DNA of 64,000 nucleotides, from positions 3,264,001-3,328,000 of the forward strand of contig OZ240215.1 of NCBI GenBank assembly GCA_965197585.1. Direction: 5' to 3'. The notes beneath the pieces were generated by a model. That model saw only the letters and a program-made list of their open reading frames with translations, was not told the DNA's origin and ran no database searches. A program made the translations under genes and the position numbers. Origin of the DNA: Dehalococcoidia bacterium. GTDB taxonomy: Bacteria > Chloroflexota > Dehalococcoidia > Plut-88900. Of this stretch, positions 1-64,000 are shown piece by piece; the first letter of the stretch is position 1, and every line of letters starts with the position of its first letter.

Positions 1-2
1 CC

Positions 3-155
3 GCGAAGGAGATGATATCCCGTTTCCTCCGAATAGGCATAAACTGCTTCTACCTCATAGCTCCTGTATACCGGGGCGGGATGCGGGACTACAGTGCAGC
101 ACGCAAGGTAATGGCCTCTTTCGAAAGCGGGTCGGGATCAGCCGCACCTGTATAA
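3..155 (+). CDS. 3' end of a gene entering from the left (unidentified)
   Basis: Frame 3 open from the window start: AKEMISRFLRIGINCFYLIAPVYRGGMRDY...APV, TAA at 153-155. Confidence 0.5.
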   Translation, partial: AKEMISRFLRIGINCFYLIAPVYRGGMRDYSAARKVMASFESGSGSAAPV

Positions 156-194
156 TGGAGCCTGAGCAAGGGTAACCACGAAGGGAGGAATGTT

Positions 195-575
195 ATGGCT
201 ATCGAACGGGTGAACCCGGAGAATGTTTACCATTTGACTGGGCTTAGCGCCACGGTCAAGGTCGGCAATATGATCCATATCTCAGGGCAGGTGGCCCTGG
301 ACATCAACATGAACACTGTAGGTGATGACGCTGCCACCCAGCTGAAGCAGATCTACAAAAACCTGGACGACCTGTGCCGTGCCCACGGCGGCAGTCTGGC
401 TAACATGGTGAAGACCATCACCTACATCACCGATCTGTCCCAATACGCCGCGGTCAGCGCTGCCCGAGAAGAAGCCTACGGCGACAACCCGCCGGCCAAC
501 TCGACCCTCGTGATCTCTGCTCTAGCCAAACCCGAGTGGCTCGTGGAGATCGAAGGGATAGCCCACATCGAATAG
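195..575 (+). CDS. RidA/YjgF/UK114 family protein
   Basis: ISGQV, PPANSTL and LVEIEGIA motifs; SD GGAGG upstream. Confidence 0.9.
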   Translation: MAIERVNPENVYHLTGLSATVKVGNMIHISGQVALDINMNTVGDDAATQLKQIYKNLDDLCRAHGGSLANMVKTITYITDLSQYAAVSAAREEAYGDNPPANSTLVISALAKPEWLVEIEGIAHIE

Positions 576-587
576 GACGGGACGCAT

Positions 588-1016
588 ATGCTTTCAGCGC
601 CGGTAAGGGAGTTCTTGGCCAAAAATCACGACGGCGTGTTCACCACATTTCGGAAAAATGGGACGGTGCAAATGAGCATCGTGACCTGTGGCCTGTACGG
701 TGATGGCGTGGCCTTCACGACGGCCCGGAGCCCTGCGAAGCTGGCCAATCTGAGTCGGGACCCGAAGTGCTCCATCTTGGTCTCGCAGCACAATTGGTGG
801 GGGTACGTCGTCTTGCAAGGCACTGCGCGTATCTGCACCCCCGAGAACACGGACCCCGATGAGCTGAGGCAGATACTTCGTGATGTCTACCAGGCAGCCT
901 CCGGCCAAACCCATCCCGACTGGGACGAATACGACCAGGTTGTGGCAGCTGAAGGCCGACCTGTGGTGGTTGTTTCAACCGAGAGCGAATTCATCAAGAT
1001 ACTCCGGCCGGCCTAG
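588..1016 (+). CDS. PPOX-class (split beta-barrel) probable F420-dependent oxidoreductase
   Basis: TFRKNGTVQMS, AKLANLSRDP and HPDWDEYDQ motifs. Confidence 0.85.
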   Translation: MLSAPVREFLAKNHDGVFTTFRKNGTVQMSIVTCGLYGDGVAFTTARSPAKLANLSRDPKCSILVSQHNWWGYVVLQGTARICTPENTDPDELRQILRDVYQAASGQTHPDWDEYDQVVAAEGRPVVVVSTESEFIKILRPA

Positions 1017-1028
1017 GCCGACGGATAC

Positions 1029-1071
1029 AAAAAGCCCTGCTCCGGGACATGCCTCGGAGCAGGGCTTTTTT
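1029..1071. terminator. Bidirectional intrinsic terminator
   Basis: AAAAAGCCCTGCTCCG-loop-CGGAGCAGGGCTTTTTT between convergent genes. Confidence 0.9.
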
Positions 1072-1090
1072 ACTTACCTGCGGTGTTGGA

Positions 1091-1762
1091 TCAGGTCCCG
1101 GCCATTTGGACCTCTTGTGTCTGGTTGACCAGGCTGACGATGATGTTAATTGCCTCTCGGAGGCTGATCTTCCGGGTATTGATCACGATGTCATAGTGCT
1201 CCATGTCTTCCACATCGGCCTTGAAAAACTTCTTGATGTAGGCATGATGGGCCTTGTCCATCTCCTTTACCTTTTCCTCCGCCTCCTCCCGGGAGATGTG
1301 GAAGTAGTCCATTACCCGGGGAATGCGCACGTCTAGCGGTGCGTGGAGGAATATGTGAAGGGAGCCCGGATGGTCCTTGAGCACCAGTTGGGCGCCACGG
1401 CTCACCAGTACAACACTCTCGCTCTCCGCCATGTCGTGGATGACTGATTCAAGGGCGTTGGCGTATTTTTCCTCGGTGAGAACGTCGCCCGTGGGCACGT
1501 AGTGTGGCCCGAGATCGAAGGGGGCCACGGGCCCGGCTGATATCTGCTCGAAAGCGCGGCCCAACTCCTTGGCGATCCGCCCTCTAAGGCCCCAGGGCAC
1601 ATGGTCAATGTCCGCGACTTCGTCGACGGAGGTGTCCAGGTGTCGGGCAACTTCACTCAGGATCTGACGGTCCACGTATCGCACGTTCATTACCCGTGCG
1701 ACTTCGGGCGCGATTATGTATGCGCCGCTTCCAATGAGTCCTCGAATCGTAATAGCCGGCAT
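1091..1762 (-). CDS. Cytidylate kinase-like family protein
   Basis: ITIRGLIGSG P-loop variant, VLVSRGAQ, HIFLHAPLDVR, HYDIVINT. Confidence 0.85.
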   Translation of the reverse strand: MPAITIRGLIGSGAYIIAPEVARVMNVRYVDRQILSEVARHLDTSVDEVADIDHVPWGLRGRIAKELGRAFEQISAGPVAPFDLGPHYVPTGDVLTEEKYANALESVIHDMAESESVVLVSRGAQLVLKDHPGSLHIFLHAPLDVRIPRVMDYFHISREEAEEKVKEMDKAHHAYIKKFFKADVEDMEHYDIVINTRKISLREAINIIVSLVNQTQEVQMAGT

Positions 1763-1891
1763 CTTACCCTCCTACCCCCGAGTTTCCCTCGAAAAAAGTC
1801 TTTAGATTGCTCAAAAAGAGCGCTCCGCCACATACGCAGGCAGTGTTTCGGCTGGGGAGTATAATTCTATCACACTTCCCCCATCCGAGGC

Positions 1892-2650
1892 TTGCTTCTG
1901 GGTTTTCTCGACAGACTTCGCGACAGGTTACGACGGGCTCCTGCACCCGTGCCTCTGGCCCCCGCTGTAAACCGCAATATAGTGGTTTTGCTGATATACC
2001 CCAAGGATCTGGACAGGGAACCTGTCGGGACTAACGTGCACGCAGGGGATGACACCTATCATCTGTCTTGGCCGGTCAGGATTCCCGAGCAGCAGCTTTT
2101 CAACGCTGTTTCCACAGGGAAGGCCTGGCTGAACGAAGTCCTGGGGGTTGACCTACAGTGGTACGCCATCGAACGACTGGAGTCCCTGGCCCCCTTATCG
2201 GAATGGCGTGAGCACGGCATAGCAGTGCTCAAAAGGGAGATTGAGGAGAGGTGCAAACCGGCGTCCAGAGAGTACATTTATCTGGGTTTCGTTCGGGGCA
2301 TGGGGGGATATGCGGGAGGGATCGGGTACTCGGAGTCGGCGCCGGGATTTGCCATGCTGGGAGACATATGCCTTGAGGCTCTCTGCTCCTATCCACTGCC
2401 AAACTCCGCATCAGCGCTGCTGGACGAGTCTTGGCCCGACAGCGCACGGAGCAGTGTAGGGCAAACCGCAGCCTTCCTTCATGAGCTTCTTCACGGACTT
2501 GGCCTTCACCATCCCGACGCCTGGCCTGCATCCCAGAGGCCCAATTGGTCCGACACCATCATGGGCTACTGGTGGAACATGCCCCGCTTCGCCCGTACCA
2601 AGGGGCTGACGGGTCGGGAAATAGAGCGAGTGCTCCAGTGGCTCGACTAA
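1892..2650 (+). CDS. Putative zinc metalloprotease (metzincin-like), start uncertain
   Basis: HELLHGLGLHH (HExxHxxGxxH) plus downstream TIMGY Met-turn. Confidence 0.65.
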   Translation: MLLGFLDRLRDRLRRAPAPVPLAPAVNRNIVVLLIYPKDLDREPVGTNVHAGDDTYHLSWPVRIPEQQLFNAVSTGKAWLNEVLGVDLQWYAIERLESLAPLSEWREHGIAVLKREIEERCKPASREYIYLGFVRGMGGYAGGIGYSESAPGFAMLGDICLEALCSYPLPNSASALLDESWPDSARSSVGQTAAFLHELLHGLGLHHPDAWPASQRPNWSDTIMGYWWNMPRFARTKGLTGREIERVLQWLD

Positions 2651-2732
2651 TATGTTGGCCCGCCTAGCGCGGGGTCGGGGCACGCCCGTATAATGAGCGC
2701 CGATCCACCAAACCACCTTGGAGGCGAACTAT

Positions 2733-3407
2733 ATGCTCTCATTCATCGGCGGCACCGGCCCTGAAGGGTTGGGCCTCGCGTTCCGATTCCTTCTGGCCGG
2801 TCACGACATAGTCATCGGGTCCCGATCCGCCGAACGGGCCTCAGCCGCAGCGGACAAGCTCACCGAGATGCTGGCCGCGGTCCCAGCCGAAAAGGCGGGG
2901 TTAAATGTAGGCAAGGCCTCCGGCATGGAGAACGAACCGGCCGTCGCCGCCAGTGATGTGGTAATTATCACTGTTCCATACTCGGGACAGGCCGCCATCC
3001 TAGCTGCCTTGCGGGATGCCATCGGCGACAAACTGGTCGTGGACACAGTGGTGCCCGTTCAGTTCGCCAAGGGAAAGATCACGGCCATACCCGTAGACGA
3101 GGGCTCCGCCGCCGAACAGGCCAAGGCCGTCCTTCCCGATGCTACCGTCGTCTCGGCCTTCCAGAACCTGAGCGCCGAGACCCTCATGGACCACAATGAG
3201 CAGATTGACTGTTCGGTCGTCGTTTGCGGCGGAGACAAGGATGCCCGCCGACGCGTGATGGACTTAGCCGAGGATATCGAAGGGATTCATGCGGTGAACG
3301 GAGGCGGCCTCGCCAACTCCCGCTACGTAGAGGACTTCACCACGCTCATCCTGAACATTAACCGCATCTACAAGTCCCACGCGTCTATGAAGCTAGTGGG
3401 CCTCTAG
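2733..3407 (+). CDS. npdG: NADPH-dependent F420 reductase
   Basis: FIGGTGPEGLGLA, IGSRSAERA, EGSAAEQ, SAFQN; SD GGAGG favours ATG 2733. Confidence 0.92.
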   Translation: MLSFIGGTGPEGLGLAFRFLLAGHDIVIGSRSAERASAAADKLTEMLAAVPAEKAGLNVGKASGMENEPAVAASDVVIITVPYSGQAAILAALRDAIGDKLVVDTVVPVQFAKGKITAIPVDEGSAAEQAKAVLPDATVVSAFQNLSAETLMDHNEQIDCSVVVCGGDKDARRRVMDLAEDIEGIHAVNGGGLANSRYVEDFTTLILNINRIYKSHASMKLVGL

Positions 3408-3423
3408 TACCCGGCGGCGTAGC

Positions 3424-4179
3424 ATGGTCAATAGAGTCGAGATTCTCGGCTTGTCCGGCATCCCCGAGGTTCGTGAGGGCGACGACGTTGCCCAGCTGAT
3501 CTTGGACGCGGCAATCGCCTCAGATGTCGCCCTTGAATCGGGAGACGTGGTGGTGGTGAAGCAGAAGATCGTTTCCAAGGCTGAGGGCCGGGTCATTCTT
3601 CTGGACGAGATTACGCCGTCTTCCCTGGCCCTTGAGATCGGGCAGCGCTACGAAAAGGACCCCCGCCATGTCGAGGCCGTCCTGCGGGAGAGCAGCCGCA
3701 TTGTGAAGATGGACCAGGGCCTGGTCATCGCAGAGACCAGGAACGGATTGATATGCGCCAACGCGGGCGTTGACGCTTCCAACGTGGGACTCGACCAGGC
3801 AGTCGTACTCCTGCCGGAAGACCCGGACGCCTCAGCGGATGCTATACGGGCTGCACTGGAGGATCAGTCGGACAGCAAGCTTGGTGTAATAGTTTCGGAC
3901 AGCATCGGTAGGCCGTGGCGCAAAGGAATAATCGACCTGGCCATCGGGGTCTCCGGGCTTGTGCCACTTCGGGACTACGTGGGTGAAACGGATGATGACG
4001 GACGGGAGCTTAAGGTCACCGTGGTCGCAGAGGCTGACGAGCTGGCTTCCGCCGCCGAACTTGTAACCGGGAAGCTGGAGAGATGCCCAGTGGCGGTTAT
4101 CAAAGGAAGCGGCGTACCGTTGGGAAGCGGCCGGTCTACCGACTTGGTAATGGACCCGGCAAAAGACCTGTTCAGATAA
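3424..4179 (+). CDS. cofE: Coenzyme F420-0:L-glutamate ligase (single domain)
   Basis: KIVSKAEGR, ANAGVDASN, SDSIGRPWR, ADELASAA. Confidence 0.95.
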   Translation: MVNRVEILGLSGIPEVREGDDVAQLILDAAIASDVALESGDVVVVKQKIVSKAEGRVILLDEITPSSLALEIGQRYEKDPRHVEAVLRESSRIVKMDQGLVIAETRNGLICANAGVDASNVGLDQAVVLLPEDPDASADAIRAALEDQSDSKLGVIVSDSIGRPWRKGIIDLAIGVSGLVPLRDYVGETDDDGRELKVTVVAEADELASAAELVTGKLERCPVAVIKGSGVPLGSGRSTDLVMDPAKDLFR

Positions 4180-4208
4180 TCTATCCCCGACCCCTAAACC
4201 GTAGGTGA

Positions 4209-4670
4209 ATGAATATGGCTCTGCCAACAATGAATGAAGAAACGATACGTGAATTCCTTTCGGGGAGGCACGTAGGGGTTCTAGGCATCAATCGTCGGAA
4301 GGGTGGGCCTCAGTTGGTCCCCGTCTGGTATTCCTACGAGGATGGCTGTGTTTTGATACCCACCGAGCTTCGAGTAGCCAAGGTTGCCAACATATCCCGA
4401 GACCCGGAGGTCAGCTTCTGCGTCGACGACAAGTCCACACCTCACAAGGGAGTGGTGATGTACTGTACGGCGGAAGTCATACGGGAAGAGATAGCGGACA
4501 AGAGGCGGGAGATAATGTCGAAGTACGTTGGGGATGAAGAAGGGGAGAAAGTGGCTTCCGAACCCAGGCCCTTGGGCATGGCCTTGATTCGGCTAACTCC
4601 CCATCGCACCTACTCCTACGACTACTCGGCCGCCGACCAGGGCTGGTCGGACATCAAGGACTACCGGTAA
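4209..4670 (+). CDS. PPOX-class probable F420-dependent protein
   Basis: GPQLVPVWY, AKVANISRDPEVSFCVD. Confidence 0.85.
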   Translation: MNMALPTMNEETIREFLSGRHVGVLGINRRKGGPQLVPVWYSYEDGCVLIPTELRVAKVANISRDPEVSFCVDDKSTPHKGVVMYCTAEVIREEIADKRREIMSKYVGDEEGEKVASEPRPLGMALIRLTPHRTYSYDYSAADQGWSDIKDYR

Positions 4671-4679
4671 TCGAGGTTT

Positions 4680-5048
4680 CTATTCGCCGATCTTGTCCTT
4701 AACGTCAAAGCGAAGCTGACCGAGGCCCGGAACAATGAAACCCATGGCTATCTTGTGAGGGCCGGGGTCCAGGTGAGCGCCCTTGACTACTATCGTGATC
4801 GCCTTGTTCAGGGCTATCGTGAATCTGTCGTCGTCGGATACCTCGGAGAAAGCAGTTTCGTTGCCTTCCATCACGAAGAACGTCCCGTCCATTGAGCATT
4901 CGACCCCGTCGAGTACCACCGGCGTCATACCCTTGGCGTACCCTGATCCCAGGCTGTTCTTAAGCTGAAAGCTCACCCCTGCCTCAGTGTTTTGCAGGCT
5001 TCCTTTAACATACAGCCTGCGTAGAAGAAACCCCGGTACCGTTACCAT
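4680..5048 (-). CDS. Hypothetical protein (small, beta-rich)
   Basis: Clean ORF at the end of the minus-strand operon; LLRRLYVKGSLQN...FQLKNSLG. Confidence 0.7.
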   Translation of the reverse strand: MVTVPGFLLRRLYVKGSLQNTEAGVSFQLKNSLGSGYAKGMTPVVLDGVECSMDGTFFVMEGNETAFSEVSDDDRFTIALNKAITIVVKGAHLDPGPHKIAMGFIVPGLGQLRFDVKDKIGE

Positions 5049-5087
5049 CTAATCATCCTTGTTGGTCCAGAGTGCCGTTTGGCCTCC

Positions 5088-5747
5088 CTAGTCCCCTGTT
5101 CCCTGTCTCATTCTGAATATGTTTACCTCTGCTTCCACGACTTCCGAGGGAAGAGTCCTCACGCTACCCAAGGCTCGAGCCTGGATATAGATCTGGGAGG
5201 CCCTTTCTACGAGTTCGCAGGCGCGGAGGGCGTCCGGCATGTCCCGGCCCGCGGCCACGACGCCGTGATTACGAATAAAGACGGCATTGCGCTCACCCAT
5301 GGCCTGGATTACCTTTTCTCCCAGGTCCTCGGTGCTTGGAAAGCCGTATTCCGCGACTTCCACCGGCCCACCCAGATAGGCGACCAGTTCGTCCAGGATG
5401 GGTGGTAGAGCCACACCGGCCACCGCCAGCACGCTGGCGTATATCGAGTGAGTGTGTATGACGGCGGAAATGTCAGGCCGAGCCTTGTATACGGCTACAT
5501 GAGTAAGAGACTCGGAGGAAGGCACGGTATCGCCTTCTATGACGTCCACGTCATAGTCTACGACTACGATGTCATCTGGCATCATGGTCTCGTAGTCCGT
5601 GCCGGCAGGAGTGACGGCTATCAGGCCCTCCTTCTCATCCCCTTCCAGCCTCATGCTCACGTTGCCGCTTGTCGCAGCAACCAACCCCAGGCGGAGCAGC
5701 TGCTGGGCCGCTTGGACCACGATTGTTCTTTCAGACTGCCATTTCAT
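5088..5747 (-). CDS. Class II aldolase (L-fuculose-phosphate aldolase-like)
   Basis: SGNVS, PSSESLTH, HTHS and RNHG metal-site motifs. Confidence 0.9.
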   Translation of the reverse strand: MKWQSERTIVVQAAQQLLRLGLVAATSGNVSMRLEGDEKEGLIAVTPAGTDYETMMPDDIVVVDYDVDVIEGDTVPSSESLTHVAVYKARPDISAVIHTHSIYASVLAVAGVALPPILDELVAYLGGPVEVAEYGFPSTEDLGEKVIQAMGERNAVFIRNHGVVAAGRDMPDALRACELVERASQIYIQARALGSVRTLPSEVVEAEVNIFRMRQGTGD

Positions 5748-7249
5748 TACATTGCCCCGGTTATCTCGATCAATCTTTCATACATATCCAGCCAAGCCTC
5801 GTACTGTTCTTCCAGGACCGAGGCACGGGCCTCGTCTGGTGCGAAGATTTCGGTCTCGCCGACCATCGCCTTGGCTGATTCCGGTAGACTATTGTACGCC
5901 CCGGAGCCAACCGCCGCGCAGGCGGCTGCGCCCAAGAGTGTAGCGTCCCGCTCCCTTGGCACGATAATTTCGCGGTCCAGGGTGTCGGCGATGAGCTGAA
6001 TAAACCCCTCCACCTTGGCGACCCCACCCCCCAGAGCGATATCCACAGGCCGCTGCTCCGACACCTCCTCCAACTGCATGGCGTTGCCGCGAATGGCAAA
6101 GGCGAGGTTTTTCAGAGCCGCATCGGCCAACCCTTGTCGGGATATGCCTGTATGCCCGACAGGCGTGGGGAAGAGGATACCGCCCATCTGAATCCCGGTC
6201 CTTTTGGCGTCCATGATCCGCGGGCCAAGGAAGGCTAATGGCGTATAAGCGTTCGGAGAGTTCGGCCCTTCAGGGTTGGGACTCAGTCCATGCTCGGCCA
6301 AGCCCAGGGTCTCGGCGGCCCAGTCGAGGGAACGACCTGCCTCGGTCGTAGTGCTCTCCAGGACCCACTTATCCGGAACTATGTGCCTTCCGCTCCATGT
6401 TCGGCGTTCGGCATCCATGCGGGGGGTGTCGGTCACGAACTGCAGAGGGCCGCTCCAGCCGGCCAATATGCCCATCTCCCTATGCCTGGTGGCGCCCATT
6501 CCCAAAAGGCCGCACTGGGTATCCGGCCCGCCCGATATTACGGGAGTTCCACTGGCCAGACCGGTGTCATCTGCCGCGGAGGTGGTCACCTCTCCCGTTA
6601 GCGCTCCTGAGCAGTGGAGAGGAGGCATTAGGCCAAAATCGATGCCCAATAGTGTGAAAACCGAGTCCACAGGCTCGGCATCCGACACGGGCAGGAGCCC
6701 CACCTCCGTCACCGCTGAACGCTCCCCACTGATTTCTCCCGAAAGCCGGAACCTCACCCAATCCCCGATGGGAAGGATATGGGCGATCTTATCGGCTACG
6801 TCGGGTGCATTGGCTCGGAACCAGGCCAGCCTCGCTGGGGCGAATAGAAAAGATGGCGTGTGACCCGTCAGTCGGTACACTCGCTCCCCGAGATCTTCGT
6901 CGATAGCCATCCCCTCGAAGAAGGCGCGCACGTCCCTATTCGGGCCTGTGTACAGCTCCCTTTTGCTGCCGTCCAGCAATACAATGCCGCCGCGCTGACT
7001 GGTCGTAGACACCGCCGATATGTCGCTGCCCTTCAGACCGGCTTTGCTTAGGCACTCTTTAATGAGGTCGCAGGCCGAGACCCACGTCTCGCCGGGGTGG
7101 AACTCCAGGGCTATCTCTGAAAGGCCCGGAGGATTGAAGTAGGTCATCGGGGCCCGAGCCGCGGCAAGCTTGCGGCCCTCGTATGAGAATACGGCGCATT
7201 TGAGGCTGCTGGTTCCCAGGTCCAGCACGAGCACCGCCCGCTCAGCCAT
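5747..7249 (-). CDS. FGGY-family carbohydrate kinase
   Basis: LDLGTSSLK, GGPDTQCG, GGGVAK, TLLGAAACAAVGSG; translationally coupled to neighbours. Confidence 0.9.
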   Translation of the reverse strand: MAERAVLVLDLGTSSLKCAVFSYEGRKLAAARAPMTYFNPPGLSEIALEFHPGETWVSACDLIKECLSKAGLKGSDISAVSTTSQRGGIVLLDGSKRELYTGPNRDVRAFFEGMAIDEDLGERVYRLTGHTPSFLFAPARLAWFRANAPDVADKIAHILPIGDWVRFRLSGEISGERSAVTEVGLLPVSDAEPVDSVFTLLGIDFGLMPPLHCSGALTGEVTTSAADDTGLASGTPVISGGPDTQCGLLGMGATRHREMGILAGWSGPLQFVTDTPRMDAERRTWSGRHIVPDKWVLESTTTEAGRSLDWAAETLGLAEHGLSPNPEGPNSPNAYTPLAFLGPRIMDAKRTGIQMGGILFPTPVGHTGISRQGLADAALKNLAFAIRGNAMQLEEVSEQRPVDIALGGGVAKVEGFIQLIADTLDREIIVPRERDATLLGAAACAAVGSGAYNSLPESAKAMVGETEIFAPDEARASVLEEQYEAWLDMYERLIEITGAM

Positions 7250-8243
7250 CGTTTTGCCAAACAGAGGGGTTGACGATGTGCGCAGGTCGCAGGCCCTGCT
7301 GGAAGTGCTCCAGGGCCTCGGTCATCATTTGGGAGTGACGGGCGATTGTGCCGTCCGTAGCACCACCGACGTGAGGCGTTAATATAACGTTTTGATGAGC
7401 CAAAAGCGGATGATCGGGCGGGATCGGGGGACTTTCGTGGACGTCCAGCGCTGCCCCGGCTATTTCTCCTTTTTCAAGGGCCTCAAGGAGTGCGGTGGAG
7501 TCTACTGCTTGAGGTGTGGAGGTGTTAATCAGGTACGCGTTGGCCCTCATAAGTTGGAGAGCTCGCCGATCAATGAGACTAGGCGAGTCCGGGCTGGCGG
7601 GCAGATGGACGCTGACGAAATCGGAGCCGCTGAGCAGGGTGTCTAGATCAGTGAGGGACGCTCCGGCCCGAGCGGCGCGCTCGTTAGTGATATAGGGATC
7701 GGAGGCCAAGACCCTCATGCCGATGGCACAGGCAAGCCTCGCAACTTCTGAACCGATTGTCCCCAGCCCCACCAACCCCAGCGTCTTGCCCCTCAGCTCC
7801 ACCCCCCTCAGGTCCACGTACGGAGATACCGGGTCCACCCATTGCCCCCCCGACACGTATCCATGAGATGTAACAATCCTTCTACCCAGCGAAAACATGA
7901 GCCCTATGACCAACTCGGCGACGGCTGGGGCGTTCCTGCCTGGGGCATTTACTACTACTACACCGTATTCCGTGGCCGCATCCAGATCAATCTGGCCTGT
8001 GGCGTTGCGACAGGTTCCTACAAGCCGCAGGCCCGGTGCCCCTTCGAACGTCTCTTCCAGGACAAAGTCGGCCTCGACTATAAGAGCGTCGACTTGAGAA
8101 TTGTTTATGACCTCGGCCAGTTCTTCAGGGTCCTGCAACTCACGGGACTCGGTCCAAGGTCTGTAGGTCACCGTCATGCTGGAACGGAGCCGGTCCAGAC
8201 ACTCTTGCTCGAAGGGGGCCAGTATTAGTACGTGCATGATCAC
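7242..8243 (-). CDS. D-isomer 2-hydroxyacid dehydrogenase (SerA-like, no ACT domain)
   Basis: NAPGRNAPAVAE, GLVGLGTIG, AALDV, LTPHVGG. Confidence 0.9.
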   Translation of the reverse strand: MIMHVLILAPFEQECLDRLRSSMTVTYRPWTESRELQDPEELAEVINNSQVDALIVEADFVLEETFEGAPGLRLVGTCRNATGQIDLDAATEYGVVVVNAPGRNAPAVAELVIGLMFSLGRRIVTSHGYVSGGQWVDPVSPYVDLRGVELRGKTLGLVGLGTIGSEVARLACAIGMRVLASDPYITNERAARAGASLTDLDTLLSGSDFVSVHLPASPDSPSLIDRRALQLMRANAYLINTSTPQAVDSTALLEALEKGEIAGAALDVHESPPIPPDHPLLAHQNVILTPHVGGATDGTIARHSQMMTEALEHFQQGLRPAHIVNPSVWQNDG

Positions 8244-8251
8244 TCAATGAG

Positions 8252-8863
8252 TCAATCGAATAAACGGATAATAGTTTCAATTGAATAAGCGGAAGAGTAG
8301 GCCAATAGCGAGGTCCTTATCAACCTGCCGGCGAAGGTGGCGATTAGAAATTTCACAACCCCGATCCTGACCGCACCGGCAGCGATGCCCGCAATGTCGA
8401 ACAGCGGATTTGGCAAAGCCGCCAGTACGAAAATGCCGAGCACACCCCAGCGTTTCACCAGCTTGCTGCTAAGAGCGGCCCACCGAGCCCAGCGCGACTC
8501 TTCGGCTTTGCCTTTGCCTGGCGTTATGGTCGATCCCGCCCTGCCGACCAGGTAGCCGCTGAGTTCGCCTATCGTCATGCCTGCGGCCCCAATCAAGGCT
8601 ACCAATAGCGGGTTCAGGACAGCCGCCGCAACCACAACCGCGATAAAACCGGGCGTCGGCAATATGATGGAGGCATTGGCCATCAGGGTTACCAGGAACA
8701 ACCCCGGATAACCGACTCGTTCGAAATACTCGCGATCGAAAGTGGGCTCTGGAATTAGCAGCAGGCCAAGTACACTGGCTGCAATGAGTAACAGAAATAT
8801 GGCCTGCCAACGGAAGACCAAACGGCGGATGCGACTGAGCAGCGGATCATCTGCCTTCATCAA
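8252..8863 (-). CDS. VTT-domain/DedA-like membrane protein
   Basis: GMTIGELSGY, LPNPLFDIAGIAAG, GR motif, several TM segments. Confidence 0.8.
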   Translation of the reverse strand: MMKADDPLLSRIRRLVFRWQAIFLLLIAASVLGLLLIPEPTFDREYFERVGYPGLFLVTLMANASIILPTPGFIAVVVAAAVLNPLLVALIGAAGMTIGELSGYLVGRAGSTITPGKGKAEESRWARWAALSSKLVKRWGVLGIFVLAALPNPLFDIAGIAAGAVRIGVVKFLIATFAGRLIRTSLLAYSSAYSIETIIRLFD

Positions 8864-8896
8864 ACATCCGGCGCCTTTCTTGTCTCGCTGGAAGGG

Positions 8897-9580
8897 CTAA
8901 CTTTGCCTCCCGACCCACATATTCTTGGGCATGGGTAGCTTGTCACTAAGGCCCACCGACTCCACGAACCTTCTCGTACGCTCGGGGCCTTTCCAGGTTA
9001 GCACCGAGGCCAGGTCCTCAGGAGTGTCCACATCCACGTACAGGGAATCCAGCTCGATTATCCGGGTGGAGACATCCCTGGCCTCTGCCTCTTGCAAGTG
9101 CAAATCAAGGCTGTTTGGCCCGAACCGCGAGGGTATGGACGTGGGCGGTCTTCTGAACATGGCGTTGGTCCCCCCATCATGGGCAGGCGCTATTACGACA
9201 GACGGAACCCCGGCATCCACGGCAAGAATGGCCTCGATGTCTGAGGCCTCAACCTGGGGTATGTCCGATGGAATTACCAGCAGCCTATCGACACCGCGGC
9301 GGGCCAGGGTCTCCGCACCATAGTCCACAGCGGGGCCCTCTCCCCTGACATCCAGTGGCTCTTGAATGACCTCTATGCCATAGTTTGCGGCAATAGCGGC
9401 AGCGCCTGGGTCCCGAGTCACTATCACCAGGTATGAAATGCCAGATACACCACTCACCACTTCTATCACGTCCTCCAGCATCGCCAGAGAGAGGGCTATC
9501 TTGTCATCCTGCTTGAGAATATCCCCTAGGCGGGACATGGCAATGGAAAGCTCTTTGACAGGGATGAGGCAGGCGGTCAT
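8897..9580 (-). CDS. cofC: 2-phospho-L-lactate/PEP guanylyltransferase
   Basis: LIPVK...SRL, AMLEDV, PSDIP, DGGTNA, FGPNS, DVDTPEDL. Confidence 0.92.
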   Translation of the reverse strand: MTACLIPVKELSIAMSRLGDILKQDDKIALSLAMLEDVIEVVSGVSGISYLVIVTRDPGAAAIAANYGIEVIQEPLDVRGEGPAVDYGAETLARRGVDRLLVIPSDIPQVEASDIEAILAVDAGVPSVVIAPAHDGGTNAMFRRPPTSIPSRFGPNSLDLHLQEAEARDVSTRIIELDSLYVDVDTPEDLASVLTWKGPERTRRFVESVGLSDKLPMPKNMWVGRQS

Positions 9581-10512
9581 GAGGACTCGATCCCCAAGGC
9601 CCGGAGGGCCGTTCGAGCAAGAGCCTTCTTCTTCTCAAGGGAGGACATTATCGTATCGGTGATGACAGTCTTCACGCCAAGGCCCCGCACCCAGTCCATG
9701 TCTTCGGCGTCGGCGTAGTCCATGATAAAGGAGCCGAGAAACGGCCTGTAAATCTCGGCGACTCCGTAGGCGCTCACATCGTGGCCCAGTGCATCCATCA
9801 TGTCTGCAGCAGGGCCCTTGATTGCCTTCCCCCCGACTATCGGACTTATGGCCGTGACCCGGGCCTGGGCGGCCGTTAATCGCTCCATGATGCTCTTTAC
9901 GGCCAGGATCGGGCCAATGCTGATTATAGGGTTGCTTGGGGCTATTACGATGCCGTCAGCGTTGTCGATAGCGTCAAGCACGCCATCCGCGGGCTCCGCG
10001 GATTCGATACCTGAAAACCGGATAGCCTCGACCCTGTCCATCGCCTGATTCTTCACCAGGTACTCCTGGAAGCCTGCATCCCCCTTTTCGGTGAAGACCC
10101 TGGTTTCAACCCTCTGATCGCTCATGGGCAGGAGCCGGCATTTGAGACCGAGGCTCCGGCTCACTTCAGATGTGATCTCGGAGAGCAAGCCTCCTTCCCT
10201 CATGCGCTGCGTACGGTGGATATGGAGGGCCAAGTCCTGGTCCCCCAGGTTGAACCATGTCTCCCTACCCAGACGCTTGAGGGCCGAAAGGCATTCCCAG
10301 GTCTCGTTCTTAAGCCCCCAGCCCCGGGCTTCATCTGCGAGGCCGGAAAGAGTGTAAGTGACAGTGTCCACGTCGGGAGAGATGTACAGGCCGTGGAGGA
10401 CCACGTCGTCCCCCGTGTTGATGATGACAGTGACCTCAGCGGGATCTACGACCTTGACGAGGCCCTGTAAAAACCTGGCGGCCCCCACCCCACCCGCGAG
10501 GACGGTGATCAC
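9577..10512 (-). CDS. cofD: 2-phospho-L-lactate transferase
   Basis: LAGGVGAARF, NTGDD, SPDVDT, WFNLGDQD, PSNPIISI, KGPAADMM. Confidence 0.95.
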   Translation of the reverse strand: MITVLAGGVGAARFLQGLVKVVDPAEVTVIINTGDDVVLHGLYISPDVDTVTYTLSGLADEARGWGLKNETWECLSALKRLGRETWFNLGDQDLALHIHRTQRMREGGLLSEITSEVSRSLGLKCRLLPMSDQRVETRVFTEKGDAGFQEYLVKNQAMDRVEAIRFSGIESAEPADGVLDAIDNADGIVIAPSNPIISIGPILAVKSIMERLTAAQARVTAISPIVGGKAIKGPAADMMDALGHDVSAYGVAEIYRPFLGSFIMDYADAEDMDWVRGLGVKTVITDTIMSSLEKKKALARTALRALGIESS

Positions 10513-10519
10513 TACAACG

Positions 10520-11872
10520 CTACCCTAGAACGTCCAGGGCAAGGGCTATCAGCATCTTGGTGCCCAGTGTCAGGCTTCGCACGTCAATCGACTCGTTCGT
10601 GCCGTGGACGTTGGCGAGATTGGCAGCGTCCTCGGGGTGCGATACCTGGAACCCGTAGGTCAATGTGCCCAGGGGACGCATGAAGCGGGAGTCCGTGAAT
10701 CCCGTGGTAAAAGTGGGTATCCACACCGCTTCCGACCCGTCCAGCGAGCGCTCGGTGGCGCTTCTCACTTTGACTGCAAACTCGGTGTTGTAAGGAGCCA
10801 TGCTCGGAATGGCCATGTAGTCGATATCGAATTCCACATCCGGGATGCCGTCCAGGATTTTCTCCACTTCGCCCCGCACGTACGCCTCATCCTGGTGATA
10901 CAGGGTGCGAACGTCGCAGGTAATCAGGCACTTGGCCGGGATGGAGTTGGACTTGATGCCACCTTCGATCATGGTAGACGAGATGGTCATTCGGGAGAGG
11001 CCCCTGATCCTGGAAGCCATCTGTGGGTCTCTCTCCGCGAGCTCTGTGGCCAGGCGATCGATGTTCTCCGCGGTGGGTTCTTCTTCTATGTCCAGGCTCC
11101 TCAAGTGGCCGAAGATTTCGGATGATACGTCGACCTCCGGTTTGTATTCGGCAATCCTATTCAGCACCTGGGCCGACTTGGTCAAGGCGTTGGTCCCCCT
11201 CCAGGGTGTGGAGGCGTGGGCCGGGACTCCGTTGACGGTGATGTGCACCTCCAAACGTCCCTTCTCCCCGATCCCGAACAGATAGGCGGGCGCTCCCTTG
11301 CGCTGGACTACGTCGCCGCCGCCCTCGTTGATGCAGTAGTCGGCTTTTAGCCGGTCGGGATGGTTCTCCGCGAGCCACCCCACCCCGAACCTCCCCCCCG
11401 CTTCTTCATCGGCGCAGGCTGCGAGAGTCAGATCGCCCTGAAGCTGCACCCCGGCCCTCTTCATGATGACCATTGCCATGGTCTGGCACGTCAGCAGCGC
11501 CTTGCAGTCCGAGGAACCGCGCCCGTATAGACGCGTCCCGATGATATCGGCGCTGAAGGGTGGGCAGATCCACTCGGACTCTGTCTCTACCGGCACCACG
11601 TCGGTATGGGCCATATAGATCATAGATTGGCCGCCGCCGGTGCCCTTGATCGTGGCAAAATAGTTGCCTCGACCCGGTGCCGACTCTATTGTCTCGCCGT
11701 GGATGCCCTCCTTGGCCAAGAGATCGCTCAAAAATTCGCAGGCCTTGGTCTCGTCTCCGGTTGGCATGAAGCCCGTGTTAACCGTTGGGATCCGTACCAG
11801 GTCCTGTTGGAGCCCGACTATTTCGTCATAGGACCGGTCTACCTGTTCGAAGAGTTCGGAAAGAGTGGGCAT
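10520..11872 (-). CDS. M20/M25/M40 family metallohydrolase
   Basis: HTDVVP, GRGSSDCK, ADEEAGG, NEGG, HGTNE. Confidence 0.9.
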   Translation of the reverse strand: MPTLSELFEQVDRSYDEIVGLQQDLVRIPTVNTGFMPTGDETKACEFLSDLLAKEGIHGETIESAPGRGNYFATIKGTGGGQSMIYMAHTDVVPVETESEWICPPFSADIIGTRLYGRGSSDCKALLTCQTMAMVIMKRAGVQLQGDLTLAACADEEAGGRFGVGWLAENHPDRLKADYCINEGGGDVVQRKGAPAYLFGIGEKGRLEVHITVNGVPAHASTPWRGTNALTKSAQVLNRIAEYKPEVDVSSEIFGHLRSLDIEEEPTAENIDRLATELAERDPQMASRIRGLSRMTISSTMIEGGIKSNSIPAKCLITCDVRTLYHQDEAYVRGEVEKILDGIPDVEFDIDYMAIPSMAPYNTEFAVKVRSATERSLDGSEAVWIPTFTTGFTDSRFMRPLGTLTYGFQVSHPEDAANLANVHGTNESIDVRSLTLGTKMLIALALDVLG

Positions 11873-11881
11873 TGGGCCTCC

Positions 11882-12589
11882 TTACTGAGCAGGGAGATCG
11901 ATTGGAGGAGCGGGTTGAAGGTCTAAGGATACCCTCTTGCCGTGGAGGGCCTTGAGTTGCTCAAAATGAGCCTTGTATTCAGGTGTCAGGATGGAGTCCG
12001 TGGTCATGATGTAGGCGTCTTCGTTGTTGTCCAGATAGTAGCGCTTGCGGACGCCCACTTTTTTGAAACCATATTTGCCGTAAAGGGACTGGGCCCCGCG
12101 GTTGGAGACCCGGACTTCCAGTGTTATATAGCGTGAGCCCCACCCCATTGCGGTCTCTATTGCACGTATGAGGAGAGCCTCCCCGACCCCGTGTCGGCGG
12201 AAGGGCGTCCTAACCCCGACAGAGACGACATGGGCGTCGTCAACGACGTCCCAGAGCCCCAGGTATCCGAGAATATAATCGTCGTTGCCGGGGGCCGGTG
12301 TCCCGGGCAAGAGTCGGCGCAGGACACTGGCGGCACGAGAAAGCAAAGTGGGCGGGGCCGGATTTTCTGAGGTGACGTAAGGGATGTCCGACACGTCGTC
12401 CAGGGCCACGGCGACCAAATAGACGGCCAGCTTATTGTTGATTTCGCGGTTGAAAGATGTGGGAGGCCAGAGGGTTGGGAACGCGTCCTTCTCGACTTCA
12501 ACCAACTGCTGGGAATCCAGGCGCGAAATGTGCCTTATATGGAACCGGATCGGGATGAGGGACATAGCGTTGTCCGATGCACGGGACAA
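11882..12589 (-). CDS. rimI: RimI-like GNAT N-acetyltransferase (start may be 12565)
   Basis: RRHGVGEALL, TLEVRVSN, YGKYGF, RKRYY...EDAYIM. Confidence 0.85.
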   Translation of the reverse strand: MSRASDNAMSLIPIRFHIRHISRLDSQQLVEVEKDAFPTLWPPTSFNREINNKLAVYLVAVALDDVSDIPYVTSENPAPPTLLSRAASVLRRLLPGTPAPGNDDYILGYLGLWDVVDDAHVVSVGVRTPFRRHGVGEALLIRAIETAMGWGSRYITLEVRVSNRGAQSLYGKYGFKKVGVRKRYYLDNNEDAYIMTTDSILTPEYKAHFEQLKALHGKRVSLDLQPAPPIDLPAQ

Positions 12590-12710
12590 AGTGGCTTCAT
12601 TCTACCACAAGGCTGCACCGCTACCTTTTGGCCACCACTTTCGTTATATTAGTCGTAGGTTATCAGGCAGACAAATTCCCGGCGAACTCGAGGGCCCAAA
12701 GGGAAACCCG

Positions 12711-13256
12711 ATGCAGACCGAGCAACAGCTTATAGAAAGCGCTCAGGCAGGCAGCAACAGCGCCTTCGAGCAGATATACGAAGAATACTTCGACAGGATC
12801 TTTTCGTACATCGCTGCGCGCATCGGCAACCGGTTCGACGCGGAGGATCTGACTGAAGAGGTATTCCTGAAGGCCCTTAAATCGATAGGGTCTTTCAAGT
12901 GGCAGGGTATTTCCATAGGCGCATGGCTATTTCGGATAGCGCACAACATAACGGTAGACCACCTGAGGAAGATGTCCAAGAGGCAGACCATGCCTATAGA
13001 AGAGAGCCTATCCAGCAAGGGCCCCTCTCCCGAGGATAGAGCGTTGACGAATATCGCCGTGGAACGGGTCAAAAACGCCTTGAGCCGGTTGACCCAGGCT
13101 CAGCAGCAAGTGCTGAGCCTCAGGTTGGCATCAGGGGTCTCAGTGGCAGAGACCGCGAAGATTCTGGGTAAGTCGGAGGGGGCAATCAAAGCATCCCAGC
13201 ACAGCGCATTGGCCGCGATCAGAAGGATATTCGCCGCGGAGCATGGAGAATATTAG
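12711..13256 (+). CDS. ECF RNA polymerase sigma factor
   Basis: AEDLTEEVF, AWLFRIAHN, region-4 ETAKILGKSEGAIK; ATG 12711 preferred. Confidence 0.92.
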   Translation: MQTEQQLIESAQAGSNSAFEQIYEEYFDRIFSYIAARIGNRFDAEDLTEEVFLKALKSIGSFKWQGISIGAWLFRIAHNITVDHLRKMSKRQTMPIEESLSSKGPSPEDRALTNIAVERVKNALSRLTQAQQQVLSLRLASGVSVAETAKILGKSEGAIKASQHSALAAIRRIFAAEHGEY

Positions 13257-14319
13257 CGAACTAGAACATATCCTGGACCTGTGCATTGATGCCCTGAACA
13301 GAGGGGGCTCAATTGAGCAGTGCCTCGCCCGTCACCCCGAATATGCTGACGAGCTTGAGCCACTGCTTATCACAGCACAGGAAATAATTGCTGTACCCCA
13401 ACCCCTCCCCAGCCCCGAGTTGAAGTCCGAGACGAAAAGGGCGCTCCATGTCTCACTCCCCAGTCCTGAAGAGCTGCGTCTCCAGTACGCCTTGGACCAC
13501 TGCATAGAACTCCTGATACAGGGCAAGAGCGTCGAGCATTGCCTTGAACTTTACCCCGAGTTCTCCGCTGGGCTTGAACCACTGCTGACCGTGGCCTCAA
13601 CTCTTCGTGAGGGTCTTAACGTCAAGGCAAGCCTCCGGTTCAAAGAAGAGGCGCGGCGTCGCGTATTGTCCCGGGTGGGGAAGGCAGGAATCACCAGATT
13701 GCTGCCTTGGGTGTCGTGGCCCAAGTGGGCTTATAGAGGCGCTTTGGCAGCGGCAGCGCTCCTGATAATGGTATCCGCCGGCCATCTCACTGTAAGTTCA
13801 TCTTCGGACAGCGCCCCCGGTGATTTTCTATATCCGGTCAAGGGACTCTCCGAATCCGTACAAATGAAACTGACCACGTCCAATGAGGGCGAGGCGAAGC
13901 TCCATGTGGAATTGGCCAGCCGTCGAGCCCAGGAATTGGCGGCGGCAGCTGTCGACGGGGACCAACAGATGGTAGAGGAGCTGCTCGTAAAACTTCAAGG
14001 TCACCTGGAAGAAGCCCCCCGCCTTATGGGTGAGAAACAGTTTCACGAAGCCTTGGAGCTTGTCCTACAGGGTGATGGAGATATGGACCATACACAGCTC
14101 CGGGAGTTGCTGGTCATGCTGGGCCAGGACATCAGGATGAATGATGCCCGACTCAAAGGGGCGATGGATGAGGTGCCCGACCACATGCACCCCGAACTCG
14201 AGACCGTCATTGCCCGGGTGCGGACCCACTACACCGAGACCATCGCCGCCCTGGAAGACAAACACTCCTCCGAAGATCTCGACTCTCTGAATGGCGTCAG
14301 GCTTACTTATCGCAAATAG
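13243..14319 (+). CDS. Putative membrane anti-sigma factor (DUF5667-like C-terminal domain)
   Basis: Overlaps the ECF sigma gene; single TM then SAPGDFLYPVK motif. Confidence 0.75.
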   Translation: MENISELEHILDLCIDALNRGGSIEQCLARHPEYADELEPLLITAQEIIAVPQPLPSPELKSETKRALHVSLPSPEELRLQYALDHCIELLIQGKSVEHCLELYPEFSAGLEPLLTVASTLREGLNVKASLRFKEEARRRVLSRVGKAGITRLLPWVSWPKWAYRGALAAAALLIMVSAGHLTVSSSSDSAPGDFLYPVKGLSESVQMKLTTSNEGEAKLHVELASRRAQELAAAAVDGDQQMVEELLVKLQGHLEEAPRLMGEKQFHEALELVLQGDGDMDHTQLRELLVMLGQDIRMNDARLKGAMDEVPDHMHPELETVIARVRTHYTETIAALEDKHSSEDLDSLNGVRLTYRK

Positions 14320-14371
14320 CGCCTGCCTTGATGGTAGGGCTATTAGCTGGTAGGCTTGGCGTTTACCAGTT

Positions 14372-16135
14372 ATGAGACCTCTCCTCCGGCTTTCTGCCTT
14401 CCTCAGACCCTACAAGAAACACCTTGGGCTGACCTATTTTGCCCTGGTCATGTCCACCCTCCTCTCCCTGGCCGTGCCCCGGCTCCTGGGAGACTCCATA
14501 GACAAGATCCTTGAGAAGGACACTTTCAGTTTCCTTATCTTGCTGGGATCAGCGGTTATAGCCTTCGCCCTGGCGCGCTCCGTCTTTTCCTATCTCCAGA
14601 CCTACGTGGCGGAGTACATATCGCAGAAAGTGGCCTACGACCTGCGAGGCGCCATCTACGATCACCTCCAGCACCTGAGCTTCGCCTTCCACGATACCCA
14701 ACAAACGGGACACTTGATGTCCCGCGCCACTGCAGACGTGGAGGGTGTGCGGTGGTTCATCAGCCTGGGACTGGTGCGTTCCCTGCATCTGATAGTGCTC
14801 TTCGGAGGCATCAGCGGGCTTTTAATGGCGACTAACTGGAAGCTGGGACTCATTTCGTTGGGAGCCTTGCCCCTAGTCGCGGGCCGAGCCACCTTCGTCT
14901 CCCGGAGGCTGAGGGTCGTATGGCGGAACATCCAGGACATGAGGGGCCGGATGGGGGGTATGTTGCAGGAGAACCTCGCCGGGGCCCGAGTAGTAAGAGC
15001 CTTCTCCCGAGAAACGTTCGAAGGCCGGAAGTTTGGTGGGCACGCTGTTAGTCTCGCCGAAGAGAACGTTCTCGCTTCCCAGATCCAGGCTTCCAACGCA
15101 CCGCTGATGAACTTCATATTCGCGGTCATTACCATCGCAGTGCTGTGGGTCGGGGCCAGGGAGGTCATCGACGGACGTATGACGCCCGGGGAGCTCACCC
15201 AGTTCATCTTCTACCTGATGCTGCTGGCGTTCCCGGTCAGGATAGTGGGTTGGGTGATAACAATGTTCTCCAGGGCTGCCTCCTCCGGGGAGAGAATATT
15301 TGAAATCTTGGATTCCACATCGCCTGTTCAGGAAGCGCCCGATGCGAGGGAACTGACCGACGTTCAGGGCAGAGTCGAGTTCCGCGCCATGGGGTTCCAG
15401 TACGACTCCTCCGTGCCGACGCTGGACGGGATAGACCTGCACGTCGAGCCGGGGCAGGTTGTAGCCCTTCTCGGGGCAGCGGGGAGCGGGAAGACCACGT
15501 TGGTCCATCTGCTGCCCCGCTTTTACGATGTCACCGAGGGAGCAATCCTGATTGACGGCACGGACATCCGGGACCTGACGCTCGACTCCCTACGGCGGGA
15601 AGTTGGGATAGTCCAACAGGATGTGTTCTTATTCGGGGATACCGTGAGGAACAACATCGCCTACGGAACACCCGACGCGCCGCTGGAGGATGTAAAGAGG
15701 GCGGCCGAAGCTGCGCGGATAAGCGAGTTCATCGAGTCTCTCCCGAAGGGTTACGATGCCTGGGTGGGGGAGAGGGGAATCACCCTATCCGGGGGTCAGA
15801 AGCAGCGCATCTCGATTGCCAGGACGCTGCTCATGGACCCCAAGATACTTATTCTGGACGACTCCACTGCCAGCGTGGACACCGAGACCGAGATGCTGAT
15901 CCAAGAGGCCTTGAAAGTCCTGATCAAGGGCCGCACCACCTTCGTGATAGCCCAGAGGCTGAGCACGGTGCGGAACGCAGACCTGATCCTGGTGCTAAAG
16001 GACGGCAGGATCGCCGAGAGCGGTACCCACGCCGAACTGCTTGCCGCCGGCGGCATATACAGGGAGATCCACGACTTGCAGTTGAGGCCCCAGGCCTCCG
16101 GTGAGGGAGTGGTTGCCTCTCCCATAGAAGGCTAG
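14372..16135 (+). CDS. ABC exporter, fused permease/ATPase, subunit 1
   Basis: GAAGSGKT, LSGGQKQR, degenerate Walker B ILDDS, AQR switch. Confidence 0.95.
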   Translation: MRPLLRLSAFLRPYKKHLGLTYFALVMSTLLSLAVPRLLGDSIDKILEKDTFSFLILLGSAVIAFALARSVFSYLQTYVAEYISQKVAYDLRGAIYDHLQHLSFAFHDTQQTGHLMSRATADVEGVRWFISLGLVRSLHLIVLFGGISGLLMATNWKLGLISLGALPLVAGRATFVSRRLRVVWRNIQDMRGRMGGMLQENLAGARVVRAFSRETFEGRKFGGHAVSLAEENVLASQIQASNAPLMNFIFAVITIAVLWVGAREVIDGRMTPGELTQFIFYLMLLAFPVRIVGWVITMFSRAASSGERIFEILDSTSPVQEAPDARELTDVQGRVEFRAMGFQYDSSVPTLDGIDLHVEPGQVVALLGAAGSGKTTLVHLLPRFYDVTEGAILIDGTDIRDLTLDSLRREVGIVQQDVFLFGDTVRNNIAYGTPDAPLEDVKRAAEAARISEFIESLPKGYDAWVGERGITLSGGQKQRISIARTLLMDPKILILDDSTASVDTETEMLIQEALKVLIKGRTTFVIAQRLSTVRNADLILVLKDGRIAESGTHAELLAAGGIYREIHDLQLRPQASGEGVVASPIEG

Positions 16136-16147
16136 GCAGATTCGCTC

Positions 16148-17938
16148 ATGCACATGCACTATCACGGCTCAGGCAATATCGACGAGACGGACATCCGGGG
16201 CAGCCTGTACAACCAACAGGTGATGACCAGGCTGCTCCCGTATCTGGGGCCGTACAAGAAGATGGTAGCCGTTGCCACGGTTGCGATGCTGGTGCACACG
16301 GGAAGCCTGGTCCTGTTCCCCTGGCTCATCGCTATGGCATTCGGGTCGGTGGTAGACGGAAACCTGGACCGCCTGACGTGGGTCCTGGTTGCCATGGGCG
16401 TCAACGCATTGGTCGGATGGGCATTTAACTACGTCCAGCTCGTTCTCATGGCCCGGGTGGGCCAAAACGTACTGTACAACCTCAGGATGGACCTGTTCCG
16501 GCATCTGCAGAGCCTCTCCCTGAACTTCTATGACAAGAACGAAGTGGGACGCATCATGTCCCGTATGCAGAATGACATCATCCAACTCCAGGAATTCCTC
16601 ACAACGGGCATCCTCGTATTCGGCGACATTCTCGTGCTGGGCGGAATAGTCGGGGCAATGCTTCTGATGGACGTCCAACTGGCCTTGATAACCTTAGCCG
16701 TGCTCCCCTTCCTGTTCCTGCTCCTTTACTACTGGCAGCAATTCGCCCGCAGGGCATACCTGCGCGTCAGGAGAGCCATAGCGGCGGTGAACGGATCCTT
16801 GCAGGAGAACATCGCCGGCATCCGAGTCGTGCAGAGCACGGGAAGGGAAGAGCTGAACTTGAAGAAGTTCAGCAACCTGAACGGTCGCAACCTGAACACC
16901 AGCCTGGAGGCCAGCCGGTTGTCGTCCGGAGTACTGCCCGCCGTGGAGGTTATCAGCGCCTTGGCACTGGTACTGGTTATCATATTCGGGGGACGCCTGG
17001 CCCTCCAGGGAGACCTGCCGGAAGAGTTGCTGGTGGCGTTTGCCATGTACATACAGCGCTTCTTCGAACCGGTCAGAAACGTGACTATGCAGTACACGGA
17101 AATTCAGAGGGCCATGGCGTCGGGTGTAGGCGTATTCGAGCTTATGGACGTGCCCCTTTCCATCAAGGACGCCCCCCACGCCACCCCCCTCTCCACCGTT
17201 AAGGGCCGACTCCACTTCGATCACGTGAGCTTTTCCTACAACGAGGAAATCGAGGTGCTGCGTGACATCGACCTGCTCATCGAACCCGGGGAGACCGTGG
17301 CTGTGGTCGGGCCGACTGGTGGGGGAAAGAGCACCCTCGTCTCCCTGGTCCCGAGGTTGTACGACGTAAACGCAGGCCGTATCACCATAGACGGGATGGA
17401 CATTCGTGACGTGACCCGGGAGTCCTTGACCCGGCAGGTGAGTACGGTTCTCCAGGACCCGTTCCTGTTCACCGGCACCGTCGCCGAGAACATTCGCTAC
17501 GGACGCCTCAACGCGACCGACGAGGAGATACGGGAAGCCGCGATGCTCGTGGGGGCCGACCCATTCATTTCCAGGCTGCCTGATGGCTACGAGACCGAGC
17601 TCCAGGAGATGGGAAGTAATTTAAGCTCCGGCCAAAGACAACTGGTGAGCTTTGCCAGGGCCGTCATCGCCAACCCGCGCATCCTCATCCTGGATGAGGC
17701 AACGGCAAACATCGATACGCAGACCGAGTTCCTTATCCAGAGCGCCTTGGTCAAGCTGTTGAAGGGCAGGACATCTCTCATAATCGCCCACCGTTTGTCG
17801 ACTGTTCGCAACGCCTCGCGCATTGTGGTCATAGACAATGGCCGGATCGCCGAGATCGGCAACCACGATGAACTGGTGAGGCAGGGCGGGGTCTACGCCC
17901 GCCTCAACGCCATGACACTACAGGCGATGGAGGCCTAA
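16148..17938 (+). CDS. ABC exporter, fused permease/ATPase, subunit 2 (heterodimer partner)
   Basis: GPTGGGKS, LSSGQRQ, ILDEAT, AHRLST. Confidence 0.95.
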   Translation: MHMHYHGSGNIDETDIRGSLYNQQVMTRLLPYLGPYKKMVAVATVAMLVHTGSLVLFPWLIAMAFGSVVDGNLDRLTWVLVAMGVNALVGWAFNYVQLVLMARVGQNVLYNLRMDLFRHLQSLSLNFYDKNEVGRIMSRMQNDIIQLQEFLTTGILVFGDILVLGGIVGAMLLMDVQLALITLAVLPFLFLLLYYWQQFARRAYLRVRRAIAAVNGSLQENIAGIRVVQSTGREELNLKKFSNLNGRNLNTSLEASRLSSGVLPAVEVISALALVLVIIFGGRLALQGDLPEELLVAFAMYIQRFFEPVRNVTMQYTEIQRAMASGVGVFELMDVPLSIKDAPHATPLSTVKGRLHFDHVSFSYNEEIEVLRDIDLLIEPGETVAVVGPTGGGKSTLVSLVPRLYDVNAGRITIDGMDIRDVTRESLTRQVSTVLQDPFLFTGTVAENIRYGRLNATDEEIREAAMLVGADPFISRLPDGYETELQEMGSNLSSGQRQLVSFARAVIANPRILILDEATANIDTQTEFLIQSALVKLLKGRTSLIIAHRLSTVRNASRIVVIDNGRIAEIGNHDELVRQGGVYARLNAMTLQAMEA

Positions 17939-17950
17939 AGAGGCCCGGTA

Positions 17951-18979
17951 CTATAGGAGGCTTCCTTGCTCAGAGGAGGCGCTGTTGACGTAGGCGATGC
18001 CCAGGTGCTCGTATGCGCCCTTGGTGGCAACCCTCCCCCGAGGCGTACGGTCCAGGAAGCCGAGTTGGAGAAGGTAGGGTTCGTATACGTCCTGGATTGT
18101 GTCGGGCTCCTCGCTGATGGACGCAGCAACGGTGTCGAGGCCCACGGGACCGCCGTTGTAGTTCTGGATGATGGTGCGTAGGACGCGGTGGTCTATTTCG
18201 TCCAGGCCCAGTGAGTCAACTTCCAGCCGGGTGAGGGCCTCGGAGGCAGTCTGCTTTGAGATGACTCCGTCGGCCATAACCTCGGCATAGTCTCTGACGC
18301 GTTTGAGCAGTCGATTGGCAACCCTGGGGGTGCCCCGCGCCCGACGCGCTATCTCTTCCAGTCCCGCATCCTCCGCCTTCACCCCCAGAATGCTCGCAGC
18401 CCTGCTCACTATTTCTTTGATAGCGGCTGTGTCGTAGAAATCGAGCCGGTAGACGGCCCCGAACCGATTTCTCAGGGGTGCGCTGACCATGGCGTAGCGG
18501 GTGGTAGCCCCGACGAAGGTGAAGCGAGGGAGCTTCAGGCGCAGGCTACGGGCCCCGGCCCCCTTGCCGATCATGATGTCCAGGGCAAAGTCCTCCATCG
18601 CAGGGTAGAGCACTTCTTCAACGGCGCGGCTTAGGCGGTGCACCTCGTCTATGAAGAGAATGTCGTCCTTCTTGAGGTTCGTGATGATGGCCGCCAGGTC
18701 TCCCGCGCGCTCGACGGCGGGGCCTGAAGTGGTCTTGATGCTTACCCCCATCTCGGCGGCAACGATGTTGGCCAGGGTTGTCTTGCCGAGACCCGGAGGG
18801 CCGTATAGGAGGATGTGGTCCAAAGCCTCGCCCCGCTTCTTGGAAGCGGCTACGGCTATGGACAGGTTCCCCTTAACCTTGTCCTGCCCGATGTACTCGG
18901 AAAGGGTCTTGGGACGCAGGCTCAGGTCTAGAGAACCGTCATGTGTATGGGGCTTAGCCGATACAATCCGTTCAGCCAT
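17951..18979 (-). CDS. ruvB: Holliday junction branch migration helicase RuvB
   Basis: [52 protein letters not shown]. Confidence 0.98.
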
Positions 18980-19049
18980 CCGGCCTCCCGTCCCCACGGT
19001 CTGGCTTCAACCGAAAGGGTGAAGAAGTTTCGTTTGACGCCAGTCTAGC

Positions 19050-19823
19050 CTAGCTCCCCTTGAAGGTAGGCGCTCGCTTCTCTTGGAAAGACCGGATGCC
19101 CTCGGCGTAGTCCTCTGTGTGCATGAGCATGCGGTTGGTGTGGAACTCCATCCCGAGCACCGTGTTAAGAGGGGACTCCTGTGCAGCGTAGGTGACTTTC
19201 CTAATGGCTGATACGGTAAGCGGCGGATTTTCAGCAATCTTGCTTGCCAGCGCTTTAGCTGCTGGAAGGAGCTCGTCCGCTGGGACCACTTGACTTACCA
19301 GTCCCATCCCCAAGGCAGTCTGTGCATTAATGATGTCACCGGTATACATGAGTTGGAAGGCATTGGATATGCCTACTAATCGGGGAAGGGTAAAGCTCAG
19401 ACCGCAGTCCACACCCAGGCCCCGGCGGACGAAAATGGAGGTGAAACGAGCCTGCTCAGAGGCAATGCGGATGTCACACGCAGTAGTGAGTGAGAAGCCA
19501 AGCCCTGCCGCTACACCGTTGATCGCCCCTATGATTGGGCGGCGGAAGGCGCGCAATTGCTGGATGACGGCGTCCCACACTCCTGCCCATGCATTTTGGG
19601 ACTGCTTCTGCTCGTTCCCAGATACATCGGCCCCCGAGCAGAAACCCTTGCCGGCCCCGGTGATAATAAGGGTGCGGCTGTCGTGGTCCTCATTGATGGT
19701 GTGAAGTATGCTTCGTAGCTCCAGGCCCATGTCATGAGTCACGGCGTTGAGCTTATCGGGACGGTTCAGAGTGAGTACGAAATTGCCGTTGTCCTCGTCC
19801 AGAAGGAAGTTCTTGAAGGCCAT
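19050..19823 (-). CDS. Enoyl-CoA hydratase/isomerase family (PaaG-like)
   Basis: LNRPDKLNA, FCSGAD, NGVAAGLG, GLGVDCG; start MAFKNF after SD. Confidence 0.88.
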   Translation of the reverse strand: MAFKNFLLDEDNGNFVLTLNRPDKLNAVTHDMGLELRSILHTINEDHDSRTLIITGAGKGFCSGADVSGNEQKQSQNAWAGVWDAVIQQLRAFRRPIIGAINGVAAGLGFSLTTACDIRIASEQARFTSIFVRRGLGVDCGLSFTLPRLVGISNAFQLMYTGDIINAQTALGMGLVSQVVPADELLPAAKALASKIAENPPLTVSAIRKVTYAAQESPLNTVLGMEFHTNRMLMHTEDYAEGIRSFQEKRAPTFKGS

Positions 19824-19949
19824 TCTGATCTCCCTGTATTGTGGGCCGGGATTGGTCTCGCTCCTCTCCGCATGATACCCAGCGCCCCATTCAGGCGTCA
19901 ACAAAGTGTCGCGAGGCCTTATAACCAGCCCCTCTCTGAGGGGCTACCC

Positions 19950-19978
19950 TTGACATGATTTTCGCACGTAAATATAAT
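19950..19978 (+). promoter_or_regulatory. Consensus sigma70 promoter of the yceD-rpmF-fab operon
   Basis: TTGACA-N17-TATAAT. Confidence 0.9.
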
Positions 19979-20007
19979 TTCGCTTTGAATTCCTAGAGTT
20001 CACGCGC

Positions 20008-20529
20008 ATGCACTTCAACGTAGCGCAGCTTCTCTCTGGGCCCGTGGGGGCCGTGAGGGAGTGCCAAGTTTCAGGCGGCTTGGATTGGGCGGACGGTCAA
20101 ATCAAGGCCGTAATATCCGGGCCGGTGCAGATGATGCACACGGACAGGGGTGTTTTGGTCCGCGGCACACTGTGTGCGGTAGTGAATCTGGAATGCGTAA
20201 GGTGTCTGAACCAATTCGACGAAAAAGTTTCGGTCGCCTTAGAGGAGGAGTACATATCGGCGCATCAGACTTCCGGAAGAGTGGAAAGGCAGGCTCTTCG
20301 AGCAGACAACCTGCTCATTGATTCCAATAACCTTCTGGACCTGGAACCCGCGCTGAAAGAATACGCTACATTGAACAGCCCGCTGAAACCCGTGTGCAGG
20401 CCCGACTGTCCCGGCCTATGCTCTCGGTGCGGAGCTGATCTGACTCAGACCGGTTGCCTTTGCGTTACTGCCGAGGGATCCGAACAATCGGGGCTGTCGG
20501 GCCTCTTGGCAAAATATCGAACGGCGTGA
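20008..20529 (+). CDS. DUF177/YceD family protein
   Basis: ECVRCL and CRPDCPGLCSRCG; directly upstream of rpmF. Confidence 0.9.
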   Translation: MHFNVAQLLSGPVGAVRECQVSGGLDWADGQIKAVISGPVQMMHTDRGVLVRGTLCAVVNLECVRCLNQFDEKVSVALEEEYISAHQTSGRVERQALRADNLLIDSNNLLDLEPALKEYATLNSPLKPVCRPDCPGLCSRCGADLTQTGCLCVTAEGSEQSGLSGLLAKYRTA

Positions 20530-20557
20530 AGCCGGTCGCGGAGATTCAAAGATAGTT

Positions 20558-20734
20558 ATGGGTGCACTACCGAAGAGAAAGACGAGCAAGGCCAGAAGAA
20601 ATAAGCGGCGTGGGCAGGATAAGGTCATAGGACCCTCCCTCGTCGAATGTTCCCGTTGCCGCAATCCCAAGCTCTCCCATCACGTTTGCCCCACGTGCGG
20701 CACCTACAACGGCAGGGAAGTATTCGCCGAATAG
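20558..20734 (+). CDS. rpmF: 50S ribosomal protein L32 (absent from the ORF track)
   Basis: Manual translation MGALPKRKTSKARRNKRR...CSRC...HHVCPTCGTYNGREVFAE, 58 aa, Zn-ribbon type. Confidence 0.97.
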   Translation: MGALPKRKTSKARRNKRRGQDKVIGPSLVECSRCRNPKLSHHVCPTCGTYNGREVFAE

Positions 20735-20765
20735 TTCCCTTGAACGTCATCAAGGAGATTCATCT

Positions 20766-21692
20766 ATGGTTGCACAGCTAGAAGAAAAAAAGACCGCGTT
20801 CATATTCCCGGGTCAGGGGTCACAGGTAGTGGGAATGGGCAAGGACCTCTATGAGAGCTCTCCCACTGCGCGGTCGATATTCGACGAGGCGGACGAGATT
20901 CTCGGTTTCTCCCTCACCCGACTCTGCTTTGAGGGACCCCAGGAAGAGTTGACCCAGACTCAAAACGCCCAGCCCGCAATATTCACGACGAGCTTGGCGG
21001 CCTTGGCGGATATGAAAGAGAAGTCCAATGGCCAATTGGTAAACCCCGCTTTCGTGGCGGGACACAGCCTCGGTGAGTACGTCGCCCTCGTTGCCGCCGA
21101 CACTCTCACCTTCTCCGACGCCCTGCCCTTGGTTAGGGAGCGGGGTCAGCTCATGCAGAATGCCAACAGCATCCAGCCCGGCGGCATGGCCGCTATCATC
21201 GGTCTGGATGAGTCCACCACCGAAGAGATATGCCAGCAGACCGGCATGCAGATTTCCAACATCAACTCCCGGGAGCAGATAGTAATAAGCGGGCCCCAGG
21301 TGAACATCGCCAACGCATTGGACCTGGCAAGGGCCCGAGGCGCCAAAAAAGTCGTGCCTCTTCCTGTTGGCTCCGCCTTCCACTCCAACCTGATGGAACC
21401 CACCGTCGAGCGTATGACCAGTGCCATCGACCAGGTTAGCCTGAGCGACGCCTTGGTGCCGATCGTGGCCAACAGCAGCGCGAAGCCCGTGGTCGCAGCC
21501 GGTGACATCCGGGAAGAGCTGGTCTGGCAACTCTGCCACTGCGTCCAGTGGTTGGGAAGCGTCGAGTACATGATAGGGGCAGGTGTGACCACCTTCGTAG
21601 AAATCGGGCCTGGCAAGATCCTCAGCAGCCTCGTGCGTCGCATAGACCCCTCTGTCTCCGCTTTGACCTTGAATGACTACTTCAGCGGCTAA
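20766..21692 (+). CDS. fabD: Malonyl-CoA:ACP transacylase
   Basis: FPGQGSQ, GHSLGEY, AFHS, EIGPG. Confidence 0.97.
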   Translation: MVAQLEEKKTAFIFPGQGSQVVGMGKDLYESSPTARSIFDEADEILGFSLTRLCFEGPQEELTQTQNAQPAIFTTSLAALADMKEKSNGQLVNPAFVAGHSLGEYVALVAADTLTFSDALPLVRERGQLMQNANSIQPGGMAAIIGLDESTTEEICQQTGMQISNINSREQIVISGPQVNIANALDLARARGAKKVVPLPVGSAFHSNLMEPTVERMTSAIDQVSLSDALVPIVANSSAKPVVAAGDIREELVWQLCHCVQWLGSVEYMIGAGVTTFVEIGPGKILSSLVRRIDPSVSALTLNDYFSG

Positions 21693-21732
21693 TACCCGGC
21701 TTCGGCGCCCTTAGGCTATCCAGCACATTAAC

Positions 21733-22485
21733 TTGGACCAGAATCTCGCGGGAAAAATTGCCATCGTAACCGGGGGGTCCCGGGGCATAGGGCAGGCCAT
21801 TGCTGTCAGGCTCGCCAGGTCAGGGGCATTGGTCTCTGTCGGCGGGTTGCACGATATCTCCGCCACCCGAGCCTTGGTGGAGGCCGCCGGTGTCCCCACC
21901 GAAAACCTCCTCTTCACCCGCGCGGATGTCACTTCCCAGGAAGACGTAGAGACGCTGGTCAAGGCCACTATTGATCGATTCGGCAAGGTAGACATCCTGG
22001 TAAACAACGCCGGGATCAACCGGGACGGGCTGCTCCTACGCATGAAACTGGATGATTGGGACGTGGTCCTCAACACTAACCTGCGTGGCGCGTTCTTGTG
22101 CACCCAGAAGGTTCTCAGCGGTATGGTGAGAAGCCGCTGGGGAAGAATAATTAACATTTCCAGCGTCGTGGGTGTGGCAGGCAATCCGGGTCAGGCGAAC
22201 TATGCCGCCGCCAAGGCCGGAATAATCGGCTTGACCAAGACTACGGCCCGAGAAGTCGCATCCCGAAACATTACCGTCAACGCCGTTGCCCCCGGCTTCA
22301 TAGATACGGACATGACCTCCGGCCTTAGCGACCAGGTCCGGGACAGGCTTCGAGGCCAGATCCCCCAGGCCAGGTTCGGCGCTCCCGATGATGTCGCCGA
22401 CCTCGTAGAGTTCCTTGCATCCGACCGCTCGGCATACATCACCGGACAGGTGATCAACGTCGACGGCGGAATGTTCATGACGTAG
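21733..22485 (+). CDS. fabG: 3-oxoacyl-ACP reductase
   Basis: TGGSRGIG, NNAGI, GNPGQANYAAAK; operon context. Confidence 0.95.
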   Translation: MDQNLAGKIAIVTGGSRGIGQAIAVRLARSGALVSVGGLHDISATRALVEAAGVPTENLLFTRADVTSQEDVETLVKATIDRFGKVDILVNNAGINRDGLLLRMKLDDWDVVLNTNLRGAFLCTQKVLSGMVRSRWGRIINISSVVGVAGNPGQANYAAAKAGIIGLTKTTAREVASRNITVNAVAPGFIDTDMTSGLSDQVRDRLRGQIPQARFGAPDDVADLVEFLASDRSAYITGQVINVDGGMFMT

Positions 22486-22497
22486 CTGAGGAACTAG

Positions 22498-22908
22498 ATG
22501 CCCGGGTCCAGACGAAAAGGCAGAATCTTGGCGTTGCAGGCGCTCTATGAAGCCGACACGGTACAGCATGAAGTCAGCGCCATCCTAGAGCGGTCCAAGG
22601 AAAACACTGACCCATCCGATGACTCTTGGCAATTCGGTGCCGAGCTCGCCAAGGGAGTAGTCAACCGGATAGAAAATATAGACCGGATCATCGAGTCATA
22701 CGCTCCCAACTGGCCGATCTCCCAGCTTTCCTCTATAGACCGTAATATCTTGCGCATAGCCGTATACGAGCTTACTGCACCGACTGACACTCCACCCAAG
22801 GCCGCAGCCAACGAGGCTGTCGAGTTGGCCAAGACCTTCGGAAGCGATAGTTCGCAGCGTTTCGTAAACGGCGTGCTGGGGAGTTTGCTCGCCGAGCGCA
22901 ATGCTTGA
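22498..22908 (+). CDS. nusB: Transcription antitermination factor NusB
   Basis: ALQALY, DRNILR, NEAVELAK, FVNGVLG. Confidence 0.97.
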   Translation: MPGSRRKGRILALQALYEADTVQHEVSAILERSKENTDPSDDSWQFGAELAKGVVNRIENIDRIIESYAPNWPISQLSSIDRNILRIAVYELTAPTDTPPKAAANEAVELAKTFGSDSSQRFVNGVLGSLLAERNA

Positions 22909-22968
22909 CACGACCCCCCTGTAGCCTTTACATATAGACAATTAGCAGTCACTAACAGGAGTTATGCA

Positions 22969-23229
22969 ATGGCTGAAGTCCATGACAGAGTTAAGAAGAT
23001 AATAGTAGAGCAGCTTGGTGTCGAAGAGGCAGAAGTAGTTTCTTCTGCCTCTTTCATCGATGACCTCAACGCCGATTCCCTGGACTTGGTTGAACTGATA
23101 ATGGCCCTGGAAGACGAGTTCAGCGATGGTGACCAGAAACTGGAAATCGCCGACGAGGACGCCGAGAAAATTCTGACCGTTCAGGATGCGATCGACTTCA
23201 TCTCGGAAAACGTAGATACAGGCGCCTAA
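22969..23229 (+). CDS. acpP: Acyl carrier protein
   Basis: [17 protein letters not shown]. Confidence 0.97.
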
Positions 23230-23474
23230 AACCCTCGGCGCTCTGCCGATTGGGCGCACAGGCAAGCTAGCTCAGCCTTCCCTTTCCGGTTGGTGTTGCG
23301 GCCCGTTTCAGGGCAGTGCTATACTCCAAACGTAATATTCGATTATTTCCATTATCCTTGGTTTGATGAAAGCCAACATCCTGAGCCCCGGCCCCGTTCC
23401 AAAGTCCTAGCCTGAACATGACCTCTAGCTCCGGAAGAGCCCGTTCCCTGTCGCATCTTTGCGTCTTTTGAAAG

Positions 23475-24089
23475 GTGACTCTATCTTTGGAACTTGACCG
23501 ATTGCATGACCGGATTAAGGAGTGCACAGCCTGTGGCCTCTGCGAGGGACGCACGACTGTCGTGCCGGGAGAAGGCCCGGAGCATCCCAGGATCATGTTC
23601 ATTGGTGAGGGCCCTGGATTTAACGAAGACAAGCAGGGTCGACCCTTCGTAGGGCCTGCGGGAAAGTTCTTGGAAGAGCTGTTGTCCGCCATAGACATGC
23701 GCAGGGAGGACGTTTACATAACCAATATCATCAAGTGCCGCCCACCTGGGAATCGAGACCCGCTTCCCGAAGAGGTGGAGTCATGCAGAACATGGCTCGA
23801 GCAGCAGATGGCCCTTCTCGACCCTGCCCTTATAGTAACGTTGGGCCGCCACTCGATGTCCAGGTTCTTCCCTAAAGAGACCATCGGCAAGGTGCACGGT
23901 ACGGCTAAGAAAGTCGATGGCCGCACGGTCTTTGCCATGTATCATCCTGCCGCAGCGCTGCACCAACAGAGACTCAGAGATACGTTGATCGAAGATATGA
24001 AGAAAATCCCCGGGGTATTGGCGCAGGAGGCCCAGGTGCCCGAGGTGGCCCAAGAAGAGGCCGGTCCCGAGCAATTATCCATGTTCTAA
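23475..24089 (+). CDS. Family 4 uracil-DNA glycosylase ([4Fe-4S])
   Basis: CxxCxLC, GEGPG, PFVG, KCRPPGNRDP, YHPAA; ends EQLSMF (clamp-binding-like). Confidence 0.95.
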   Translation: MTLSLELDRLHDRIKECTACGLCEGRTTVVPGEGPEHPRIMFIGEGPGFNEDKQGRPFVGPAGKFLEELLSAIDMRREDVYITNIIKCRPPGNRDPLPEEVESCRTWLEQQMALLDPALIVTLGRHSMSRFFPKETIGKVHGTAKKVDGRTVFAMYHPAAALHQQRLRDTLIEDMKKIPGVLAQEAQVPEVAQEEAGPEQLSMF

Positions 24090-24099
24090 TTTTTTTCGC

Positions 24100-25755
24100 A
24101 TGTCCAACCTTCCTTTCAAAGTAATTCCGTTAGGCGGTCTGGGTGAAATAGGGAAAAATATGCTGGCGTTGGAATATGACGGCGATATTGTCGTTATAGA
24201 TGCCGGTATTTCGTTCCCCGGGGAAGACCTTCCAGGTATAAATCTGGTCATCCCCGACATTTCATACCTCATCGAGAACGCCTCCAAGGTCCGGGGTATC
24301 GTTATAACCCACGGGCACGAAGACCATACCGGCGCGCTCCCGTTCGTCTTGGACCAATTGGACGTCCCGGTCTACGCCCCGCGCCTCGCCGAAGGACTAA
24401 TCGCGGCGAAGCTCAAGGGGTATGGTAAGCTCAAGAATGCCCAGCTGGAGATCGCTATACCCGGCGTCCCCTTCGATGTGGGCGTTTTCACCGTGGAGAG
24501 CTTCAGGGTCTGCCACAGCATCCCGGACTCCACAGGATTGATAGTCCGATATCCGGGAGGCGCCGTTATACACACGGGCGACTTCAAGTTCGACCATACA
24601 CCGGTAGATGGCAGACCGGCAGACCTGTCCCGCCTGGCCCAGCTAGGTGACGAGGGAGTGCAGTTGCTTCTTTCGGACTCTACCTACGCTGAGCTGCCTG
24701 GTTACACGCCTTCGGAGCAGACGGTGGGTGAGACGCTGCGGCAGATAATGGTCGAAGCCGAGGGTCGGGTAATCGTGGCTACCTTTGCGTCATTGGTGTC
24801 CAGGGTCCAGCAGGTGATAGATGCGGCCGTGGCAAACGGGCGGAAAGTGTGCGTTGAAGGCCGGAGCATGGTCGAAACCGTCAATCTATCCGAAAAGCTG
24901 GGCTACCTGGATGTGCCCGAGGGTACGCTCATCAGACTGGATGACGCCCGGAAACTTGCCCCGAGTCAGGTGACAATAGTGCTCACCGGAACTCAGGGAG
25001 AGCCGTCCTCGGCCCTGAGCAGGATTGCCAACCGGGAGCACAAGCACATAGAGATAGAACCCAAAGACACCGTGGTGATGTCGGCTTCTCCTATACCCGG
25101 GAACCAGGGCCACATCGGCAAGACCATAGACAACCTGTTCCGGCTGGGCGCCAACGTTTTGTATGGACGGATCAGACAAGTTCATGTGCACGGCCACGCC
25201 AGTCAGGAAGAACTAAAGCTGATGCTGGGATTGACCAGGCCCAGATTTTTCGTGCCAATCCACGGCGAGCACCGGCACCAGGTCATTCACACCAGGCTGG
25301 CCCAGTCCATGGGCATCGATCCTGACAATACGTTCGTGCTGGACAACGGCGACGTTTTGGAAATTTCGGAACATGAAGCTCGTATCACCGATAGGGTCCA
25401 GGCAGGGCCCGTGTACCTCGACGGAAGCGGCCGGTGGGAGACCGAAAGCAAGGTCCTCAAAGACCGGAGGAAATTGGCCCGATATGGGTTTGTTATAATT
25501 ACGTTAAGTCTTGACAAGGCTACGGGCAAAGTGAACTCTAACCCGGAAGTCGTAACCCAAGGTTTCGCCGAAGAGGCCGAGACCCCCGCTCTTATCGAGG
25601 GTACTCATAGGGTGGTAGCCGAGACCGTCGAGCAGTTGAACGGCACCCTGACCGGGGCCAATTTGAAATCAAGTATTAAATCCGCGCTTAAGAAATATTA
25701 TCACCAAGAGACAAAACGACGCCCAATTATCCTTCCAATAGTTGTGGAAGGGTGA
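24100..25755 (+). CDS. rnj: Ribonuclease J
   Basis: PLGGLGEIGKNM, THGHEDH, HSIPD, HTGDFK, PIHGE. Confidence 0.97.
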   Translation: MSNLPFKVIPLGGLGEIGKNMLALEYDGDIVVIDAGISFPGEDLPGINLVIPDISYLIENASKVRGIVITHGHEDHTGALPFVLDQLDVPVYAPRLAEGLIAAKLKGYGKLKNAQLEIAIPGVPFDVGVFTVESFRVCHSIPDSTGLIVRYPGGAVIHTGDFKFDHTPVDGRPADLSRLAQLGDEGVQLLLSDSTYAELPGYTPSEQTVGETLRQIMVEAEGRVIVATFASLVSRVQQVIDAAVANGRKVCVEGRSMVETVNLSEKLGYLDVPEGTLIRLDDARKLAPSQVTIVLTGTQGEPSSALSRIANREHKHIEIEPKDTVVMSASPIPGNQGHIGKTIDNLFRLGANVLYGRIRQVHVHGHASQEELKLMLGLTRPRFFVPIHGEHRHQVIHTRLAQSMGIDPDNTFVLDNGDVLEISEHEARITDRVQAGPVYLDGSGRWETESKVLKDRRKLARYGFVIITLSLDKATGKVNSNPEVVTQGFAEEAETPALIEGTHRVVAETVEQLNGTLTGANLKSSIKSALKKYYHQETKRRPIILPIVVEG

Positions 25756-25801
25756 GGCATTTGGTAATGGAAATCACAAATCAAAGAAAGGAGGATCGGC
25801 A

Positions 25802-28363
25802 ATGGCTAGGTCAAGGGCTCTTCGCGGCTCGCAAAGTGGCTTTCACCCCAGGGGACCCACGGGATGGGACCTGAGGATGTCAGATACAGGGAGGTTGAAC
25901 TCGGAAGTTCGCTGGCTGCTGATAGCAATAGTAATTTTAATCCTTCTCACTCCCCCAGCCGTAATCTTCCGGGACACTCTCATTAGGACCTTCGGCCTCG
26001 CAATGGGGCCTGTCGGTGGGGTTGCCCTGCTGGGCATCATAGTTGCTGCCAGACACCCGAGAAGTTTGGTGTCAAAGTTCAACTGGTGGCTGGCCGTGGT
26101 GGTCGCGGGCGCCATTACCTTCGGGAGCATGGCGTTCTTCAGCTTTGAATATGGCGTTCTCAGGGACGTTACCATGGGTGGAGAAACCGGGGTTCTGATA
26201 ATCGGGGAACAGGACAGGTGGGGAATAGCGCGCCTGAGCGGCATGGCGCTTTTAGCCTGCTACCTGGTCGCCCCCAGGTTTTCGCTTCAATCCACACTCA
26301 TAGCCCTATTCTCCGTGTTGTGGTCAATCACGCTGATTTTCAGGGTGATGTTCGCTGCATTCGGCAGAATACGGGACCGGTATGAGGACCGGCAGGTACG
26401 GCGCATGGTGGGTACCTTGAACCGGGTTAACCCAAACCGGGTTAACGTTTCGGAGATGTGGCCGAGGCTAGGCATGATCCGTCCCCGGGAAGCGCAGCCC
26501 ACCGAGGCTCCTCCACCCGAAGAGCTTAACTACGAGGCTGCCATTGCCGACTCCCTTGTAATGGCCGAACCTGTTCCCGCTCCGACAGGCGTCGCTGTGG
26601 CCGACATCGATGAGGATGAAGAGTACGAGGGCGAAGAGGAAGAGTACGGCGACGAGGAATCGGATGACGACGGACCCCTCACGCCGGTATACCTGCCTAA
26701 GCAGGAGTCCATGTTCACCGACCCTGCACCGGCGGAGCCCCAGCCTACTAATGGCGTCTCCGGAGCCCATGCCTCGGACATCGGCCCCGAAGTTCCCTCC
26801 TTGGACATCTTGGATGCCACGGAACCGGTAGAGACGCTTCCCGACGACCACCAGGAACGTGCACAACAGATTGAAGAGGCTTTGGCCAGTCACGGCATCG
26901 ATGCCAAAGTCACCCAGATTAACCCCGGCCCGACCGTCACTCAGTTCGGCGTCGAACCCGGTTGGTTCAGGAAGTTCAAAGAGGTCAGGGAGCGGGACCC
27001 GGACGGCAAGCTAAAAGTAGACGAAACGGGCATGCCGGTTGTCCGTCATGAAGAAGTCTCCAAGAAGAGAGTGCGGGTAGACCAGATAGCGGCCCTCGAC
27101 AAGGACCTCGCCCTGGCTATGGCTGCCCCAACTATCAGGATCGAGGCCCCGGTGCCGGGCAAGGCCATGGTAGGCATCGAAGTCCCCAATGTCACCATGG
27201 GTGTGGTAGGCCTTAAAGAGGCCCTCGCCAGCCCCGAGTTCCGAAAAATGTTGGGGAAGTCCAGGCTCGCCGTCGCCCTCGGCAAGGGCAGCGCAGGCCA
27301 GATGCTCATGGGTGACCTCGCTGCAATGCCCCACCTGCTCATAGCCGGTTCTACCGGCAGCGGCAAGAGCGTTTGCATCACGTCACTCATCTCCTCCCTG
27401 CTGATGAACAACACTCCCCGGGACGTTCAGTTCGTCATGGTAGACCCCAAACGGGTCGAGCTGGTTCCCTTCAGCACCGTTCCCCACCTGGCGACACCCG
27501 TAATCATGGACATGGACAAGGTAGTTGGCGCTCTGAAGTGGGTCACCGAAGAGATGGACCGCCGATACAAGGTCATGGCCGGCGCAGGCGCTCGTAACAT
27601 CAGCGGTTACAACGCCAAGGTTGACGATGAAGACCACCTGTCCTATCTCGTCGTAGTGATCGATGAGTTGGCCGACCTCATGGTGATGGCTCCGTTCGAC
27701 GTGGAGCAATCTCTGACCCGGCTGGCCCAGATGGGCCGAGCCACCGGCATCCACCTGATCGTTGCCACGCAGCGGCCCTCGGTGGACGTGATCACCGGAC
27801 TGATCAAGGCCAACTTCCCGACCCGGATCAGCTTCGCCGTTACCTCAATGACCGACTCCCGCGTCATTTTGGACGTCCCAGGCGCAGAGAAGTTGCTGGG
27901 CCGGGGAGACATGCTCTACTTGCCCTCCGACGCGGCCAAGCCCAAGAGGTTGCAAGGTGTCTACCTGTCAGACATGGAGGTGGAGAGAATAGTCCACTTC
28001 TGGTCCGAAAAGGTGGGCGGAGTTGCGGAGCCACCAACGATAGAAGAGCTCCTGGCGTCGGGGTCGGATGAAGAACAGAATGAGTTTGTGGAGCCGTCCC
28101 TTCCCCTACCCCTGTTGCCCAGGATATCGGACACCCTGCAAGAGATACAGGAAAATGAAGACCCCATGTTCACCAAGGCTCGTGGCTTGGCGATGCGGCA
28201 CAAGAGTGTCTCTGCGTCTCTGTTGCAGAGACGGCTCGGAATCGGCTATCCGAAGGCCGCCAGCCTCCTTGACCAATTGGAGGAGAATGGGATAGTGTCC
28301 GATGGAGAGCCTGGAAAGTCCCGCACAGTGTTGAAGCCCGACGAGGATGATGACGAGTACTAG
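25802..28363 (+). CDS. ftsK: DNA translocase FtsK/SpoIIIE
   Basis: N-terminal TMs, PHLLIAGSTGSGKS, DPKRVEL, IDELADLM, ATQRPS, gamma domain; SD AAAGGAGG before 25802. Confidence 0.95.
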   Translation: MARSRALRGSQSGFHPRGPTGWDLRMSDTGRLNSEVRWLLIAIVILILLTPPAVIFRDTLIRTFGLAMGPVGGVALLGIIVAARHPRSLVSKFNWWLAVVVAGAITFGSMAFFSFEYGVLRDVTMGGETGVLIIGEQDRWGIARLSGMALLACYLVAPRFSLQSTLIALFSVLWSITLIFRVMFAAFGRIRDRYEDRQVRRMVGTLNRVNPNRVNVSEMWPRLGMIRPREAQPTEAPPPEELNYEAAIADSLVMAEPVPAPTGVAVADIDEDEEYEGEEEEYGDEESDDDGPLTPVYLPKQESMFTDPAPAEPQPTNGVSGAHASDIGPEVPSLDILDATEPVETLPDDHQERAQQIEEALASHGIDAKVTQINPGPTVTQFGVEPGWFRKFKEVRERDPDGKLKVDETGMPVVRHEEVSKKRVRVDQIAALDKDLALAMAAPTIRIEAPVPGKAMVGIEVPNVTMGVVGLKEALASPEFRKMLGKSRLAVALGKGSAGQMLMGDLAAMPHLLIAGSTGSGKSVCITSLISSLLMNNTPRDVQFVMVDPKRVELVPFSTVPHLATPVIMDMDKVVGALKWVTEEMDRRYKVMAGAGARNISGYNAKVDDEDHLSYLVVVIDELADLMVMAPFDVEQSLTRLAQMGRATGIHLIVATQRPSVDVITGLIKANFPTRISFAVTSMTDSRVILDVPGAEKLLGRGDMLYLPSDAAKPKRLQGVYLSDMEVERIVHFWSEKVGGVAEPPTIEELLASGSDEEQNEFVEPSLPLPLLPRISDTLQEIQENEDPMFTKARGLAMRHKSVSASLLQRRLGIGYPKAASLLDQLEENGIVSDGEPGKSRTVLKPDEDDDEY

Positions 28364-30203
28364 GCAAAGGACGCGTAAGCTCGCCAACCTCCTGAGCTCT
28401 TTCATTAAGGGAGGTGGCGAGCAGGGCGCGTCGGATGACCCCGAAACGCGGGTCTGTCTATCCTGCGGCGCTTTCCTCACGGGGTCCAGGTCTTTTGAGA
28501 AATTGAAGACCTGCAGCTTCTGCGGTTTTCACTTCAACATATCGGCTCGGGAACGCATCAAACTCCTCGCCGATGAAGGGACCTTTAAGGAGCTGAATCG
28601 GTCCCTGATCTCCATGGACCCCCTGTCCTTCTCCGGTGGGGTTTCCTACCGCAAGAAACTGCATGAGGCCCAGAAGATGACGGGCCTCACGGAGGCCGCG
28701 GTCACCGGGACCTGCGAAATCAAGGGATGTCCCACCGTCATTGCCGTTCTGGACTTCGGGTTCCTGGGCGGCAGCATGGGTTGCGTGGTCGGAGAGAAGG
28801 TCACCCTGGCCTTCGAGACCGCAGTAAAGAAAAAGCTCCCGATAGTGGCGGTGGTTACCAGTGGGGGGGCCAGAATCCAGGAAGGTGTCCTTTCGCTGAT
28901 GCAGATGGCAAAGACCGTCGCAGCGGCGAAACGGCTGCGGAAGCCGGGATTGCCCTTCATAACGGTCCTGACCAACCCGACCACCGGCCAGGTCTATTCC
29001 AGCTTCGCCAACATGGCCGACATCATCCTCGCCGAACCGGACGCCCTGGTCGGCTTCGCTCCCCTCAGGGCGGTCAAGGAGAGCAGCGGCGCACCCCTCC
29101 CATCCGGCGCACACACCTCCGAGTCCCATCTGGAACACGGGATGATTGATAAGGTGGTTGATCGGGAACAGCTCCCGGACATTCTCTCCCTTCTGCTGGA
29201 CATGCTCTACTCCAGGTACAAGGTGGAGGTGCGAGGAAAGAAACCCAAGATGGGCTACTCCACCACCTACAATGCCTCGGCGTGGGAGCAAGTCCGACTC
29301 GCACGCCATGAGCAGAGACCCACGGTCCTGGACTACATAGGCCGGATGGCTTCCAGCTTCGTCGAGCTGAAGGGCGATCGCGTCCACGGCGATGATGAGG
29401 CCGTGGTGGCAGGTCTCGGATATCTGGGCGGCCAGGCAGTGGTGGTTCTGGGGCAGGAGAAGGGCCACGGGCCCGACTCCCGTAAACGGAACAACGGACG
29501 CACCGGCCCGGAGGGGTTTCGCAAGGCACAGCGCATGATGCGCATGGCCTCCCGCTTCCATCTGCCCCTTATCACCTTCATCGATACGCCGGGTCCTCTT
29601 CTCAGCCTCGCAGCGGAGGAGCGGGGACTCGGCAATGCCATAGCCAGTACCATGGCGCTGCTTTCGGACCTTCCCACACCTGTGATCTCGGTAATAATAG
29701 GTGAGGGAGGGAGCGAAGGTGCCCTTGCTTTCGGGGTGGCGGACACAATTTTGATGCTGGAAAACGCCATCTACTCCCCCATCTCCCCCGAGGGCGCTGC
29801 TACCCTCCTGTATCGTGACGCAGCTAAGGCGGAGACGGTGGCCCTGGCCCTCCAGCTGACGGCTCGGGACTGCAAGCGGCTCAATATAATTGATATAGTC
29901 GTCCCCGAGCCCGAGGGCGGAGCCCACCAGTACCCCAATGAAGCTGCCCAACAGCTCCAGAGGATTCTCGTCCGTGAGCTGTTGCGGGTACAGGCTGTCC
30001 CGACCAACAAACTGGTCAAAGCGCGCTACAAAAAGTACCGGAACATGGGAGAGTACAGTTCCCACTACCGTGAAGCTTTGATGAAGGAAATCGAGTATCT
30101 GCAGGGCCGCGTGTCCAGCCGTGTGCGTAGACTTGGTAACCGGCTGCCCGGGGCCGGCAAGTCCTCCGGTTCCGAAGAGAGCAACTTCCGGGTCTCTTAC
30201 TGA
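28347..30203 (+). CDS. Acetyl-CoA carboxylase carboxyltransferase, fused beta (AccD) and alpha (AccA)
   Basis: CxxC..CxxC, GGSMG, SGGARIQEG, then RPTVLDY, GFRKAQR, DTPG, GEGGS. Confidence 0.92.
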   Translation: MMTSTRQRTRKLANLLSSFIKGGGEQGASDDPETRVCLSCGAFLTGSRSFEKLKTCSFCGFHFNISARERIKLLADEGTFKELNRSLISMDPLSFSGGVSYRKKLHEAQKMTGLTEAAVTGTCEIKGCPTVIAVLDFGFLGGSMGCVVGEKVTLAFETAVKKKLPIVAVVTSGGARIQEGVLSLMQMAKTVAAAKRLRKPGLPFITVLTNPTTGQVYSSFANMADIILAEPDALVGFAPLRAVKESSGAPLPSGAHTSESHLEHGMIDKVVDREQLPDILSLLLDMLYSRYKVEVRGKKPKMGYSTTYNASAWEQVRLARHEQRPTVLDYIGRMASSFVELKGDRVHGDDEAVVAGLGYLGGQAVVVLGQEKGHGPDSRKRNNGRTGPEGFRKAQRMMRMASRFHLPLITFIDTPGPLLSLAAEERGLGNAIASTMALLSDLPTPVISVIIGEGGSEGALAFGVADTILMLENAIYSPISPEGAATLLYRDAAKAETVALALQLTARDCKRLNIIDIVVPEPEGGAHQYPNEAAQQLQRILVRELLRVQAVPTNKLVKARYKKYRNMGEYSSHYREALMKEIEYLQGRVSSRVRRLGNRLPGAGKSSGSEESNFRVSY

Positions 30204-30253
30204 CCGGCCCAGACACCTTCCCATCAACCCTCCCTGAATCGAAAGGCGCAGCC

Positions 30254-31081
30254 ATGTCCTTACCTGAATTCGACCTTAACGGAAAGACGGCCATCGTTAC
30301 TGGCGGGGGCCGAGGCCTCGGCAAGGGAATAGCGTTGGCCTTGGCGGAGGCAGGTGCGAACGTGGCCATAGCGGGCCGCACGGAGTCTAAGCTGGTGGAA
30401 ACGTCGGCAGAGATATTGGCCGCTGGGGGCCAGTGCCTGCCCGTCGTGACTGATGTCACCAGTGATGAGGATATAGTCTCGCTGATAGATCGCACGGTTG
30501 AGACCTTCGGAAAGATCGACATCCTGGTCAACAACGCAGGCGTGGCAATAGTCAAACCCCTCGTCCCGATACCCGGCTTCGCACCCAAGGCCGAAGGCCT
30601 GAGCCCCGAATTCTTCCTGCCTACAAGCGACGAGGAGTGGCGCTACGTCCTGGACTCCAACCTTACAAGCGCGTTCCGCTGTACCAGGGCCGCAGCCCCC
30701 CACATGCTGAAACAGAAGTGGGGCCGCATCATCAACATATCGTCAGTGGAAGGGTTGCGTGGAGTCCAGATGCACACGCTTTACTCCACCTCCAAGGCGG
30801 CGATGGAGGGATTGACCAAAAGCCTCGCTCTGGAATGGGCCAGGAGTGGTGTTACTGTAAACACCATCGCGCCGGGCGCCTTCCACACCGAGATGATGGC
30901 TCCCGAGTTCGAAAACGAAGATCTGCGCAAAAGGCTCTTGCGCACTATTCCAATGAGAAGGGGTGGGGAGGTGAGAGAGGTAGGACTCTTGGCCGTCTAC
31001 CTGGCCTCCGAGGCCGCAGCCTACATGACGGGCCAGACTATAGCCATCGACGGCGGGTGGACTAGCTCGATGGGACGCTAG
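30254..31081 (+). CDS. SDR family oxidoreductase
   Basis: TGGGRGLG, NNAG, YSTSK. Confidence 0.9.
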   Translation: MSLPEFDLNGKTAIVTGGGRGLGKGIALALAEAGANVAIAGRTESKLVETSAEILAAGGQCLPVVTDVTSDEDIVSLIDRTVETFGKIDILVNNAGVAIVKPLVPIPGFAPKAEGLSPEFFLPTSDEEWRYVLDSNLTSAFRCTRAAAPHMLKQKWGRIINISSVEGLRGVQMHTLYSTSKAAMEGLTKSLALEWARSGVTVNTIAPGAFHTEMMAPEFENEDLRKRLLRTIPMRRGGEVREVGLLAVYLASEAAAYMTGQTIAIDGGWTSSMGR

Positions 31082-31922
31082 CGCCGCTCTTCGAGGGGCT
31101 GAGGTTCGACATCGCGCCTTCCAGCACTTCGGCGAACTTCTTCTTGATCGACTCGTCTCTGAGTACCACCGGCGCAGACATGTCGCTGAAGGTCTTGTGA
31201 AGCTCGAACCTGCCGAGGAACTTGATCCCGAGTTTCTCGGAGATCGCTTCACCGGCCCCCTGCCCGAAGATTTCCCCCGACATGTTCTCCACCACGCCCA
31301 GAATGTTCACGTTCATCTTGCGGATCATGTTGATGGAACGCACTGCGTCGACAAAAGAGAGGTCCTGAGGGGTGGTAACGACTACGAAGCCGTCCAGCTT
31401 TAGGACCTGCATGATGGTCAGAGGGGCGTCGGACGTGCCGGGAGGAAGGTCCACAACGAGATAGTCGAGGTCGCCCCACGCCGTCAGTTCCAGGAACTGG
31501 TTGATGGCATTGTGGATCATGGGGCCGCGCCAGATGATCGCTTCCAGTTCATTCTTCTGGAAAAACCCCATGGACATCACCTTCACACCGTGCTTCTCGG
31601 GGGGGATGATCTTCCCGTCGTCGTCGGAGGAGGGGCCCGAGTGCATGTGGAGCATTCGGATGACGTTGGGGCAATCGATGTCGGCATCCAGCAGGCCGAC
31701 CGAGTGGCCCTGCTGCGCCAGGAGCACGGCGAGGTTGACGGCGATAGTGGTCTTACCCACTCCGCCCTTGCCGCTGTAGACGGCTATTTTGGTCTTTATC
31801 TTGCCTAAGTTATCCCCGACCTTGCGCCTCTGTTCCCAGTTGCGCTTCATCGCGGCAATACGTGCCTTGTCCTGTTCGGTCATGGACTTCTTGCCGACGA
31901 TGGGCTGGATCTGCTCAGGCAT
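31062..31922 (-). CDS. Mrp/NBP35 (ApbC) Fe-S carrier ATPase
   Basis: SGKGGVGKTT, DADIDCP, IWRGPM, DLPPGTSD, VENMS. Confidence 0.92.
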   Translation of the reverse strand: MPEQIQPIVGKKSMTEQDKARIAAMKRNWEQRRKVGDNLGKIKTKIAVYSGKGGVGKTTIAVNLAVLLAQQGHSVGLLDADIDCPNVIRMLHMHSGPSSDDDGKIIPPEKHGVKVMSMGFFQKNELEAIIWRGPMIHNAINQFLELTAWGDLDYLVVDLPPGTSDAPLTIMQVLKLDGFVVVTTPQDLSFVDAVRSINMIRKMNVNILGVVENMSGEIFGQGAGEAISEKLGIKFLGRFELHKTFSDMSAPVVLRDESIKKKFAEVLEGAMSNLSPSKSGASVPSS

Positions 31923-31927
31923 GAGCC

Positions 31928-32236
31928 TTATTCCCAGCCGAGGGCCCGCTTGCCCTCTTCGGTAATCAGGTCGGGGGTCCAGGGCGGGTCCCAGACGATG
32001 TCGACGTACGCGTTCTCTACGCCGGGTATGGACTCCACGGCCTCCGTGCACACCCCACCAATGCTCCCGGCCATGGGGCAGCCCTGGGCTGTGAGGGACA
32101 TGGTGACCTTGACCTCGCTGTCGCTGATGTCGACGTCGTAGATCAGGCCCAGGTCCACAATGTTAATCATCGGGATCTCGGGGTCATAGATGTCGCTGAG
32201 GGCTTCAAGAACGTCGTTCTCGGTTATGGTAGCCAT
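31928..32236 (-). CDS. DUF59/SufT-like metal-sulfur cluster assembly factor
   Basis: DPEIPMINIVDLGL, TAQGCP, VWDPPWTP. Confidence 0.92.
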   Translation of the reverse strand: MATITENDVLEALSDIYDPEIPMINIVDLGLIYDVDISDSEVKVTMSLTAQGCPMAGSIGGVCTEAVESIPGVENAYVDIVWDPPWTPDLITEEGKRALGWE

Positions 32237-32279
32237 ATCTCCTCCATTGGGGTCGTACAGGCAATTATAGCCTAATCGA

Positions 32280-33086
32280 CTACCCCTTCAAAGGCGGACC
32301 AATTTTGTGCGCCTGGAACCTCAGCCTTCGGTAGTCGACCACCCACCTGACGCCGTCGAAGAGCGTGGGCCTCAACTCCTCCTCCACTGTGGCGAGAACG
32401 GCGTTCTCAATATCATAGTCCAGACCGGCCAGGAACTCCGAACAGAACATCCGAATCCACTCCCTCAGCCCCTCCTCCCCCTCCTTCAGGGGCGTAGGTC
32501 TGCTGAAGTGGTTGGCGAAGGACACTTCGAGGCCCCGCTGCTCCAGCAATGCAGAGTATTGCCCGATGGTCGGGAAATACCAGGGGTCTACCTCAGCCCG
32601 CGGGTGCCCGAGCCTAGCTGTAAGGGCCCGTCGGAGGGCGGATACGACACTCTCGATGTTCCCCCTCCCCCCCATCTCCGCTACGATCCTGCCGCCGGGC
32701 TTAAGGCAACCGGCAATCGAGTCCAGGACCTGCTCAGCCTCCTTGATCCAGTGGAGGGCGGCGTTGGAAAACACGGCGTTGAACCCTTCGGAGAAATGGA
32801 AGTCTCTGGCGTCGGCGTGATGAAAGGCGAGGTCCGGGAAGTTCGCCTTGGCGATGCGCACCATGTCCGGGGAGTTGTCGATCCCGACCACCTCAGACCC
32901 CGCCCGCGCTATCTCCGCCGCCAGATGCCCCGTTCCACACCCCAAGTCCAGGACGCGCTCTCCCGGCTGTGGGTCCAGCATCTCAACCAGGCTGGTGCCA
33001 TACTGCCAGATGTAGGAGTGGCTCTGTTGGTATTCGGGCGCGTCCCAGGCCTTGGCAGTGGGATGCCCTTCGCCGGATGATGCCAT
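32280..33086 (-). CDS. Class I SAM-dependent methyltransferase
   Basis: VLDLGCGTG, FSNAALHW, EMGGRGN, DYRRLR. Confidence 0.9.
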   Translation of the reverse strand: MASSGEGHPTAKAWDAPEYQQSHSYIWQYGTSLVEMLDPQPGERVLDLGCGTGHLAAEIARAGSEVVGIDNSPDMVRIAKANFPDLAFHHADARDFHFSEGFNAVFSNAALHWIKEAEQVLDSIAGCLKPGGRIVAEMGGRGNIESVVSALRRALTARLGHPRAEVDPWYFPTIGQYSALLEQRGLEVSFANHFSRPTPLKEGEEGLREWIRMFCSEFLAGLDYDIENAVLATVEEELRPTLFDGVRWVVDYRRLRFQAHKIGPPLKG

Positions 33087-33116
33087 TGGAGGTCGGTGGG
33101 TCGACCCTTATGGGGC

Positions 33117-34184
33117 CTACCTGATGTCCTCGAAGACCATCTCGTCGTAGGGCGAGCCTTCTTCCCGGAGAGCGGTAAGAGTCGACTGCACCCGACGGCC
33201 CATGGTCCTGCCCAGCATGTGAATGAATCCAAACATGCCATTCATCACTTCTGCGGATGAAGATGAACCTTCGAAGAGGCGTCGGCGAGTTATTCGCAGA
33301 ACGTGCCGGTCGGGTTCCGGGGAAGTGAGCTCCGACTCATCGCCTGACATGTCCGACAGATACTTGGTGAAAAGGGCCAGACTGCCCGAGTCCCGTCCCT
33401 CGATGCCCAATTCCGCCAGAAGTTCCTTGCCGTACTGGAGTGCAACACCCTCGTAGGCTCGCTTGACCAGGTGCGCGGTGACCGGAGTGCCGATTACCTG
33501 CTGCAACCCGACCACCGCCTCCTCTATATAGCCCCTGCCGAAGTTTCGCAGGGCCTTGGAGCGGCGCTCGTCGGGCCAGACTTCAGGATCGAGCTTGGGG
33601 GCCCGTTCGGGATCATATTCGGGCATGGTCGAGTTGGGGTCGAACTGGAAGCGCTCTTCGTCCGTCAGGTCGTGGTCATACTCGTAGAAATAGCCTTCTG
33701 CGTAGGGCTCCCCGTCTCCAAAGGCCTTGGAGAGCACAAACCCGAGCCTGGGGTTGTTCAGACGCACGCCGTTGTACGGGTGCCAGCCGGCAAATATGGC
33801 GCGGCCCATGCGGGGAGGAATCGCCAGCCACGCGAGGCCCGCAGGCCCAAAAGGAGCGTTATATCGGATCCACGCCTTCTTCGGCGACTCCACAAACATC
33901 TCCATGTCTATCCCACCGAGCGCATTGGAGAAATAGTGATACTTGGCGGCTACTACGGCCCCAGGCTCCCTCTCCGGGTCTACGCCCAGCTTTTCAAGAC
34001 CCTGGAGGAAATATTCCTTCTGGTGGTTGTGCAGGACCGTCTCACGCCATTGGACTACGGTGTCGTCGCCCTGCTGGGAGTAGAGGATAGTCGTGATGGC
34101 GCCACCCCAGAGGCCGTATAGCTTGGAGATGAATTCGGCCTGCTTTTGAAGTGGCCACTCAGACGGGTTGGACTCGGGACTCAT
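33117..34184 (-). CDS. Hypothetical protein
   Basis: 355 aa ORF with SD; AKYHYFSN...ESPKKAWIRY...GWHPYNG look conserved but are not assignable. Confidence 0.75.
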   Translation of the reverse strand: MSPESNPSEWPLQKQAEFISKLYGLWGGAITTILYSQQGDDTVVQWRETVLHNHQKEYFLQGLEKLGVDPEREPGAVVAAKYHYFSNALGGIDMEMFVESPKKAWIRYNAPFGPAGLAWLAIPPRMGRAIFAGWHPYNGVRLNNPRLGFVLSKAFGDGEPYAEGYFYEYDHDLTDEERFQFDPNSTMPEYDPERAPKLDPEVWPDERRSKALRNFGRGYIEEAVVGLQQVIGTPVTAHLVKRAYEGVALQYGKELLAELGIEGRDSGSLALFTKYLSDMSGDESELTSPEPDRHVLRITRRRLFEGSSSSAEVMNGMFGFIHMLGRTMGRRVQSTLTALREEGSPYDEMVFEDIR

Positions 34185-34215
34185 ATAGATTGCCTCCTTG
34201 CGAATTTAGAACGGA

Positions 34216-36285
34216 TTATTTTCGGGGGCGCTTGGCCCGCTTGGCTTTGAAGGAACGTGTGCGGATACCCTCTTCGACCTTGGCATCCTCATCCAGTACC
34301 AGGGCTTTTCTCAGATCGAGAACCTGGTCCCGGAGAGCCGCGGCCTTTTCGAACTCCAGGTTACGGGCGGCCACTTTCATATGGGTCTCCAGCTCTTTGA
34401 CCAGACGCAGAAGCTCGCCCCGAGGCACTTCCTTGTTGATTGTGTACGTCGCTCGCTCCTCGGCGATAGCCTTGACGCGGTCGGTGATGTCCTTGATCTC
34501 CTTCTTTATGCCCTGGGGCTCAATGTTGTGCTCCTGGTTGTAGGCTGTCTGGATCTCCCGGCGGCGATAGGTCTCGTCGATTGCCTTCTGCATGGAATCG
34601 GTAACCCTGTCGGCGTACATTATGGCCCGGCCTTCAATGTGGCGCGCCGCCCGACCCATTGTCTGTACTAGCGCCCCCCAGGAGCGGAGATACCCCTCCT
34701 TGTCGGCGTCCAGGATGGCGACCAGGCTGACTTCGGGGAGGTCCAGGCCCTCGCGGAGCAGGTTGATTCCTACCACTACGTCGTATATGCCGAGCCGCAA
34801 GTCCCGGAGAATCTCGCTCCTCTGAAAAGTGTCGACTTCCGAGTGGAGGTAGTGGGTCTTGACGCCCATCTCAAGCAGGTAGTCGGCTAGCTCCTCGGCC
34901 ATGCGCTTGGTGAGGGTTGTGACCAGGACCCGCTCCTCCCGTGCGACGCGGGTCTTGATCTGGTGAATCAGGTCGTCTATCTGTCCTTCAGTGGGCTTAA
35001 TCTCAATTGTCGGGTCCACGAGGCCCGTGGGCCTGATGACCTGCTCTACGAACTGGCTGCTGTGTTCGTATTCATAGGGGCCGGGGGTCGCCGAGACGCA
35101 GATCATCTGGTTAATGTGCCGCTCGAACTCCGCAAAGTTGAGTGGTCGGTTGTCCAGCGCCGAGGGCAGACGGAACCCGAAGTCTACCAGCGTCTGCTTC
35201 CGGGCAATGTCTCCGTGGAACATGCCCCGGATCTGAGGGAGAGTCATGTGTGACTCGTCTATCAACATAAGGAAATCATCAGGGAAATAGTCGAGCAGTG
35301 TCCACGGCGTGCTGCCGGGTGCCCGCCGAGCCAGGGGCCGGGAGTAGTTCTCGATGCCGGAGCAATAGCCGGCCTCTCTGAGCATTTCCAGGTCGTAGTG
35401 GGTGCGCTGTTCGAGTCGGGCTGCCTCCAGGGGCCGGTCCTGGGACTTAAACCAGTCCACCTGGGCCTGGAGCTCTTCTTCGATGTCGCCGAAGGCTGCG
35501 TTAAGCTTTTCGGTGGAGGTGACGAAGTGCTTGGCCGGGTAGATGTCCACCCACTCCCTCGCCCCGAGAATCTCACCCGTCAGCGGGTCCACCTCCACGA
35601 TGCGCTCGATCTCGTCTCCCCAGAACTCTATTCGGATTGCTATCTCTTCGTAGGCCGGCTGGATTTCCAGGGTGTCGCCCCGGATGCGGAAGCGACCCCG
35701 GGTGAAGTCCATGTCGTTGCGCTCGTACTGCATGTCTACCAGGTGCCGCACCAGCTTGTTCCGGTTTCGCGTCTCGCCCTTGTGGATGTTGACGACGAAG
35801 GAGTGATATTCCGCCGGATCACCGAGACCGTATATGCAGGAAACCGAGGCCACTATCAGCACGTCCCGCCGGCTGAGCAACGACCTCGTGGCCGCATGCC
35901 TCAGCTTGTCGATCTCTTCGTTAATGTCTGCGTCTTTTTCTATGTAGAGGTCGTTACGGGGTATGTAGGCCTCTGGCTGGTAGTAGTCATAGTAGCTGAC
36001 GAAGTATTCGACCGGGTTGTCGGCGAAATACTCCTTGAACTCGGTGGCCAGCTGTGCCGCAAGGGTCTTGTTGGGGGCCATTACCAACGTAGGCCGCTGG
36101 ACCCGCTCCACAATGTTGGCCATGGTGAAGGTCTTGCCGCTGCCCGTCACTCCGAGCAAAGTCTGCGTCTTCATCCCCGACTCAAGCCCCGCGACAAGCT
36201 GGTCCACCGCGTGGGGCTGATCGCCCATCATGCGGAAGTCGGAGGTGATTTTGAACCTGTTTTCTACGGCTGTTGTGGTAGTCAA
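34216..36285 (-). CDS. uvrB: Excinuclease ABC subunit B
   Basis: [45 protein letters not shown] domain. Confidence 0.98.
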
Positions 36286-36340
36286 GGCGCGGTCATTCTA
36301 GGCGGTTCAGTCAGCGAATGTAAAGGTGAAGGCAGGGGCC

Positions 36341-37654
36341 CTACGCGAAGATGCCCGGTATGCCTTCCGGGGGCCGGGTCCCGATTGCCCCCTCAGCTTC
36401 CAGCGAGTCCGCATAGCTGGGTTCGACTCCGGCCAGCTCTTCAAGCACGTAGCGGTTATGCTCACCCATGAGAGGCGCAGATCTGATAAGCGTTCCGGGA
36501 GTCTTGGAGAGAAGGACCGGCGCTCCTGAGAATGGCATAGTTCCCGAGGCGGCATGTGGGGTGTCCCAGAAATATCCCCGCTTGTTGAGCTGCTCGTCCT
36601 CCACAACGTCCTGGTTCGTGTAGACCGCCGCCGCCGTGACCCCGGCCCCCTGGAGCCGGTGCATCAGGTCTTTGTAGTCCTCGTTCGCGGTCCATTCCGA
36701 GATATGTATGTCAATGTCGTCTTGGTGCTGCCACCGGCTTAGCTGGTCCTGGAACCGAGGGTCGGAACTCCAGTCAGGGTTCCCGGCAACCTCACACAGT
36801 GCGCCCCACTCTTCGTCGTTCGTTACCGCTATGGTTACCCAGTTGTCTTCGCCCTTGCACCTGTAAGCGTTGTGCGGAGCGTAGTAGGCGTGGTGATTCC
36901 CCATCCTGACTGGATGTTCCCCGGTTAGCTGATAACCGAGCAGCGCTTCCCCGATCAGGCTGGCTGCCGCTTCGTTCTGCGACAGGTCTATGAACTGCCC
37001 CTTGCCCGAGCGTCGCCGGTAGTACAGTGCCGTTAGAATAGCGGCAACCGCGTTTACGCCGGCGTTGGGGTCGGGATACGCTTCCCCGGACTTGTAAGGG
37101 ACAGGGCCCGGGTACCCCATCATGTTTGCATACCCCGCGGTCGGCTCAATGTTTGTACCGTAGCTAACGTGGTTGCGATGCGGGCCCGTGGCCCCGAATC
37201 CCGGCATCGTGACAAATATGATCGCCGGATTGAGCGGGCGTATCGAAGGATAGTCCAAGCCAAAGTTTCGCATCACTCTGGCGCTGTAGTTCTCCATTAC
37301 GACGTCAGCAATGGGTATAAGTCTCTTGGCCAGCTCACGGCAATCGTCGCGGGAAAGGTCCAGCGTGAGGCTCTTCTTGTTTCGATGATATTCGTTAAAA
37401 ATGCCGTATCGATTGTAGGGTTGGTCTCCGGGATCATTGTCAGGGTAAACGGAATGAGCAACCTTAGCGTAGTCCTTTGGGTCTTCCGGCGTCGGGACCT
37501 CTGCCGCCCCCCGACCGTATAACGACTCGATCTTGATTACCTCAGCCCCGAGGTCTGCTAGGAATCTCGCCCCGATCGGCCCCGACCACCCACTTGTGAA
37601 GTCCAGCACCCGGAGCCCTTCTAATGCACGCCCTTTATCTGCGGGATAGCTCAT
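36341..37654 (-). CDS. CaiB/BaiF family III CoA transferase
   Basis: LEGLRVLD, LGAEVIKIE, RNKKSLTLDL, ENY, GFGATGP. Confidence 0.92.
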   Translation of the reverse strand: MSYPADKGRALEGLRVLDFTSGWSGPIGARFLADLGAEVIKIESLYGRGAAEVPTPEDPKDYAKVAHSVYPDNDPGDQPYNRYGIFNEYHRNKKSLTLDLSRDDCRELAKRLIPIADVVMENYSARVMRNFGLDYPSIRPLNPAIIFVTMPGFGATGPHRNHVSYGTNIEPTAGYANMMGYPGPVPYKSGEAYPDPNAGVNAVAAILTALYYRRRSGKGQFIDLSQNEAAASLIGEALLGYQLTGEHPVRMGNHHAYYAPHNAYRCKGEDNWVTIAVTNDEEWGALCEVAGNPDWSSDPRFQDQLSRWQHQDDIDIHISEWTANEDYKDLMHRLQGAGVTAAAVYTNQDVVEDEQLNKRGYFWDTPHAASGTMPFSGAPVLLSKTPGTLIRSAPLMGEHNRYVLEELAGVEPSYADSLEAEGAIGTRPPEGIPGIFA

Positions 37655-37660
37655 AAGCCC

Positions 37661-38863
37661 TCAAATGATGTTGCGCTCTCGGAGGCGGACCAGTTCCTCT
37701 TTGCTTAATCCCATGTCACCACAGTAGACGTCCTCGTTGTGCTCACCCAGCAGCGGAGCCCGAGTAACTTGCCAGGGCGTCTCGTCCATCTTGAACGGGG
37801 CGCCGGCGTACAGTTGCCGACCCGCCAACGGGTGTTCCAGTGCGACCCAGTAGTCACGGGCACTCAACTGCACGTCCTCAAATAACCGCCCGAATGTGGG
37901 CACGTACGTGACTGGAATGCGGAGACTTTGACCTACGTCAACCACCTCGTCCATGGTGTGTTGCATAAGCCAGGCTTCCAAGATTTCGTTGTATTCCTCT
38001 TTATGGTCCCAACGCTGGTCCGCGGTGGAGAAGCGGGGATCGCCGATAAGGTCGGGCCGCTCCATTAGAAGGAAAAGGTTCTCGCTGTGATGGGGCATTA
38101 CGCTGCTTATGGACACCCACCCGTCCTTGCACGGGTACATGGTCAGCGGATGCCCCCCGACTGGATAGTCGTTCCCAGCTCGAATGTTCTTGGCTTGAAC
38201 ATGGGTCCAGGTCGTGATGGAGAACTCGTGGTAGTAGGCCATCGCCTCCATAGCGGACACGTCGACGTGCTGGCCTTGGCCGCTCGAATCACGCCAGTAA
38301 AGAGCGGACATCACCGCGTCGAAAGCGTGTATGCCTGCCGTGTATTCAGGCTGAAATCCTGCCCCGACCAACGGCTCTCGGTCTGCCTCACCCGTCTGGT
38401 GCATCTGCCCGGTGAGTGCATAGCCCACCATGGAGTTGCCCTTGTAGTTCTTGTACGGGCCGGTCTGACCGAAATACGAGATGGAAGCCAGCACGACTCC
38501 CGGGTTGATCGACTCCAGCACCTCGTAGCCGATTCCCTTGTCCTCCATTGTGCCCGGAGTGTAAGTCTCCACGACAACGTCAACGGACGGTATCAGTGTC
38601 TTGAGCGTCTCTGTGCCTGAAGTAGTGCCTAGATTTAGAGTTATGCTCTTTTTGTTCGTGTTCAGGTAAAGATATGTGGCGCTGGTTTCGGGATCTGGAA
38701 GATGGTCCAGAAATGGGCCCATCCTGCGGGAGATGTCCCCGCCTGCCGGGTCCTCGACCTTTATGACCTCCGCCCCCATGCAGCCGAAAAGCTTGGTGCA
38801 GTATCCCCCAGCGACACCCTCGCTCAGGTCCAGGACGCGAAGGCCTTCCAGGGCTCTGTCCAT
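37661..38863 (-). CDS. CaiB/BaiF family III CoA transferase
   Basis: LEGLRVLD, GAEVIKVE, NTNKKSITL, FGQTGP, GQGQHVDVS. Confidence 0.92.
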   Translation of the reverse strand: MDRALEGLRVLDLSEGVAGGYCTKLFGCMGAEVIKVEDPAGGDISRRMGPFLDHLPDPETSATYLYLNTNKKSITLNLGTTSGTETLKTLIPSVDVVVETYTPGTMEDKGIGYEVLESINPGVVLASISYFGQTGPYKNYKGNSMVGYALTGQMHQTGEADREPLVGAGFQPEYTAGIHAFDAVMSALYWRDSSGQGQHVDVSAMEAMAYYHEFSITTWTHVQAKNIRAGNDYPVGGHPLTMYPCKDGWVSISSVMPHHSENLFLLMERPDLIGDPRFSTADQRWDHKEEYNEILEAWLMQHTMDEVVDVGQSLRIPVTYVPTFGRLFEDVQLSARDYWVALEHPLAGRQLYAGAPFKMDETPWQVTRAPLLGEHNEDVYCGDMGLSKEELVRLRERNII

Positions 38864-39333
38864 CAGTTCGCGCTTCCCGCTGCAGCGGGAATGCTCGCCT
38901 TCCCTACTATGACTTTTTCGCCAAGCTGGTTTTCGATCCAGGTGTCGAAATAGATGCGGTCGTCGGACTCGCCGTCTTTGGACTCTCGGACGATGGCTCG
39001 GATTTCGAGTGTATCGTCACCGCATACCATGTTCGTAAATGTCACCGACAGGAGGCCACCCTTGTCCCAACTCTCGCCTAGTTTGTCGTGGAATAGGGAC
39101 CAAATGTAGGGCATGGTCTGAACCCCAGCCGCAACTACGCCTCGAAAGCCGTATGACTGCGCCGTCTCCTCGTCGTTGTGTATGTTCTTCTTGTCCGTGG
39201 GCCGCCCCCCGACCTCCGTGCCCCGGTTCGTGTAGAAGAGCACTTCCTCTTTTGAGAGGATGCGGGTCACCGGCGGCAGTTCCATGCCGGGTGTGAAGTC
39301 TCTCGGATCGGTCCCTTGGCTGTTGATAGACAT
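38863..39333 (-). CDS. MaoC-like hot-dog fold dehydratase
   Basis: NIHNDEETAQSYGFRGVVAAG motif. Confidence 0.8.
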   Translation of the reverse strand: MSINSQGTDPRDFTPGMELPPVTRILSKEEVLFYTNRGTEVGGRPTDKKNIHNDEETAQSYGFRGVVAAGVQTMPYIWSLFHDKLGESWDKGGLLSVTFTNMVCGDDTLEIRAIVRESKDGESDDRIYFDTWIENQLGEKVIVGKASIPAAAGSAN

Positions 39334-39340
39334 GTTTAAC

Positions 39341-39736
39341 CTACAGATCTATAAGCAAGACGTTCTTGCTCTCGACTATTTTATTCCCGTCCTCGTCAAT
39401 CGTTTCCGATTCGATGATCAGGAAGTCCCGGCCCCTTCGGTTGTATTTGTCGCTGAACCTGCCCGTCACGGTCATCTGCTTACCGACCCTCGGCGGATTG
39501 AGATAGTGGTGCTCCGCCTTGGCATGAACCGCCTCTTTGGTAGTGAAATCTGAGATCCACAGAGGAACGTAGTCGCTGTCGGTAACGCAGGCCGGGGCTA
39601 TTTCATTGCCCGACGCATCTGTTTCAAGCGAGTCCTGGCCGATATTGCGCGCCGCAAAACGGGCCGCTTCCCGGGTGAGTACGTAGGTGTGAGGACGGCA
39701 TGTTTCGCCCACCTGGGCTTCTTCGAGGGGTCTCAT
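39341..39736 (-). CDS. Hot-dog fold (MaoC-like) partner subunit
   Basis: VHAKAEHHYLNPPRVG...KYNRRGRDF; start MRPLEE, since the longer ORF would run through the tRNA. Confidence 0.7.
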   Translation of the reverse strand: MRPLEEAQVGETCRPHTYVLTREAARFAARNIGQDSLETDASGNEIAPACVTDSDYVPLWISDFTTKEAVHAKAEHHYLNPPRVGKQMTVTGRFSDKYNRRGRDFLIIESETIDEDGNKIVESKNVLLIDL

Positions 39737-39885
39737 GTTATAGCGGTGCGCCCTTCTCAAGTTGCATATCTGGAGGCCGGGCCAAATGCTAGCATCGCGG
39801 TGATGGTGCGTCAACGGGTGACTAGGGCCTGGATAGCGGGTTCGGGTTATAATCTCACCGGCCGCGCATAGGCAGCGGCCAAAGG

Positions 39886-39959
39886 TGCCGAGTGGTGTAG
39901 TGGTAGCACACGGGACTTTGAATCCCTTAGCCCAGGTTCGAGTCCTGGCTCGGCAGCCA
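39886..39959 (+). tRNA. tRNA-Gln(TTG)
   Basis: Acceptor TGCCGAG/CTCGGCA, anticodon loop CTTTGAA, T-arm CCAGG-TTCGAGT-CCTGG, encoded CCA; TATAAT upstream. Confidence 0.95.
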
Positions 39960-39971
39960 ATTGGTGCATAA

Positions 39972-40445
39972 CTAGGGTGTACCATTGCCATGTATTTCGG
40001 ATGCGCATTCCTGTTGGTGGGGTACTGATGTCCAAGGATTTATCACATCTATTCCACATCCTCTAAACCCACTCTCATCCCTGGTAGCAATTGATGCACC
40101 TGCGGACCGGGCTATAGCTGCGATCTGGCAGTCCGCTTGGCTTATCGGGAGTCCGGCGGCACGGCGGACGGATGCGATAAGGGCGTAGGTCCGAGCGGCC
40201 TCACTGTCAAAGGGAAGAATGCGATCTGCGAAGTCCCATTTGAACATCCCGTCAATTTGGACAAGCAACCTCTCTTGGCGGGTACCGGTTGGCAGGATTG
40301 CAATGCCATAACGCAATTCAGCTTCACTGATAGCCGTAACGTAAAGGCTGTCCGCAGGTTGACCAGCGACCCATGCGATCACCTGAGCGCTGGGTGTTGG
40401 ACGGATGATCTCCGAGATTACATTAGTATCAAGGATGATCATCAC
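39972..40445 (-). CDS. VapC/FitB PIN-domain toxin
   Basis: ILDTNVISE, ISEAEL, ADCQIAAIA, ATRD, INPW. Confidence 0.93.
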   Translation of the reverse strand: MMIILDTNVISEIIRPTPSAQVIAWVAGQPADSLYVTAISEAELRYGIAILPTGTRQERLLVQIDGMFKWDFADRILPFDSEAARTYALIASVRRAAGLPISQADCQIAAIARSAGASIATRDESGFRGCGIDVINPWTSVPHQQECASEIHGNGTP

Positions 40446-40452
40446 GGTGACG

Positions 40453-40704
40453 TCAGTCGAACCTTGGGGGTTCTCGCATTGCTTCCCTAGGCGGTATTTC
40501 TAGTTCGACTCCACCAAGAGGCTCGAATCGAGCCCGTATGGCCGCAGCTAGATTCTTAGGTAAAGGAGAGTCTGCGGTAAGGCCGGTTCGTAAGATGTTT
40601 CGGGCTTCCTGCTCCATGGAATTGCCGTTTTCGGCGGCCCTAATTCGAAGCCGTCGTTTTACGTCTTCGTCCAAGTTCCGGATCGTAATGCTGGCCACCA
40701 CCAC
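40453..40704 (-). CDS. FitA/VapB-like ribbon-helix-helix antitoxin
   Basis: ASITIRNLDEDVKRRLRIRAAENGNSMEQEAR. Confidence 0.92.
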   Translation of the reverse strand: MVVASITIRNLDEDVKRRLRIRAAENGNSMEQEARNILRTGLTADSPLPKNLAAAIRARFEPLGGVELEIPPREAMREPPRFD

Positions 40705-40732
40705 GCCTTCTTTCTAAGAGGATCGGTTGTAT

Positions 40733-40761
40733 AGTAGCATGATTGCATTGCAATCACTACT
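40733..40761. promoter_or_regulatory. Palindromic operator upstream of the TA operon
   Basis: AGTAG-CA-TGATTGCA-T-TGCAATCA-CTACT overlapping a minus-strand TACTAT -10. Confidence 0.7.
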
Positions 40762-40802
40762 GCTGGGTTAAAGTCAGCGTCTGGAGCCAGAGTGATCAGG
40801 AA

Positions 40803-41984
40803 CTAGTTGAATTTATAGACCCGGGCAGCGTTTTCGCAGACGATTTTTCGGACTACCTCTTCCGGCAGGTGCCCGAGCCCCTCTTGGATCGCCTTCCGGG
40901 AGTCGGGGAAGACCCCGTCCTGGTGCGGGTAGTCGGAACCCCACATGATGTTGTTGACTCCTATACGTTCGACTTGGTCCAGGGAAACGAGTTCCTCCTG
41001 GAACGTCGAATAACCCTGACGCCTCCAGTAGTCGGTAGGAGCATGAGGAAGCTCGAGATGGAAGAGGTGGTCTCTGTATTCGTTGTCAGTGCGCTCAAGC
41101 ACGTAGGGCAGCCACCCTATACCACACTCCCCTAGTACGAAGTTGAATCCCGGATATCTCTCGCAGGCGCCAGATAGAAGGACGCTCACCAGGAACTCCG
41201 CCCCTGATAGCTGAAACAGGATATACAGGAGGCCCGTGTCCACCCACTCGTACTTTTTCTGCTCCGCCGCGTTGGTCTTGGCATAGCTCAAGCCGATGCT
41301 GTGGAAGGAGATGGGCATTTCGCACTCGGCAGAGGTGTCCCAAAGCACGTCCCAGTCCTCGTGATAGATTGGCTCTATCATCTGGGATACGTTGATCTCC
41401 GCACCCTTCAGCCCCAACTCTGCCGCTCTCCTCAGCTGCAGCGCCGAGACCTGGGGGTCGTGGGACGTGATGCAGGCCAGACCAGCCAGCCTCTGTTCAT
41501 AACCCGTGACAAGCTCAGCGACGTACTCGTTGTATACGTCGTATATGGTTGTTAGGGTTTCCGCCTCGGGACCGGGGGTGGTGACCATGCCATCGCCTAA
41601 TCCGAGTACACCCCCGCCTATGCCGAGTATGCCGTAGATGACCTCGGCGTCAATTCCGTCGATGTCCTGGTCCTTAACGCGTAGCTCGGGGTCCGCTGGA
41701 TGATAGATGGCATTGGAGACCCCTTCGAAGAATCCCGCTTTCGCCATGCGGTCGAGGCGGACGTCTTCACCGGACACGTAGGCTTGGCCTACTTGAATGC
41801 CTGCGCTGCCGAAGCCTACGGCGCAGAACTCCCGGCCCTGTACGAACCAATAGTCGCCGCGGTCCAGCGTTTGGACGTTCGGCATGTGAGGTTTCTGAGA
41901 CTCGGGGGCCCGTGAAACGAACAGATCAGGGGGCAGCCAGTGCAAGTCCAGGTGTGTGTCTGCAGAAATAATCTTGTAGGCCAT
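40803..41984 (-). CDS. Amidohydrolase family protein (paralog 1)
   Basis: ISADTH, DQDIDGIDAEVIY, ISFH, GECGIGW, WGSDYPH. Confidence 0.9.
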   Translation of the reverse strand: MAYKIISADTHLDLHWLPPDLFVSRAPESQKPHMPNVQTLDRGDYWFVQGREFCAVGFGSAGIQVGQAYVSGEDVRLDRMAKAGFFEGVSNAIYHPADPELRVKDQDIDGIDAEVIYGILGIGGGVLGLGDGMVTTPGPEAETLTTIYDVYNEYVAELVTGYEQRLAGLACITSHDPQVSALQLRRAAELGLKGAEINVSQMIEPIYHEDWDVLWDTSAECEMPISFHSIGLSYAKTNAAEQKKYEWVDTGLLYILFQLSGAEFLVSVLLSGACERYPGFNFVLGECGIGWLPYVLERTDNEYRDHLFHLELPHAPTDYWRRQGYSTFQEELVSLDQVERIGVNNIMWGSDYPHQDGVFPDSRKAIQEGLGHLPEEVVRKIVCENAARVYKFN

Positions 41985-42030
41985 TATGGTTCCTTTCGGT
42001 CTTTTCCAATCGGCCCTTCAATGCCTGGGG

Positions 42031-42059
42031 CCAGGTTCGAGTCCTGGCTCCGCATCCAA
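42031..42059 (+). repeat. Direct repeat of the tRNA-Gln 3' end (att-like)
   Basis: CCAGGTTCGAGTCCTGGCTCcGCAtCCAA matches 39932-39960 at 27 of 29 positions. Confidence 0.88.
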
Positions 42060-42133
42060 CCCCCACCGACAAACGAACGCAGTGAGCTTAAGCGCCTTCC
42101 GCCGGCTCCCACTTTTCGTTCACTACTTCCGCC

Positions 42134-43294
42134 CTAGTTGAACCTGTAGACCCGGGCCGCGTTTTCGCAAACGATTTTTCGGAGCACGTCTTCCGGCAAG
42201 TGCCCGAGCCCTTCCTGGATCGCCTTCCGGGAGTCTGGGAAGACTCCGTCCTGGTGAGGGTAGTCGGACCCCCACATGATGTTGTTGACACCTATACGTT
42301 CGACCTGGTCCAGCGAAACGAATTCCTGCTGGAACGTCGAATAGCCCTGCCGTTTCCAGTAGTCGGAAGGAGCTTGAGGAAGTCCTATATGGAAGAGGCG
42401 GTCCTTGTATTCGTTGTCAGTGCGTTCAAGGACGTAGGGCAGCCACCCGATCCCACACTCCCCTAATACGAAGTTGAATCCCGGATATTTCTCGCAGGCG
42501 CCCGATAGAAGGACGCTCACCAGGAACTCCGCCCCCGATAGCTGGAACAAGATATACAGGAGGCCAGTGTCCACCCACTCGTACCTTTCCCGCTCCGCCG
42601 CCTCGGGTTTCGCGTAATTGAGGCCCAGTGTATGGAAGGAGATGGGCATCTCGCACTCGGCGGCGGTGTCCCAGAGCACGTCCCAGTCCTCGTGATAGAT
42701 TGGCTTCCTCATCTGCGAAACGTTGACCTCTGCGCCTCTCAGTCCCAGCCCCGCCGCCCTCCGCAACTGCCGCGCCGAGACCTGGGGGTCGTAGGAGGTA
42801 ATGCAGGCTAGGCCAGCCATCCTCTGTTCATAACCCGTGACTAGCCCTGCAACGTATTCATTATAAATGTCGTATATGGTTGTGAGCGTTTCCGCCTCAG
42901 GCCCCGAGTCGATAAACATGCCTCCGCCGATTCCCAGAATGCCGTATATCACCTCCGCGTCAATCCCATCGATATTCTGGTCACTAACTCTGAGTTCGGG
43001 ATCTACAGGGTGATATATGCCCTCGGCCACCCCGTCGAAGAACCCGACCTCTGCCATCCGGTCCATATGGACCGATTCCCCCGGCGCATAGCCTTGGCCC
43101 TCGCGGACACCGGCGCTGTCGGACCCGACGGCGCAGAACTCGCTGCCCTGTACGAACCAATAGTTGCCGCGGTCCAGCGTTTGGACATTTGGCATGTGGG
43201 GTTTCTGCGCCTCGGGAGCCCGAGAGACGAACAGATCATGGGGCAGCCAGCGCAAGTCCATGTGTGTGTCTGCTGAGATAATCTCGTAAGCCAT
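42134..43294 (-). CDS. Amidohydrolase family protein (paralog 2)
   Basis: Same motifs, closely similar to 40803-41984 over the full length. Confidence 0.9.
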   Translation of the reverse strand: MAYEIISADTHMDLRWLPHDLFVSRAPEAQKPHMPNVQTLDRGNYWFVQGSEFCAVGSDSAGVREGQGYAPGESVHMDRMAEVGFFDGVAEGIYHPVDPELRVSDQNIDGIDAEVIYGILGIGGGMFIDSGPEAETLTTIYDIYNEYVAGLVTGYEQRMAGLACITSYDPQVSARQLRRAAGLGLRGAEVNVSQMRKPIYHEDWDVLWDTAAECEMPISFHTLGLNYAKPEAAERERYEWVDTGLLYILFQLSGAEFLVSVLLSGACEKYPGFNFVLGECGIGWLPYVLERTDNEYKDRLFHIGLPQAPSDYWKRQGYSTFQQEFVSLDQVERIGVNNIMWGSDYPHQDGVFPDSRKAIQEGLGHLPEDVLRKIVCENAARVYRFN

Positions 43295-43375
43295 GACGAC
43301 TCCTTTCGGTTCCCTCCAGGCGGCCCGTCAATGCCTGGGCCCGACTATCTTATGACTTCGCTAAATCAAGGCCCA

Positions 43376-44152
43376 TCAATGGAAGCGTGGGTCTCTCTTC
43401 TCCCGGAAGGCAGCGATGGCCTCGCTATGTTCCGGTGTCGCCATCGACCGGACGAATATTTCCGCCTCGTGGCGGTCTATGGAATCGAAGTCCTGGGCGA
43501 TAGAGTTGTCCCGGAGCATCCGTTTGGTCTCTGCTAGCTGCCAGGCCGGGGCCTCAGCGATGGATTGAGCTAGCGCGACGGCTTGGTCCGACACCTCTTC
43601 TTTCGGATAGGTCTCCAGTACCAGGCCCATGTCCTTGGCCTCTTGGCCCGTGAAGAACCGGCCGGTTAACATAACTTCGTTGGCTCGCTGAAGCCCGACA
43701 AGACGAGGCAGCGTGTGCGTGCTCCCGAGCTCCGGCGTGAGCCCCAGCCGCACGAATCGGAATGACAGCTTGGCGTCCGGAGCGGCCAGCCGAATGTCGC
43801 AGAGTAGCGTACAGGTTATGCCAAGCCCGACCGCTACCCCGTTTATGGCAGCGATGGTGGGCTTCGACATGGATCGCAGAGTCAGATACCAGAGGTCGGA
43901 TTCCCGGCTTGAATCGCCATCGGGTGCCGAGAGCTGGCGCTCGAAATTCGATATGTCCGCCCCCGAGCAGAACGCCCGACCCGCTCCTGTGAGCACTATC
44001 GCACCCACCGAATCATCGGTCTCCCAGGCCTCCAACTGCTCACGGACCTCAATTCCCATCTCGGGGATCATGGCGTTTAGCCTATCGGGCCGGTTGAATG
44101 TGATTATTCCGACTCGACCCTTCTGCTCGGCAGTAATATATTCGTGGCTCAT
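43376..44152 (-). CDS. Enoyl-CoA hydratase/isomerase family protein
   Basis: FNRPDRLNA, FCSGAD, NGVAVGLG, GLTPELG. Confidence 0.9.
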   Translation of the reverse strand: MSHEYITAEQKGRVGIITFNRPDRLNAMIPEMGIEVREQLEAWETDDSVGAIVLTGAGRAFCSGADISNFERQLSAPDGDSSRESDLWYLTLRSMSKPTIAAINGVAVGLGITCTLLCDIRLAAPDAKLSFRFVRLGLTPELGSTHTLPRLVGLQRANEVMLTGRFFTGQEAKDMGLVLETYPKEEVSDQAVALAQSIAEAPAWQLAETKRMLRDNSIAQDFDSIDRHEAEIFVRSMATPEHSEAIAAFREKRDPRFH

Positions 44153-44314
44153 TGACTGACCTCCCGGATTTGGCCCGTGTTTCGCTTACACCGTCTCGAC
44201 GTCCGGTAGTATAAGGCAGGACGTTGCGTTGCGGGTCACGCTTTTCCCTCACTGCACTTGATTTTCCAAAGGCCTCTTAGTGCCGTGGCCCTTGTCGTTG
44301 TATAATCTCCCCGA

Positions 44315-44389
44315 TCCCCGATAGCTCAATGGTAGAGCGAGCGGCTGTTAACCGCTAGGTTGCAGGTTCGAGCCCTGCTCGGGGAGCCA
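44315..44389 (+). tRNA. tRNA-Asn(GTT)
   Basis: Acceptor TCCCCGA/TCGGGGA, anticodon arm AGCGG-CTGTTAA-CCGCT, T-arm GCAGG-TTCGAGC-CCTGC, CCA; TATAAT just upstream. Confidence 0.96.
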
Positions 44390-44406
44390 ACCGCCTTCCA
44401 CGTGCC

Positions 44407-44673
44407 ATGTTCACCGTCTATGTGTTGCAAAGCTCGTCCACGCACAAGTTCTACACTGGACAAACTGGGGACTTGCAGCGCCGTCTTCTCGAGCATCAAT
44501 GCGGTTGTTCGACATATACAAAGGCCCGAGGCCCGTGGGTGTTGGTACACTCGGAAGACTGGGAGACGAGGAAGCAAGCAGTGGCCCGGGAGCGGTTCCT
44601 CAAGTCCGGGACTGGGCGGCACTGGCTCAAGCTCCATCTCAAAGGTAGAGCGAGTCCGCCCGAGGCGGATTAA
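44407..44673 (+). CDS. Small standalone GIY-YIG nuclease family protein
   Basis: VYVLQS...FYTGQT..LQRRLLEH...YTKARGPW...ARERFLKSGTGR. Confidence 0.9.
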   Translation: MFTVYVLQSSSTHKFYTGQTGDLQRRLLEHQCGCSTYTKARGPWVLVHSEDWETRKQAVARERFLKSGTGRHWLKLHLKGRASPPEAD

Positions 44674-44713
44674 CCGCTAGGTTGCAGGTTCGAGCCCTGC
44701 TCGGGGAGCCAAC
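44638..44713 (+). pseudogene. Partial tRNA-Asn copy with a palindrome replacing part of the anticodon arm
   Basis: 44638-44654 matches 44325-44341 (1 mismatch); 44670-44713 identical to 44348-44391; CGGCTG replaced by TCCGCCCGAGGCGGA; no 5' acceptor strand. Confidence 0.9.
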
Positions 44714-44753
44714 ACCCTCGCCCCTTCCTCTTGTGATCCTTAAGCCCTAACGC

Positions 44754-44789
44754 AATCGCCCCCCGGGCCCCGTGACCCGGCGGGCGATT
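44754..44789. terminator. GC-rich hairpin between convergent units (probable terminator)
   Basis: AATCGCCC-CCCGGG...CCCGG-CGGGCGATT; no clear U-tract. Confidence 0.5.
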
Positions 44790-44814
44790 CTTCGATCTCT
44801 ATCTTCGTCCTGCT

Positions 44815-47800
44815 CTAGCCCGAGAAGTATAGAACAAGCACCGCCAGCACGTCGTCCTTGCTGATCTCGCCGTCGAAGTAGTCGCTTACCGCTCGGATAG
44901 CTTCACTTCTCTCTATGCTCTCGTTCCTGTTGGCATCGTACTCGCTTAGCAGTTCCATTTGAGCCACACCCGAGCTCGTTGCCGCCTGCGCACTCTTACC
45001 AGTCCCGACTGCATCGTCGTAGCTGACCGTGGCCCGCAGGAATATGCCCGCGTCACTCTCTCCCGGCGTGTAGCTCGCCGACGTAGCTCCCTGGATGTCC
45101 GTCCACCCTGTGGAGCCGTTACTCGACTTCGCCCATTGCCAGGTTGCTCCCGTGACCCCGCCGTCGGGGTCCGACAGAGTTGCCGTGATCTCACTCCCGA
45201 CCTCCGGCGTCCTTGTCGAAAGCGTTACCGTACCGTCATCGTCTTCTGCGACTGCGGCTGCCGTCACGGCATTCGCGCTCTTCCCGGGGCCCACCGAGTC
45301 TGTGTAGCTCGCCGTGGCCCGCAGGTAGCTGCCCACATTGGCGGTCGTCGCCGTGTAGCTGTTGGACGTAGCATTCAATATGAACACCCAGTTTGACGTG
45401 CCGTTGCGGGACATCTCCCATTGCCAAGTGACTCTCCTTACACCGCCGTCGGGATCGTCGATCCTAGCCGTCACAATGTCCCCGGCTGTCGGCATCGTCT
45501 CCGACAGGGTCACCCTTCCGTCGTCGTCCAGTGCCACCGCCGCCGTCGTGACCGCTTCGGCACTCTTGCCTGGCCCCGCTGCATCTGTGTAGCTCGCAGT
45601 CGCCCGCAGGTAGCTCCTCACATCCGCCGCCACGGTGGTATACGTGGACGAATTTGCTCCTATTATTGTTCTCCAGTTCGTCGTCCCGTTGGAGGAGAAG
45701 GCCCACGTCCACGTGACACCTGTTACTCTGCCGTCGGGGTCCGACAACACCGCCGTTACCCTCTCGCCTACCTCTGGGCTCGAAGGGGACAGGGTCACCG
45801 ACCCGTCGTCGTCCTCCGTCACCGCCGCTGCCGTGATGACCTCCGCGGTCTTGCCGGCGCCCGCGGCATCGTCATAGATAACCGTGGCCCGCAGGTATTT
45901 GCCCAGGACGCCCGCAGCAACCGTGTATGTCGCTGAATTGGCGCCGGCTATGCTCGTCCAGTTGCTCGTGCCGTTGGAGGAGGTCGCCCATTGCCAGGTT
46001 GCTCTCGTGACCCCGCCGTCGGGGTCCGTCAGCGTAGCAGTTACCGTTTCCCCGACCGTCGGCTCCGTCGGAGACAGCGCCACTACCCCGTCGTCGTCCT
46101 CCACTACAGCCGACGTGGTTACCGCCTCTGCGCTTTTGTCCGTGCCGTCTCCGTCATCATAGCTCGCCGTGGCCCGCAGGAAGGTACCCACGTCCGCCTC
46201 AGCTGCCGTGTAGGTTGACAACGTGGCCCCCGGTATGTCCAGCCAACCCGAGGTACTGCTCTCCGAACTGGCCCACTGCCAGGTCAGGTTTCTTATGTTT
46301 CCGTCCGGGTCCGTCAACCTCGCCGTAACACTGTCACCCACTGCCACCCGGTCCGCACTCAGCGTCACCCTGCCGTCGTCGTCCGCCAGCACCGCCGCAG
46401 TGGTTCTCGCACTGGCGCTCTTGCCCCCGCCCTCGGGGTCCGAGTAGTAGGCCGTCGCCTGCACGTAGTAGCCCCTGTCCTCCGCATCGAGGATGTAGCT
46501 ATCCGAGTTCGTCCCGGGGATCGGCGTCCACCCCGTCAACCCGGTCTCCGACCTCTCCCACTCCCAGCTTACGCTTGTCGGATCGCCATCGGGGTCCGTC
46601 AACTCGGCAGTGATCCGGGCCCCGATGGTGCCCCGCGTGGGCGTCAGCTTCACCTCTCCCTCTTCGTCGACGTTGTACACGTCTACCGTCACGTCCAACG
46701 CGTCCATCTCCCTGCCGGAGCGCGCCGTCACCGTCAGCTCGTATACGTTGTCCTTGTCCGAGTCCGCGGGGGACTCGAAGTTGGGCGTCGACCTGAAGGA
46801 CAGCGCCCCGCGGCTGTTTATCGAGAAGTCGGAGGCGTCGGTTCCGCTGAGCCTCCAGCTGACGTTGCCGGAATTCGGCCCCAGCGCCGAGTAGTCCGCC
46901 ACCCTGTCCCTGCCCTTCTCCGGGAAGCTGATGCTTCCGCGTCCCACCGCCACCAGCCCCGTCCTGGACAGCGTCGGCGTCTCGTCCACGTCTATCACGT
47001 CGATCGTCACCCTGATTGTATCGGACCTGCCGGACGGGTCCACGGCCCTGACGGTCACGCTGTACCTGTTCTTGGTCTCGAAGTCCAACTCAGTCCCGGC
47101 CGCCACGCTGATTTGGCCGGTGCCCCGGTCGATTGTGAAGTAGCGTGTGTCGCCGCCACTCAGCGAGTACTCCAATGTGTCGCGTGTACCATTAGAACAG
47201 TCTTGGGGATCGACATCGCAGTCCACGGCCGTAACTGTGTCGCCCACGATGTTGTCGATTGCATCGTTGGAGAGTACATCCTCCCGCACTTCTTTCGTGA
47301 CGCTAGCGCCTTCGAACTCCGGAGCTTCGTTGTTTCCATCCTCCATTTCTACAATGTTCGCAGTCGGTTCTGATGCGACCTTTTTACTGCCTTCCCCGTC
47401 TGAGTAGCTGGCCACGGCGGTTAAAGTTGCCCCAACGTCGGTATTACCCGTAATTACCTTCGGAGTGTAGCGAGATGAAGTGGCGCCAGAGATTAAGCAG
47501 TCTGTATCATTGTCGACGGCGCAGGTATTAGTTGGTAAGCTGTCCGGATTGACGTTTCTGTACCACTGCCAACGAACGCTTTTTTCCCTGTCCGGATCGC
47601 TCAGGCTGGCCGTCAGCGGCGTCCTGACCTCCGGCTCCGTGTGCGACAACCTCACCGTTCCTTTCTCTCCCACGTTCTCAACGGTTATCTTCACCTTCAC
47701 AGAAGCCGTATTGCCCGCCTCATCGGCGGCCTGCACCGTGACTTCGTACACGTTGTTGCGGCCCGAGTCCGTCGCCGCTTCGTAGTCCGGCCCGCTCTTG

Positions 47801-50800
47801 AAAGTTAGAGTGCCATTGTCGAGGTTGAAGTCGTCGGCGTCCGTCCCGGCCAGCGTCCAGGTAAGGGTGGCGTTGTTGGTGCCTGCAGTATTGGGAGCTG
47901 TATCTTTTTCAGGGTCGTCGGCCAAAAAGGCGATGCTCAAGCTTGTAGTGGCGGCATCGGCGACCGATTCCCTATTACTGGAAACAACCAGCTCGGAGTG
48001 TGTGAATCCCGAGTCGAGGTCCCCTCCGGATGTTCCGGTTATATTGGCGACCGGTAAGGTCAGCACCGGAAGTTCGTTCACATCTTTGACGTTGATGGTA
48101 ACGGTTATGAGGTCCCTTGACTCGGCGCCTGTTGTGTCGGATGGGTCTCTGGCGGTAACCGTGACGGTATAAGACTCCTTTGTCTCGTGGTCCAAGTCTG
48201 TATCACGCTTGACCTTTATCTGCCCCGTTCTCTGGTCTATTTCGAACGAGGCGACATCGGTGCCACCTAACTCATAGGTCAAATTTTCCGGCCTCCCCCT
48301 GTCCCCAATGTCCGTAGCCGCAACCGGGGCGCCCACGTTGGTCCCCGCTCTAGCATTCTCGTTTACTTCCCTTGTAGTGGTTTCCACATCATCGCCGGTC
48401 TCCGGGTCCTGGAATTCGGGCGGACCCGATTCCTTCCACTGCGTCGTGTTGTTCGAGACGACATAGGCGCTCTTGCCTCCGTCATGCGCGTCCGTGTAGG
48501 TCACCGTCGCCCGCAGGTACATCCCTGTATCGTCATTTTTCGGGGTGTAGGTTGCCTGGCTCGCACCCTGTATGTCTGTGAATCCCCCGCTCCTGGATGA
48601 AGACCTGGCCCATTGCCATGCATCGCCGGATACACCCTCGTCGAGGTCCGTAAGGGTAGCCGTTAGCCCGGCCTCCTCCCTCGGCTGCTGGCTCAAGGCA
48701 ACCTTACCCTTCTCGTCCACGTTAATGATGGCGATCGTTATGTCCTCAGTGTCGGTGTGGGCGGTATTGCCGTCACTCGCATTCACTATAACCGAGTACG
48801 CATTCTCATCCTCGTAGTCTGGAGATTCTCTGAACCTCAAAACGCCGCGGACAAGCGTGAACTCGTCTGCATCGGTCCCTGTCAAGGTCCACTCTATGCT
48901 CCTTCCCTCGGGGTCATCCGCCCTGTACGTAGCTACGGTGCCCCTGCCGTTCTCCGCGTAGTATATGTACACGTCTCCCGACGTGATTGACGGCGCGTCG
49001 TCCACGTCATCCACCACTATGGTCAGGGAATGGGTGTCCCTTGCCCCGCTGGGGTCCTCCGCTGTTACCGTAACCCTGTAGCTGGACCTCTTCTCGTGGT
49101 CTAGCACGGCCCTCGTTTTGATCTGCCCCGTATCCTGCTCAATCGAGAAGGCCGAATCGCCGCCGCTGATTGAATACGTCAAATCATCGTTGTCCGGGTC
49201 CTCTGCCCTCACCTCCCCATCGACATTCTCTCTCACCGGCTCGTTCTCGCGTATGGTCAGACTGGCCGGTGCCGCGGTGAACCTTGGGCTTTGATTCCCA
49301 CCGGACGGCCGATCATCAACACTGGCCTTACTGTCAACAGACAATGTCTGCCTTTCGCCCGTTCCGTCGGTGTAGGTGACACTCACCTCCAACGTCCTGT
49401 TTATATCTGCTGTCTTTGGGGTATAGGCATTGGCCCTGGACTCAACGTTGGTGCTTATTTTCCAAGTCCAGATCAGGTTGCTTATCGGTGTGTCGGGGTC
49501 CGTCAAAGTGGGAGTTATTCTGGTCCCCACCTGCGGGTACAGGTTGGACACGGTCAATAGCCCCGGTTCATCCTCATTCTCGACGTGTACGGTCACGTCC
49601 CGGGTTGTCTTATTGCCTCCCCTGTCCGTGACCTCCACCGTCACCTCGTACACGTTGTCCCGGTCCGAGTCCGTCGGCGCTTCGTAGTCCGGGGCCTCCC
49701 TGAAGGTCAGCCGGCCATGCTCGTCGGCGAGGTTGCCGATGGAGAACCTGGCCGCATCCCGGCCCGAGAGCGACCACTTCAGAGACGCAGGGTTATCGCC
49801 GTCCGGGTCTTCGGCCTCATAGCTGGACACCTCCGTGCCAATGGACGTGTTCTCATCATAATCTACCGAAGTGCTTCCCGCCGTGATTATCGGGGCTTCG
49901 TCCACGTCCGTAACCGTGATGGTCACGCCTATTTCGGCACTTCCACCGGACGGGTCCGTAGCCTTGACCGATACCGAGTGTGTGCTCCCGCCCGTAGCTT
50001 CGTAGTCCAGCGCAGCCTTCACCCTTATCTGCCCCGTCCCGCTGTCTATGTCGAAGTTTCTGTCGTCGGCGCCCGACAACACGTAGGTCAGGGTTTCCTG
50101 CCGTCCGTCGAAGCCCGGGTCCGTTGCCGTCACCGGCGCACCCACCACCGTCCCCGCCTCCGAGTTCTCCGCCACGCTCCTGGTTGTGCGCGTTATAACT
50201 TTCCCATTCTCATCCAGGAATCTGGGAGCTTTGTTGCTGGGGTCCGCCTGCACCGGGTTGACCGAGATGGCCTCGGCCGTCTTCTTGGGCTCGCACGGCT
50301 CGCAGTGACCGTCTTGGTAGGTCGCCGTCGCCCGGAGGTACATCCCCACGTCGTCTTCCGTCGGAGTGTAGGAGGGCTCCGTCCCCTCCACTTTCATCGT
50401 CGTGCTTGCATCGTCTTTGACGTCCGTCCAGCCCCCCGTCGCCCGAGTCGAACGCGACCATTGCCACGCTGTGTTGGCATCGCTGGTCAAGCCGATAGTG
50501 GTGACGGGGAAGGTGCGCGTGCCTGTGACCCGTGGGCCGTCCGCGTCCGTAAGCGTCGCAGTTATATCCACGCTCTCCTGGGGCTGCAGTGTGGAGAGAT
50601 CAACCTCTCCATCCTCATCCACGTTCGTCACCGACACCCTTATTGTCTTGGTGACGGGCCGAATAACAGGACGTAGGGATGCTCTGTTAGTGTCAGTAAT
50701 AAAGTCTGCATCGGTGTCCGTGGCCCGGATCGTCACCGCGTACATGTTGTTTGTGTCGGCGTCCACCGGGGCCTCGTAGTCCGGCGTATTGACGAACGTC

Positions 50801-51069
50801 AGCCGTCCCTCGCTGATTTCAAAGTCTCCGGCGTCGGTTCCCGACAGCGCGTTCCACGTCACGCCCTTCTCCTCGGGGTCCAAGGCCGTCAACACGATCA
50901 CCGCCCCGCTCTCCTCCTCCGGGTACTCGATGCAGTAGTCTTCGTCGCACCGCGCCTGCCCCTCCCCCAGCCCCCCGCTCATCAGAAACACCGCCACCGC
51001 CCCGGCCAACAACACCAGGCTCAGCGCCCCCCGCCCCACCCATCCTTTTAATATAGACGAATGCATCAT
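44815..51069 (-). CDS. Giant secreted cadherin/Ig-repeat protein (2084 aa) with C-terminal EF-hand/dockerin-like module
   Basis: N-terminal signal peptide; repeated PDYE/LDYE, DPDG, NVDE motifs; six tandem ~95 aa DDDGxVTLS..WQW..YLRATASY repeats; ends YDANRNESIERSEAIRAVSDYFDGEISKDDVLAVLVLYFSG. Confidence 0.9.
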   Translation of the reverse strand: MMHSSILKGWVGRGALSLVLLAGAVAVFLMSGGLGEGQARCDEDYCIEYPEEESGAVIVLTALDPEEKGVTWNALSGTDAGDFEISEGRLTFVNTPDYEAPVDADTNNMYAVTIRATDTDADFITDTNRASLRPVIRPVTKTIRVSVTNVDEDGEVDLSTLQPQESVDITATLTDADGPRVTGTRTFPVTTIGLTSDANTAWQWSRSTRATGGWTDVKDDASTTMKVEGTEPSYTPTEDDVGMYLRATATYQDGHCEPCEPKKTAEAISVNPVQADPSNKAPRFLDENGKVITRTTRSVAENSEAGTVVGAPVTATDPGFDGRQETLTYVLSGADDRNFDIDSGTGQIRVKAALDYEATGGSTHSVSVKATDPSGGSAEIGVTITVTDVDEAPIITAGSTSVDYDENTSIGTEVSSYEAEDPDGDNPASLKWSLSGRDAARFSIGNLADEHGRLTFREAPDYEAPTDSDRDNVYEVTVEVTDRGGNKTTRDVTVHVENEDEPGLLTVSNLYPQVGTRITPTLTDPDTPISNLIWTWKISTNVESRANAYTPKTADINRTLEVSVTYTDGTGERQTLSVDSKASVDDRPSGGNQSPRFTAAPASLTIRENEPVRENVDGEVRAEDPDNDDLTYSISGGDSAFSIEQDTGQIKTRAVLDHEKRSSYRVTVTAEDPSGARDTHSLTIVVDDVDDAPSITSGDVYIYYAENGRGTVATYRADDPEGRSIEWTLTGTDADEFTLVRGVLRFRESPDYEDENAYSVIVNASDGNTAHTDTEDITIAIINVDEKGKVALSQQPREEAGLTATLTDLDEGVSGDAWQWARSSSRSGGFTDIQGASQATYTPKNDDTGMYLRATVTYTDAHDGGKSAYVVSNNTTQWKESGPPEFQDPETGDDVETTTREVNENARAGTNVGAPVAATDIGDRGRPENLTYELGGTDVASFEIDQRTGQIKVKRDTDLDHETKESYTVTVTARDPSDTTGAESRDLITVTINVKDVNELPVLTLPVANITGTSGGDLDSGFTHSELVVSSNRESVADAATTSLSIAFLADDPEKDTAPNTAGTNNATLTWTLAGTDADDFNLDNGTLTFKSGPDYEAATDSGRNNVYEVTVQAADEAGNTASVKVKITVENVGEKGTVRLSHTEPEVRTPLTASLSDPDREKSVRWQWYRNVNPDSLPTNTCAVDNDTDCLISGATSSRYTPKVITGNTDVGATLTAVASYSDGEGSKKVASEPTANIVEMEDGNNEAPEFEGASVTKEVREDVLSNDAIDNIVGDTVTAVDCDVDPQDCSNGTRDTLEYSLSGGDTRYFTIDRGTGQISVAAGTELDFETKNRYSVTVRAVDPSGRSDTIRVTIDVIDVDETPTLSRTGLVAVGRGSISFPEKGRDRVADYSALGPNSGNVSWRLSGTDASDFSINSRGALSFRSTPNFESPADSDKDNVYELTVTARSGREMDALDVTVDVYNVDEEGEVKLTPTRGTIGARITAELTDPDGDPTSVSWEWERSETGLTGWTPIPGTNSDSYILDAEDRGYYVQATAYYSDPEGGGKSASARTTAAVLADDDGRVTLSADRVAVGDSVTARLTDPDGNIRNLTWQWASSESSTSGWLDIPGATLSTYTAAEADVGTFLRATASYDDGDGTDKSAEAVTTSAVVEDDDGVVALSPTEPTVGETVTATLTDPDGGVTRATWQWATSSNGTSNWTSIAGANSATYTVAAGVLGKYLRATVIYDDAAGAGKTAEVITAAAVTEDDDGSVTLSPSSPEVGERVTAVLSDPDGRVTGVTWTWAFSSNGTTNWRTIIGANSSTYTTVAADVRSYLRATASYTDAAGPGKSAEAVTTAAVALDDDGRVTLSETMPTAGDIVTARIDDPDGGVRRVTWQWEMSRNGTSNWVFILNATSNSYTATTANVGSYLRATASYTDSVGPGKSANAVTAAAVAEDDDGTVTLSTRTPEVGSEITATLSDPDGGVTGATWQWAKSSNGSTGWTDIQGATSASYTPGESDAGIFLRATVSYDDAVGTGKSAQAATSSGVAQMELLSEYDANRNESIERSEAIRAVSDYFDGEISKDDVLAVLVLYFSG

Positions 51070-51227
51070 AGCTACACCTTGCTTACTTCTCTCATCCCGA
51101 GGCCCCGAGAATGGGATCCAGGACTTGCGCAGTAACCGCTCAGCCTGCCCTCCAATAGTTAGATAGGAACGCCGAGCCCAATAAAAAAACTACTTCATTC
51201 TTCGCACAAGTCTTAAACCTAATCCGA

Positions 51228-51256
51228 ATTCTCTCAATCACCAAAGCATATGTCAA
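51228..51256 (-). promoter_or_regulatory. Probable sigma70 promoter of the 2084 aa gene
   Basis: Minus strand TTGACA-N17-GAGAAT with TGn extension. Confidence 0.55.
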
Positions 51257-51283
51257 CTTATCCCCCCATCCGATGGGAGCCAG

Positions 51284-51298
51284 TCCGCCTTAGGCGGA
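51284..51298. repeat. TCCGCC-N3-GGCGGA palindrome
   Basis: TCCGCCTTAGGCGGA; same arms as 44655-44669. Confidence 0.8.
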
Positions 51299-51332
51299 TC
51301 ATTCCTGCCCCCGAGCCGGAATCCATCCCCCT

Positions 51333-51475
51333 CCCCCCAGTACTGAATTAGAGGTCCACGTGCGTGCCCTGCACGCACGTGGACCTCTATTCTTATCTCC
51401 CCCTCTCCCTTGAAGGCCCTAAGGGTCGAAGATGCGCCTGTGGCGTGAGAGGGGGATCAAGGGGGTGAGGGTTCC
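51333..51475 (+). repeat. Composite palindromic repeat, copy 1 (REP/MITE-like)
   Basis: CCCCCCAGTAC, perfect 19 bp hairpin 51349-51389, CCCTCTCCCTTGAAGGCCCTAAGGGTCG...GAGAGGGGGATCAAGGGGGTGA; repeated at 52310-52475. Confidence 0.85.
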
Positions 51476-51746
51476 CCCGTGGGGCTGGGGCGGTGTCCCC
51501 CCAAAAGTGACACGAACCCCTTGACTGCATGCGCACACATGTACTATATTCACCCCCGGCTAGCTAGTCACACACCTAAACCCAAAGGAGGAACACACAA
51601 CCCAGGGGGAACACCAGCCCCGACTCACCCTGCCCCCTGCTTCCAGGCGATGGAAGGCCCAAAAACTTGTTCGGCAAGCCCTCTTCAGAGGCCCCTGCCG
51701 ATGCGCTTCCCATTATAGGATGCGTCTATCCCCGGCCCCTCGCGTG

Positions 51747-51830
51747 CCGGGTTCCCGGGTAGGTCTACCGGCCCCCGGGTTCCCGGGTAGGTCTACCGGC
51801 CCCCGGACTCCCGGGTAGGTCTACCGGCCC
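51747..51830 (+). repeat. Tandem repeat, 3 x 28 bp
   Basis: CCGGGTTCCCGGGTAGGTCTACCGGCCC x2 plus a third copy with 2 mismatches. Confidence 0.92.
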
Positions 51831-52133
51831 CCCGGGCTAGCAAGGCCCTCGTGCCCTTGCTCTTCCCGCCGTCCCAGCCATCCGTCTCTATGACCGATGC
51901 ACTGGGACGCCGGTTATGTCCCCCGTCAGCGGTCCGGTCATGTGCCGCTCACGAATTGGGATCGGCCCCACACAACCCTGACCACAGCCGACAACGTGTG
52001 GGGATAATCCAGCCCGGCGCCGACGGCACGGCACAAACCCCCGGCCTGGTTTCTAGTCCCGGACCTTCCATCGCCTCCCCCCTCCCAACAAACAGAACCG
52101 AAACCCACAAACCCCACAATCGAAGATGGAACA

Positions 52134-52163
52134 TCCGCCTCTGGAGGATCCGCCTCAGGAGGA
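52134..52163. repeat. Two tandem degenerate TCCGCC-N3-GG(A)GGA palindromes
   Basis: TCCGCCTCTGGAGGA TCCGCCTCAGGAGGA. Confidence 0.7.
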
Positions 52164-52309
52164 CTGAATAAAAACCCGGTGTGTCACTAATCTACCGAAC
52201 GAGCACACTCCCTTGACGGGTCGCAGATGCGCCGAGGCGTGAGAGGCCTGGGGCCCTAGGCTCGCCGAGGAGGGTGAGGGTGATCCCCCTCCCCCTTCTC
52301 CTTATATCC

Positions 52310-52475
52310 CCCCCCAGTACCAAACTAGAGGGATACGCCTGCGCCCTCGCGCAGGCGTATCCCTCTGTTTATCTTTCCCCCTCTCCCTTGAAGGCCCTAA
52401 GGGTCGCAGATGTCGCAGATGCGCCCTTGGCGTGCGCCACCGGCGTGAGAGGGGGATCAAGGGGGTGAAGGTTCC
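52310..52475 (+). repeat. Composite palindromic repeat, copy 2 (third partial copy at 52208-52280)
   Basis: Same flanks as 51333-51475 but a different perfect 18 bp hairpin at 52327-52366. Confidence 0.85.
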
Positions 52476-52750
52476 TATCCCCATCCCCCTTGTTTCCCTT
52501 GACTTACAGTGTTATCCTTCTCCCCGACGCTTTTCGGCGCATTTACACCCTACATACCCCACACGGGCCCTCCACTCCCTCGGGCCCCAGGACACCGCAA
52601 TTGCTCGACGTTTCGTTCGACCAATTCGTCCCTTCACCGGCCTTATCGGCCCCTAGTCCTGGAAGGAGCTAACTAACCCTGACCATCATGCCTACCACAT
52701 TGTCTCCACCCTATTCCCACATTGACACCCCCAATTGTGCAATAATTCTA

Positions 52751-52780
52751 TTGACACGACTCGAAAGGCGGTGCTAACAT
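52751..52780 (+). promoter_or_regulatory. Probable sigma70 promoter flanked by CAATTGTGCA direct repeats
   Basis: TTGACA-N18-TAACAT with TGn; CAATTGTGCA at about 52732 and 52787. Confidence 0.6.
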
Positions 52781-52856
52781 GCCCCGCAATTGTGCAAACA
52801 GCTATGGAAATGGTAATGTTGTCCCTGTCCCAAGACTCCACAAAGTGAGGCAGCTC

Positions 52857-55800
52857 ATGCTTAAGAGACCCTTCAAATCATTGATAGCCCGAATAGCCAT
52901 CGTCGCTCTCGCGCTGTCCCTCGTAGTCCCCTTCGTGCCTGCGGCCTTCGCCCAGGACGCGTCGTTCCCCTATGCGGAGGACCGCAATGACCCGGTGGCG
53001 ACCTTCACGGCGACCGATGCTGACGGAGACGCCATTGTCTGGTCGTTGAGCGGAGCGGATGCTGAACTCTTCACGATAGAGGGCGGCGTACTGGCATTCA
53101 AGAAGTCGCCTGACTACGAGAGTCCTGGAGACTCGGGATCTGACAACACCTACAACGTGACGTTGAACGCCTCCGGCGGCAGCCGTGACGTTGCCGTAAC
53201 GGTGACGAACGTGGACGAACCCGGTTCGGTGAGCCTGACTGACCTGCAGCCGCAGGCTGGAGAGCCTGTGGGAGCGTCGGCAAGTGACCAGGACGGGAGT
53301 CTGGACCAGACGACGTGGCAGTGGTCGAAGTCGATGGACGAGGCGGCGTGGAGTGACATCTCCGGGGCCAGTTCCCCGACGTACACGCCGGCGACTGAGG
53401 ACATAGGCTACTACCTGAGAGCAACGGCTTCCTACAGTGACGGTTTTGGCACTGGGCGAGACGATGCCAGTGCGGTTACGGCCTTTGCTGTGGAGGAGAG
53501 GCCGGTGGCCAACGCCCAGCCGGCGTTTGCCGATGATGAGACTGATACTCCGGACAGCAGTGAACAGACCCGTGCGGTGAGGGAGACGGCGAAGGGTGGC
53601 GACAGTGTAGGTAACGCAGTTACGGCGTCGGACTCCGATAACGACCCGCTGCTCTACAGCATGGACGGCACCCCGGTCGACCTCACTGGTATTTCCCCCA
53701 CCGAGAATGCGACAGGGGTTGATCCCGATGCTCTGTTCACGATTGACAGTAAGAGCGGGCAGATTTCGGTGAAGAGCGGTGCCAATACAGACTACCTGGA
53801 CCTTGAGAAGTACTTCACGACCGCGGCTGATGCGAATGCAGATCCGCCTGTGGAGCAGTCATTAGAATACATGGTCACTGTAACGGCTGAGGATCCGTCG
53901 GGTTCGATAGCCACGGTGACGGTGACGATCGAGGTCACGGCGGTGGACGAAGCGCCGGAAATTACACTGGTGACCGTTGGGTTGGGAATCGGCCAAACAG
54001 CTAGAATCTCCACACCCGGCCAAACCTTCGTGGTAAACACGCCGGAGCAGGACCCGTTGGATCTGGAGTCGCAAGCCGGCAGCGATGACGCCTTCTCCCA
54101 AGGTCTCCCGGTGTTCGATGCGGACGACCCTGAAGAAGCTACCGATCCTAATGTAGACAAGATAACCTGGACGATATCCGGGGTTGACGCCAAGCGCTTC
54201 CAGATAGCGAAGCTTGTTAATGCCGAAAACGGGGTTTCAGCTCCCAACGAGGGCTTCAACAGCAGCGCAGCGCTGCGGTGGTCCGCTGCGGACAGGAAAG
54301 GTCCCAGCTTCGAAGCTATGGACTCGGCTGATGGTGACAACGTGTACCTGGTGACGGTGACGGCCTTTGACGGCGTAGCCAGCAAGTCCCAGGACGTGAG
54401 CATCACGGTGAGGAACGTAGAAGAGGACGGGAGCATAAGCCTGTCGCAACTTGTGCCGCAGGAAGGCATAGCGGTAACAGCCCGTTTGAGCGACCCGGAC
54501 GGTGGCATAACGGGTGCCACGTGGCAGTGGTACAGAGGCGTTACGAATACTGCTGAATTGCCGGAAATAGATGACGCTGAAACTAACAAGTGCGACGCCG
54601 AACGTACTTCGAATTGCTGGATAGAGGGCGCGACATCGTCCACCTACACACCGAGGGCGGCTGACGCCACTGGTGGTCCCGATGACAGCGATAACAACCC
54701 GACAGCTCAGAAGCTGACGGTAGTGGCGAAATACACGGACGCCTACGTAACGGATGATGACACGCTAAATGACGACGGTACGGTAACACAGGGCACCTCA
54801 GACGACGTAGACGATGGCGACATGGTCATTGAGACATCGGCGCACGATGCGAGGGTGAGGCCGGACCAGAACGCCCAGCCTAGCTTTGGTGACGATGAGT
54901 CGGTGGACAGGAGCGTGGAGGAGAACGCCAAGAATGTCAGTGTTGGAGAGCCGGTGACGGCGACCGACGGCGACGACGACCCGCTGCTCTACACGCTTAG
55001 CGGAGATGACAGCGACAACTTCAAGGTGAACAACTCTGGGCAGATAGAAACTGCTAAGGCTTTGGACTTCGAGACGCAGTCTAGCTACAGCGTAATGGTG
55101 ACGGCGACCGACCCGTCCGGGGCCAATGACTCCATCGAGGTGAACATCACCGTAACCGACGCCGATGACCCCGCTACCATTTCGGCCGACGGGTCTGTTT
55201 CCTATGCGGAGGACCGCAATGACCCGGTGGCGACCTTCATGGCGACCGATGCTGACGGAGACGCCATCGTCTGGTCGTTGAGCGGAGCGGATGCGGAACT
55301 CTTCACGATAGAGGGCGGCGTGCTTGCGTTCAAGAAGTCGCCCAACTACGAAAGTGCTGGGGACGAGGGATCTGACAACACCTACAACGTGACGTTGAAC
55401 GCCTCCGGCGGCAGCCGTGACGTTGCCGTAACGGTGACGAACGTGGACGAACCCGGTTCGGTGAGCCTGACTGACCTGCAGCCGCAGGCTGGAGAGCCTG
55501 TGGGAGCGTCGGCAAGTGACCAGGACGGGAGTCTGGACCAGACGACGTGGCAGTGGTCGAAGTCGATGGACGAGGCGGCGTGGAGTGACATCTCCGGGGC
55601 CAGTTCCCCGACGTACACGCCGGCGACTGAGGACATAGGCTACTACCTGAGAGCAACGGCTTCCTACAGTGACGGTTTTGGCACTGGGCGAGACGATGCC
55701 AGTGCGGTTACGGCCTTTGCTGTGGAGGAGAGGCCGGTGGCCAACGCCCAGCCGGCGTTTGCCGATGATGAGACTGATACTCCGGACAGCAGTGAACAGA

Positions 55801-58346
55801 CCCGTGCGGTGAGGGAGACGGCGAAGGGTGGCGACAGTGTAGGTAACGCAGTTACGGCGTCGGACTCCGATAACGACCCGCTGCTCTACAGCATGGACGG
55901 CACCCCGGTCGACCTCACTGGTATTTCCCCCACCGAGAATGCGACAGGGGTTGATCCCGATGCTCTGTTCACGATTGACAGTAAGAGCGGGCAGATTTCG
56001 GTGAAGAGCGGTGCCAATACAGACTACCTGGACCTTGAGAAGTACTTCACGACCGCGGCTGATGCGAATGCAGATCCGCCTGTGGAGCAGTCATTAGAAT
56101 ACATGGTCACTGTAACGGCTGAGGATCCGTCGGGTTCGATAGCCACGGTGACGGTGACGATCGAGGTCACGGCGGTGGACGAAGCGCCGGAAATTACACT
56201 GGTGACCGTTGGGTTGGGAATCGGCCAAACAGCTACCATCACCACACCTGGGCAAACCTTCGTGGTAAACACGCCGGAGCAGGATCCGTTGGCTCTGCGG
56301 TCACAAGGCGAAACCACGGACCCCTTCTCCCAAGGTCTCCCGGTGTTCAATGCGAACGACCCGGAAAGTGAGACCCCAGAAGAGATAACGTGGTCGATAT
56401 CCGGGGATGACGCCAAGCGCTTCCAGATAGCGGAGCTTGATACCCCCAACACTGACTTCGACAGCAGCGCAGCGCTGCGTTGGGCCTCTGATGACGGGAA
56501 AGGTCCCAGCTTCGAAGCTATGGACTCGGCTGATGGTGACAACGTGTACCTGGTGACGGTGACGGCCTTTGACAGCGTTGCCAGCAAGTCTCAGGACGTG
56601 AGCATCACGGTGAGGAACGTAGAAGAGGACGGGAGCATAAGTCTGTCGCAGCTTGTGCCGCAGGAAGGCATAGCGGTAACAGCCCGTTTGAGCGACCCGG
56701 ACGGTGGCATAACGGGCGCCACGTGGCAGTGGTACAGAGGCGTTACGAATACTGCTGAATTGCCGGAAATAGATGACGCTGAAACTAACAAGTGCGACGC
56801 CGAACGTACTTCGAATTGCTGGATAGAGGGCGCGACATCGTCCACCTACACACCGAGGGCGGCTGATGCCACTGGTGGAGGTACTGATAACCCACCCACT
56901 GACCCCCAGAAGCTGACGGTGGTGGCGAAATACACGGACGCCTACGTAACGGACAGGTTCGGCGGTACTGATGGCACCGACCCGACCGACGCTGATGACC
57001 CCGCCAATCCTGACGGCACTGACGATGGTGACATGGTCATTGAGACATCGGCGCACGATGCCAGGGAGAGGCCGGACCAGAACGCCCAGCCTAGCTTTGG
57101 TGACGATGAGTCGGTGGACAGGAGCGTGGAGGAGAACGCCAAGAATGTCATAGTCGGAGAGCCGGTGACGGCGACCGACGGCGACGACGATCCGCTGCTC
57201 TACACGCTTAGCGGAGATGACAGCGACAACTTCAAGGTGAACAACTCTGGGCAGATAGAAACTGCTAAGGCTTTGGACTTCGAGACGCAGTCTAGCTACA
57301 GCGTAATGGTGACGGCGACCGACCCGTCCGGGGCCAATGACTCCATCACGGTGAACATCACCGTAACCGACGCCGATGACGGCGCAACCATTGAGGCCAA
57401 CGTGGCCCCAGAGTTCGACGGCGACACCGCAGACCGCAGTGTCCCAGAGGACGCCGAAGCCGGCGCCAACGTCGGCGGCCCCGTGGTCGCTACGGACGGC
57501 AACTCCGGTGACTCCGTGAGCTACGCCCTCAGCGGCGACGAAGCCGGCAGCTTCGCAATCTGGCCCAACGGCCAGATCACCGTAGCCGAAGGCGTCACCC
57601 TGGACTACGAGACCAGGAACGCCTACACCGTGGTCCTCACGGCCACCGATGGCTCGGGCGCAACCGACTCCATAACGGTCAACATCAGTGTGACCGACGT
57701 GGATGAGAACATCGCCCCCGCTTTCGCAGAAGAGAGCGCAACCCTCAGCGTGGTAGAAAACACCGGCGCTGGCAGCAACGTCGGTGACCCGGTGGTCGCC
57801 ACAGACGCCGATGAGGACGAGCTTACCTACGCCCTCAGCGGCGACGGTGCTGGCAGCTTCGAAATCTGGCCCAGCGGCCAGATCACCGTAGCCGAAGGCG
57901 CCAACCTGGACTACGAGTCCCAGACCAGCCACATGGTGACAGTCACCGCCAGCGACGGTAAAGGCGGCAGCGCCTCCATCGCCGTGACCATCAACGTCAG
58001 CAACGTAGGCCTGGATAACGCCTACGACGCGAACGACGATGGCGCAATCAGCAAGGACGAGGCAGTGACAGCCGTGAACGGCTACTTCCTGGACGAGATA
58101 ACCAGGGACGAGGCCCTCGTAGTCCTGGGCCTCTACTTCGCCGCCAATGGCGACGATGACGCCGCCACTGACGATGACGCCGCCACTGACGATGACGCCG
58201 CCACTGAAGACGACGCGGCCACCGAAGATGACGCCGCCTCCGAAGATGACGCCGCCGCTGACGATGACGCGGCCTCTGACGATGACGCCGCCTCTGACGA
58301 TGACGCCGCCGCCGATGACGCCGACTCCGGTGACACGGAAGCGTAG
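52857..58346 (+). CDS. Giant secreted cadherin-repeat protein with a 744 aa internal duplication, dockerin-like module and acidic tail
   Basis: Signal peptide MLKRPFKSLIARIAIVALALSLVVPFVPAAFA; cadherin motifs; YDANDDGAISKDEAVTAVNGYFLDEITRDEALVVLGLYF; SD GAGG before 52857. Confidence 0.9.
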   Translation: MLKRPFKSLIARIAIVALALSLVVPFVPAAFAQDASFPYAEDRNDPVATFTATDADGDAIVWSLSGADAELFTIEGGVLAFKKSPDYESPGDSGSDNTYNVTLNASGGSRDVAVTVTNVDEPGSVSLTDLQPQAGEPVGASASDQDGSLDQTTWQWSKSMDEAAWSDISGASSPTYTPATEDIGYYLRATASYSDGFGTGRDDASAVTAFAVEERPVANAQPAFADDETDTPDSSEQTRAVRETAKGGDSVGNAVTASDSDNDPLLYSMDGTPVDLTGISPTENATGVDPDALFTIDSKSGQISVKSGANTDYLDLEKYFTTAADANADPPVEQSLEYMVTVTAEDPSGSIATVTVTIEVTAVDEAPEITLVTVGLGIGQTARISTPGQTFVVNTPEQDPLDLESQAGSDDAFSQGLPVFDADDPEEATDPNVDKITWTISGVDAKRFQIAKLVNAENGVSAPNEGFNSSAALRWSAADRKGPSFEAMDSADGDNVYLVTVTAFDGVASKSQDVSITVRNVEEDGSISLSQLVPQEGIAVTARLSDPDGGITGATWQWYRGVTNTAELPEIDDAETNKCDAERTSNCWIEGATSSTYTPRAADATGGPDDSDNNPTAQKLTVVAKYTDAYVTDDDTLNDDGTVTQGTSDDVDDGDMVIETSAHDARVRPDQNAQPSFGDDESVDRSVEENAKNVSVGEPVTATDGDDDPLLYTLSGDDSDNFKVNNSGQIETAKALDFETQSSYSVMVTATDPSGANDSIEVNITVTDADDPATISADGSVSYAEDRNDPVATFMATDADGDAIVWSLSGADAELFTIEGGVLAFKKSPNYESAGDEGSDNTYNVTLNASGGSRDVAVTVTNVDEPGSVSLTDLQPQAGEPVGASASDQDGSLDQTTWQWSKSMDEAAWSDISGASSPTYTPATEDIGYYLRATASYSDGFGTGRDDASAVTAFAVEERPVANAQPAFADDETDTPDSSEQTRAVRETAKGGDSVGNAVTASDSDNDPLLYSMDGTPVDLTGISPTENATGVDPDALFTIDSKSGQISVKSGANTDYLDLEKYFTTAADANADPPVEQSLEYMVTVTAEDPSGSIATVTVTIEVTAVDEAPEITLVTVGLGIGQTATITTPGQTFVVNTPEQDPLALRSQGETTDPFSQGLPVFNANDPESETPEEITWSISGDDAKRFQIAELDTPNTDFDSSAALRWASDDGKGPSFEAMDSADGDNVYLVTVTAFDSVASKSQDVSITVRNVEEDGSISLSQLVPQEGIAVTARLSDPDGGITGATWQWYRGVTNTAELPEIDDAETNKCDAERTSNCWIEGATSSTYTPRAADATGGGTDNPPTDPQKLTVVAKYTDAYVTDRFGGTDGTDPTDADDPANPDGTDDGDMVIETSAHDARERPDQNAQPSFGDDESVDRSVEENAKNVIVGEPVTATDGDDDPLLYTLSGDDSDNFKVNNSGQIETAKALDFETQSSYSVMVTATDPSGANDSITVNITVTDADDGATIEANVAPEFDGDTADRSVPEDAEAGANVGGPVVATDGNSGDSVSYALSGDEAGSFAIWPNGQITVAEGVTLDYETRNAYTVVLTATDGSGATDSITVNISVTDVDENIAPAFAEESATLSVVENTGAGSNVGDPVVATDADEDELTYALSGDGAGSFEIWPSGQITVAEGANLDYESQTSHMVTVTASDGKGGSASIAVTINVSNVGLDNAYDANDDGAISKDEAVTAVNGYFLDEITRDEALVVLGLYFAANGDDDAATDDDAATDDDAATEDDAATEDDAASEDDAAADDDAASDDDAASDDDAAADDADSGDTEA
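52969..57380 (+). repeat. Intragenic tandem duplication (about 52969-55170 and 55201-57380, initial offset 2232 bp)
   Basis: Long identical nucleotide blocks; near-identical shadow ORFs 53150-53404 and 55382-55636 offset by 2232. Confidence 0.95.
58152..58325 (+). repeat. 18 bp coding tandem repeat, (D/E)DDAA(T/S/A) about 9-10 copies
   Basis: GACGATGACGCCGCCACT units. Confidence 0.9.
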
Positions 58347-58400
58347 AGGCGCACGCGGCAAATAGAGAGTAAGTAAAGAAAGCAAGAAGGAGTAAGGAAC

Positions 58401-60353
58401 TTGGTCAAGAAAGCGCTGATGCTGCTGGGAGTCCTCGCAATTGTCGGGGTCGCTGGCCTGTCGCTGTTGCTGCCGGATGCCGTGAGCGCAAGCGGGCACA
58501 GCGCGACCAGGTCCTTCGCAAACAATACCGTAATTACAGGCGCCGAGCTGGAGATTGAGATATCGGTCTCCGGCCTCGGCGGCTTCGGCCAGGTGCGGGA
58601 GACCCTCCCCGAAGGTTTCTCCTTCACCGGGTCTGACGAATCCGCCGTCGTGGACGGCCAGACCGTTAGCTTCACCGTCCTCAACAGCGAGGCAACCTTT
58701 AGCTACACCGTCACCGCCCCCGCCGCCACCGGGACCTACGAATTCTCCGGCTCAGTCCTCGACTCTGACAAGGAAGGGGAGGACACCGGCGGAGACTCCT
58801 CCATAGAAGTCACAGACCCACCCCTCGTGGCGGAGAGGTCCATATCCCGTTCCTCCGTCGGCTCCGGGGAACAGATCACCATAAGCATAGCCGCCTCCGG
58901 ATTCGGCGCCGCGGCATCCGTGGCTGAGAACGTACCCGCTGGACTCACCTACACGTTCAGCAGTCTCTCCTCCGCCGCCGTTAACATAGACGAAGGTAGC
59001 ATCAGATTCACCCTCCTCGGCGAGGATAGCTTCAGCTACACCCTTACCGCCGGAGACCCGGGTGACTACACTATCTCTGGTACGATCACAGATTTGGACA
59101 GGGTAAGCTTAGACATCACCGGCGACGACAGCATAACCGTTTCCGCCGCCGTGCCTGCTACCGCTGACCGGTCCTTCGGCGCCGCCTTCGCAGAACCCGA
59201 AGGTGAAGTCGTTGTGACCATCGCGGCCGCCGGCTACGGGGCCGCCGCCCGGATCGTGGAAACCCTCCCTGAGGGCTTCACCTACGTGAACACAGACCTC
59301 CCCGGCGGTGCCACAGGCGCCGACGGGCAGTCGGTCACCTTCGTCATTCTCGGCGAAGACAGCTTCACCTACACCGTCATCGCCCCCGCTGACACGGGCG
59401 CCTATGCCTTCAGTGGCTCGCTGACTGATATCGACAAGAACGAAATCCCCATCGGAGGCACAACCGACTTGAAAGTTGGTGCTCCTCCGGCTTTCCCGGA
59501 GTCTGAGATGGGGATAAGAGAAATCGCCGAGAACACCGATGCGGGCGTCGACATCGGTGATCCGGTAGCGGCCGAGTCGACGGTCGGGGCACTGACATAC
59601 GAAATAACAGGTGATGATGCCCCAGACTTCGACATCGACACAGCCACTGGTCAATTGAAGACCAAATCCGCCCTTGACTACGAGACCAAGGCCAGCTACT
59701 CCGTCAGTGTAACCGCCACCGATGAACTCGGGAGTACGGCTTCCCTAGAAGTGACTGTTCAGGTCACCAATGTGTACGAGGGCATCATGATCACGGACAG
59801 CGGTGTCCGCGAAATCAACGAAAATACGCCCTTCGGCGTACGCATCGGCGACCCGATTGACGCCACTTCCGCCGATGGTAGCTCCTTGACCTTCGAGATC
59901 ACCAGCGCCGCCGCAGACACCTTCGACATCGAACCCGACACCGGTCAGTTGAGGACTAAGGGCGACCTGGACTTCGAGACCAGAGCCAGCTACTCGCTCC
60001 AGGTAACCATCACCGACGAGTACGGCGAGAGTGCCTCCCTGGTAGTAACCATCAAGGTCCTCGACCGTGATGAGTACGTCGAACCGACGGCCACACCTGA
60101 ACCTACAGCGGTGCCGCCCACGGCAGTGCCTCCCACGGCAGTACCGCCGACGGCCACTTCGGTGCCGCCCACGGCCACTTCAGTACCGCCCACAGCAGCA
60201 CCCGAACCGACAGTGGCGCCTGAGCCCACGGCCGTCCCTGAACCAGAGGATGAAGGTGGATTCCCGGTCTGGGCCATCATAGTGATAGTCCTGGCGGTAA
60301 TAGCGGGCGTAGCCATCATCGGGTTCGTCATCTACCGCAGACGCCAAGCGTAA
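58401..60353 (+). CDS. Membrane-anchored surface protein: 3 tandem ~105 aa beta-sandwich repeats, 2 cadherin domains, Pro/Thr linker, C-terminal TM
   Basis: Signal peptide; repeats AxRS..V.ETLPEGF..V.FT...FSYTVTA...G.Y.FSG; LDYE/LDFE; PTAVP repeats; TM plus RRR tail. Confidence 0.88.
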   Translation: MVKKALMLLGVLAIVGVAGLSLLLPDAVSASGHSATRSFANNTVITGAELEIEISVSGLGGFGQVRETLPEGFSFTGSDESAVVDGQTVSFTVLNSEATFSYTVTAPAATGTYEFSGSVLDSDKEGEDTGGDSSIEVTDPPLVAERSISRSSVGSGEQITISIAASGFGAAASVAENVPAGLTYTFSSLSSAAVNIDEGSIRFTLLGEDSFSYTLTAGDPGDYTISGTITDLDRVSLDITGDDSITVSAAVPATADRSFGAAFAEPEGEVVVTIAAAGYGAAARIVETLPEGFTYVNTDLPGGATGADGQSVTFVILGEDSFTYTVIAPADTGAYAFSGSLTDIDKNEIPIGGTTDLKVGAPPAFPESEMGIREIAENTDAGVDIGDPVAAESTVGALTYEITGDDAPDFDIDTATGQLKTKSALDYETKASYSVSVTATDELGSTASLEVTVQVTNVYEGIMITDSGVREINENTPFGVRIGDPIDATSADGSSLTFEITSAAADTFDIEPDTGQLRTKGDLDFETRASYSLQVTITDEYGESASLVVTIKVLDRDEYVEPTATPEPTAVPPTAVPPTAVPPTATSVPPTATSVPPTAAPEPTVAPEPTAVPEPEDEGGFPVWAIIVIVLAVIAGVAIIGFVIYRRRQA

Positions 60354-60403
60354 ACCGGGGCTAAGAACCCGCTGCGCAAGTAGGCAGCACAAAGTAGAGT
60401 AAA

Positions 60404-60446
60404 ATCCGCCCCCAGGGGTCACAACCCTTGGGGGCGGAGACTTTTT
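60404..60446 (+). terminator. Intrinsic terminator after the surface-protein operon
   Basis: TCCGCCCCCAGGG-loop-CCCTTGGGGGCGGA followed by GACTTTTT. Confidence 0.8.
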
Positions 60447-60494
60447 AGGTCGGATGTGTAGAGATTGTTGCTTTCTTAAGTTTGGAGAAATCAC

Positions 60495-60797
60495 ATGCGT
60501 CTTACCTCTAAGGAGATGGATCGACTCACAATCTTCACCGCAGCCGAGCTCGCTCGGCGGCGGCGGCAGAGAGGCTTAAAACTAAACTACCCGGAGGCCG
60601 TAGCCCTCATATGCGACGAGCTTCTCGAAGATGGCCGCGAAGGTAAAACCTACGAAGAGGTTATGACACACGCGATCAATATTCTCTCCACTGATGACGT
60701 CCTGGACGGCGTCCCTGACTTGGTAACCCCCATCCGCCTCGAGGTCACCTTCGACGATGGGAACAAGCTCATATATGTGGAAAACCCCATCAGATAG
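60495..60797 (+). CDS. ureA: Urease subunit gamma-like
   Basis: MRLTSKEMDRL...RGLKLNYPEAVALI...EVTFDDGNKLIYVENPI. Confidence 0.93.
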   Translation: MRLTSKEMDRLTIFTAAELARRRRQRGLKLNYPEAVALICDELLEDGREGKTYEEVMTHAINILSTDDVLDGVPDLVTPIRLEVTFDDGNKLIYVENPIR

Positions 60798-60810
60798 GAG
60801 GACGATACCG

Positions 60811-61182
60811 ATGAAACCGGGCGAGGTCATTCCAGCCGAAAGTGCCATACAGATAAATGAGGGCCGAGAAGTTATCGCTATTTCTGTAACCAACACCTCG
60901 GACCATGCCGTCCAAGTCACGTCCCACTATCACTTCTTCGAAGCCAATAAACGGTTGCAGTTTGATCGGACTGCAGCCTATGGAAAACGACTCGACGTGC
61001 CTTCGGGCGCTGCAGTCCGATGGCAACCGGGGGAAACCAGGAGAGTCCGGCTGATAGACATCGGGGGAAAACGAAGAGTGTTCGGTTTCCAGGGGCTGGT
61101 TAACGGCCGACTAACTGACGAGCAACGCGGTGAGGCCCTACACCGGGCCCGAGACCGCGGCTTTCTGGACCAGGAGAGTTAA
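60811..61182 (+). CDS. ureB: Urease subunit beta-like
   Basis: MKPGEVI, QVTSHYHFFEAN, RLDVPSGAAVRWQPGE; SD GGAGG before 60811. Confidence 0.92.
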   Translation: MKPGEVIPAESAIQINEGREVIAISVTNTSDHAVQVTSHYHFFEANKRLQFDRTAAYGKRLDVPSGAAVRWQPGETRRVRLIDIGGKRRVFGFQGLVNGRLTDEQRGEALHRARDRGFLDQES

Positions 61183-61184
61183 CC

Positions 61185-62861
61185 ATGTCTGTTGAGATCA
61201 CGAGAGCTGAATATGACTCCCTATATGGACCCACCACTGGTGATCGTATCCGACTGGGTGACACTGATCTCCTCTTGGAAGTGGAGGCTGACCACACCTC
61301 CTACGGCAACGAAATAACTCACGGTTGGGGAAAGAATAGTCGCACCGGCATGATGCACGCCTACCAGACCCCTGGGGACAGCGAGCTAGACAGCATCATA
61401 GTTGGTTCCGTCATCGTCGATCCCGTGTTAGGTATCTTCAAGGGCGACATCGGCATCAAGGATGGCCTCATCGCAGGAATCGGGCGGGCTGGGAACCCAG
61501 ACATCATGGATGGCGTTGACCTTGTGCTGGGCCCGAACACCAACGTTCTCCCTGCCGCCGGCCTCATAGCTACTCCTGGAGGCGTAGATAGCCACGTCCA
61601 CATCTACGACAACCCTAAACTCATGGAGACCGCCATAAGTTCCGGTATTACCACCTTCATAGGCGCAGGGCTGAATCACAACGGCGACTTCACCATTCAC
61701 AAGTACTTCGAGGCCTTTGAGGAGATCCCCATAAACCTGGGAGTCCAGGGCCGAGGCGCTGCCAGTCACCCCTCCCCAATAGAGCGCAACATAGAAGCCG
61801 GCGCCTGCGGCATGAAGATCCATGAAGACGAGGGTGCCTATCCCTATGTGATAGATCTCTGCCTGCAGGTTGCCGAGCAATATGATGTCTCCGTTGCCCT
61901 CCACACCGACGGCCTGCAGGAGTCCATGCAAGTCATGGACACCATAGAGGCCATCGGAGGTAGAGCGCTCCACGCCTACCATGTAGAAGGTGTAGGCGGA
62001 GGCCACGCCCCGGATCTCCTCAAGTTGGCCGGTGTTGAAAACATAATGACCTCCTCTACAACGCCCACCATCCCTTACACGGCCGGGACTTATCAGGAAC
62101 ATTTTCCGATGACAGCCTTGGTCCACGGACTTACGCCCCACCTGCCCACAGACGTTGCTGCCCTTGAAGCCAGGGTCCGTCGCGAGACCATGGCCGCCGA
62201 GGACGTACTCCACGATATGGGAGCCGTTCCCATCATCAACTCGGACTCACAAGGTATGGGCCGTATAGGGGAAGTAGTTACAAGAACATGGCAGCTCGCT
62301 CACAAGATGAAGCGGGAGCGGGGAGCAGCCAACCCCCACAACGACAATGACCGCATCCTTCAATACCTCGCCAAAATCACAATTAACCCCGCCATTACTC
62401 ACGGCATTTCGGACTACGTCGGCTCCTTGGAGAAGGGGAAGCTGGCCGACATCGTCCTTTGGAACCCCCGTTTCTTTGGGGTGAAACCCGAGACAGTAAT
62501 CAAAGGCGGCTTTGTTACGTGGGGGACGCGTGGAGAAGGCAACGCTTCGATATCTAACTGTGAGCCGGTGATATACGGCCCTGCTTTCGGAGCGATGGGT
62601 CGCGCCGCCGGGAGGTTGAGCGTCTTTTTCGTATCCCAGGCCTCATTGGACAATGGCTTGTCGGAGCGCCTGGGCAGCCGGCGGCAGCTTCTGCCCGTTA
62701 AGAACGTTCGTAGTGCATCTAAAAGAAAGATGGTTCGTAACAAACTTAATCCCGAGATCGAAATAGATCCCAGGACCTCCCGTGTCCTGGTCAACAGACA
62801 GGAGGCCATCTCAGAAGCAATTAGAGAGGTTCCTCTAAACCGCCTTTACGTAATCACATGA
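61185..62861 (+). CDS. ureC: Urease subunit alpha-like (divergent active site)
   Basis: YGPTTGDRIRLGDT, DSHVH, MKIHED, LHTD, HVEGVGGGHAPD, SDSQGMGR. Confidence 0.9.
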   Translation: MSVEITRAEYDSLYGPTTGDRIRLGDTDLLLEVEADHTSYGNEITHGWGKNSRTGMMHAYQTPGDSELDSIIVGSVIVDPVLGIFKGDIGIKDGLIAGIGRAGNPDIMDGVDLVLGPNTNVLPAAGLIATPGGVDSHVHIYDNPKLMETAISSGITTFIGAGLNHNGDFTIHKYFEAFEEIPINLGVQGRGAASHPSPIERNIEAGACGMKIHEDEGAYPYVIDLCLQVAEQYDVSVALHTDGLQESMQVMDTIEAIGGRALHAYHVEGVGGGHAPDLLKLAGVENIMTSSTTPTIPYTAGTYQEHFPMTALVHGLTPHLPTDVAALEARVRRETMAAEDVLHDMGAVPIINSDSQGMGRIGEVVTRTWQLAHKMKRERGAANPHNDNDRILQYLAKITINPAITHGISDYVGSLEKGKLADIVLWNPRFFGVKPETVIKGGFVTWGTRGEGNASISNCEPVIYGPAFGAMGRAAGRLSVFFVSQASLDNGLSERLGSRRQLLPVKNVRSASKRKMVRNKLNPEIEIDPRTSRVLVNRQEAISEAIREVPLNRLYVIT

Positions 62862-62966
62862 CAGGCGTGCGGTTCGGGATAGTGTCCCCTCTTGGCTCAC
62901 TCGAACAGTCTTGCCCCTTGCCAATGGCTTAATGAATTTGGTTTTAAATCAGTTGCAATTGCATGA

Positions 62967-64000
62967 CTTGGATACGCGCAAGGGCTGGTTGAGGCAAAGA
63001 AATTTGCGAGAGATTTCGACGAGAACGACACCGGCTTGGTGTTCCAGTTCGCAGCTACCGACCCGGAAGGCCAGCCGATTAGATGGGAGCTGCCGGGAGA
63101 TGACGCTGCCGATTTCTACATTACGGAAGGTGCACTTTCATTTAGTGTCACTCCTGATTACGAAAACCCGGCTGACAAGAACCGCGACAACATATACCAG
63201 GTAACGGTAGAGGCCAGAGACCCCGGATTTAACGTAGCCCCCGCCGACGTGACCGTTACAGTGCTCAATGTGGACGAACGGGGTACGGTAACCCTTTCCA
63301 CCCAGACTCCTCAAGAGGAAGTCGGTCTGAGTGCTGAACTTTCTGACCCTGACGGTATCACCACCCAGGCTCAGTGGCAGTGGTCCCGCTCCTCCGACGG
63401 CTTGAACGGTTGGACGAACATCAGTGGCGCCGCGACAAGAAATTACACTCCCGTAGAAGCCGATGTCGGCGGCTACCTTCGTGCCGCGGCCACCTATGAG
63501 GATGCCCAGAGCGTAGACGTGGAAAAAACTGCCCACGGAATATCGGCCAACCCGGTTTTGGCCAAACCCTACATAAACCAGGCCCCAGAGTTCCTTGACG
63601 AGGAACCCACAAGAACTGTGAACGAAAATGCGGCTGCCGACGCCCCAGTGGGTGACCCTGTTGCAGCCGAAGACCCCGACGACGATCCCTTGACCTACGC
63701 CCTCAGCGGCACCGATGCAGGTTCCTTCGGCATCGATGACAGCACCGGCCAGATTTCGGTGCCCGCCGAAACCTCTTTGGACTTCGAGACCAAGAGTAGC
63801 TATTCCGTCACCGTTACAGCCACCGACCCCTCAGGCGAAAGCGATAGCGTCGACATGACCATTACCGTCATGGACGTGAACGAACCACCGGATGTGACAG
63901 AGGGCGAAACGGACCTTGAGCACGCTGAACATGGCACTGATGCTGTTGAGCAATTTGTAGCAGTAGACCCCGAAGGCCAGGACGTTAGTTGGAGACTCTC
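62967..64000 (+). CDS. Cadherin-repeat protein, start unclear, runs off the window
   Basis: Frame open from 62967 after TGA: ...ATDPEGQPIRW...PDYENPADKNRDN...WQWSRS...LDFETK...; not in the ORF track because it has no stop. Confidence 0.8.

Follow-up and report, generated by a model that had tools for sequence, protein, structure and literature searches.

A 322-bp GIY-YIG nuclease cassette with a hairpin-bearing tRNA copy at the tRNA-Asn gene of a Dehalococcoidia bacterium, possibly a selfish element

The tRNA-Asn locus

The window (the whole stretch of 64,000 nucleotides that was analysed, on contig OZ240215.1) contains an intact tRNA-Asn(GTT) gene, followed after a gap of 17 nt by an 88-aa GIY-YIG ORF and a partial tRNA copy ending at position 44713. 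The tRNA-Asn(GTT) is the sole Asn tRNA among the 49 tRNAs of the genome (whole-genome ARAGORN count). The features of the locus, in window coordinates, are:

44297..44306, forward strand: candidate -10 element of the tRNA promoter, the GTTGTATAAT box (found by eye, 8 nt before the tRNA)
44315..44389, forward strand: intact tRNA-Asn(GTT) (ARAGORN; Rfam RF00005 tRNA, 71.2 bits)
44348..44391, forward strand: first copy of a 44-nt direct repeat (anticodon letters TT to CCA, plus AC)
44390..44406, forward strand: 17-nt spacer from the tRNA to the ATG, with no room for a promoter of its own
44392..44713, forward strand: extra 322 bp relative to the empty site of genome G003 (G003 comparison; period 322)
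44407..44673, forward strand: 88-aa single-domain GIY-YIG nuclease gene (PF01541)
44640..44654, forward strand: D-arm piece of the tRNA copy, CAAAGGTAGAGCGAG (alignment to the tRNA, one mismatch)
44655..44669, forward strand: hairpin TCCGCC-CGA-GGCGGA, replacing CGGCTG (5' strand of the anticodon stem to the first anticodon base)
44670..44713, forward strand: second 44-nt repeat copy, which forms the 3' part of the disabled tRNA copy
44755..44788, no strand assigned: GC-rich palindrome ATCGCCCCCCGGG...CCCGGCGGGCGAT (found by eye), between the cassette and a convergent giant gene

A sequence-only reading of the window had proposed the order of tRNA-Asn, 17-nt gap, 88-aa GIY-YIG ORF and tRNA copy from the D arm through CCAAC, and all of these were recovered by ARAGORN, Rfam, PF01541 and alignment. 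The same reading had described an exact replacement of CGGCTG by the hairpin, with 44 identical nucleotides 3' of it and one mismatch 5' of it. The alignment agrees: positions 44348-44391 and 44670-44713 form an exact 44-nt repeat with a period of 322, and 5' of the replaced stretch the copy and the tRNA differ by the single mismatch AA[T/A]GGTAGAGCGAG. The ORF C-terminus and stop codon, which had been said to be encoded by the tRNA copy, indeed are, the final 10 codons (K G R A S P P E A D) and TAA lying in the D-arm piece, the hairpin and the anticodon-loop TTAA. The claimed lack of an integrase also stands, as none is present in the window, the ORFs adjoining the cassette are of housekeeping type, and in a congener the same flanks enclose no insertion. 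The tRNA copy is not called a tRNA by ARAGORN or by Rfam (E up to 1). A tRNA intron (group I or other) was considered and rejected, because the functional tRNA is uninterrupted and a search of 44200-44850 at E up to 1 gives no match to an Rfam intron family. The arrangement of tRNA copy and hairpin is not due to chance, since the two 44-nt copies match exactly and the genome contains 47 occurrences of the hairpin motif against one of the reversed control.

The spacer at 44390..44406 derives from the flank behind the tRNA copy, as a duplicate that has decayed (ACCGCCTTCC vs ACACCCTCGCCCCTTCC). At other homologue loci this flank duplication is clearer. The GTTGTATAAT box is identical in 9/9 of the same-genus tRNA-Asn loci shown and is likely the -10 element of the tRNA promoter, which would then drive the ORF too; the strict promoter scan did not call the conserved TATAAT box upstream of tRNA-Asn. 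The palindrome at 44755..44788 also follows the tRNA at the empty sites of three congeners (G003, G008 and G006). It is likely a shared terminator, which would place the cassette between the tRNA and its terminator; the terminator scan did not call it because it has no T run.

The GIY-YIG nuclease and the hairpin

The 88-aa protein matches the GIY-YIG family PF01541 with an E-value of 2.3e-11 (44.3 bits, cut-off 22.6) and has one Pfam domain. An alignment of 25 sequences shows residues Y5, Y16, G18, R26, H30, E62 and K66 as invariant; the first six we take to be the GIY-YIG catalytic set (two Tyr, Gly, Arg, His/Tyr, Glu). The AF2 model (pLDDT 83.5) has a disordered tail and is predicted to form strands at 2-9, 15-20 and 44-52 and helices at 23-32, 55-66 and 68-82, which include the beta-beta-alpha-beta-alpha fold. 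The best Foldseek matches to the model are 1zg2 (rank 1), HIGLE, Slx1 and I-TevI, and the profile matches among solved structures are 1zg2 (E 4.7e-15), 1ywl (7.3e-13) and SLX1 (6.8e-7). The closest solved structures are those of UPF0213 and Slx1, and the protein is a minimal domain without extensions; a homing-type linker and DNA-binding domain are absent from it. The TIGR01453 profile reaches 15.3 bits, below its cut-off of 56.05, and covers residues 3-30 only. The protein tail, RA(G/S)PPEAD, is conserved among homologues. The dN/dS of the gene is 0.10 against the congener G005, and the median for 6 pairs is 0.09; the nuclease gene is intact, conserved and under purifying selection.

The hairpin at 44655..44669 folds as a 6-bp DNA hairpin (-6.4 kcal/mol, z -2.6), and the fold of the whole tRNA copy is no better than that of shuffles (z -1.0). 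Of 80 homologue loci, 43 have the same TCCGCC/GGCGGA stem no more than 500 nt from the ORF. Counts of the motif TCCGCC-N2-4-GGCGGA are 80 in the 92.4 kb close to the ORFs and 4 in 197.3 kb at greater distance, and the 80 copies have 22 loop variants. In the loci of the other arrangement the hairpin is found upstream of the ORF, in non-coding DNA. The gene of some homologues is bracketed by hairpins, and protein clades and hairpin types cluster together. Protein-coding constraint as the cause of hairpin conservation was rejected on the grounds that the hairpin is non-coding upstream of the ORF in 31 loci and that the tail is disordered in the model. An origin of the palindrome as P-nucleotides or by snap-back was dropped, its arms not being complementary to the adjoining tRNA letters and its loop measuring 3 nt. 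The 9/9 loci of other small GIY-YIG paralogues (genus and family) have no such hairpin.

In this genome the 47 hairpin copies are dispersed and lie also outside tRNAs; one of the dispersed copies is at 51284. The own hairpin of G046 is enriched genome-wide (99 against 0 in the control); that of G047 is not enriched in its genome (3 against 2). Within the genus, the motif has 89 copies in G001 and 76 in G004, both without a close ORF, and 47 each in G000 and G005; hairpin copy number within the genus does not track ORF presence. The published SRM search sequence has 0 matches in 44201-44800, lies within 45 nt of 0/47 hairpins, and occurs 32 times genome-wide against 33 in the control. By inspection, the 5' flank (GAGC..G) of the tRNA copy looks similar to that of repeat family A. 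The stem kept across phyla and tRNA types while the loop varies, together with the dispersal of the hairpin outside tRNAs, favours a role as a recognition site rather than an immunity mark.

Insertion polymorphism and the homologue family

The same-genus genome G003 has its tRNA-Asn directly joined to the flank that follows the tRNA copy here. Because this empty site is exact, the insertion measures 322 bp; its boundaries slide within the 44-nt repeat, so that 44348-44669 is equivalent to 44392..44713. The site is occupied in G000 and in the congener G005, the latter with 94% DNA identity to this cassette, precisely empty in G003 and also empty in G004, G006, G007 and G008. The congener G001 has a hairpin copy without an ORF, with the loop ACT and a 40-nt duplicated flank; the different loop and the duplicated flank mark it as a separate event. 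The locus is an insertion polymorphism with a precise empty site and a host-derived duplication. One contig of the public run X6 connects position 44669 back to 44348 (173 nt on the side, 0-1 other letters). This junction, seen in a single assembled contig of a single run among four DNA-type runs compared, is a tandem or circular form of the cassette. In runs X3 and X6 the cassette depth is 4-5 times that of the flanks, a ratio that is not a copy number. The RNA runs matched a fraction of only 0.06-0.10 of the words sampled. The genome itself has one cassette only, and its activity may consequently be rare or past.

Homologue loci were sought on the basis of an 11-row alignment. Among 61 related genomes, 8/8 places with E <= 3.4e-11 adjoin a tRNA (Asn, Ala-GGC or Val-GAC). 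In many phyla, 66 of 80 loci have an intact tRNA within 501 nt of the ORF, and in 66/66 of these tRNA and ORF lie on one strand; 4 of the 80 loci have full flanks and no tRNA. The family is strictly linked to tRNA genes and co-oriented with them. The tRNA is upstream of the ORF in 35 loci (with a gap of at most 20 nt from tRNA to ATG in 19/35) and downstream in 31; these 31 loci, the other arrangement, have the disabled tRNA copy ahead of the ORF. At 60/66 tRNA-linked loci there are partial tRNA copies 15 nt or more in length; at 41 loci the copy is split in the anticodon arm, and at 39 of these the hairpin is at the split. Local tRNA polymorphisms are common to a tRNA and its copy, and duplication of the flank behind the tRNA extends as far as the ATG in many loci. 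At some loci (L060 and L111) the duplicated flank includes the tRNA terminator, which there separates tRNA from ORF, a layout that speaks against co-transcription being obligatory. Of the 24 closest loci, 23 showed neither integrase nor transposase among the 150 frames with a length of 150 aa or more within 2 kb; the sole exception is L061, with a PF00589 integrase ORF less than 2 kb from the ORF. The homologues were found mostly on contigs of ~0.4-3 kb.

These results also bear out the wider expectations of the sequence-only reading. Its unit of ~320 bp measures 322 bp by the repeat period and by the G003 empty site. Homologues flanked by a tRNA and a tRNA copy with TCCGCC-N2-4-GGCGGA in the anticodon arm proved routine, and they were met at different tRNAs (16 anticodon types at the tRNA-linked loci) and as tandem ORFs (7/80 loci, and also G012 and G035). 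Empty sites were found in five congeners, and a larger integrase-bearing island as source, which would have spoken against that reading, is not involved (an integrase ORF within 2 kb in 1/24 closest loci, none in the window).

Interpretation and significance

Several known systems share features with the cassette. Integrative elements that target tRNA genes duplicate the 3' part of the tRNA in their att sites and so regenerate an intact tRNA. The cassette likewise inserts at a tRNA gene with the intact tRNA rebuilt by duplication of its 3' part, but it measures 322 bp with one 88-aa ORF and no recombinase, its duplication varies in length and includes host flank, and its spare copy reaches the D arm and has the hairpin. 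In REP/RAYT systems, IS200/IS605-like HUH/Y1 transposases are tied to dispersed short palindromic repeats and presumably act on ssDNA hairpins. The pairing of a small nuclease gene with a genome-dispersed short palindromic repeat is similar here, although the fold is that of a GIY-YIG hydrolase and not of an HUH/Y1 transposase, and we know of no tRNA nesting in REP/RAYT systems.

REP/RAYT systems are also discussed in the report on the Ssn nucleases (PMC11893778). These single-domain GIY-YIG nucleases cleave ssDNA beside a cognate hairpin, in which the stem sequence matters and the loop does not, and such hairpins flank the ssn genes (PMC11893778); an IS-like hairpin-gene-hairpin layout is pointed out by the authors (Chenal et al. 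2025, PMC11893778). The cassette resembles the Ssn family in its single-domain GIY-YIG protein (~90-100 aa there, 88 aa here) and in a gene flanked by a multi-copy genomic hairpin with conserved stem and free loop. It differs in that its 15-nt TCCGCC-N3-GGCGGA hairpin misfits the published SRM search sequence (PMC11893778), in that the hairpin stands where a duplicated tRNA would have part of its anticodon arm, and in that the unit is an insertion polymorphism. The word tRNA has 0 occurrences in the text of the Ssn paper, and no tRNA is linked in the supplements searched (PMC11893778). By analogy the nuclease may be called Ssn-like; membership of the Ssn clade proper is judged by assignment to cd10448 or by E < 1e-10 to N. 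meningitidis SsnA. T4 SegB is a free-standing GIY-YIG homing endonuclease within a phage tRNA gene cluster; it too is encoded among tRNA genes, spreads with neighbouring tRNA DNA and recognises DNA that involves a tRNA stem-loop motif, but it is a multi-domain phage dsDNA cutter with a 27-bp site, whereas the 88-aa protein is a chromosomal catalytic core (PMC2330249). The cassette moreover adds the conserved hairpin and the disabled tRNA duplicate, and, like Seg/I-Tev homing endonucleases, is present in some close relatives and absent from others at one site. In sequence and fold the best matches (1zg2 and 1ywl) belong to the Slx1-like/UPF0213 proteins, likewise minimal domains without auxiliary domains. 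These proteins have been described as probably a repair factor, inherited vertically and of unknown function (Dunin-Horkawicz et al. 2006, PMC1564403), and the passages of that paper that were consulted make no mention of a tRNA or hairpin context.

The locus is best explained, with moderate confidence, as an integrase-free selfish cassette in which a single-domain, Ssn-like nuclease recognises the hairpin, with tRNA-derived arms as the route of the recombination that it promotes. That the cassette consists of a minimal (Slx1/UPF0213/Ssn-like) GIY-YIG gene and its cognate 6-bp hairpin inside a disabled copy of the local tRNA is likewise somewhat probable. Transcription of the nuclease gene would start at the tRNA promoter, and the nuclease would bind its own hairpin, most likely on ssDNA as Ssn nucleases do; this link between hairpin and nuclease is suggested by co-occurrence and analogy. 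A nick made beside the hairpin would lie at the edge of the tRNA-derived homology arm and could stimulate host homologous recombination between this arm and a tRNA gene, by which the 322-bp unit would be inserted or excised (as a circle or tandem copy). Insertion would duplicate the part of the tRNA 3' of the anticodon and some flank, so that a working tRNA would always be regenerated and a hairpin-disabled copy left. The dispersed hairpin repeats may serve as further substrate sites.

Other explanations account for parts of these data. The view that the cassette is the remnant of a larger integrase-bearing island once attached at tRNA-Asn is scarcely credible. tRNA genes are common attachment sites of integrative elements, and L061 has its PF00589 ORF within 2 kb; even so, this reading was rejected, being already contradicted by the integrase-free neighbourhood in the window and an empty site differing by exactly 322 bp in G003, and 23/24 closest loci have neither integrase nor transposase and the duplication extends to the D arm and bears a hairpin, unlike att repeats. 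It is very improbable that the unit is an RNA-level device, in which tRNA-processing enzymes act on a tRNA-ORF-tRNA' transcript whose tRNA-like end with the hairpin serves to stabilise the mRNA or to release it. The very short gaps between tRNA and ATG (19/35 upstream-tRNA loci) and the co-orientation at 66/66 loci would suit such a device, but the copy has no 5' acceptor strand, is not tRNA-like to Rfam or ARAGORN, folds no better than shuffles (z -1.0) and lies upstream of the ORF in 31 loci, and the insertion polymorphism and dispersed hairpins are left unexplained. RNA-level processing for expression is nevertheless compatible with a selfish cassette, the two not being exclusive.

Classical homing would have the intact tRNA gene cut in its anticodon-arm region in cassette-free genomes and repaired from the cassette copy, with the hairpin as an immunity mark whose only effect is to destroy the target in the spare copy. 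This agrees with a site that is empty or occupied among congeners, with a break in the tRNA copies that is always within the anticodon arm, and with the recognition of a tRNA T-psi-C motif by the GIY-YIG homing enzyme T4 SegB (PMC2330249). We nevertheless regard it as unlikely: the presumed target persists in the regenerated intact tRNA beside the gene, related proteins sit at 16 anticodon types, copies of the same hairpin are scattered outside tRNAs, there is no need for an immunity mark to hold one stem sequence over 43 loci, several phyla and several tRNA types, and the 88-aa protein has no DNA-binding domain (TIGR01453 15.3 bits against a cut-off of 56). A low probability is also given to a resident, non-mobile Ssn-type host nuclease that acts on genomic hairpin repeats (e.g. 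modulating ssDNA uptake or recombination) and lies behind a tRNA promoter by happenstance, the tRNA copy being a by-product of local duplication. The abundance of hairpin repeats across the genome, the single cassette per genome under purifying selection, and the modulation of transformation by Neisseria SsnA with NTS repeats (PMC11893778) speak for it. Against it stand the variable occupancy of a precise site among congeners and a second, independent event in G001, an architecture repeated at 16 anticodon types across many phyla, tandem copies, hairpin counts that do not follow ORF presence, and a disabled tRNA copy (60/66 loci) for which a parked host gene has no need.

The selfish-cassette explanation would make this locus a member of a widespread and apparently undescribed family of small selfish cassettes at bacterial tRNA genes; a description of such tRNA-nested GIY-YIG cassettes was not found in the literature searched. 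A bolder version, which we put forward only tentatively and consider rather doubtful, would place the cassettes in a class of autonomous mobile element of their own, at ~320 bp possibly the smallest in bacteria, made up of a bare GIY-YIG domain and a 15-nt hairpin with the tRNA copy as a portable homology arm. A nick in ssDNA at the hairpin would allow host recombination to insert or excise a circle at tRNA genes with the working tRNA always rebuilt, and hairpins shed into the genome would seed REP-like repeats. If this version is true, the stand-alone Slx1/UPF0213-type bacterial nucleases, a large family of "function unknown", would be largely selfish.

Selfish spread at tRNA genes, if true, would give a concrete role to very widespread minimal GIY-YIG nucleases without a clear function and would link this minimal family to the recently described ssDNA-specific Ssn enzymes. 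It would also provide a candidate origin for some families of short palindromic repeats, and would account for many "broken" or duplicated tRNA genes and for short metagenome contig breaks. The nuclease-hairpin pairs are candidate sequence-specific ssDNA cutters and as such of practical interest.

Layout of the cassette and its nuclease

The cassette lies at tRNA-Asn and is made up of the following features.

44315-44389: tRNA-Asn(GTT), called by ARAGORN and by the Rfam tRNA model (71.2 bits)
44407-44673: ATG-initiated open reading frame (ORF) of 88 aa, 17 nt beyond the tRNA; Pfam GIY-YIG, E 2.3e-11, above the curated cut-off
44655-44669: hairpin TCCGCC-CGA-GGCGGA, standing in for CGGCTG of the tRNA
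44348-44391 and 44670-44713: identical 44-nt repeat

The tRNA-Asn(GTT) is the sole Asn tRNA among the 49 tRNAs of the 3.43-Mb genome, and its intact copy is therefore indispensable. It is intact by ARAGORN and Rfam, and an intron reading was rejected on this ground. The 3' end of the ORF overlaps a second tRNA-like stretch, alignable to the tRNA from the D arm to CCAAC, so that its final ten codons and its TAA stop consist of a D-arm piece, the hairpin and the anticodon-loop TTAA. This disabled copy was not called a tRNA by ARAGORN or by Rfam (E up to 1). The order of tRNA, 17-nt gap, ORF and tRNA copy given in the sequence-only reading is borne out by ARAGORN, Rfam, Pfam and alignment. The alignment also agrees with its description of the exchanged CGGCTG, flanked by 44 identical nt on the 3' side and by a stretch with one mismatch on the 5' side, and the reading frame with its placing of the C-terminus and stop codon in the tRNA copy.

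Across 25 aligned sequences, residues Y5, Y16, G18, R26, H30, E62 and K66 do not vary. AF2 models the fold with confidence (pLDDT 83.5), in the order beta-beta-alpha-beta-alpha-alpha, and among solved structures the best matches are the UPF0213 proteins 1zg2 and 1ywl, followed by Slx1. Over codons 1-76, dN/dS was 0.10 against the congener G005, with a median of 0.09 in six Chloroflexota pairs with unsaturated dS; dS was saturated for the window protein against the other nine. The gene is therefore intact and under selection, and encodes a predicted nuclease of minimal, Slx1-like type. Two conserved elements, a GTTGTATAAT box 8 nt 5' of the tRNA and a GC-rich palindrome 3' of the cassette, suggest that the ORF may be co-transcribed with the tRNA; strict promoter and terminator scans called neither element. 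On the minus strand, a repeat-rich ORF of 2084 aa (window 44815-51069; many internal 'DPDG..V....W.W' units) runs towards the cassette.

Linkage to tRNA genes and insertion polymorphism

In 61 related genomes, all eight places with protein matches at E <= 3.4e-11 adjoin a tRNA: tRNA-Asn in G005 and in the related genomes G046 and G047, tRNA-Ala GGC beside two tandem ORFs in G012, and tRNA-Val GAC, flanked by two ORFs, in G035. Among weaker GIY-YIG matches, 22 of 31 loci examined were without a tRNA. A wider profile scan, run over a single genome for each species, gave 80 loci, which belong to Chloroflexota, Acidobacteriota, Desulfobacterota, Patescibacteria, Planctomycetota, Verrucomicrobiota, Bacteroidota and others. 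An intact tRNA was located within 501 nt of the ORF in 66 of these, always on the same strand (66/66), upstream as in the window in 35 and downstream in 31. The remaining 14 comprise 13 without a tRNA in the available DNA, nine of them ending at a contig edge within 640 nt of the ORF, and one with a tRNA 1,800 nt away. Sixteen anticodon types are represented (Asn 26, Arg-ACG 12, then Pro, Gln, Val, Asp, Ser, Tyr, Ala, Lys and Met). An exact partial tRNA copy of at least 10 nt was present in 64 of the 66 loci, and of at least 15 nt in 60. A copy split within the anticodon arm occurs in 41 loci, and in 39 of these the split coincides with a hairpin of 5 bp or more. Two tandem GIY-YIG ORFs occur in 7/80 loci. 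The expectation that homologues would be flanked by a tRNA and a split copy, at different tRNAs and in tandem arrays, was thus confirmed. The nuclease proteins of two loci, L116 and L118, are near-identical (tree end branches 0.011 and 0.026) and come from MAGs labelled Anaerolineales and Planctomycetota; this reflects either recent transfer or a binning error. The metagenomic homologues (P0001-P0035) are mostly on very short contigs of about 0.4-3 kb, which would follow if assemblies break at the tRNA repeats on either side of the cassette.

No other close copy of the nuclease gene is present in the window's own genome. Nine genomes of the genus were searched with 1.3 kb around the site, and their tRNA-Asn loci were inspected. 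In G003, the upstream gene and promoter region are the same as in the window (89% identity), and tRNA-Asn directly abuts the flank found after the tRNA copy in the window. G003 is a precise empty site, and the difference equals the 322-bp repeat period, in accord with the unit of about 320 bp proposed earlier. Empty sites in relatives had also been anticipated; the tRNA is present and the cassette absent in G004, G006, G007 and G008 as well. G002 gave no match to the 1.3-kb query. G005 carries the same cassette (94% DNA identity across the query, 98% for the protein). In G001 the order is tRNA, 40 nt of flank, an ORF-less tRNA copy (position 9 to CCA) and the flank again, and the copy holds TCCGCC-ACT-GGCGGA at the same place as the window hairpin. 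Loop and duplicated flank length differ from those of the window, which marks an independent second event at this tRNA within one genus. This solo copy corresponds to about 1367-1620 of locus L036, and its 40-nt duplicated flank is about 25% diverged.

The hairpin at cassettes and in genomes

The TCCGCC/GGCGGA stem with a loop of 2-4 nt was found in 80 copies within 500 nt of the ORFs (92.4 kb), in 43 of the 80 loci, and in four copies in the 197.3 kb beyond. The 80 copies have 22 different loops and accompany tRNA-Asn, Arg, Pro, Val, Tyr, Gln, Met, Ala and Lys in several phyla. A fixed stem sequence with a free loop looks like the signature of a predicted sequence-specific protein site; a structural or inactivating element alone would not give this pattern. 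Chloroflexota homologues share the protein tail RA(G/S)PPEAD, which is disordered in the AF2 model. Where the disabled copy precedes the ORF, its hairpin is non-coding; the tail was therefore rejected as the cause of hairpin conservation and is itself the D arm, hairpin and TTAA in translation. In other protein clades the stem differs: GTCGCC/GGCGAC accompanies tRNA-Pro and tRNA-Ala, and TCCCGAG/CTCGGGA accompanies tRNA-Val and tRNA-Asp. Loci of one hairpin type group together on the protein tree, with the proviso that kin share labels. The window protein belongs to a well-supported clade of 11-13 rows, whose tRNA-bearing rows are all at tRNA-Asn and which are all Chloroflexota but for one Bacteroidota sister row (13-row set). 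In some disabled copies, the same stem takes the place of the T arm as well, as a second copy (G035, L007/L030: CCCCGA-N5-TCGGGG twice; L060 and L089: TCCGCC hairpins). No such hairpin was seen at nine loci that hold other small GIY-YIG paralogues of the genus and family.

The hairpin is also dispersed through genomes as a repeat. The window's own genome has 47 copies of TCCGCC-N3-GGCGGA against one of the reversed control, and 11 more with a 2-nt loop. Most copies belong to one of two composite repeat families. The cassette copy alone derives from a tRNA, and two others are 171 and 649 nt from tRNA genes. Counted by eye, one family has about 18 copies ('CCCGAGGGGAGCCTG-hairpin-TCATTCC..(second palindrome)..GGAATCC') and the other about 12 ('GTGGAACATCCGCC..CTGAAAG-hairpin-G..'). 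TCCGCC-TTA-GGCGGA at window 51284-51298, 6.6 kb downstream, is intergenic, just past the start (51069) of the 2084-aa gene, and sits within the composite repeat '...GGGAGCCAG-hairpin-TCATTCC...CCGGAAT...'. The cassette hairpin of G046, TCCTTC-N4-GAAGGA, has 99 genomic copies against 0 in the control. The corresponding counts are 12 against 1 in G012 and 7 against 0 in G035; G047, with 3 against 2, shows no enrichment. Counts in the genus are 89 (G001), 76 (G004), 47 (G000, the window's own genome), 47 (G005), 23 (G002), 22 (G003), 18 (G007), 5 (G006) and 3 (G008), and across these nine genomes they do not match ORF presence. G001 has the highest count, yet is without a close nuclease homologue.

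Mode of insertion and relation to known systems

Local tRNA polymorphisms recur in the disabled copy of each locus, and by this comparison the duplicated tRNA segment is host-derived. Where the tRNA is upstream, many loci also show duplication of the flank past the tRNA 3' end, to about the ATG: 15 nt in L045, 37 nt in L048, 44 nt in L086, 40 nt with the terminator hairpin included in L060 and L111, and a decayed 17 nt in the window. The foreign part is thus the ORF core and the hairpin. Duplication of variable length fits homology-based recombination or repair, which may be a single crossover of a one-repeat circle or break repair; a fixed-stagger transposase does not fit, since the duplicated length varies between loci. 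In public sequencing run X6, a 352-nt contig joins 44669 to 44348 (shorter side 173 nt, 0-1 other letters). This junction is cassette after cassette, in a tandem array or circle, and is in line with recombination or repair via homology. The cassette interior appeared as a separate contig in runs of three further studies. The 44362-44713 contig has 4-5x the word depth of its flanking contigs in X3 and X6 and about equal depth in X1 and X9; contig depth is not copy number, and the excess could reflect extra copies or other carriers.

Integrases were sought in the first 150 of 407 open frames of at least 150 aa, corresponding to the 24 closest loci. A phage-type integrase was detected in L061 only, and the neighbours of the cassettes are housekeeping genes (DnaJ, Hsp20, DAHP synthase and similar). 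This agrees with the earlier statement that no integrase is present; an integrase remnant was rejected, as the G003 empty site differs by 322 bp and only one of the 24 closest loci has an integrase. In L061 the integrase ORF (525-1901) and a RepB-primase fragment (1-489) are just upstream of the cassette-bearing tRNA-Arg, so two different elements share one tRNA.

The closest functional analogues, by description, are the Ssn nucleases (single-domain GIY-YIG, CDD cd10448), which are reported to cut only ssDNA, beside a cognate hairpin repeat (NTS/SRM), with the stem sequence required and the loop dispensable (PMC11893778). Such repeats flank most ssn genes, a layout whose IS-like character the authors point out (PMC11893778). 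The word tRNA is absent from the text of Chenal et al. 2025 (PMC11893778), 12 of its 14 supplements have neither a TCCGCC hairpin among the listed repeats nor any link to tRNA, and the cassette hairpin does not fit the published SRM search sequence. On balance we lean towards an Ssn-like nuclease that would recognise the hairpin and promote recombination through the tRNA-derived arm, making the cassette an integrase-free mobile unit of 322 bp whose movement would always leave a working tRNA. A resident, non-mobile Ssn-type nuclease is considered improbable. Classical homing, in which the hairpin would serve as an immunity mark (a role entertained in the sequence-only reading), is just as doubtful. 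Among homing enzymes of the GIY-YIG type, T4 SegB is described as recognising the tRNA T-psi-C motif; it is a multi-domain phage enzyme, unlike the 88-aa cassette protein (PMC2330249). The stand-alone bacterial Slx1-like domain was described by Dunin-Horkawicz et al. 2006 (PMC1564403) as a minimal form of unknown role. Full-text literature outside subscription journals yielded no account of GIY-YIG cassettes that nest at tRNA genes of bacteria. Selfish genes of the free-standing GIY-YIG kind are known, as are Ssn-hairpin pairs; what is new here is the tRNA-nesting logic.

What the first reader, a model, noticed from the sequence alone, without database searches (positions are those of the whole stretch)
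44815..60353. Candidate scaffoldin/dockerin-like system displaying giant cadherin adhesins
Seen: two secreted cadherin giants (44815-51069, 52857-58346) have no obvious TM, LPXTG or SLH anchor but carry the same ~42 aa C-terminal module YDANxxxxIxxxEAxxAVxxYFxxEIxxDxxLxVLxLYF, an EF-hand-like loop and helix followed by a degenerate second half. The gene directly downstream of one of them (58401-60353) has a signal peptide, three tandem ~105 aa beta-sandwich repeats of a type not seen in the adhesins, two cadherin spacers, a Pro/Thr stalk and a C-terminal TM. Established: loop-helix dockerins on secreted proteins plus multi-cohesin anchored scaffoldins is the cellulosome architecture. Inference: this is an analogous Ca-dependent docking system that assembles adhesins rather than glycosidases, with up to three slots per anchor. 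The repeats are not recognisably classical cohesins by eye.
Basis: partly seen in the sequence, partly recalled or inferred. Interest (0 to 1): 0.85.

Follow-up and report, generated by a model that had tools for sequence, protein, structure and literature searches.

The report
EF-hand tag and membrane-anchored receptor pair
Two giant secreted adhesins end in a small calcium-loop tag, and the next gene encodes a membrane-anchored protein with three beta-sandwich repeats; this tag-then-repeat gene pair recurs in many Dehalococcoidia and some methanogen-related archaea, which points to an undescribed cohesin-dockerin-like way of tethering proteins to the cell surface.

Summary
P0001 (44815-51069, minus strand) and P0002 (52857-58346) are secreted cadherin-repeat giants. 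They have no TM helix and no LPxTG motif, and the genome has no sortase or SLH hit. Both carry a 45-aa module: a canonical EF-hand loop followed by two helices. P0003 (58401-60353) has a signal peptide, three DUF11/BatD-like beta-sandwich repeats, two cadherin domains, a Pro/Thr stalk and a C-terminal TM helix.

Comparative evidence:
- Among 401 genomes of the class, 37 have both modules, 6 have only the tag, 2 have only the repeat and 356 have neither.
- In 73 of 76 testable loci, a tag at the end of the upstream gene lies within 1 kb of the first repeat, on the same strand.
- Cargo is not limited to adhesins. In a Methanosarcinales MAG, an ABC-transporter binding protein carries the tag and is followed by repeat proteins, one with a PGF-like membrane anchor. 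Proteases also carry the tag.
- Some repeat proteins end in a tag instead of a TM helix (9 of 120; none of the 9 has a TM). These look like adaptors.

Pfam Cohesin and Dockerin models hit neither module. Physical binding and calcium dependence remain inferred. I rate docking of the tag on the repeats at about 0.6. If true, it is a new variant of the cohesin-dockerin principle.

The parts
44815..51069 (-). P0001, a 2084-aa secreted giant with cadherin domains and A9/SCAB-Ig-like repeats. It has an N-terminal signal or signal-anchor segment (aa 9-37) and no other hydrophobic segment.
44818..44952 (-). C-terminal 45-aa tag of P0001 (class A): an EF-hand loop DANRNESIERSE followed by two helices ending in DYF and LYF. 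The stop codon follows directly.
52751..52780 (+). Promoter-like site (TTGACA, 18 nt spacer, TAACAT) just upstream of the likely P0002 start.
   Evidence: consensus match only
52857..58346 (+). P0002, a 1829-aa secreted cadherin giant (the frame is open from 52779). It has a signal peptide ...PAAFA/QDA and an internal ~730-aa near-identical tandem duplication.
58011..58145 (+). Tag of P0002 (class B): EF-hand loop DANDDGAISKDE followed by two helices.
58146..58343 (+). 66-aa Asp/Ala-rich acidic tail after the tag (DDAAT-type repeats). The G008 orthologue has a 43-aa tail, and most relatives have none.
58401..60353 (+). P0003, the 650-aa anchor protein, with a TTG start and a GGAG 8-10 nt upstream. 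It starts 54 nt after the P0002 stop, with no terminator-like site between them.
58494..58820 (+). Repeat 1, a beta-sandwich. The AF2 model has mean pLDDT 96.5 and is all-beta.
58821..59150 (+). Repeat 2. Pfam BatD (DUF11-like) scores 29.0 bits, above the 24.1-bit cut-off.
59154..59486 (+). Repeat 3.
59511..60071 (+). Two cadherin-type spacer domains (best Pfam stretches at aa 395-455 and 469-551).
60078..60245 (+). Pro/Thr-rich stalk (PTAVPPTA... repeats).
   Evidence: direct reading
60246..60344 (+). C-terminal TM helix (aa 616-648, Kyte-Doolittle 3.35), preceded by GGFPVW and followed by YRRRQA.
60405..60438 (+). Terminator-like hairpin with a 15-bp stem, downstream of P0003.
   Evidence: consensus match only
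62967..64000 (+). 5' part of the third tagged gene (class C). It runs off the window to genome 3330158. It has no signal peptide and one in-frame TAA, so it is a likely pseudogene.

Best explanation
P0002 and P0003 form a two-gene unit: a secreted cargo protein and its membrane anchor.

The 45-aa tag is one canonical EF-hand calcium loop followed by two short helices, each ending in an aromatic Y-F/L. The second helix is a loop-less copy of the first. The tag is a portable docking module.

The DUF11/BatD-like beta-sandwich repeats sit at the membrane-distal N-terminus of a type-I membrane protein, and they are the tag's receptors. P0003 holds them away from the cell on cadherin spacers and a Pro/Thr stalk.

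Tagged proteins that lack any anchor of their own are thereby held on the surface of a cell that has no sortase or SLH system. Here these are P0002 and, in trans, the divergently encoded P0001.

What is shown: the domain anatomy, the restriction of the tag to this locus in the genome, the co-occurrence across genomes, the fixed gene order, the diversity of cargo, and the existence of adaptor forms.

What is inferred: that tag and repeat touch each other, that calcium is needed, and that the three diverged repeats differ in which tag class they take.
For: (1) Co-occurrence. The same 10 of 41 relatives hold both modules. Over 401 class genomes, 37 have both, 6 only the tag, 2 only the repeat and 356 neither, spread patchily over at least 8 families.

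(2) Fixed synteny. One search found 241 relatives and kept 79 loci. In 73 of the 76 testable loci, the end of a tag lies within 1000 nt upstream of the first repeat on the same strand (66 within 400 nt; median 193 nt).

(3) The tag is the only element shared by the upstream proteins. Most are cadherin proteins of 235 to more than 4800 aa. In a Methanosarcinales MAG the upstream protein is an SBP_bac_5 binding protein (E 1.2e-75). Its last 43 aa are the tag. It is followed by a 4-repeat protein, then a 2-repeat protein with a Pro/Thr linker and a PGF-like C-terminal TM, then ABC permeases and an ATPase. A second SBP5-tag gene followed by a repeat protein lies in the same archaeal genome.

(4) Other tagged cargo: subtilase S8, a trypsin-like protease and Zn-metalloproteases, and a PD40 propeller. 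The tag occurs at the C-terminus, at the N-terminus after the signal peptide, or internally.

(5) Anchors. Most repeat proteins end in a TM helix plus a basic tail.

(6) Adaptor forms. L047, L101 and L106 encode repeats plus a tag, directly upstream of a repeats-plus-TM protein. Among the best 120 of 148 homologues of the repeat region, 9 end in a tag and 0 of those 9 have a C-terminal TM, against 87 of 111 without a tag.

(7) This genome has no sortase or SLH hit, and the giants have no TM or LPxTG.

(8) The same genome encodes a classical Pfam Cohesin lipoprotein-like protein (E 2.4e-13). Directly upstream of it is a peptidase ending in a weak dockerin segment. This is the same gene order.

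(9) The loop is canonical. Loop residues D1 and E12 are invariant in 31 of 31 tags. The tag profile matches EF-hand proteins in the PDB down to E 9.7e-10.

(10) In the genus, three repeat types and three tag classes are each conserved as distinct orthologous sets. Repeat 1 orthologues are 51-95% identical to repeat 1 of this genome, against 32-46% for the genus's repeat 2 and 3 orthologues. Class B tags are 57-72% identical within the class, against 34-47% to the genus's class A and C tags.
Against: No tool showed contact between tag and repeat.

Six genomes have tags but no detectable repeat. One of them, G260 (94% complete, 2 contigs), has 13 tagged genes in a tandem array, followed by an fn3-containing TM protein instead.

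Two genomes have repeats without a tag at E <= 1e-6 (G195 is a weak match; G377).

In G059 and G184 the anchor is not next to a tagged gene.

Many tagged proteins carry 2-4 tandem tags. EF-hands classically pair with each other, so self-association is a live alternative.

Loop-less variants keep the gene order (L117, and G377-type N-terminal variants), so calcium cannot be essential everywhere.

Co-occurrence is largely a consequence of adjacency and shared descent, so the 2x2 table is not made of independent observations.

This genome's third tagged gene is probably dead, and the closest relative G005 has 2 tags but 3 repeats. Both argue against strict one-tag-per-repeat bookkeeping.
Confidence: 0.6

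Rival explanations
1. The tag is a calcium-dependent self-association element. Single EF-hands pair with each other, so tags join cargo proteins into dimers or bundles, or pair within a protein when tandem. The repeat protein partners with the cargo through other contacts, or has a separate role such as spacer or surface-layer component.
For: EF-hands normally work in pairs (established knowledge). Of the best 150 representatives hit by the tag profile, 59 carry near-full-length tags, and many of these hold 2-4 in tandem. The tag profile matches paired EF-hand proteins in the PDB. G260 has 13 tagged genes and no repeat.
Against: It does not explain why a repeat gene follows a tagged gene in 73 of 76 loci regardless of cargo type, including SBPs. 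It does not explain why repeat proteins end either in a TM or in a tag but never both (0 of 9). It does not explain how untethered giants stay on a cell with no sortase or SLH hit. Thirteen class genomes have one tag match and one repeat match each.
Confidence: 0.15
2. The tag binds a non-protein envelope component (lipid head groups, glycan or S-layer) by itself. The neighbouring repeat protein is co-transcribed for another reason.
For: The tag is portable, sits on diverse cargo and is separated from it by Pro/Thr linkers, as cell-wall binding modules are. Tag-only genomes exist (6 of 401).
Against: This rival has the same synteny and adaptor problems as the self-association rival. A 45-aa two-helix acidic module has no obvious lipid- or glycan-binding character (direct reading). 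In the archaeal ABC operon, two repeat proteins are inserted exactly between the tagged SBP gene and the permease genes.
Confidence: 0.08
3. The mechanism is the same as in the best explanation, but the two modules are very divergent true homologues of dockerin and cohesin rather than an independent invention.
For: The tag has the dockerin logic: a loop with no entering helix, an exiting helix, and an internal duplication of the helix. Foldseek on the repeat model lists an archaeal non-cellulosomal cohesin at rank 2 (2xdh, E 1.5e-5, TMq 0.62) and C. acetobutylicum CohA2 (E 2.2e-4, TMq 0.61).
Against: Pfam Cohesin and Dockerin_1 do not hit either module even at E <= 10, while they do hit a different gene pair in the same genome. 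The repeats score as DUF11/BatD (up to 50 bits in L117). Better structural matches are other beta-sandwiches (CLIPPER domain TMq 0.74, antigen I/II C-domain 0.76, integrin 0.71-0.73). The repeat is ~110 aa, against 139 positions in the Pfam Cohesin model. The tag uses Glu at loop position 12 and has only one loop.
Confidence: 0.12
4. The tag is a C-terminal sorting or secretion signal read by a dedicated export or processing machine.
For: It lies at the extreme C-terminus in most cases.
Against: The cargo proteins have N-terminal signal peptides. The tag also occurs N-terminally, internally and in tandem. It is followed by a 66-aa tail in P0002 and by several hundred residues in L018, L032 and L037. 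No conserved processing enzyme gene was seen next to it in the loci read.
Confidence: 0.03

Closest known systems
Cohesin-dockerin systems (cellulosomes and non-cellulosomal pairs)
   Same: A small Ca-loop-plus-helix module sits on diverse secreted proteins. Tandem beta-sandwich receptor modules sit on an anchored scaffold. Adaptor proteins carry both receptors and a docking module. There are precedents for non-enzyme cargo. ANME archaea carry classical dockerins on NikA/OppA-type binding proteins and have multi-cohesin scaffoldin-like proteins (PMC9012536; section 32 read). An adhesin held on gut bacteria by a dockerin-cohesin pair is described in PMC7456326 (abstract only seen); the CttA/ScaE details are recalled and come from no call.
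   Different: Pfam Dockerin_1 and Cohesin hit neither module. The tag has one canonical EF-hand loop with Glu at position 12 plus a loop-less second helix, instead of two F-hand repeats. The receptor is a ~110-aa DUF11/BatD-like domain. The anchor is a C-terminal TM helix (PGF-like in an archaeon), not SLH or sortase. Cargo and anchor are almost always adjacent genes, often 1:1. Binding has not been demonstrated.
DUF11 (PF01345) / BatD (PF13584) beta-sandwich repeats
   Same: The repeats score with these models: repeat 2 with BatD at 29.0 bits against a 24.1-bit cut-off, and L117 with DUF11 at 50 bits. Public homologues carry precomputed PF01345/PF13584 hits and only the name 'hypothetical protein'.
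   Different: My paper searches turned up no partner or docking role for DUF11 repeats. This subgroup has its own conserved motifs (R-S-F at the start, E-T-L-P-x-G-F).
Canonical EF-hand calcium-binding motifs
   Same: The 12-residue loop is D-x-[ND]-x-[DNS]-G-x-I-x-x-x-E followed by an exiting helix. The tag profile matches secretagogin, ALG-2, calmodulin and others (E to 9.7e-10).
   Different: The tag is extracellular, single rather than paired, and has no entering helix in the model. It is fused to a duplicated loop-less helix.

Membership tests
Dockerin (Pfam PF00404 Dockerin_1) | Matches the family HMM | tested here: not met
   There is no Dockerin_1 hit on the tags at E <= 10. A genome-wide scan with PF00404 hits only a different gene, at 2195895-2195975 (E 0.0036).
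Dockerin (Pfam PF00404 Dockerin_1) | Two tandem Ca-binding loop-helix (F-hand) segments (feature recalled from general knowledge) | tested here: not met
   There is one canonical loop. The second half (EITRDEALVVLGLYF) repeats the helix but lacks loop positions 1-5. The AF2 model shows a loop plus helices at 23-34 and 40-52.
Dockerin (Pfam PF00404 Dockerin_1) | Binds a cohesin-type partner in a Ca-dependent way | not testable with these tools
   This needs pull-down or ITC with and without Ca2+.
Cohesin (Pfam PF00963) | Matches the family HMM | tested here: not met
   There is no Cohesin hit on the repeats at E <= 10. PF00963 hits only genome 2195408-2195761. None of the 120 listed homologues carries PF00963.
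Cohesin (Pfam PF00963) | Cohesin-type beta-sandwich fold | tested here: inconclusive
   Foldseek lists cohesins (2xdh E 1.5e-5, TMq 0.62; 6kgf E 2.2e-4, TMq 0.61). Other beta-sandwiches match as well or better (9ifr TMq 0.74, 3qe5 TMq 0.76).
EF-hand | 12-residue loop D-x-N/D-x-D/N/S-G-x-I-x-x-x-E plus exiting helix | tested here: met
   D14 and E25 are invariant and G19 and I21 at least 90% conserved in 31 tags. The PDB profile search gives EF-hand proteins to E 9.7e-10. Pfam EF-hand models are below cut-off on this genome's single tags (14-17 bits against ~25) and above it on multi-tag relatives (P0004, 50 bits).
DUF11 / BatD-like repeats (PF01345, PF13584) | Matches the family HMM above the curated cut-off | tested here: met
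   Repeat 2 scores 29.0 bits with BatD (cut-off 24.1). Repeat 1 scores 17.9 bits with DUF11, below the 24.6 cut-off, and repeat 3 has no hit. The relative L117 scores 50 bits with DUF11 and 44.1 with BatD.
Cadherin (PF00028) | Matches the family HMM | tested here: met
   P0001 scores 232 bits, P0002 163 bits and P0003 88.5 bits.
Scaffoldin-type display system (architecture, not homology) | Docking module on diverse secreted cargo | tested here: met
   Cargo includes cadherin adhesins, SBP_bac_5, Peptidase_S8, Trypsin_2, matrixin-like HExxH proteins and a PD40 propeller.
Scaffoldin-type display system (architecture, not homology) | Tandem receptor modules on a cell-anchored protein, and adaptors with receptors plus a docking module | tested here: met
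   Most anchors have 1-8 repeats plus a C-terminal TM. Adaptors are L047, L101 and L106, and 9 of 120 homologues.
Scaffoldin-type display system (architecture, not homology) | Docking module physically binds the receptor module | not testable with these tools
   This needs biochemistry or a solved complex.

The most novel reading that the evidence does not exclude
This is a second protein-display system, separate from cohesin-dockerin. A portable single-EF-hand two-helix tag docks on DUF11-type beta-sandwich receptors of membrane-anchored scaffolds. The system is shared as a mobile two-gene cassette between Dehalococcoidia (including SAR202-labelled MAGs) and Methanosarcinales archaea. It has adaptor hierarchies and type-specific pairing: three tag classes against three diverged repeats in this genus. 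It tethers adhesins, proteases and ABC-transporter binding proteins.
Probability: 0.45. Interest if true: 0.85.

Novelty: new variant of a known kind. Interest (0 to 1): 0.75.

Why it matters
Dehalococcoidia are abundant and mostly uncultured, and how they hold proteins on their surface is poorly known. This genome has no sortase or SLH hit.

If the tag docks on the repeats, it gives a function to a subgroup of the DUF11 'unknown function' repeats and to a tag whose profile matches 14,712 representative proteins at E <= 1e-3 in the public protein library. Of the best 150 of these, 91 are only repeated Ca-loop cross-hits.

It would also explain how giant adhesins and solute-binding proteins stay cell-bound, and it would supply a new orthogonal protein-protein docking pair for engineering.

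The claim is directly testable with two small recombinant domains.

Tried and rejected
Complex prediction. I sent the three-repeat region (alignment A3), the tag (A4) and one Ca. Scores were 0.02 and 0.12 against a mark of 0.32, and the verdict was 'no answer'. The controls were not folded. This is neither support nor evidence against binding.

Fold search of the 53-aa tag model against the PDB. There were no matches at E <= 0.001 (best E 4.4). The model is too small to be informative.

Sequence profile of the repeats against the PDB. The only hit was weak (2kyw, E 0.043).

ESM Atlas. It returned only unnamed clusters and DUF11/CARDB-type clusters at scores of 0.83-0.94, with low recognition. 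It gave no new lead.

The search for related loci with the 38-repeat alignment A2 failed because no stretch was conserved enough. I repeated it with A3.

RNA evidence. Contigs of four RNA-labelled metatranscriptome runs from one study (X5, X6, X7, X10, labelled 'sponge metagenome') lie on most of P0003 and the 3' end of P0002 at 90-100% likeness. One 188-nt contig (X5 record 11, 58307-58480, 3 other letters) bridges the P0002/P0003 junction. The tool warns that DNA can be present in such libraries and that a contig across two genes shows no single transcript, so I treat this only as a weak hint of expression. The bins after 60336 had no cover, and I draw nothing from that.

An apparent SBP_bac_5 + DUF11 fusion (P0187, P0213 and P0223) is not supported. 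The P0187 sequence reads as four repeats, a cadherin domain, a stalk and a TM.

Paper searches found no description of this tag/repeat pair. The single paper holding both 'Dehalococcoidia' and 'dockerin' (PMC4877987) concerns Anaerolineae, and I saw only its listing. Supplement S4 of PMC9012536 lists ANME dockerin/cohesin proteins. It could not be opened, so I cannot exclude that the archaeal tagged SBPs were already listed there as dockerin proteins under other domain libraries.

I considered a mirror-tree or coupling analysis of adjacent pairs. I dropped it because about 100 pairs are too few and adjacent genes share history.

Full report
WHAT IS THERE

The window is part of a single-contig 3.43-Mb genome with 59% G+C. 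The public records of its closest relatives are titled 'Dehalococcoidia bacterium' MAGs, and one is titled 'SAR202 cluster'.

P0001 (44815-51069, minus strand, 2084 aa) and P0002 (frame open from 52779) are acidic proteins built of Cadherin domains and A9/SCAB-Ig-like repeats. The likely start of P0002 is 52857, just after a promoter-like site at 52751-52780. Each has a single N-terminal hydrophobic segment and no LPxT[GAN] motif. The genome gives no Sortase or SLH hit, while the same searches ring in control genomes.

P0003 (58401-60353) starts 54 nt after the P0002 stop, behind a GGAG. No terminator-like site lies between the two genes, and a 15-bp hairpin follows P0003. P0003 contains a signal peptide, three ~110-aa repeats that are 36-40% identical to each other, two cadherin stretches, a Pro/Thr stalk, a TM helix at aa 616-648 and a basic tail.

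THE TAG

Its first half is a textbook EF-hand loop, D-x-N-x-D-G-x-I-x-x-x-E. Loop positions 1 and 12 are invariant in 31 tags from relatives. A profile of the tag finds canonical EF-hand proteins in the PDB down to E 9.7e-10, with no dockerin among the best 60.

The second half repeats the helix without the loop: ISKDEAVTAVNGYF against ITRDEALVVLGLYF (direct reading). AlphaFold2 gives a loop and two helices, at 23-34 and 40-52, with mean pLDDT 83.5.

Pfam EF-hand models are sub-threshold on single tags, and Dockerin_1 does not hit at E <= 10.

In this genome an HMM of the tag finds 3 of 36,497 ORFs, all within 22 kb. The third lies just past the window. Its frame has no signal peptide and one in-frame TAA inside a conserved repeat motif, so it is probably a pseudogene.

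THE REPEATS

The model of repeat 1 is an all-beta sandwich with mean pLDDT 96.5. Foldseek finds many beta-sandwiches:
- a CLIPPER adhesin domain (E 5.9e-6, TMq 0.74);
- an archaeal non-cellulosomal cohesin (2xdh, E 1.5e-5, TMq 0.62);
- antigen I/II C-domains, integrin domains and YcnI;
- C. acetobutylicum CohA2 (E 2.2e-4).

The fold is therefore compatible with cohesin but not specifically cohesin-like.

By sequence the repeats belong with DUF11/BatD. Repeat 2 scores 29 bits with BatD, above the cut-off, and the relative L117 scores 50 bits with DUF11. Pfam Cohesin never hits them, although it does hit another gene in the same genome. Public homologues are named only 'hypothetical protein'.

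COMPARATIVE EVIDENCE

Among 41 relatives, the same 10 genomes have both modules. Among 401 genomes sampled from the class, at E <= 1e-6, 43 have the tag and 39 have the repeat. That gives 37 with both, 6 with only the tag, 2 with only the repeat and 356 with neither. The distribution is patchy over at least 8 families.

A scan of 185,579 species' genomes with the three-repeat alignment found 241 relatives, and 79 loci with 10-kb flanks were kept. In 73 of the 76 testable loci, a tag at or near the C-terminus of the upstream ORF ends within 1000 nt of the first repeat on the same strand. In 66 loci the distance is within 400 nt, and the median is 193 nt. The three exceptions are:
- a fused repeat-plus-tag protein (L102);
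- one locus without a tag (L116);
- Methanosalsum natronophilum (L117), where the upstream 740-aa protein ends in a loop-less two-helix tail of the same pattern.

Most repeat proteins end in a TM helix plus Arg-rich tail.

CARGO INDEPENDENCE

The upstream proteins range from 235 to more than 4800 aa, and most are cadherin proteins. In a Methanosarcinales MAG (L080) the upstream gene is instead a family-5 ABC solute-binding protein (E 1.2e-75) whose last 43 residues are the tag. It is followed, in order, by:
- a 4-repeat secreted protein;
- a 2-repeat protein with a Pro/Thr linker and a PGF-like C-terminal TM;
- two ABC permeases and an ATPase.

A second SBP5-tag gene followed by a repeat protein, and a tagged PD40 propeller, lie elsewhere in that genome. 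Other tagged proteins include a subtilase, a trypsin-like protease and HExxH metalloproteases. The tag can be N-terminal, internal or tandem. The tag is thus the one feature that travels with the repeats.

ADAPTORS

Some proteins have repeats and a tag, and they sit directly upstream of a repeats-plus-TM protein (L047, L101, L106). Among the best 120 of 148 homologues of the repeat region, 9 end in a tag and none of those 9 has a C-terminal TM. By contrast, 87 of the 111 without a tag do. TM anchor and tag are therefore alternative C-termini, as expected if the tag is itself a means of attachment.

AN INTERNAL PARALLEL

The same genome encodes a classical Pfam Cohesin in a small protein with a Cys-containing (lipoprotein-like) signal sequence (E 2.4e-13). 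Directly upstream is a Peptidase_MA_2 protein ending in a weak single dockerin segment (E 0.004-0.009). This is the same cargo-then-receptor gene order.

Chadwick et al. 2022 (PMC9012536, section 32 read) report classical dockerins on NikA/OppA-type binding proteins and multi-cohesin scaffoldin-like proteins in ANME archaea. Tethering SBPs by docking modules therefore has precedent.

INTERPRETATION

The most economical reading is that the tag docks on the repeats. P0002 and P0003 would be a cargo-anchor operon, and P0001 a second cargo that uses the same anchor in trans.

In this genus the three repeats are old, distinct, orthologously conserved types, and the tags fall into three conserved classes. 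That fits type-specific slots. In other lineages the repeats within one anchor are nearly identical (L034, L080, L117), which fits multivalent display of one tag type.

EVIDENCE AGAINST AND LIMITS

- No physical contact was shown.
- Six genomes have tags without detectable repeats, notably G260 with 13 tagged genes in an array followed by an fn3-TM protein.
- Two genomes have repeats without tags.
- In G059 and G184 the anchor is unlinked from any tagged gene.
- Tandem tags suggest EF-hand self-pairing as a rival.
- Loop-less variants show that calcium is not needed everywhere.
- Co-occurrence is not independent of adjacency and relatedness.
- This genome's class C gene is probably dead, and its closest relative has two tags but three repeats, so 'three adhesins on three slots' is not established.

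NOVELTY

My paper searches found no description of this pair. The supplement listing ANME dockerin proteins could not be read. I classify the system as a new variant of the cohesin-dockerin kind. The principle is the same. The receptor belongs to a different Pfam family (DUF11/BatD), and the tag matches no Pfam family above threshold, only sub-threshold EF-hand models. Binding is still to be shown.

Noticed in passing
G000 genome 2195408-2197245 (outside the window; locus L118 1447-3337, minus strand): This is a classical cohesin-dockerin-type pair. A 454-aa Peptidase_MA_2 protein (HExxH) ends in a single weak dockerin segment. It is followed directly by a 182-aa protein with a Cys-containing signal sequence and a Pfam Cohesin domain (E 2.4e-13).
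   Followed up: partly
window 62967-64000, continuing to genome 3330158: The third tagged cadherin gene (class C) has no signal peptide and an in-frame TAA inside the conserved ...YLRATANY*DRES motif. Orthologues in relatives are intact ORFs of ~1107-1113 codons. It is probably a recent pseudogene or a sequencing error.
   Followed up: partly
window 60495-62861: Three ORFs sit between the anchor gene and the class C gene. From their sizes and a reading of the start and end of each translation they look like urease ureA, ureB and ureC. No family search was run. I did not check whether relatives have the same insertion.
   Followed up: no
window 52857-58346 (P0002 aa ~46-775 against ~790-1512): P0002 contains a ~730-aa internal tandem duplication that is nearly identical in sequence (local alignment score 578 with +1/-1 scoring). 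It is either recent or homogenised.
   Followed up: partly
window 51349-51389 and 52326-52367: Two long hairpins with 19-bp stems and related sequence (both begin TAGAGG and end CCTCT) lie in the 1.7-kb divergent intergenic region between P0001 and P0002.
   Followed up: no
G260:C1:2153080-2201598 (loci L120-L122): A tandem array of 13 genes (about 740-1720 aa) each ends in the tag. No DUF11-type repeat is found in the genome at E <= 1e-6. The array is followed by a 656-aa fn3-containing protein with a Pro/Thr linker and a C-terminal TM. This may be an alternative receptor.
   Followed up: partly
L117 7668-9890 (Methanosalsum natronophilum) and L123 (G377) 3638-7878: These are loop-less tag variants. 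Two-helix tails or N-terminal segments (such as ...VTLEDVIAAINEYMNS..PTLDQVVSLINAYMNQ and Y.ALIRYFHGEI.R.EL) lie next to repeat proteins, without the EF-hand loop.
   Followed up: partly
window 60231-60260 and the tails of anchor proteins in L039-L113: A short [FI]-P-[VIL]-W motif immediately precedes the C-terminal TM helix in many anchors (GGFPVW in P0003). An archaeal anchor has PGF instead. This may be a sorting signal.
   Followed up: no
window 56500-60335: Contigs from four RNA-labelled metatranscriptome runs of one study (coded X5, X6, X7, X10) match this stretch at 90-100% likeness. One of them bridges the P0002/P0003 junction.
   Followed up: partly
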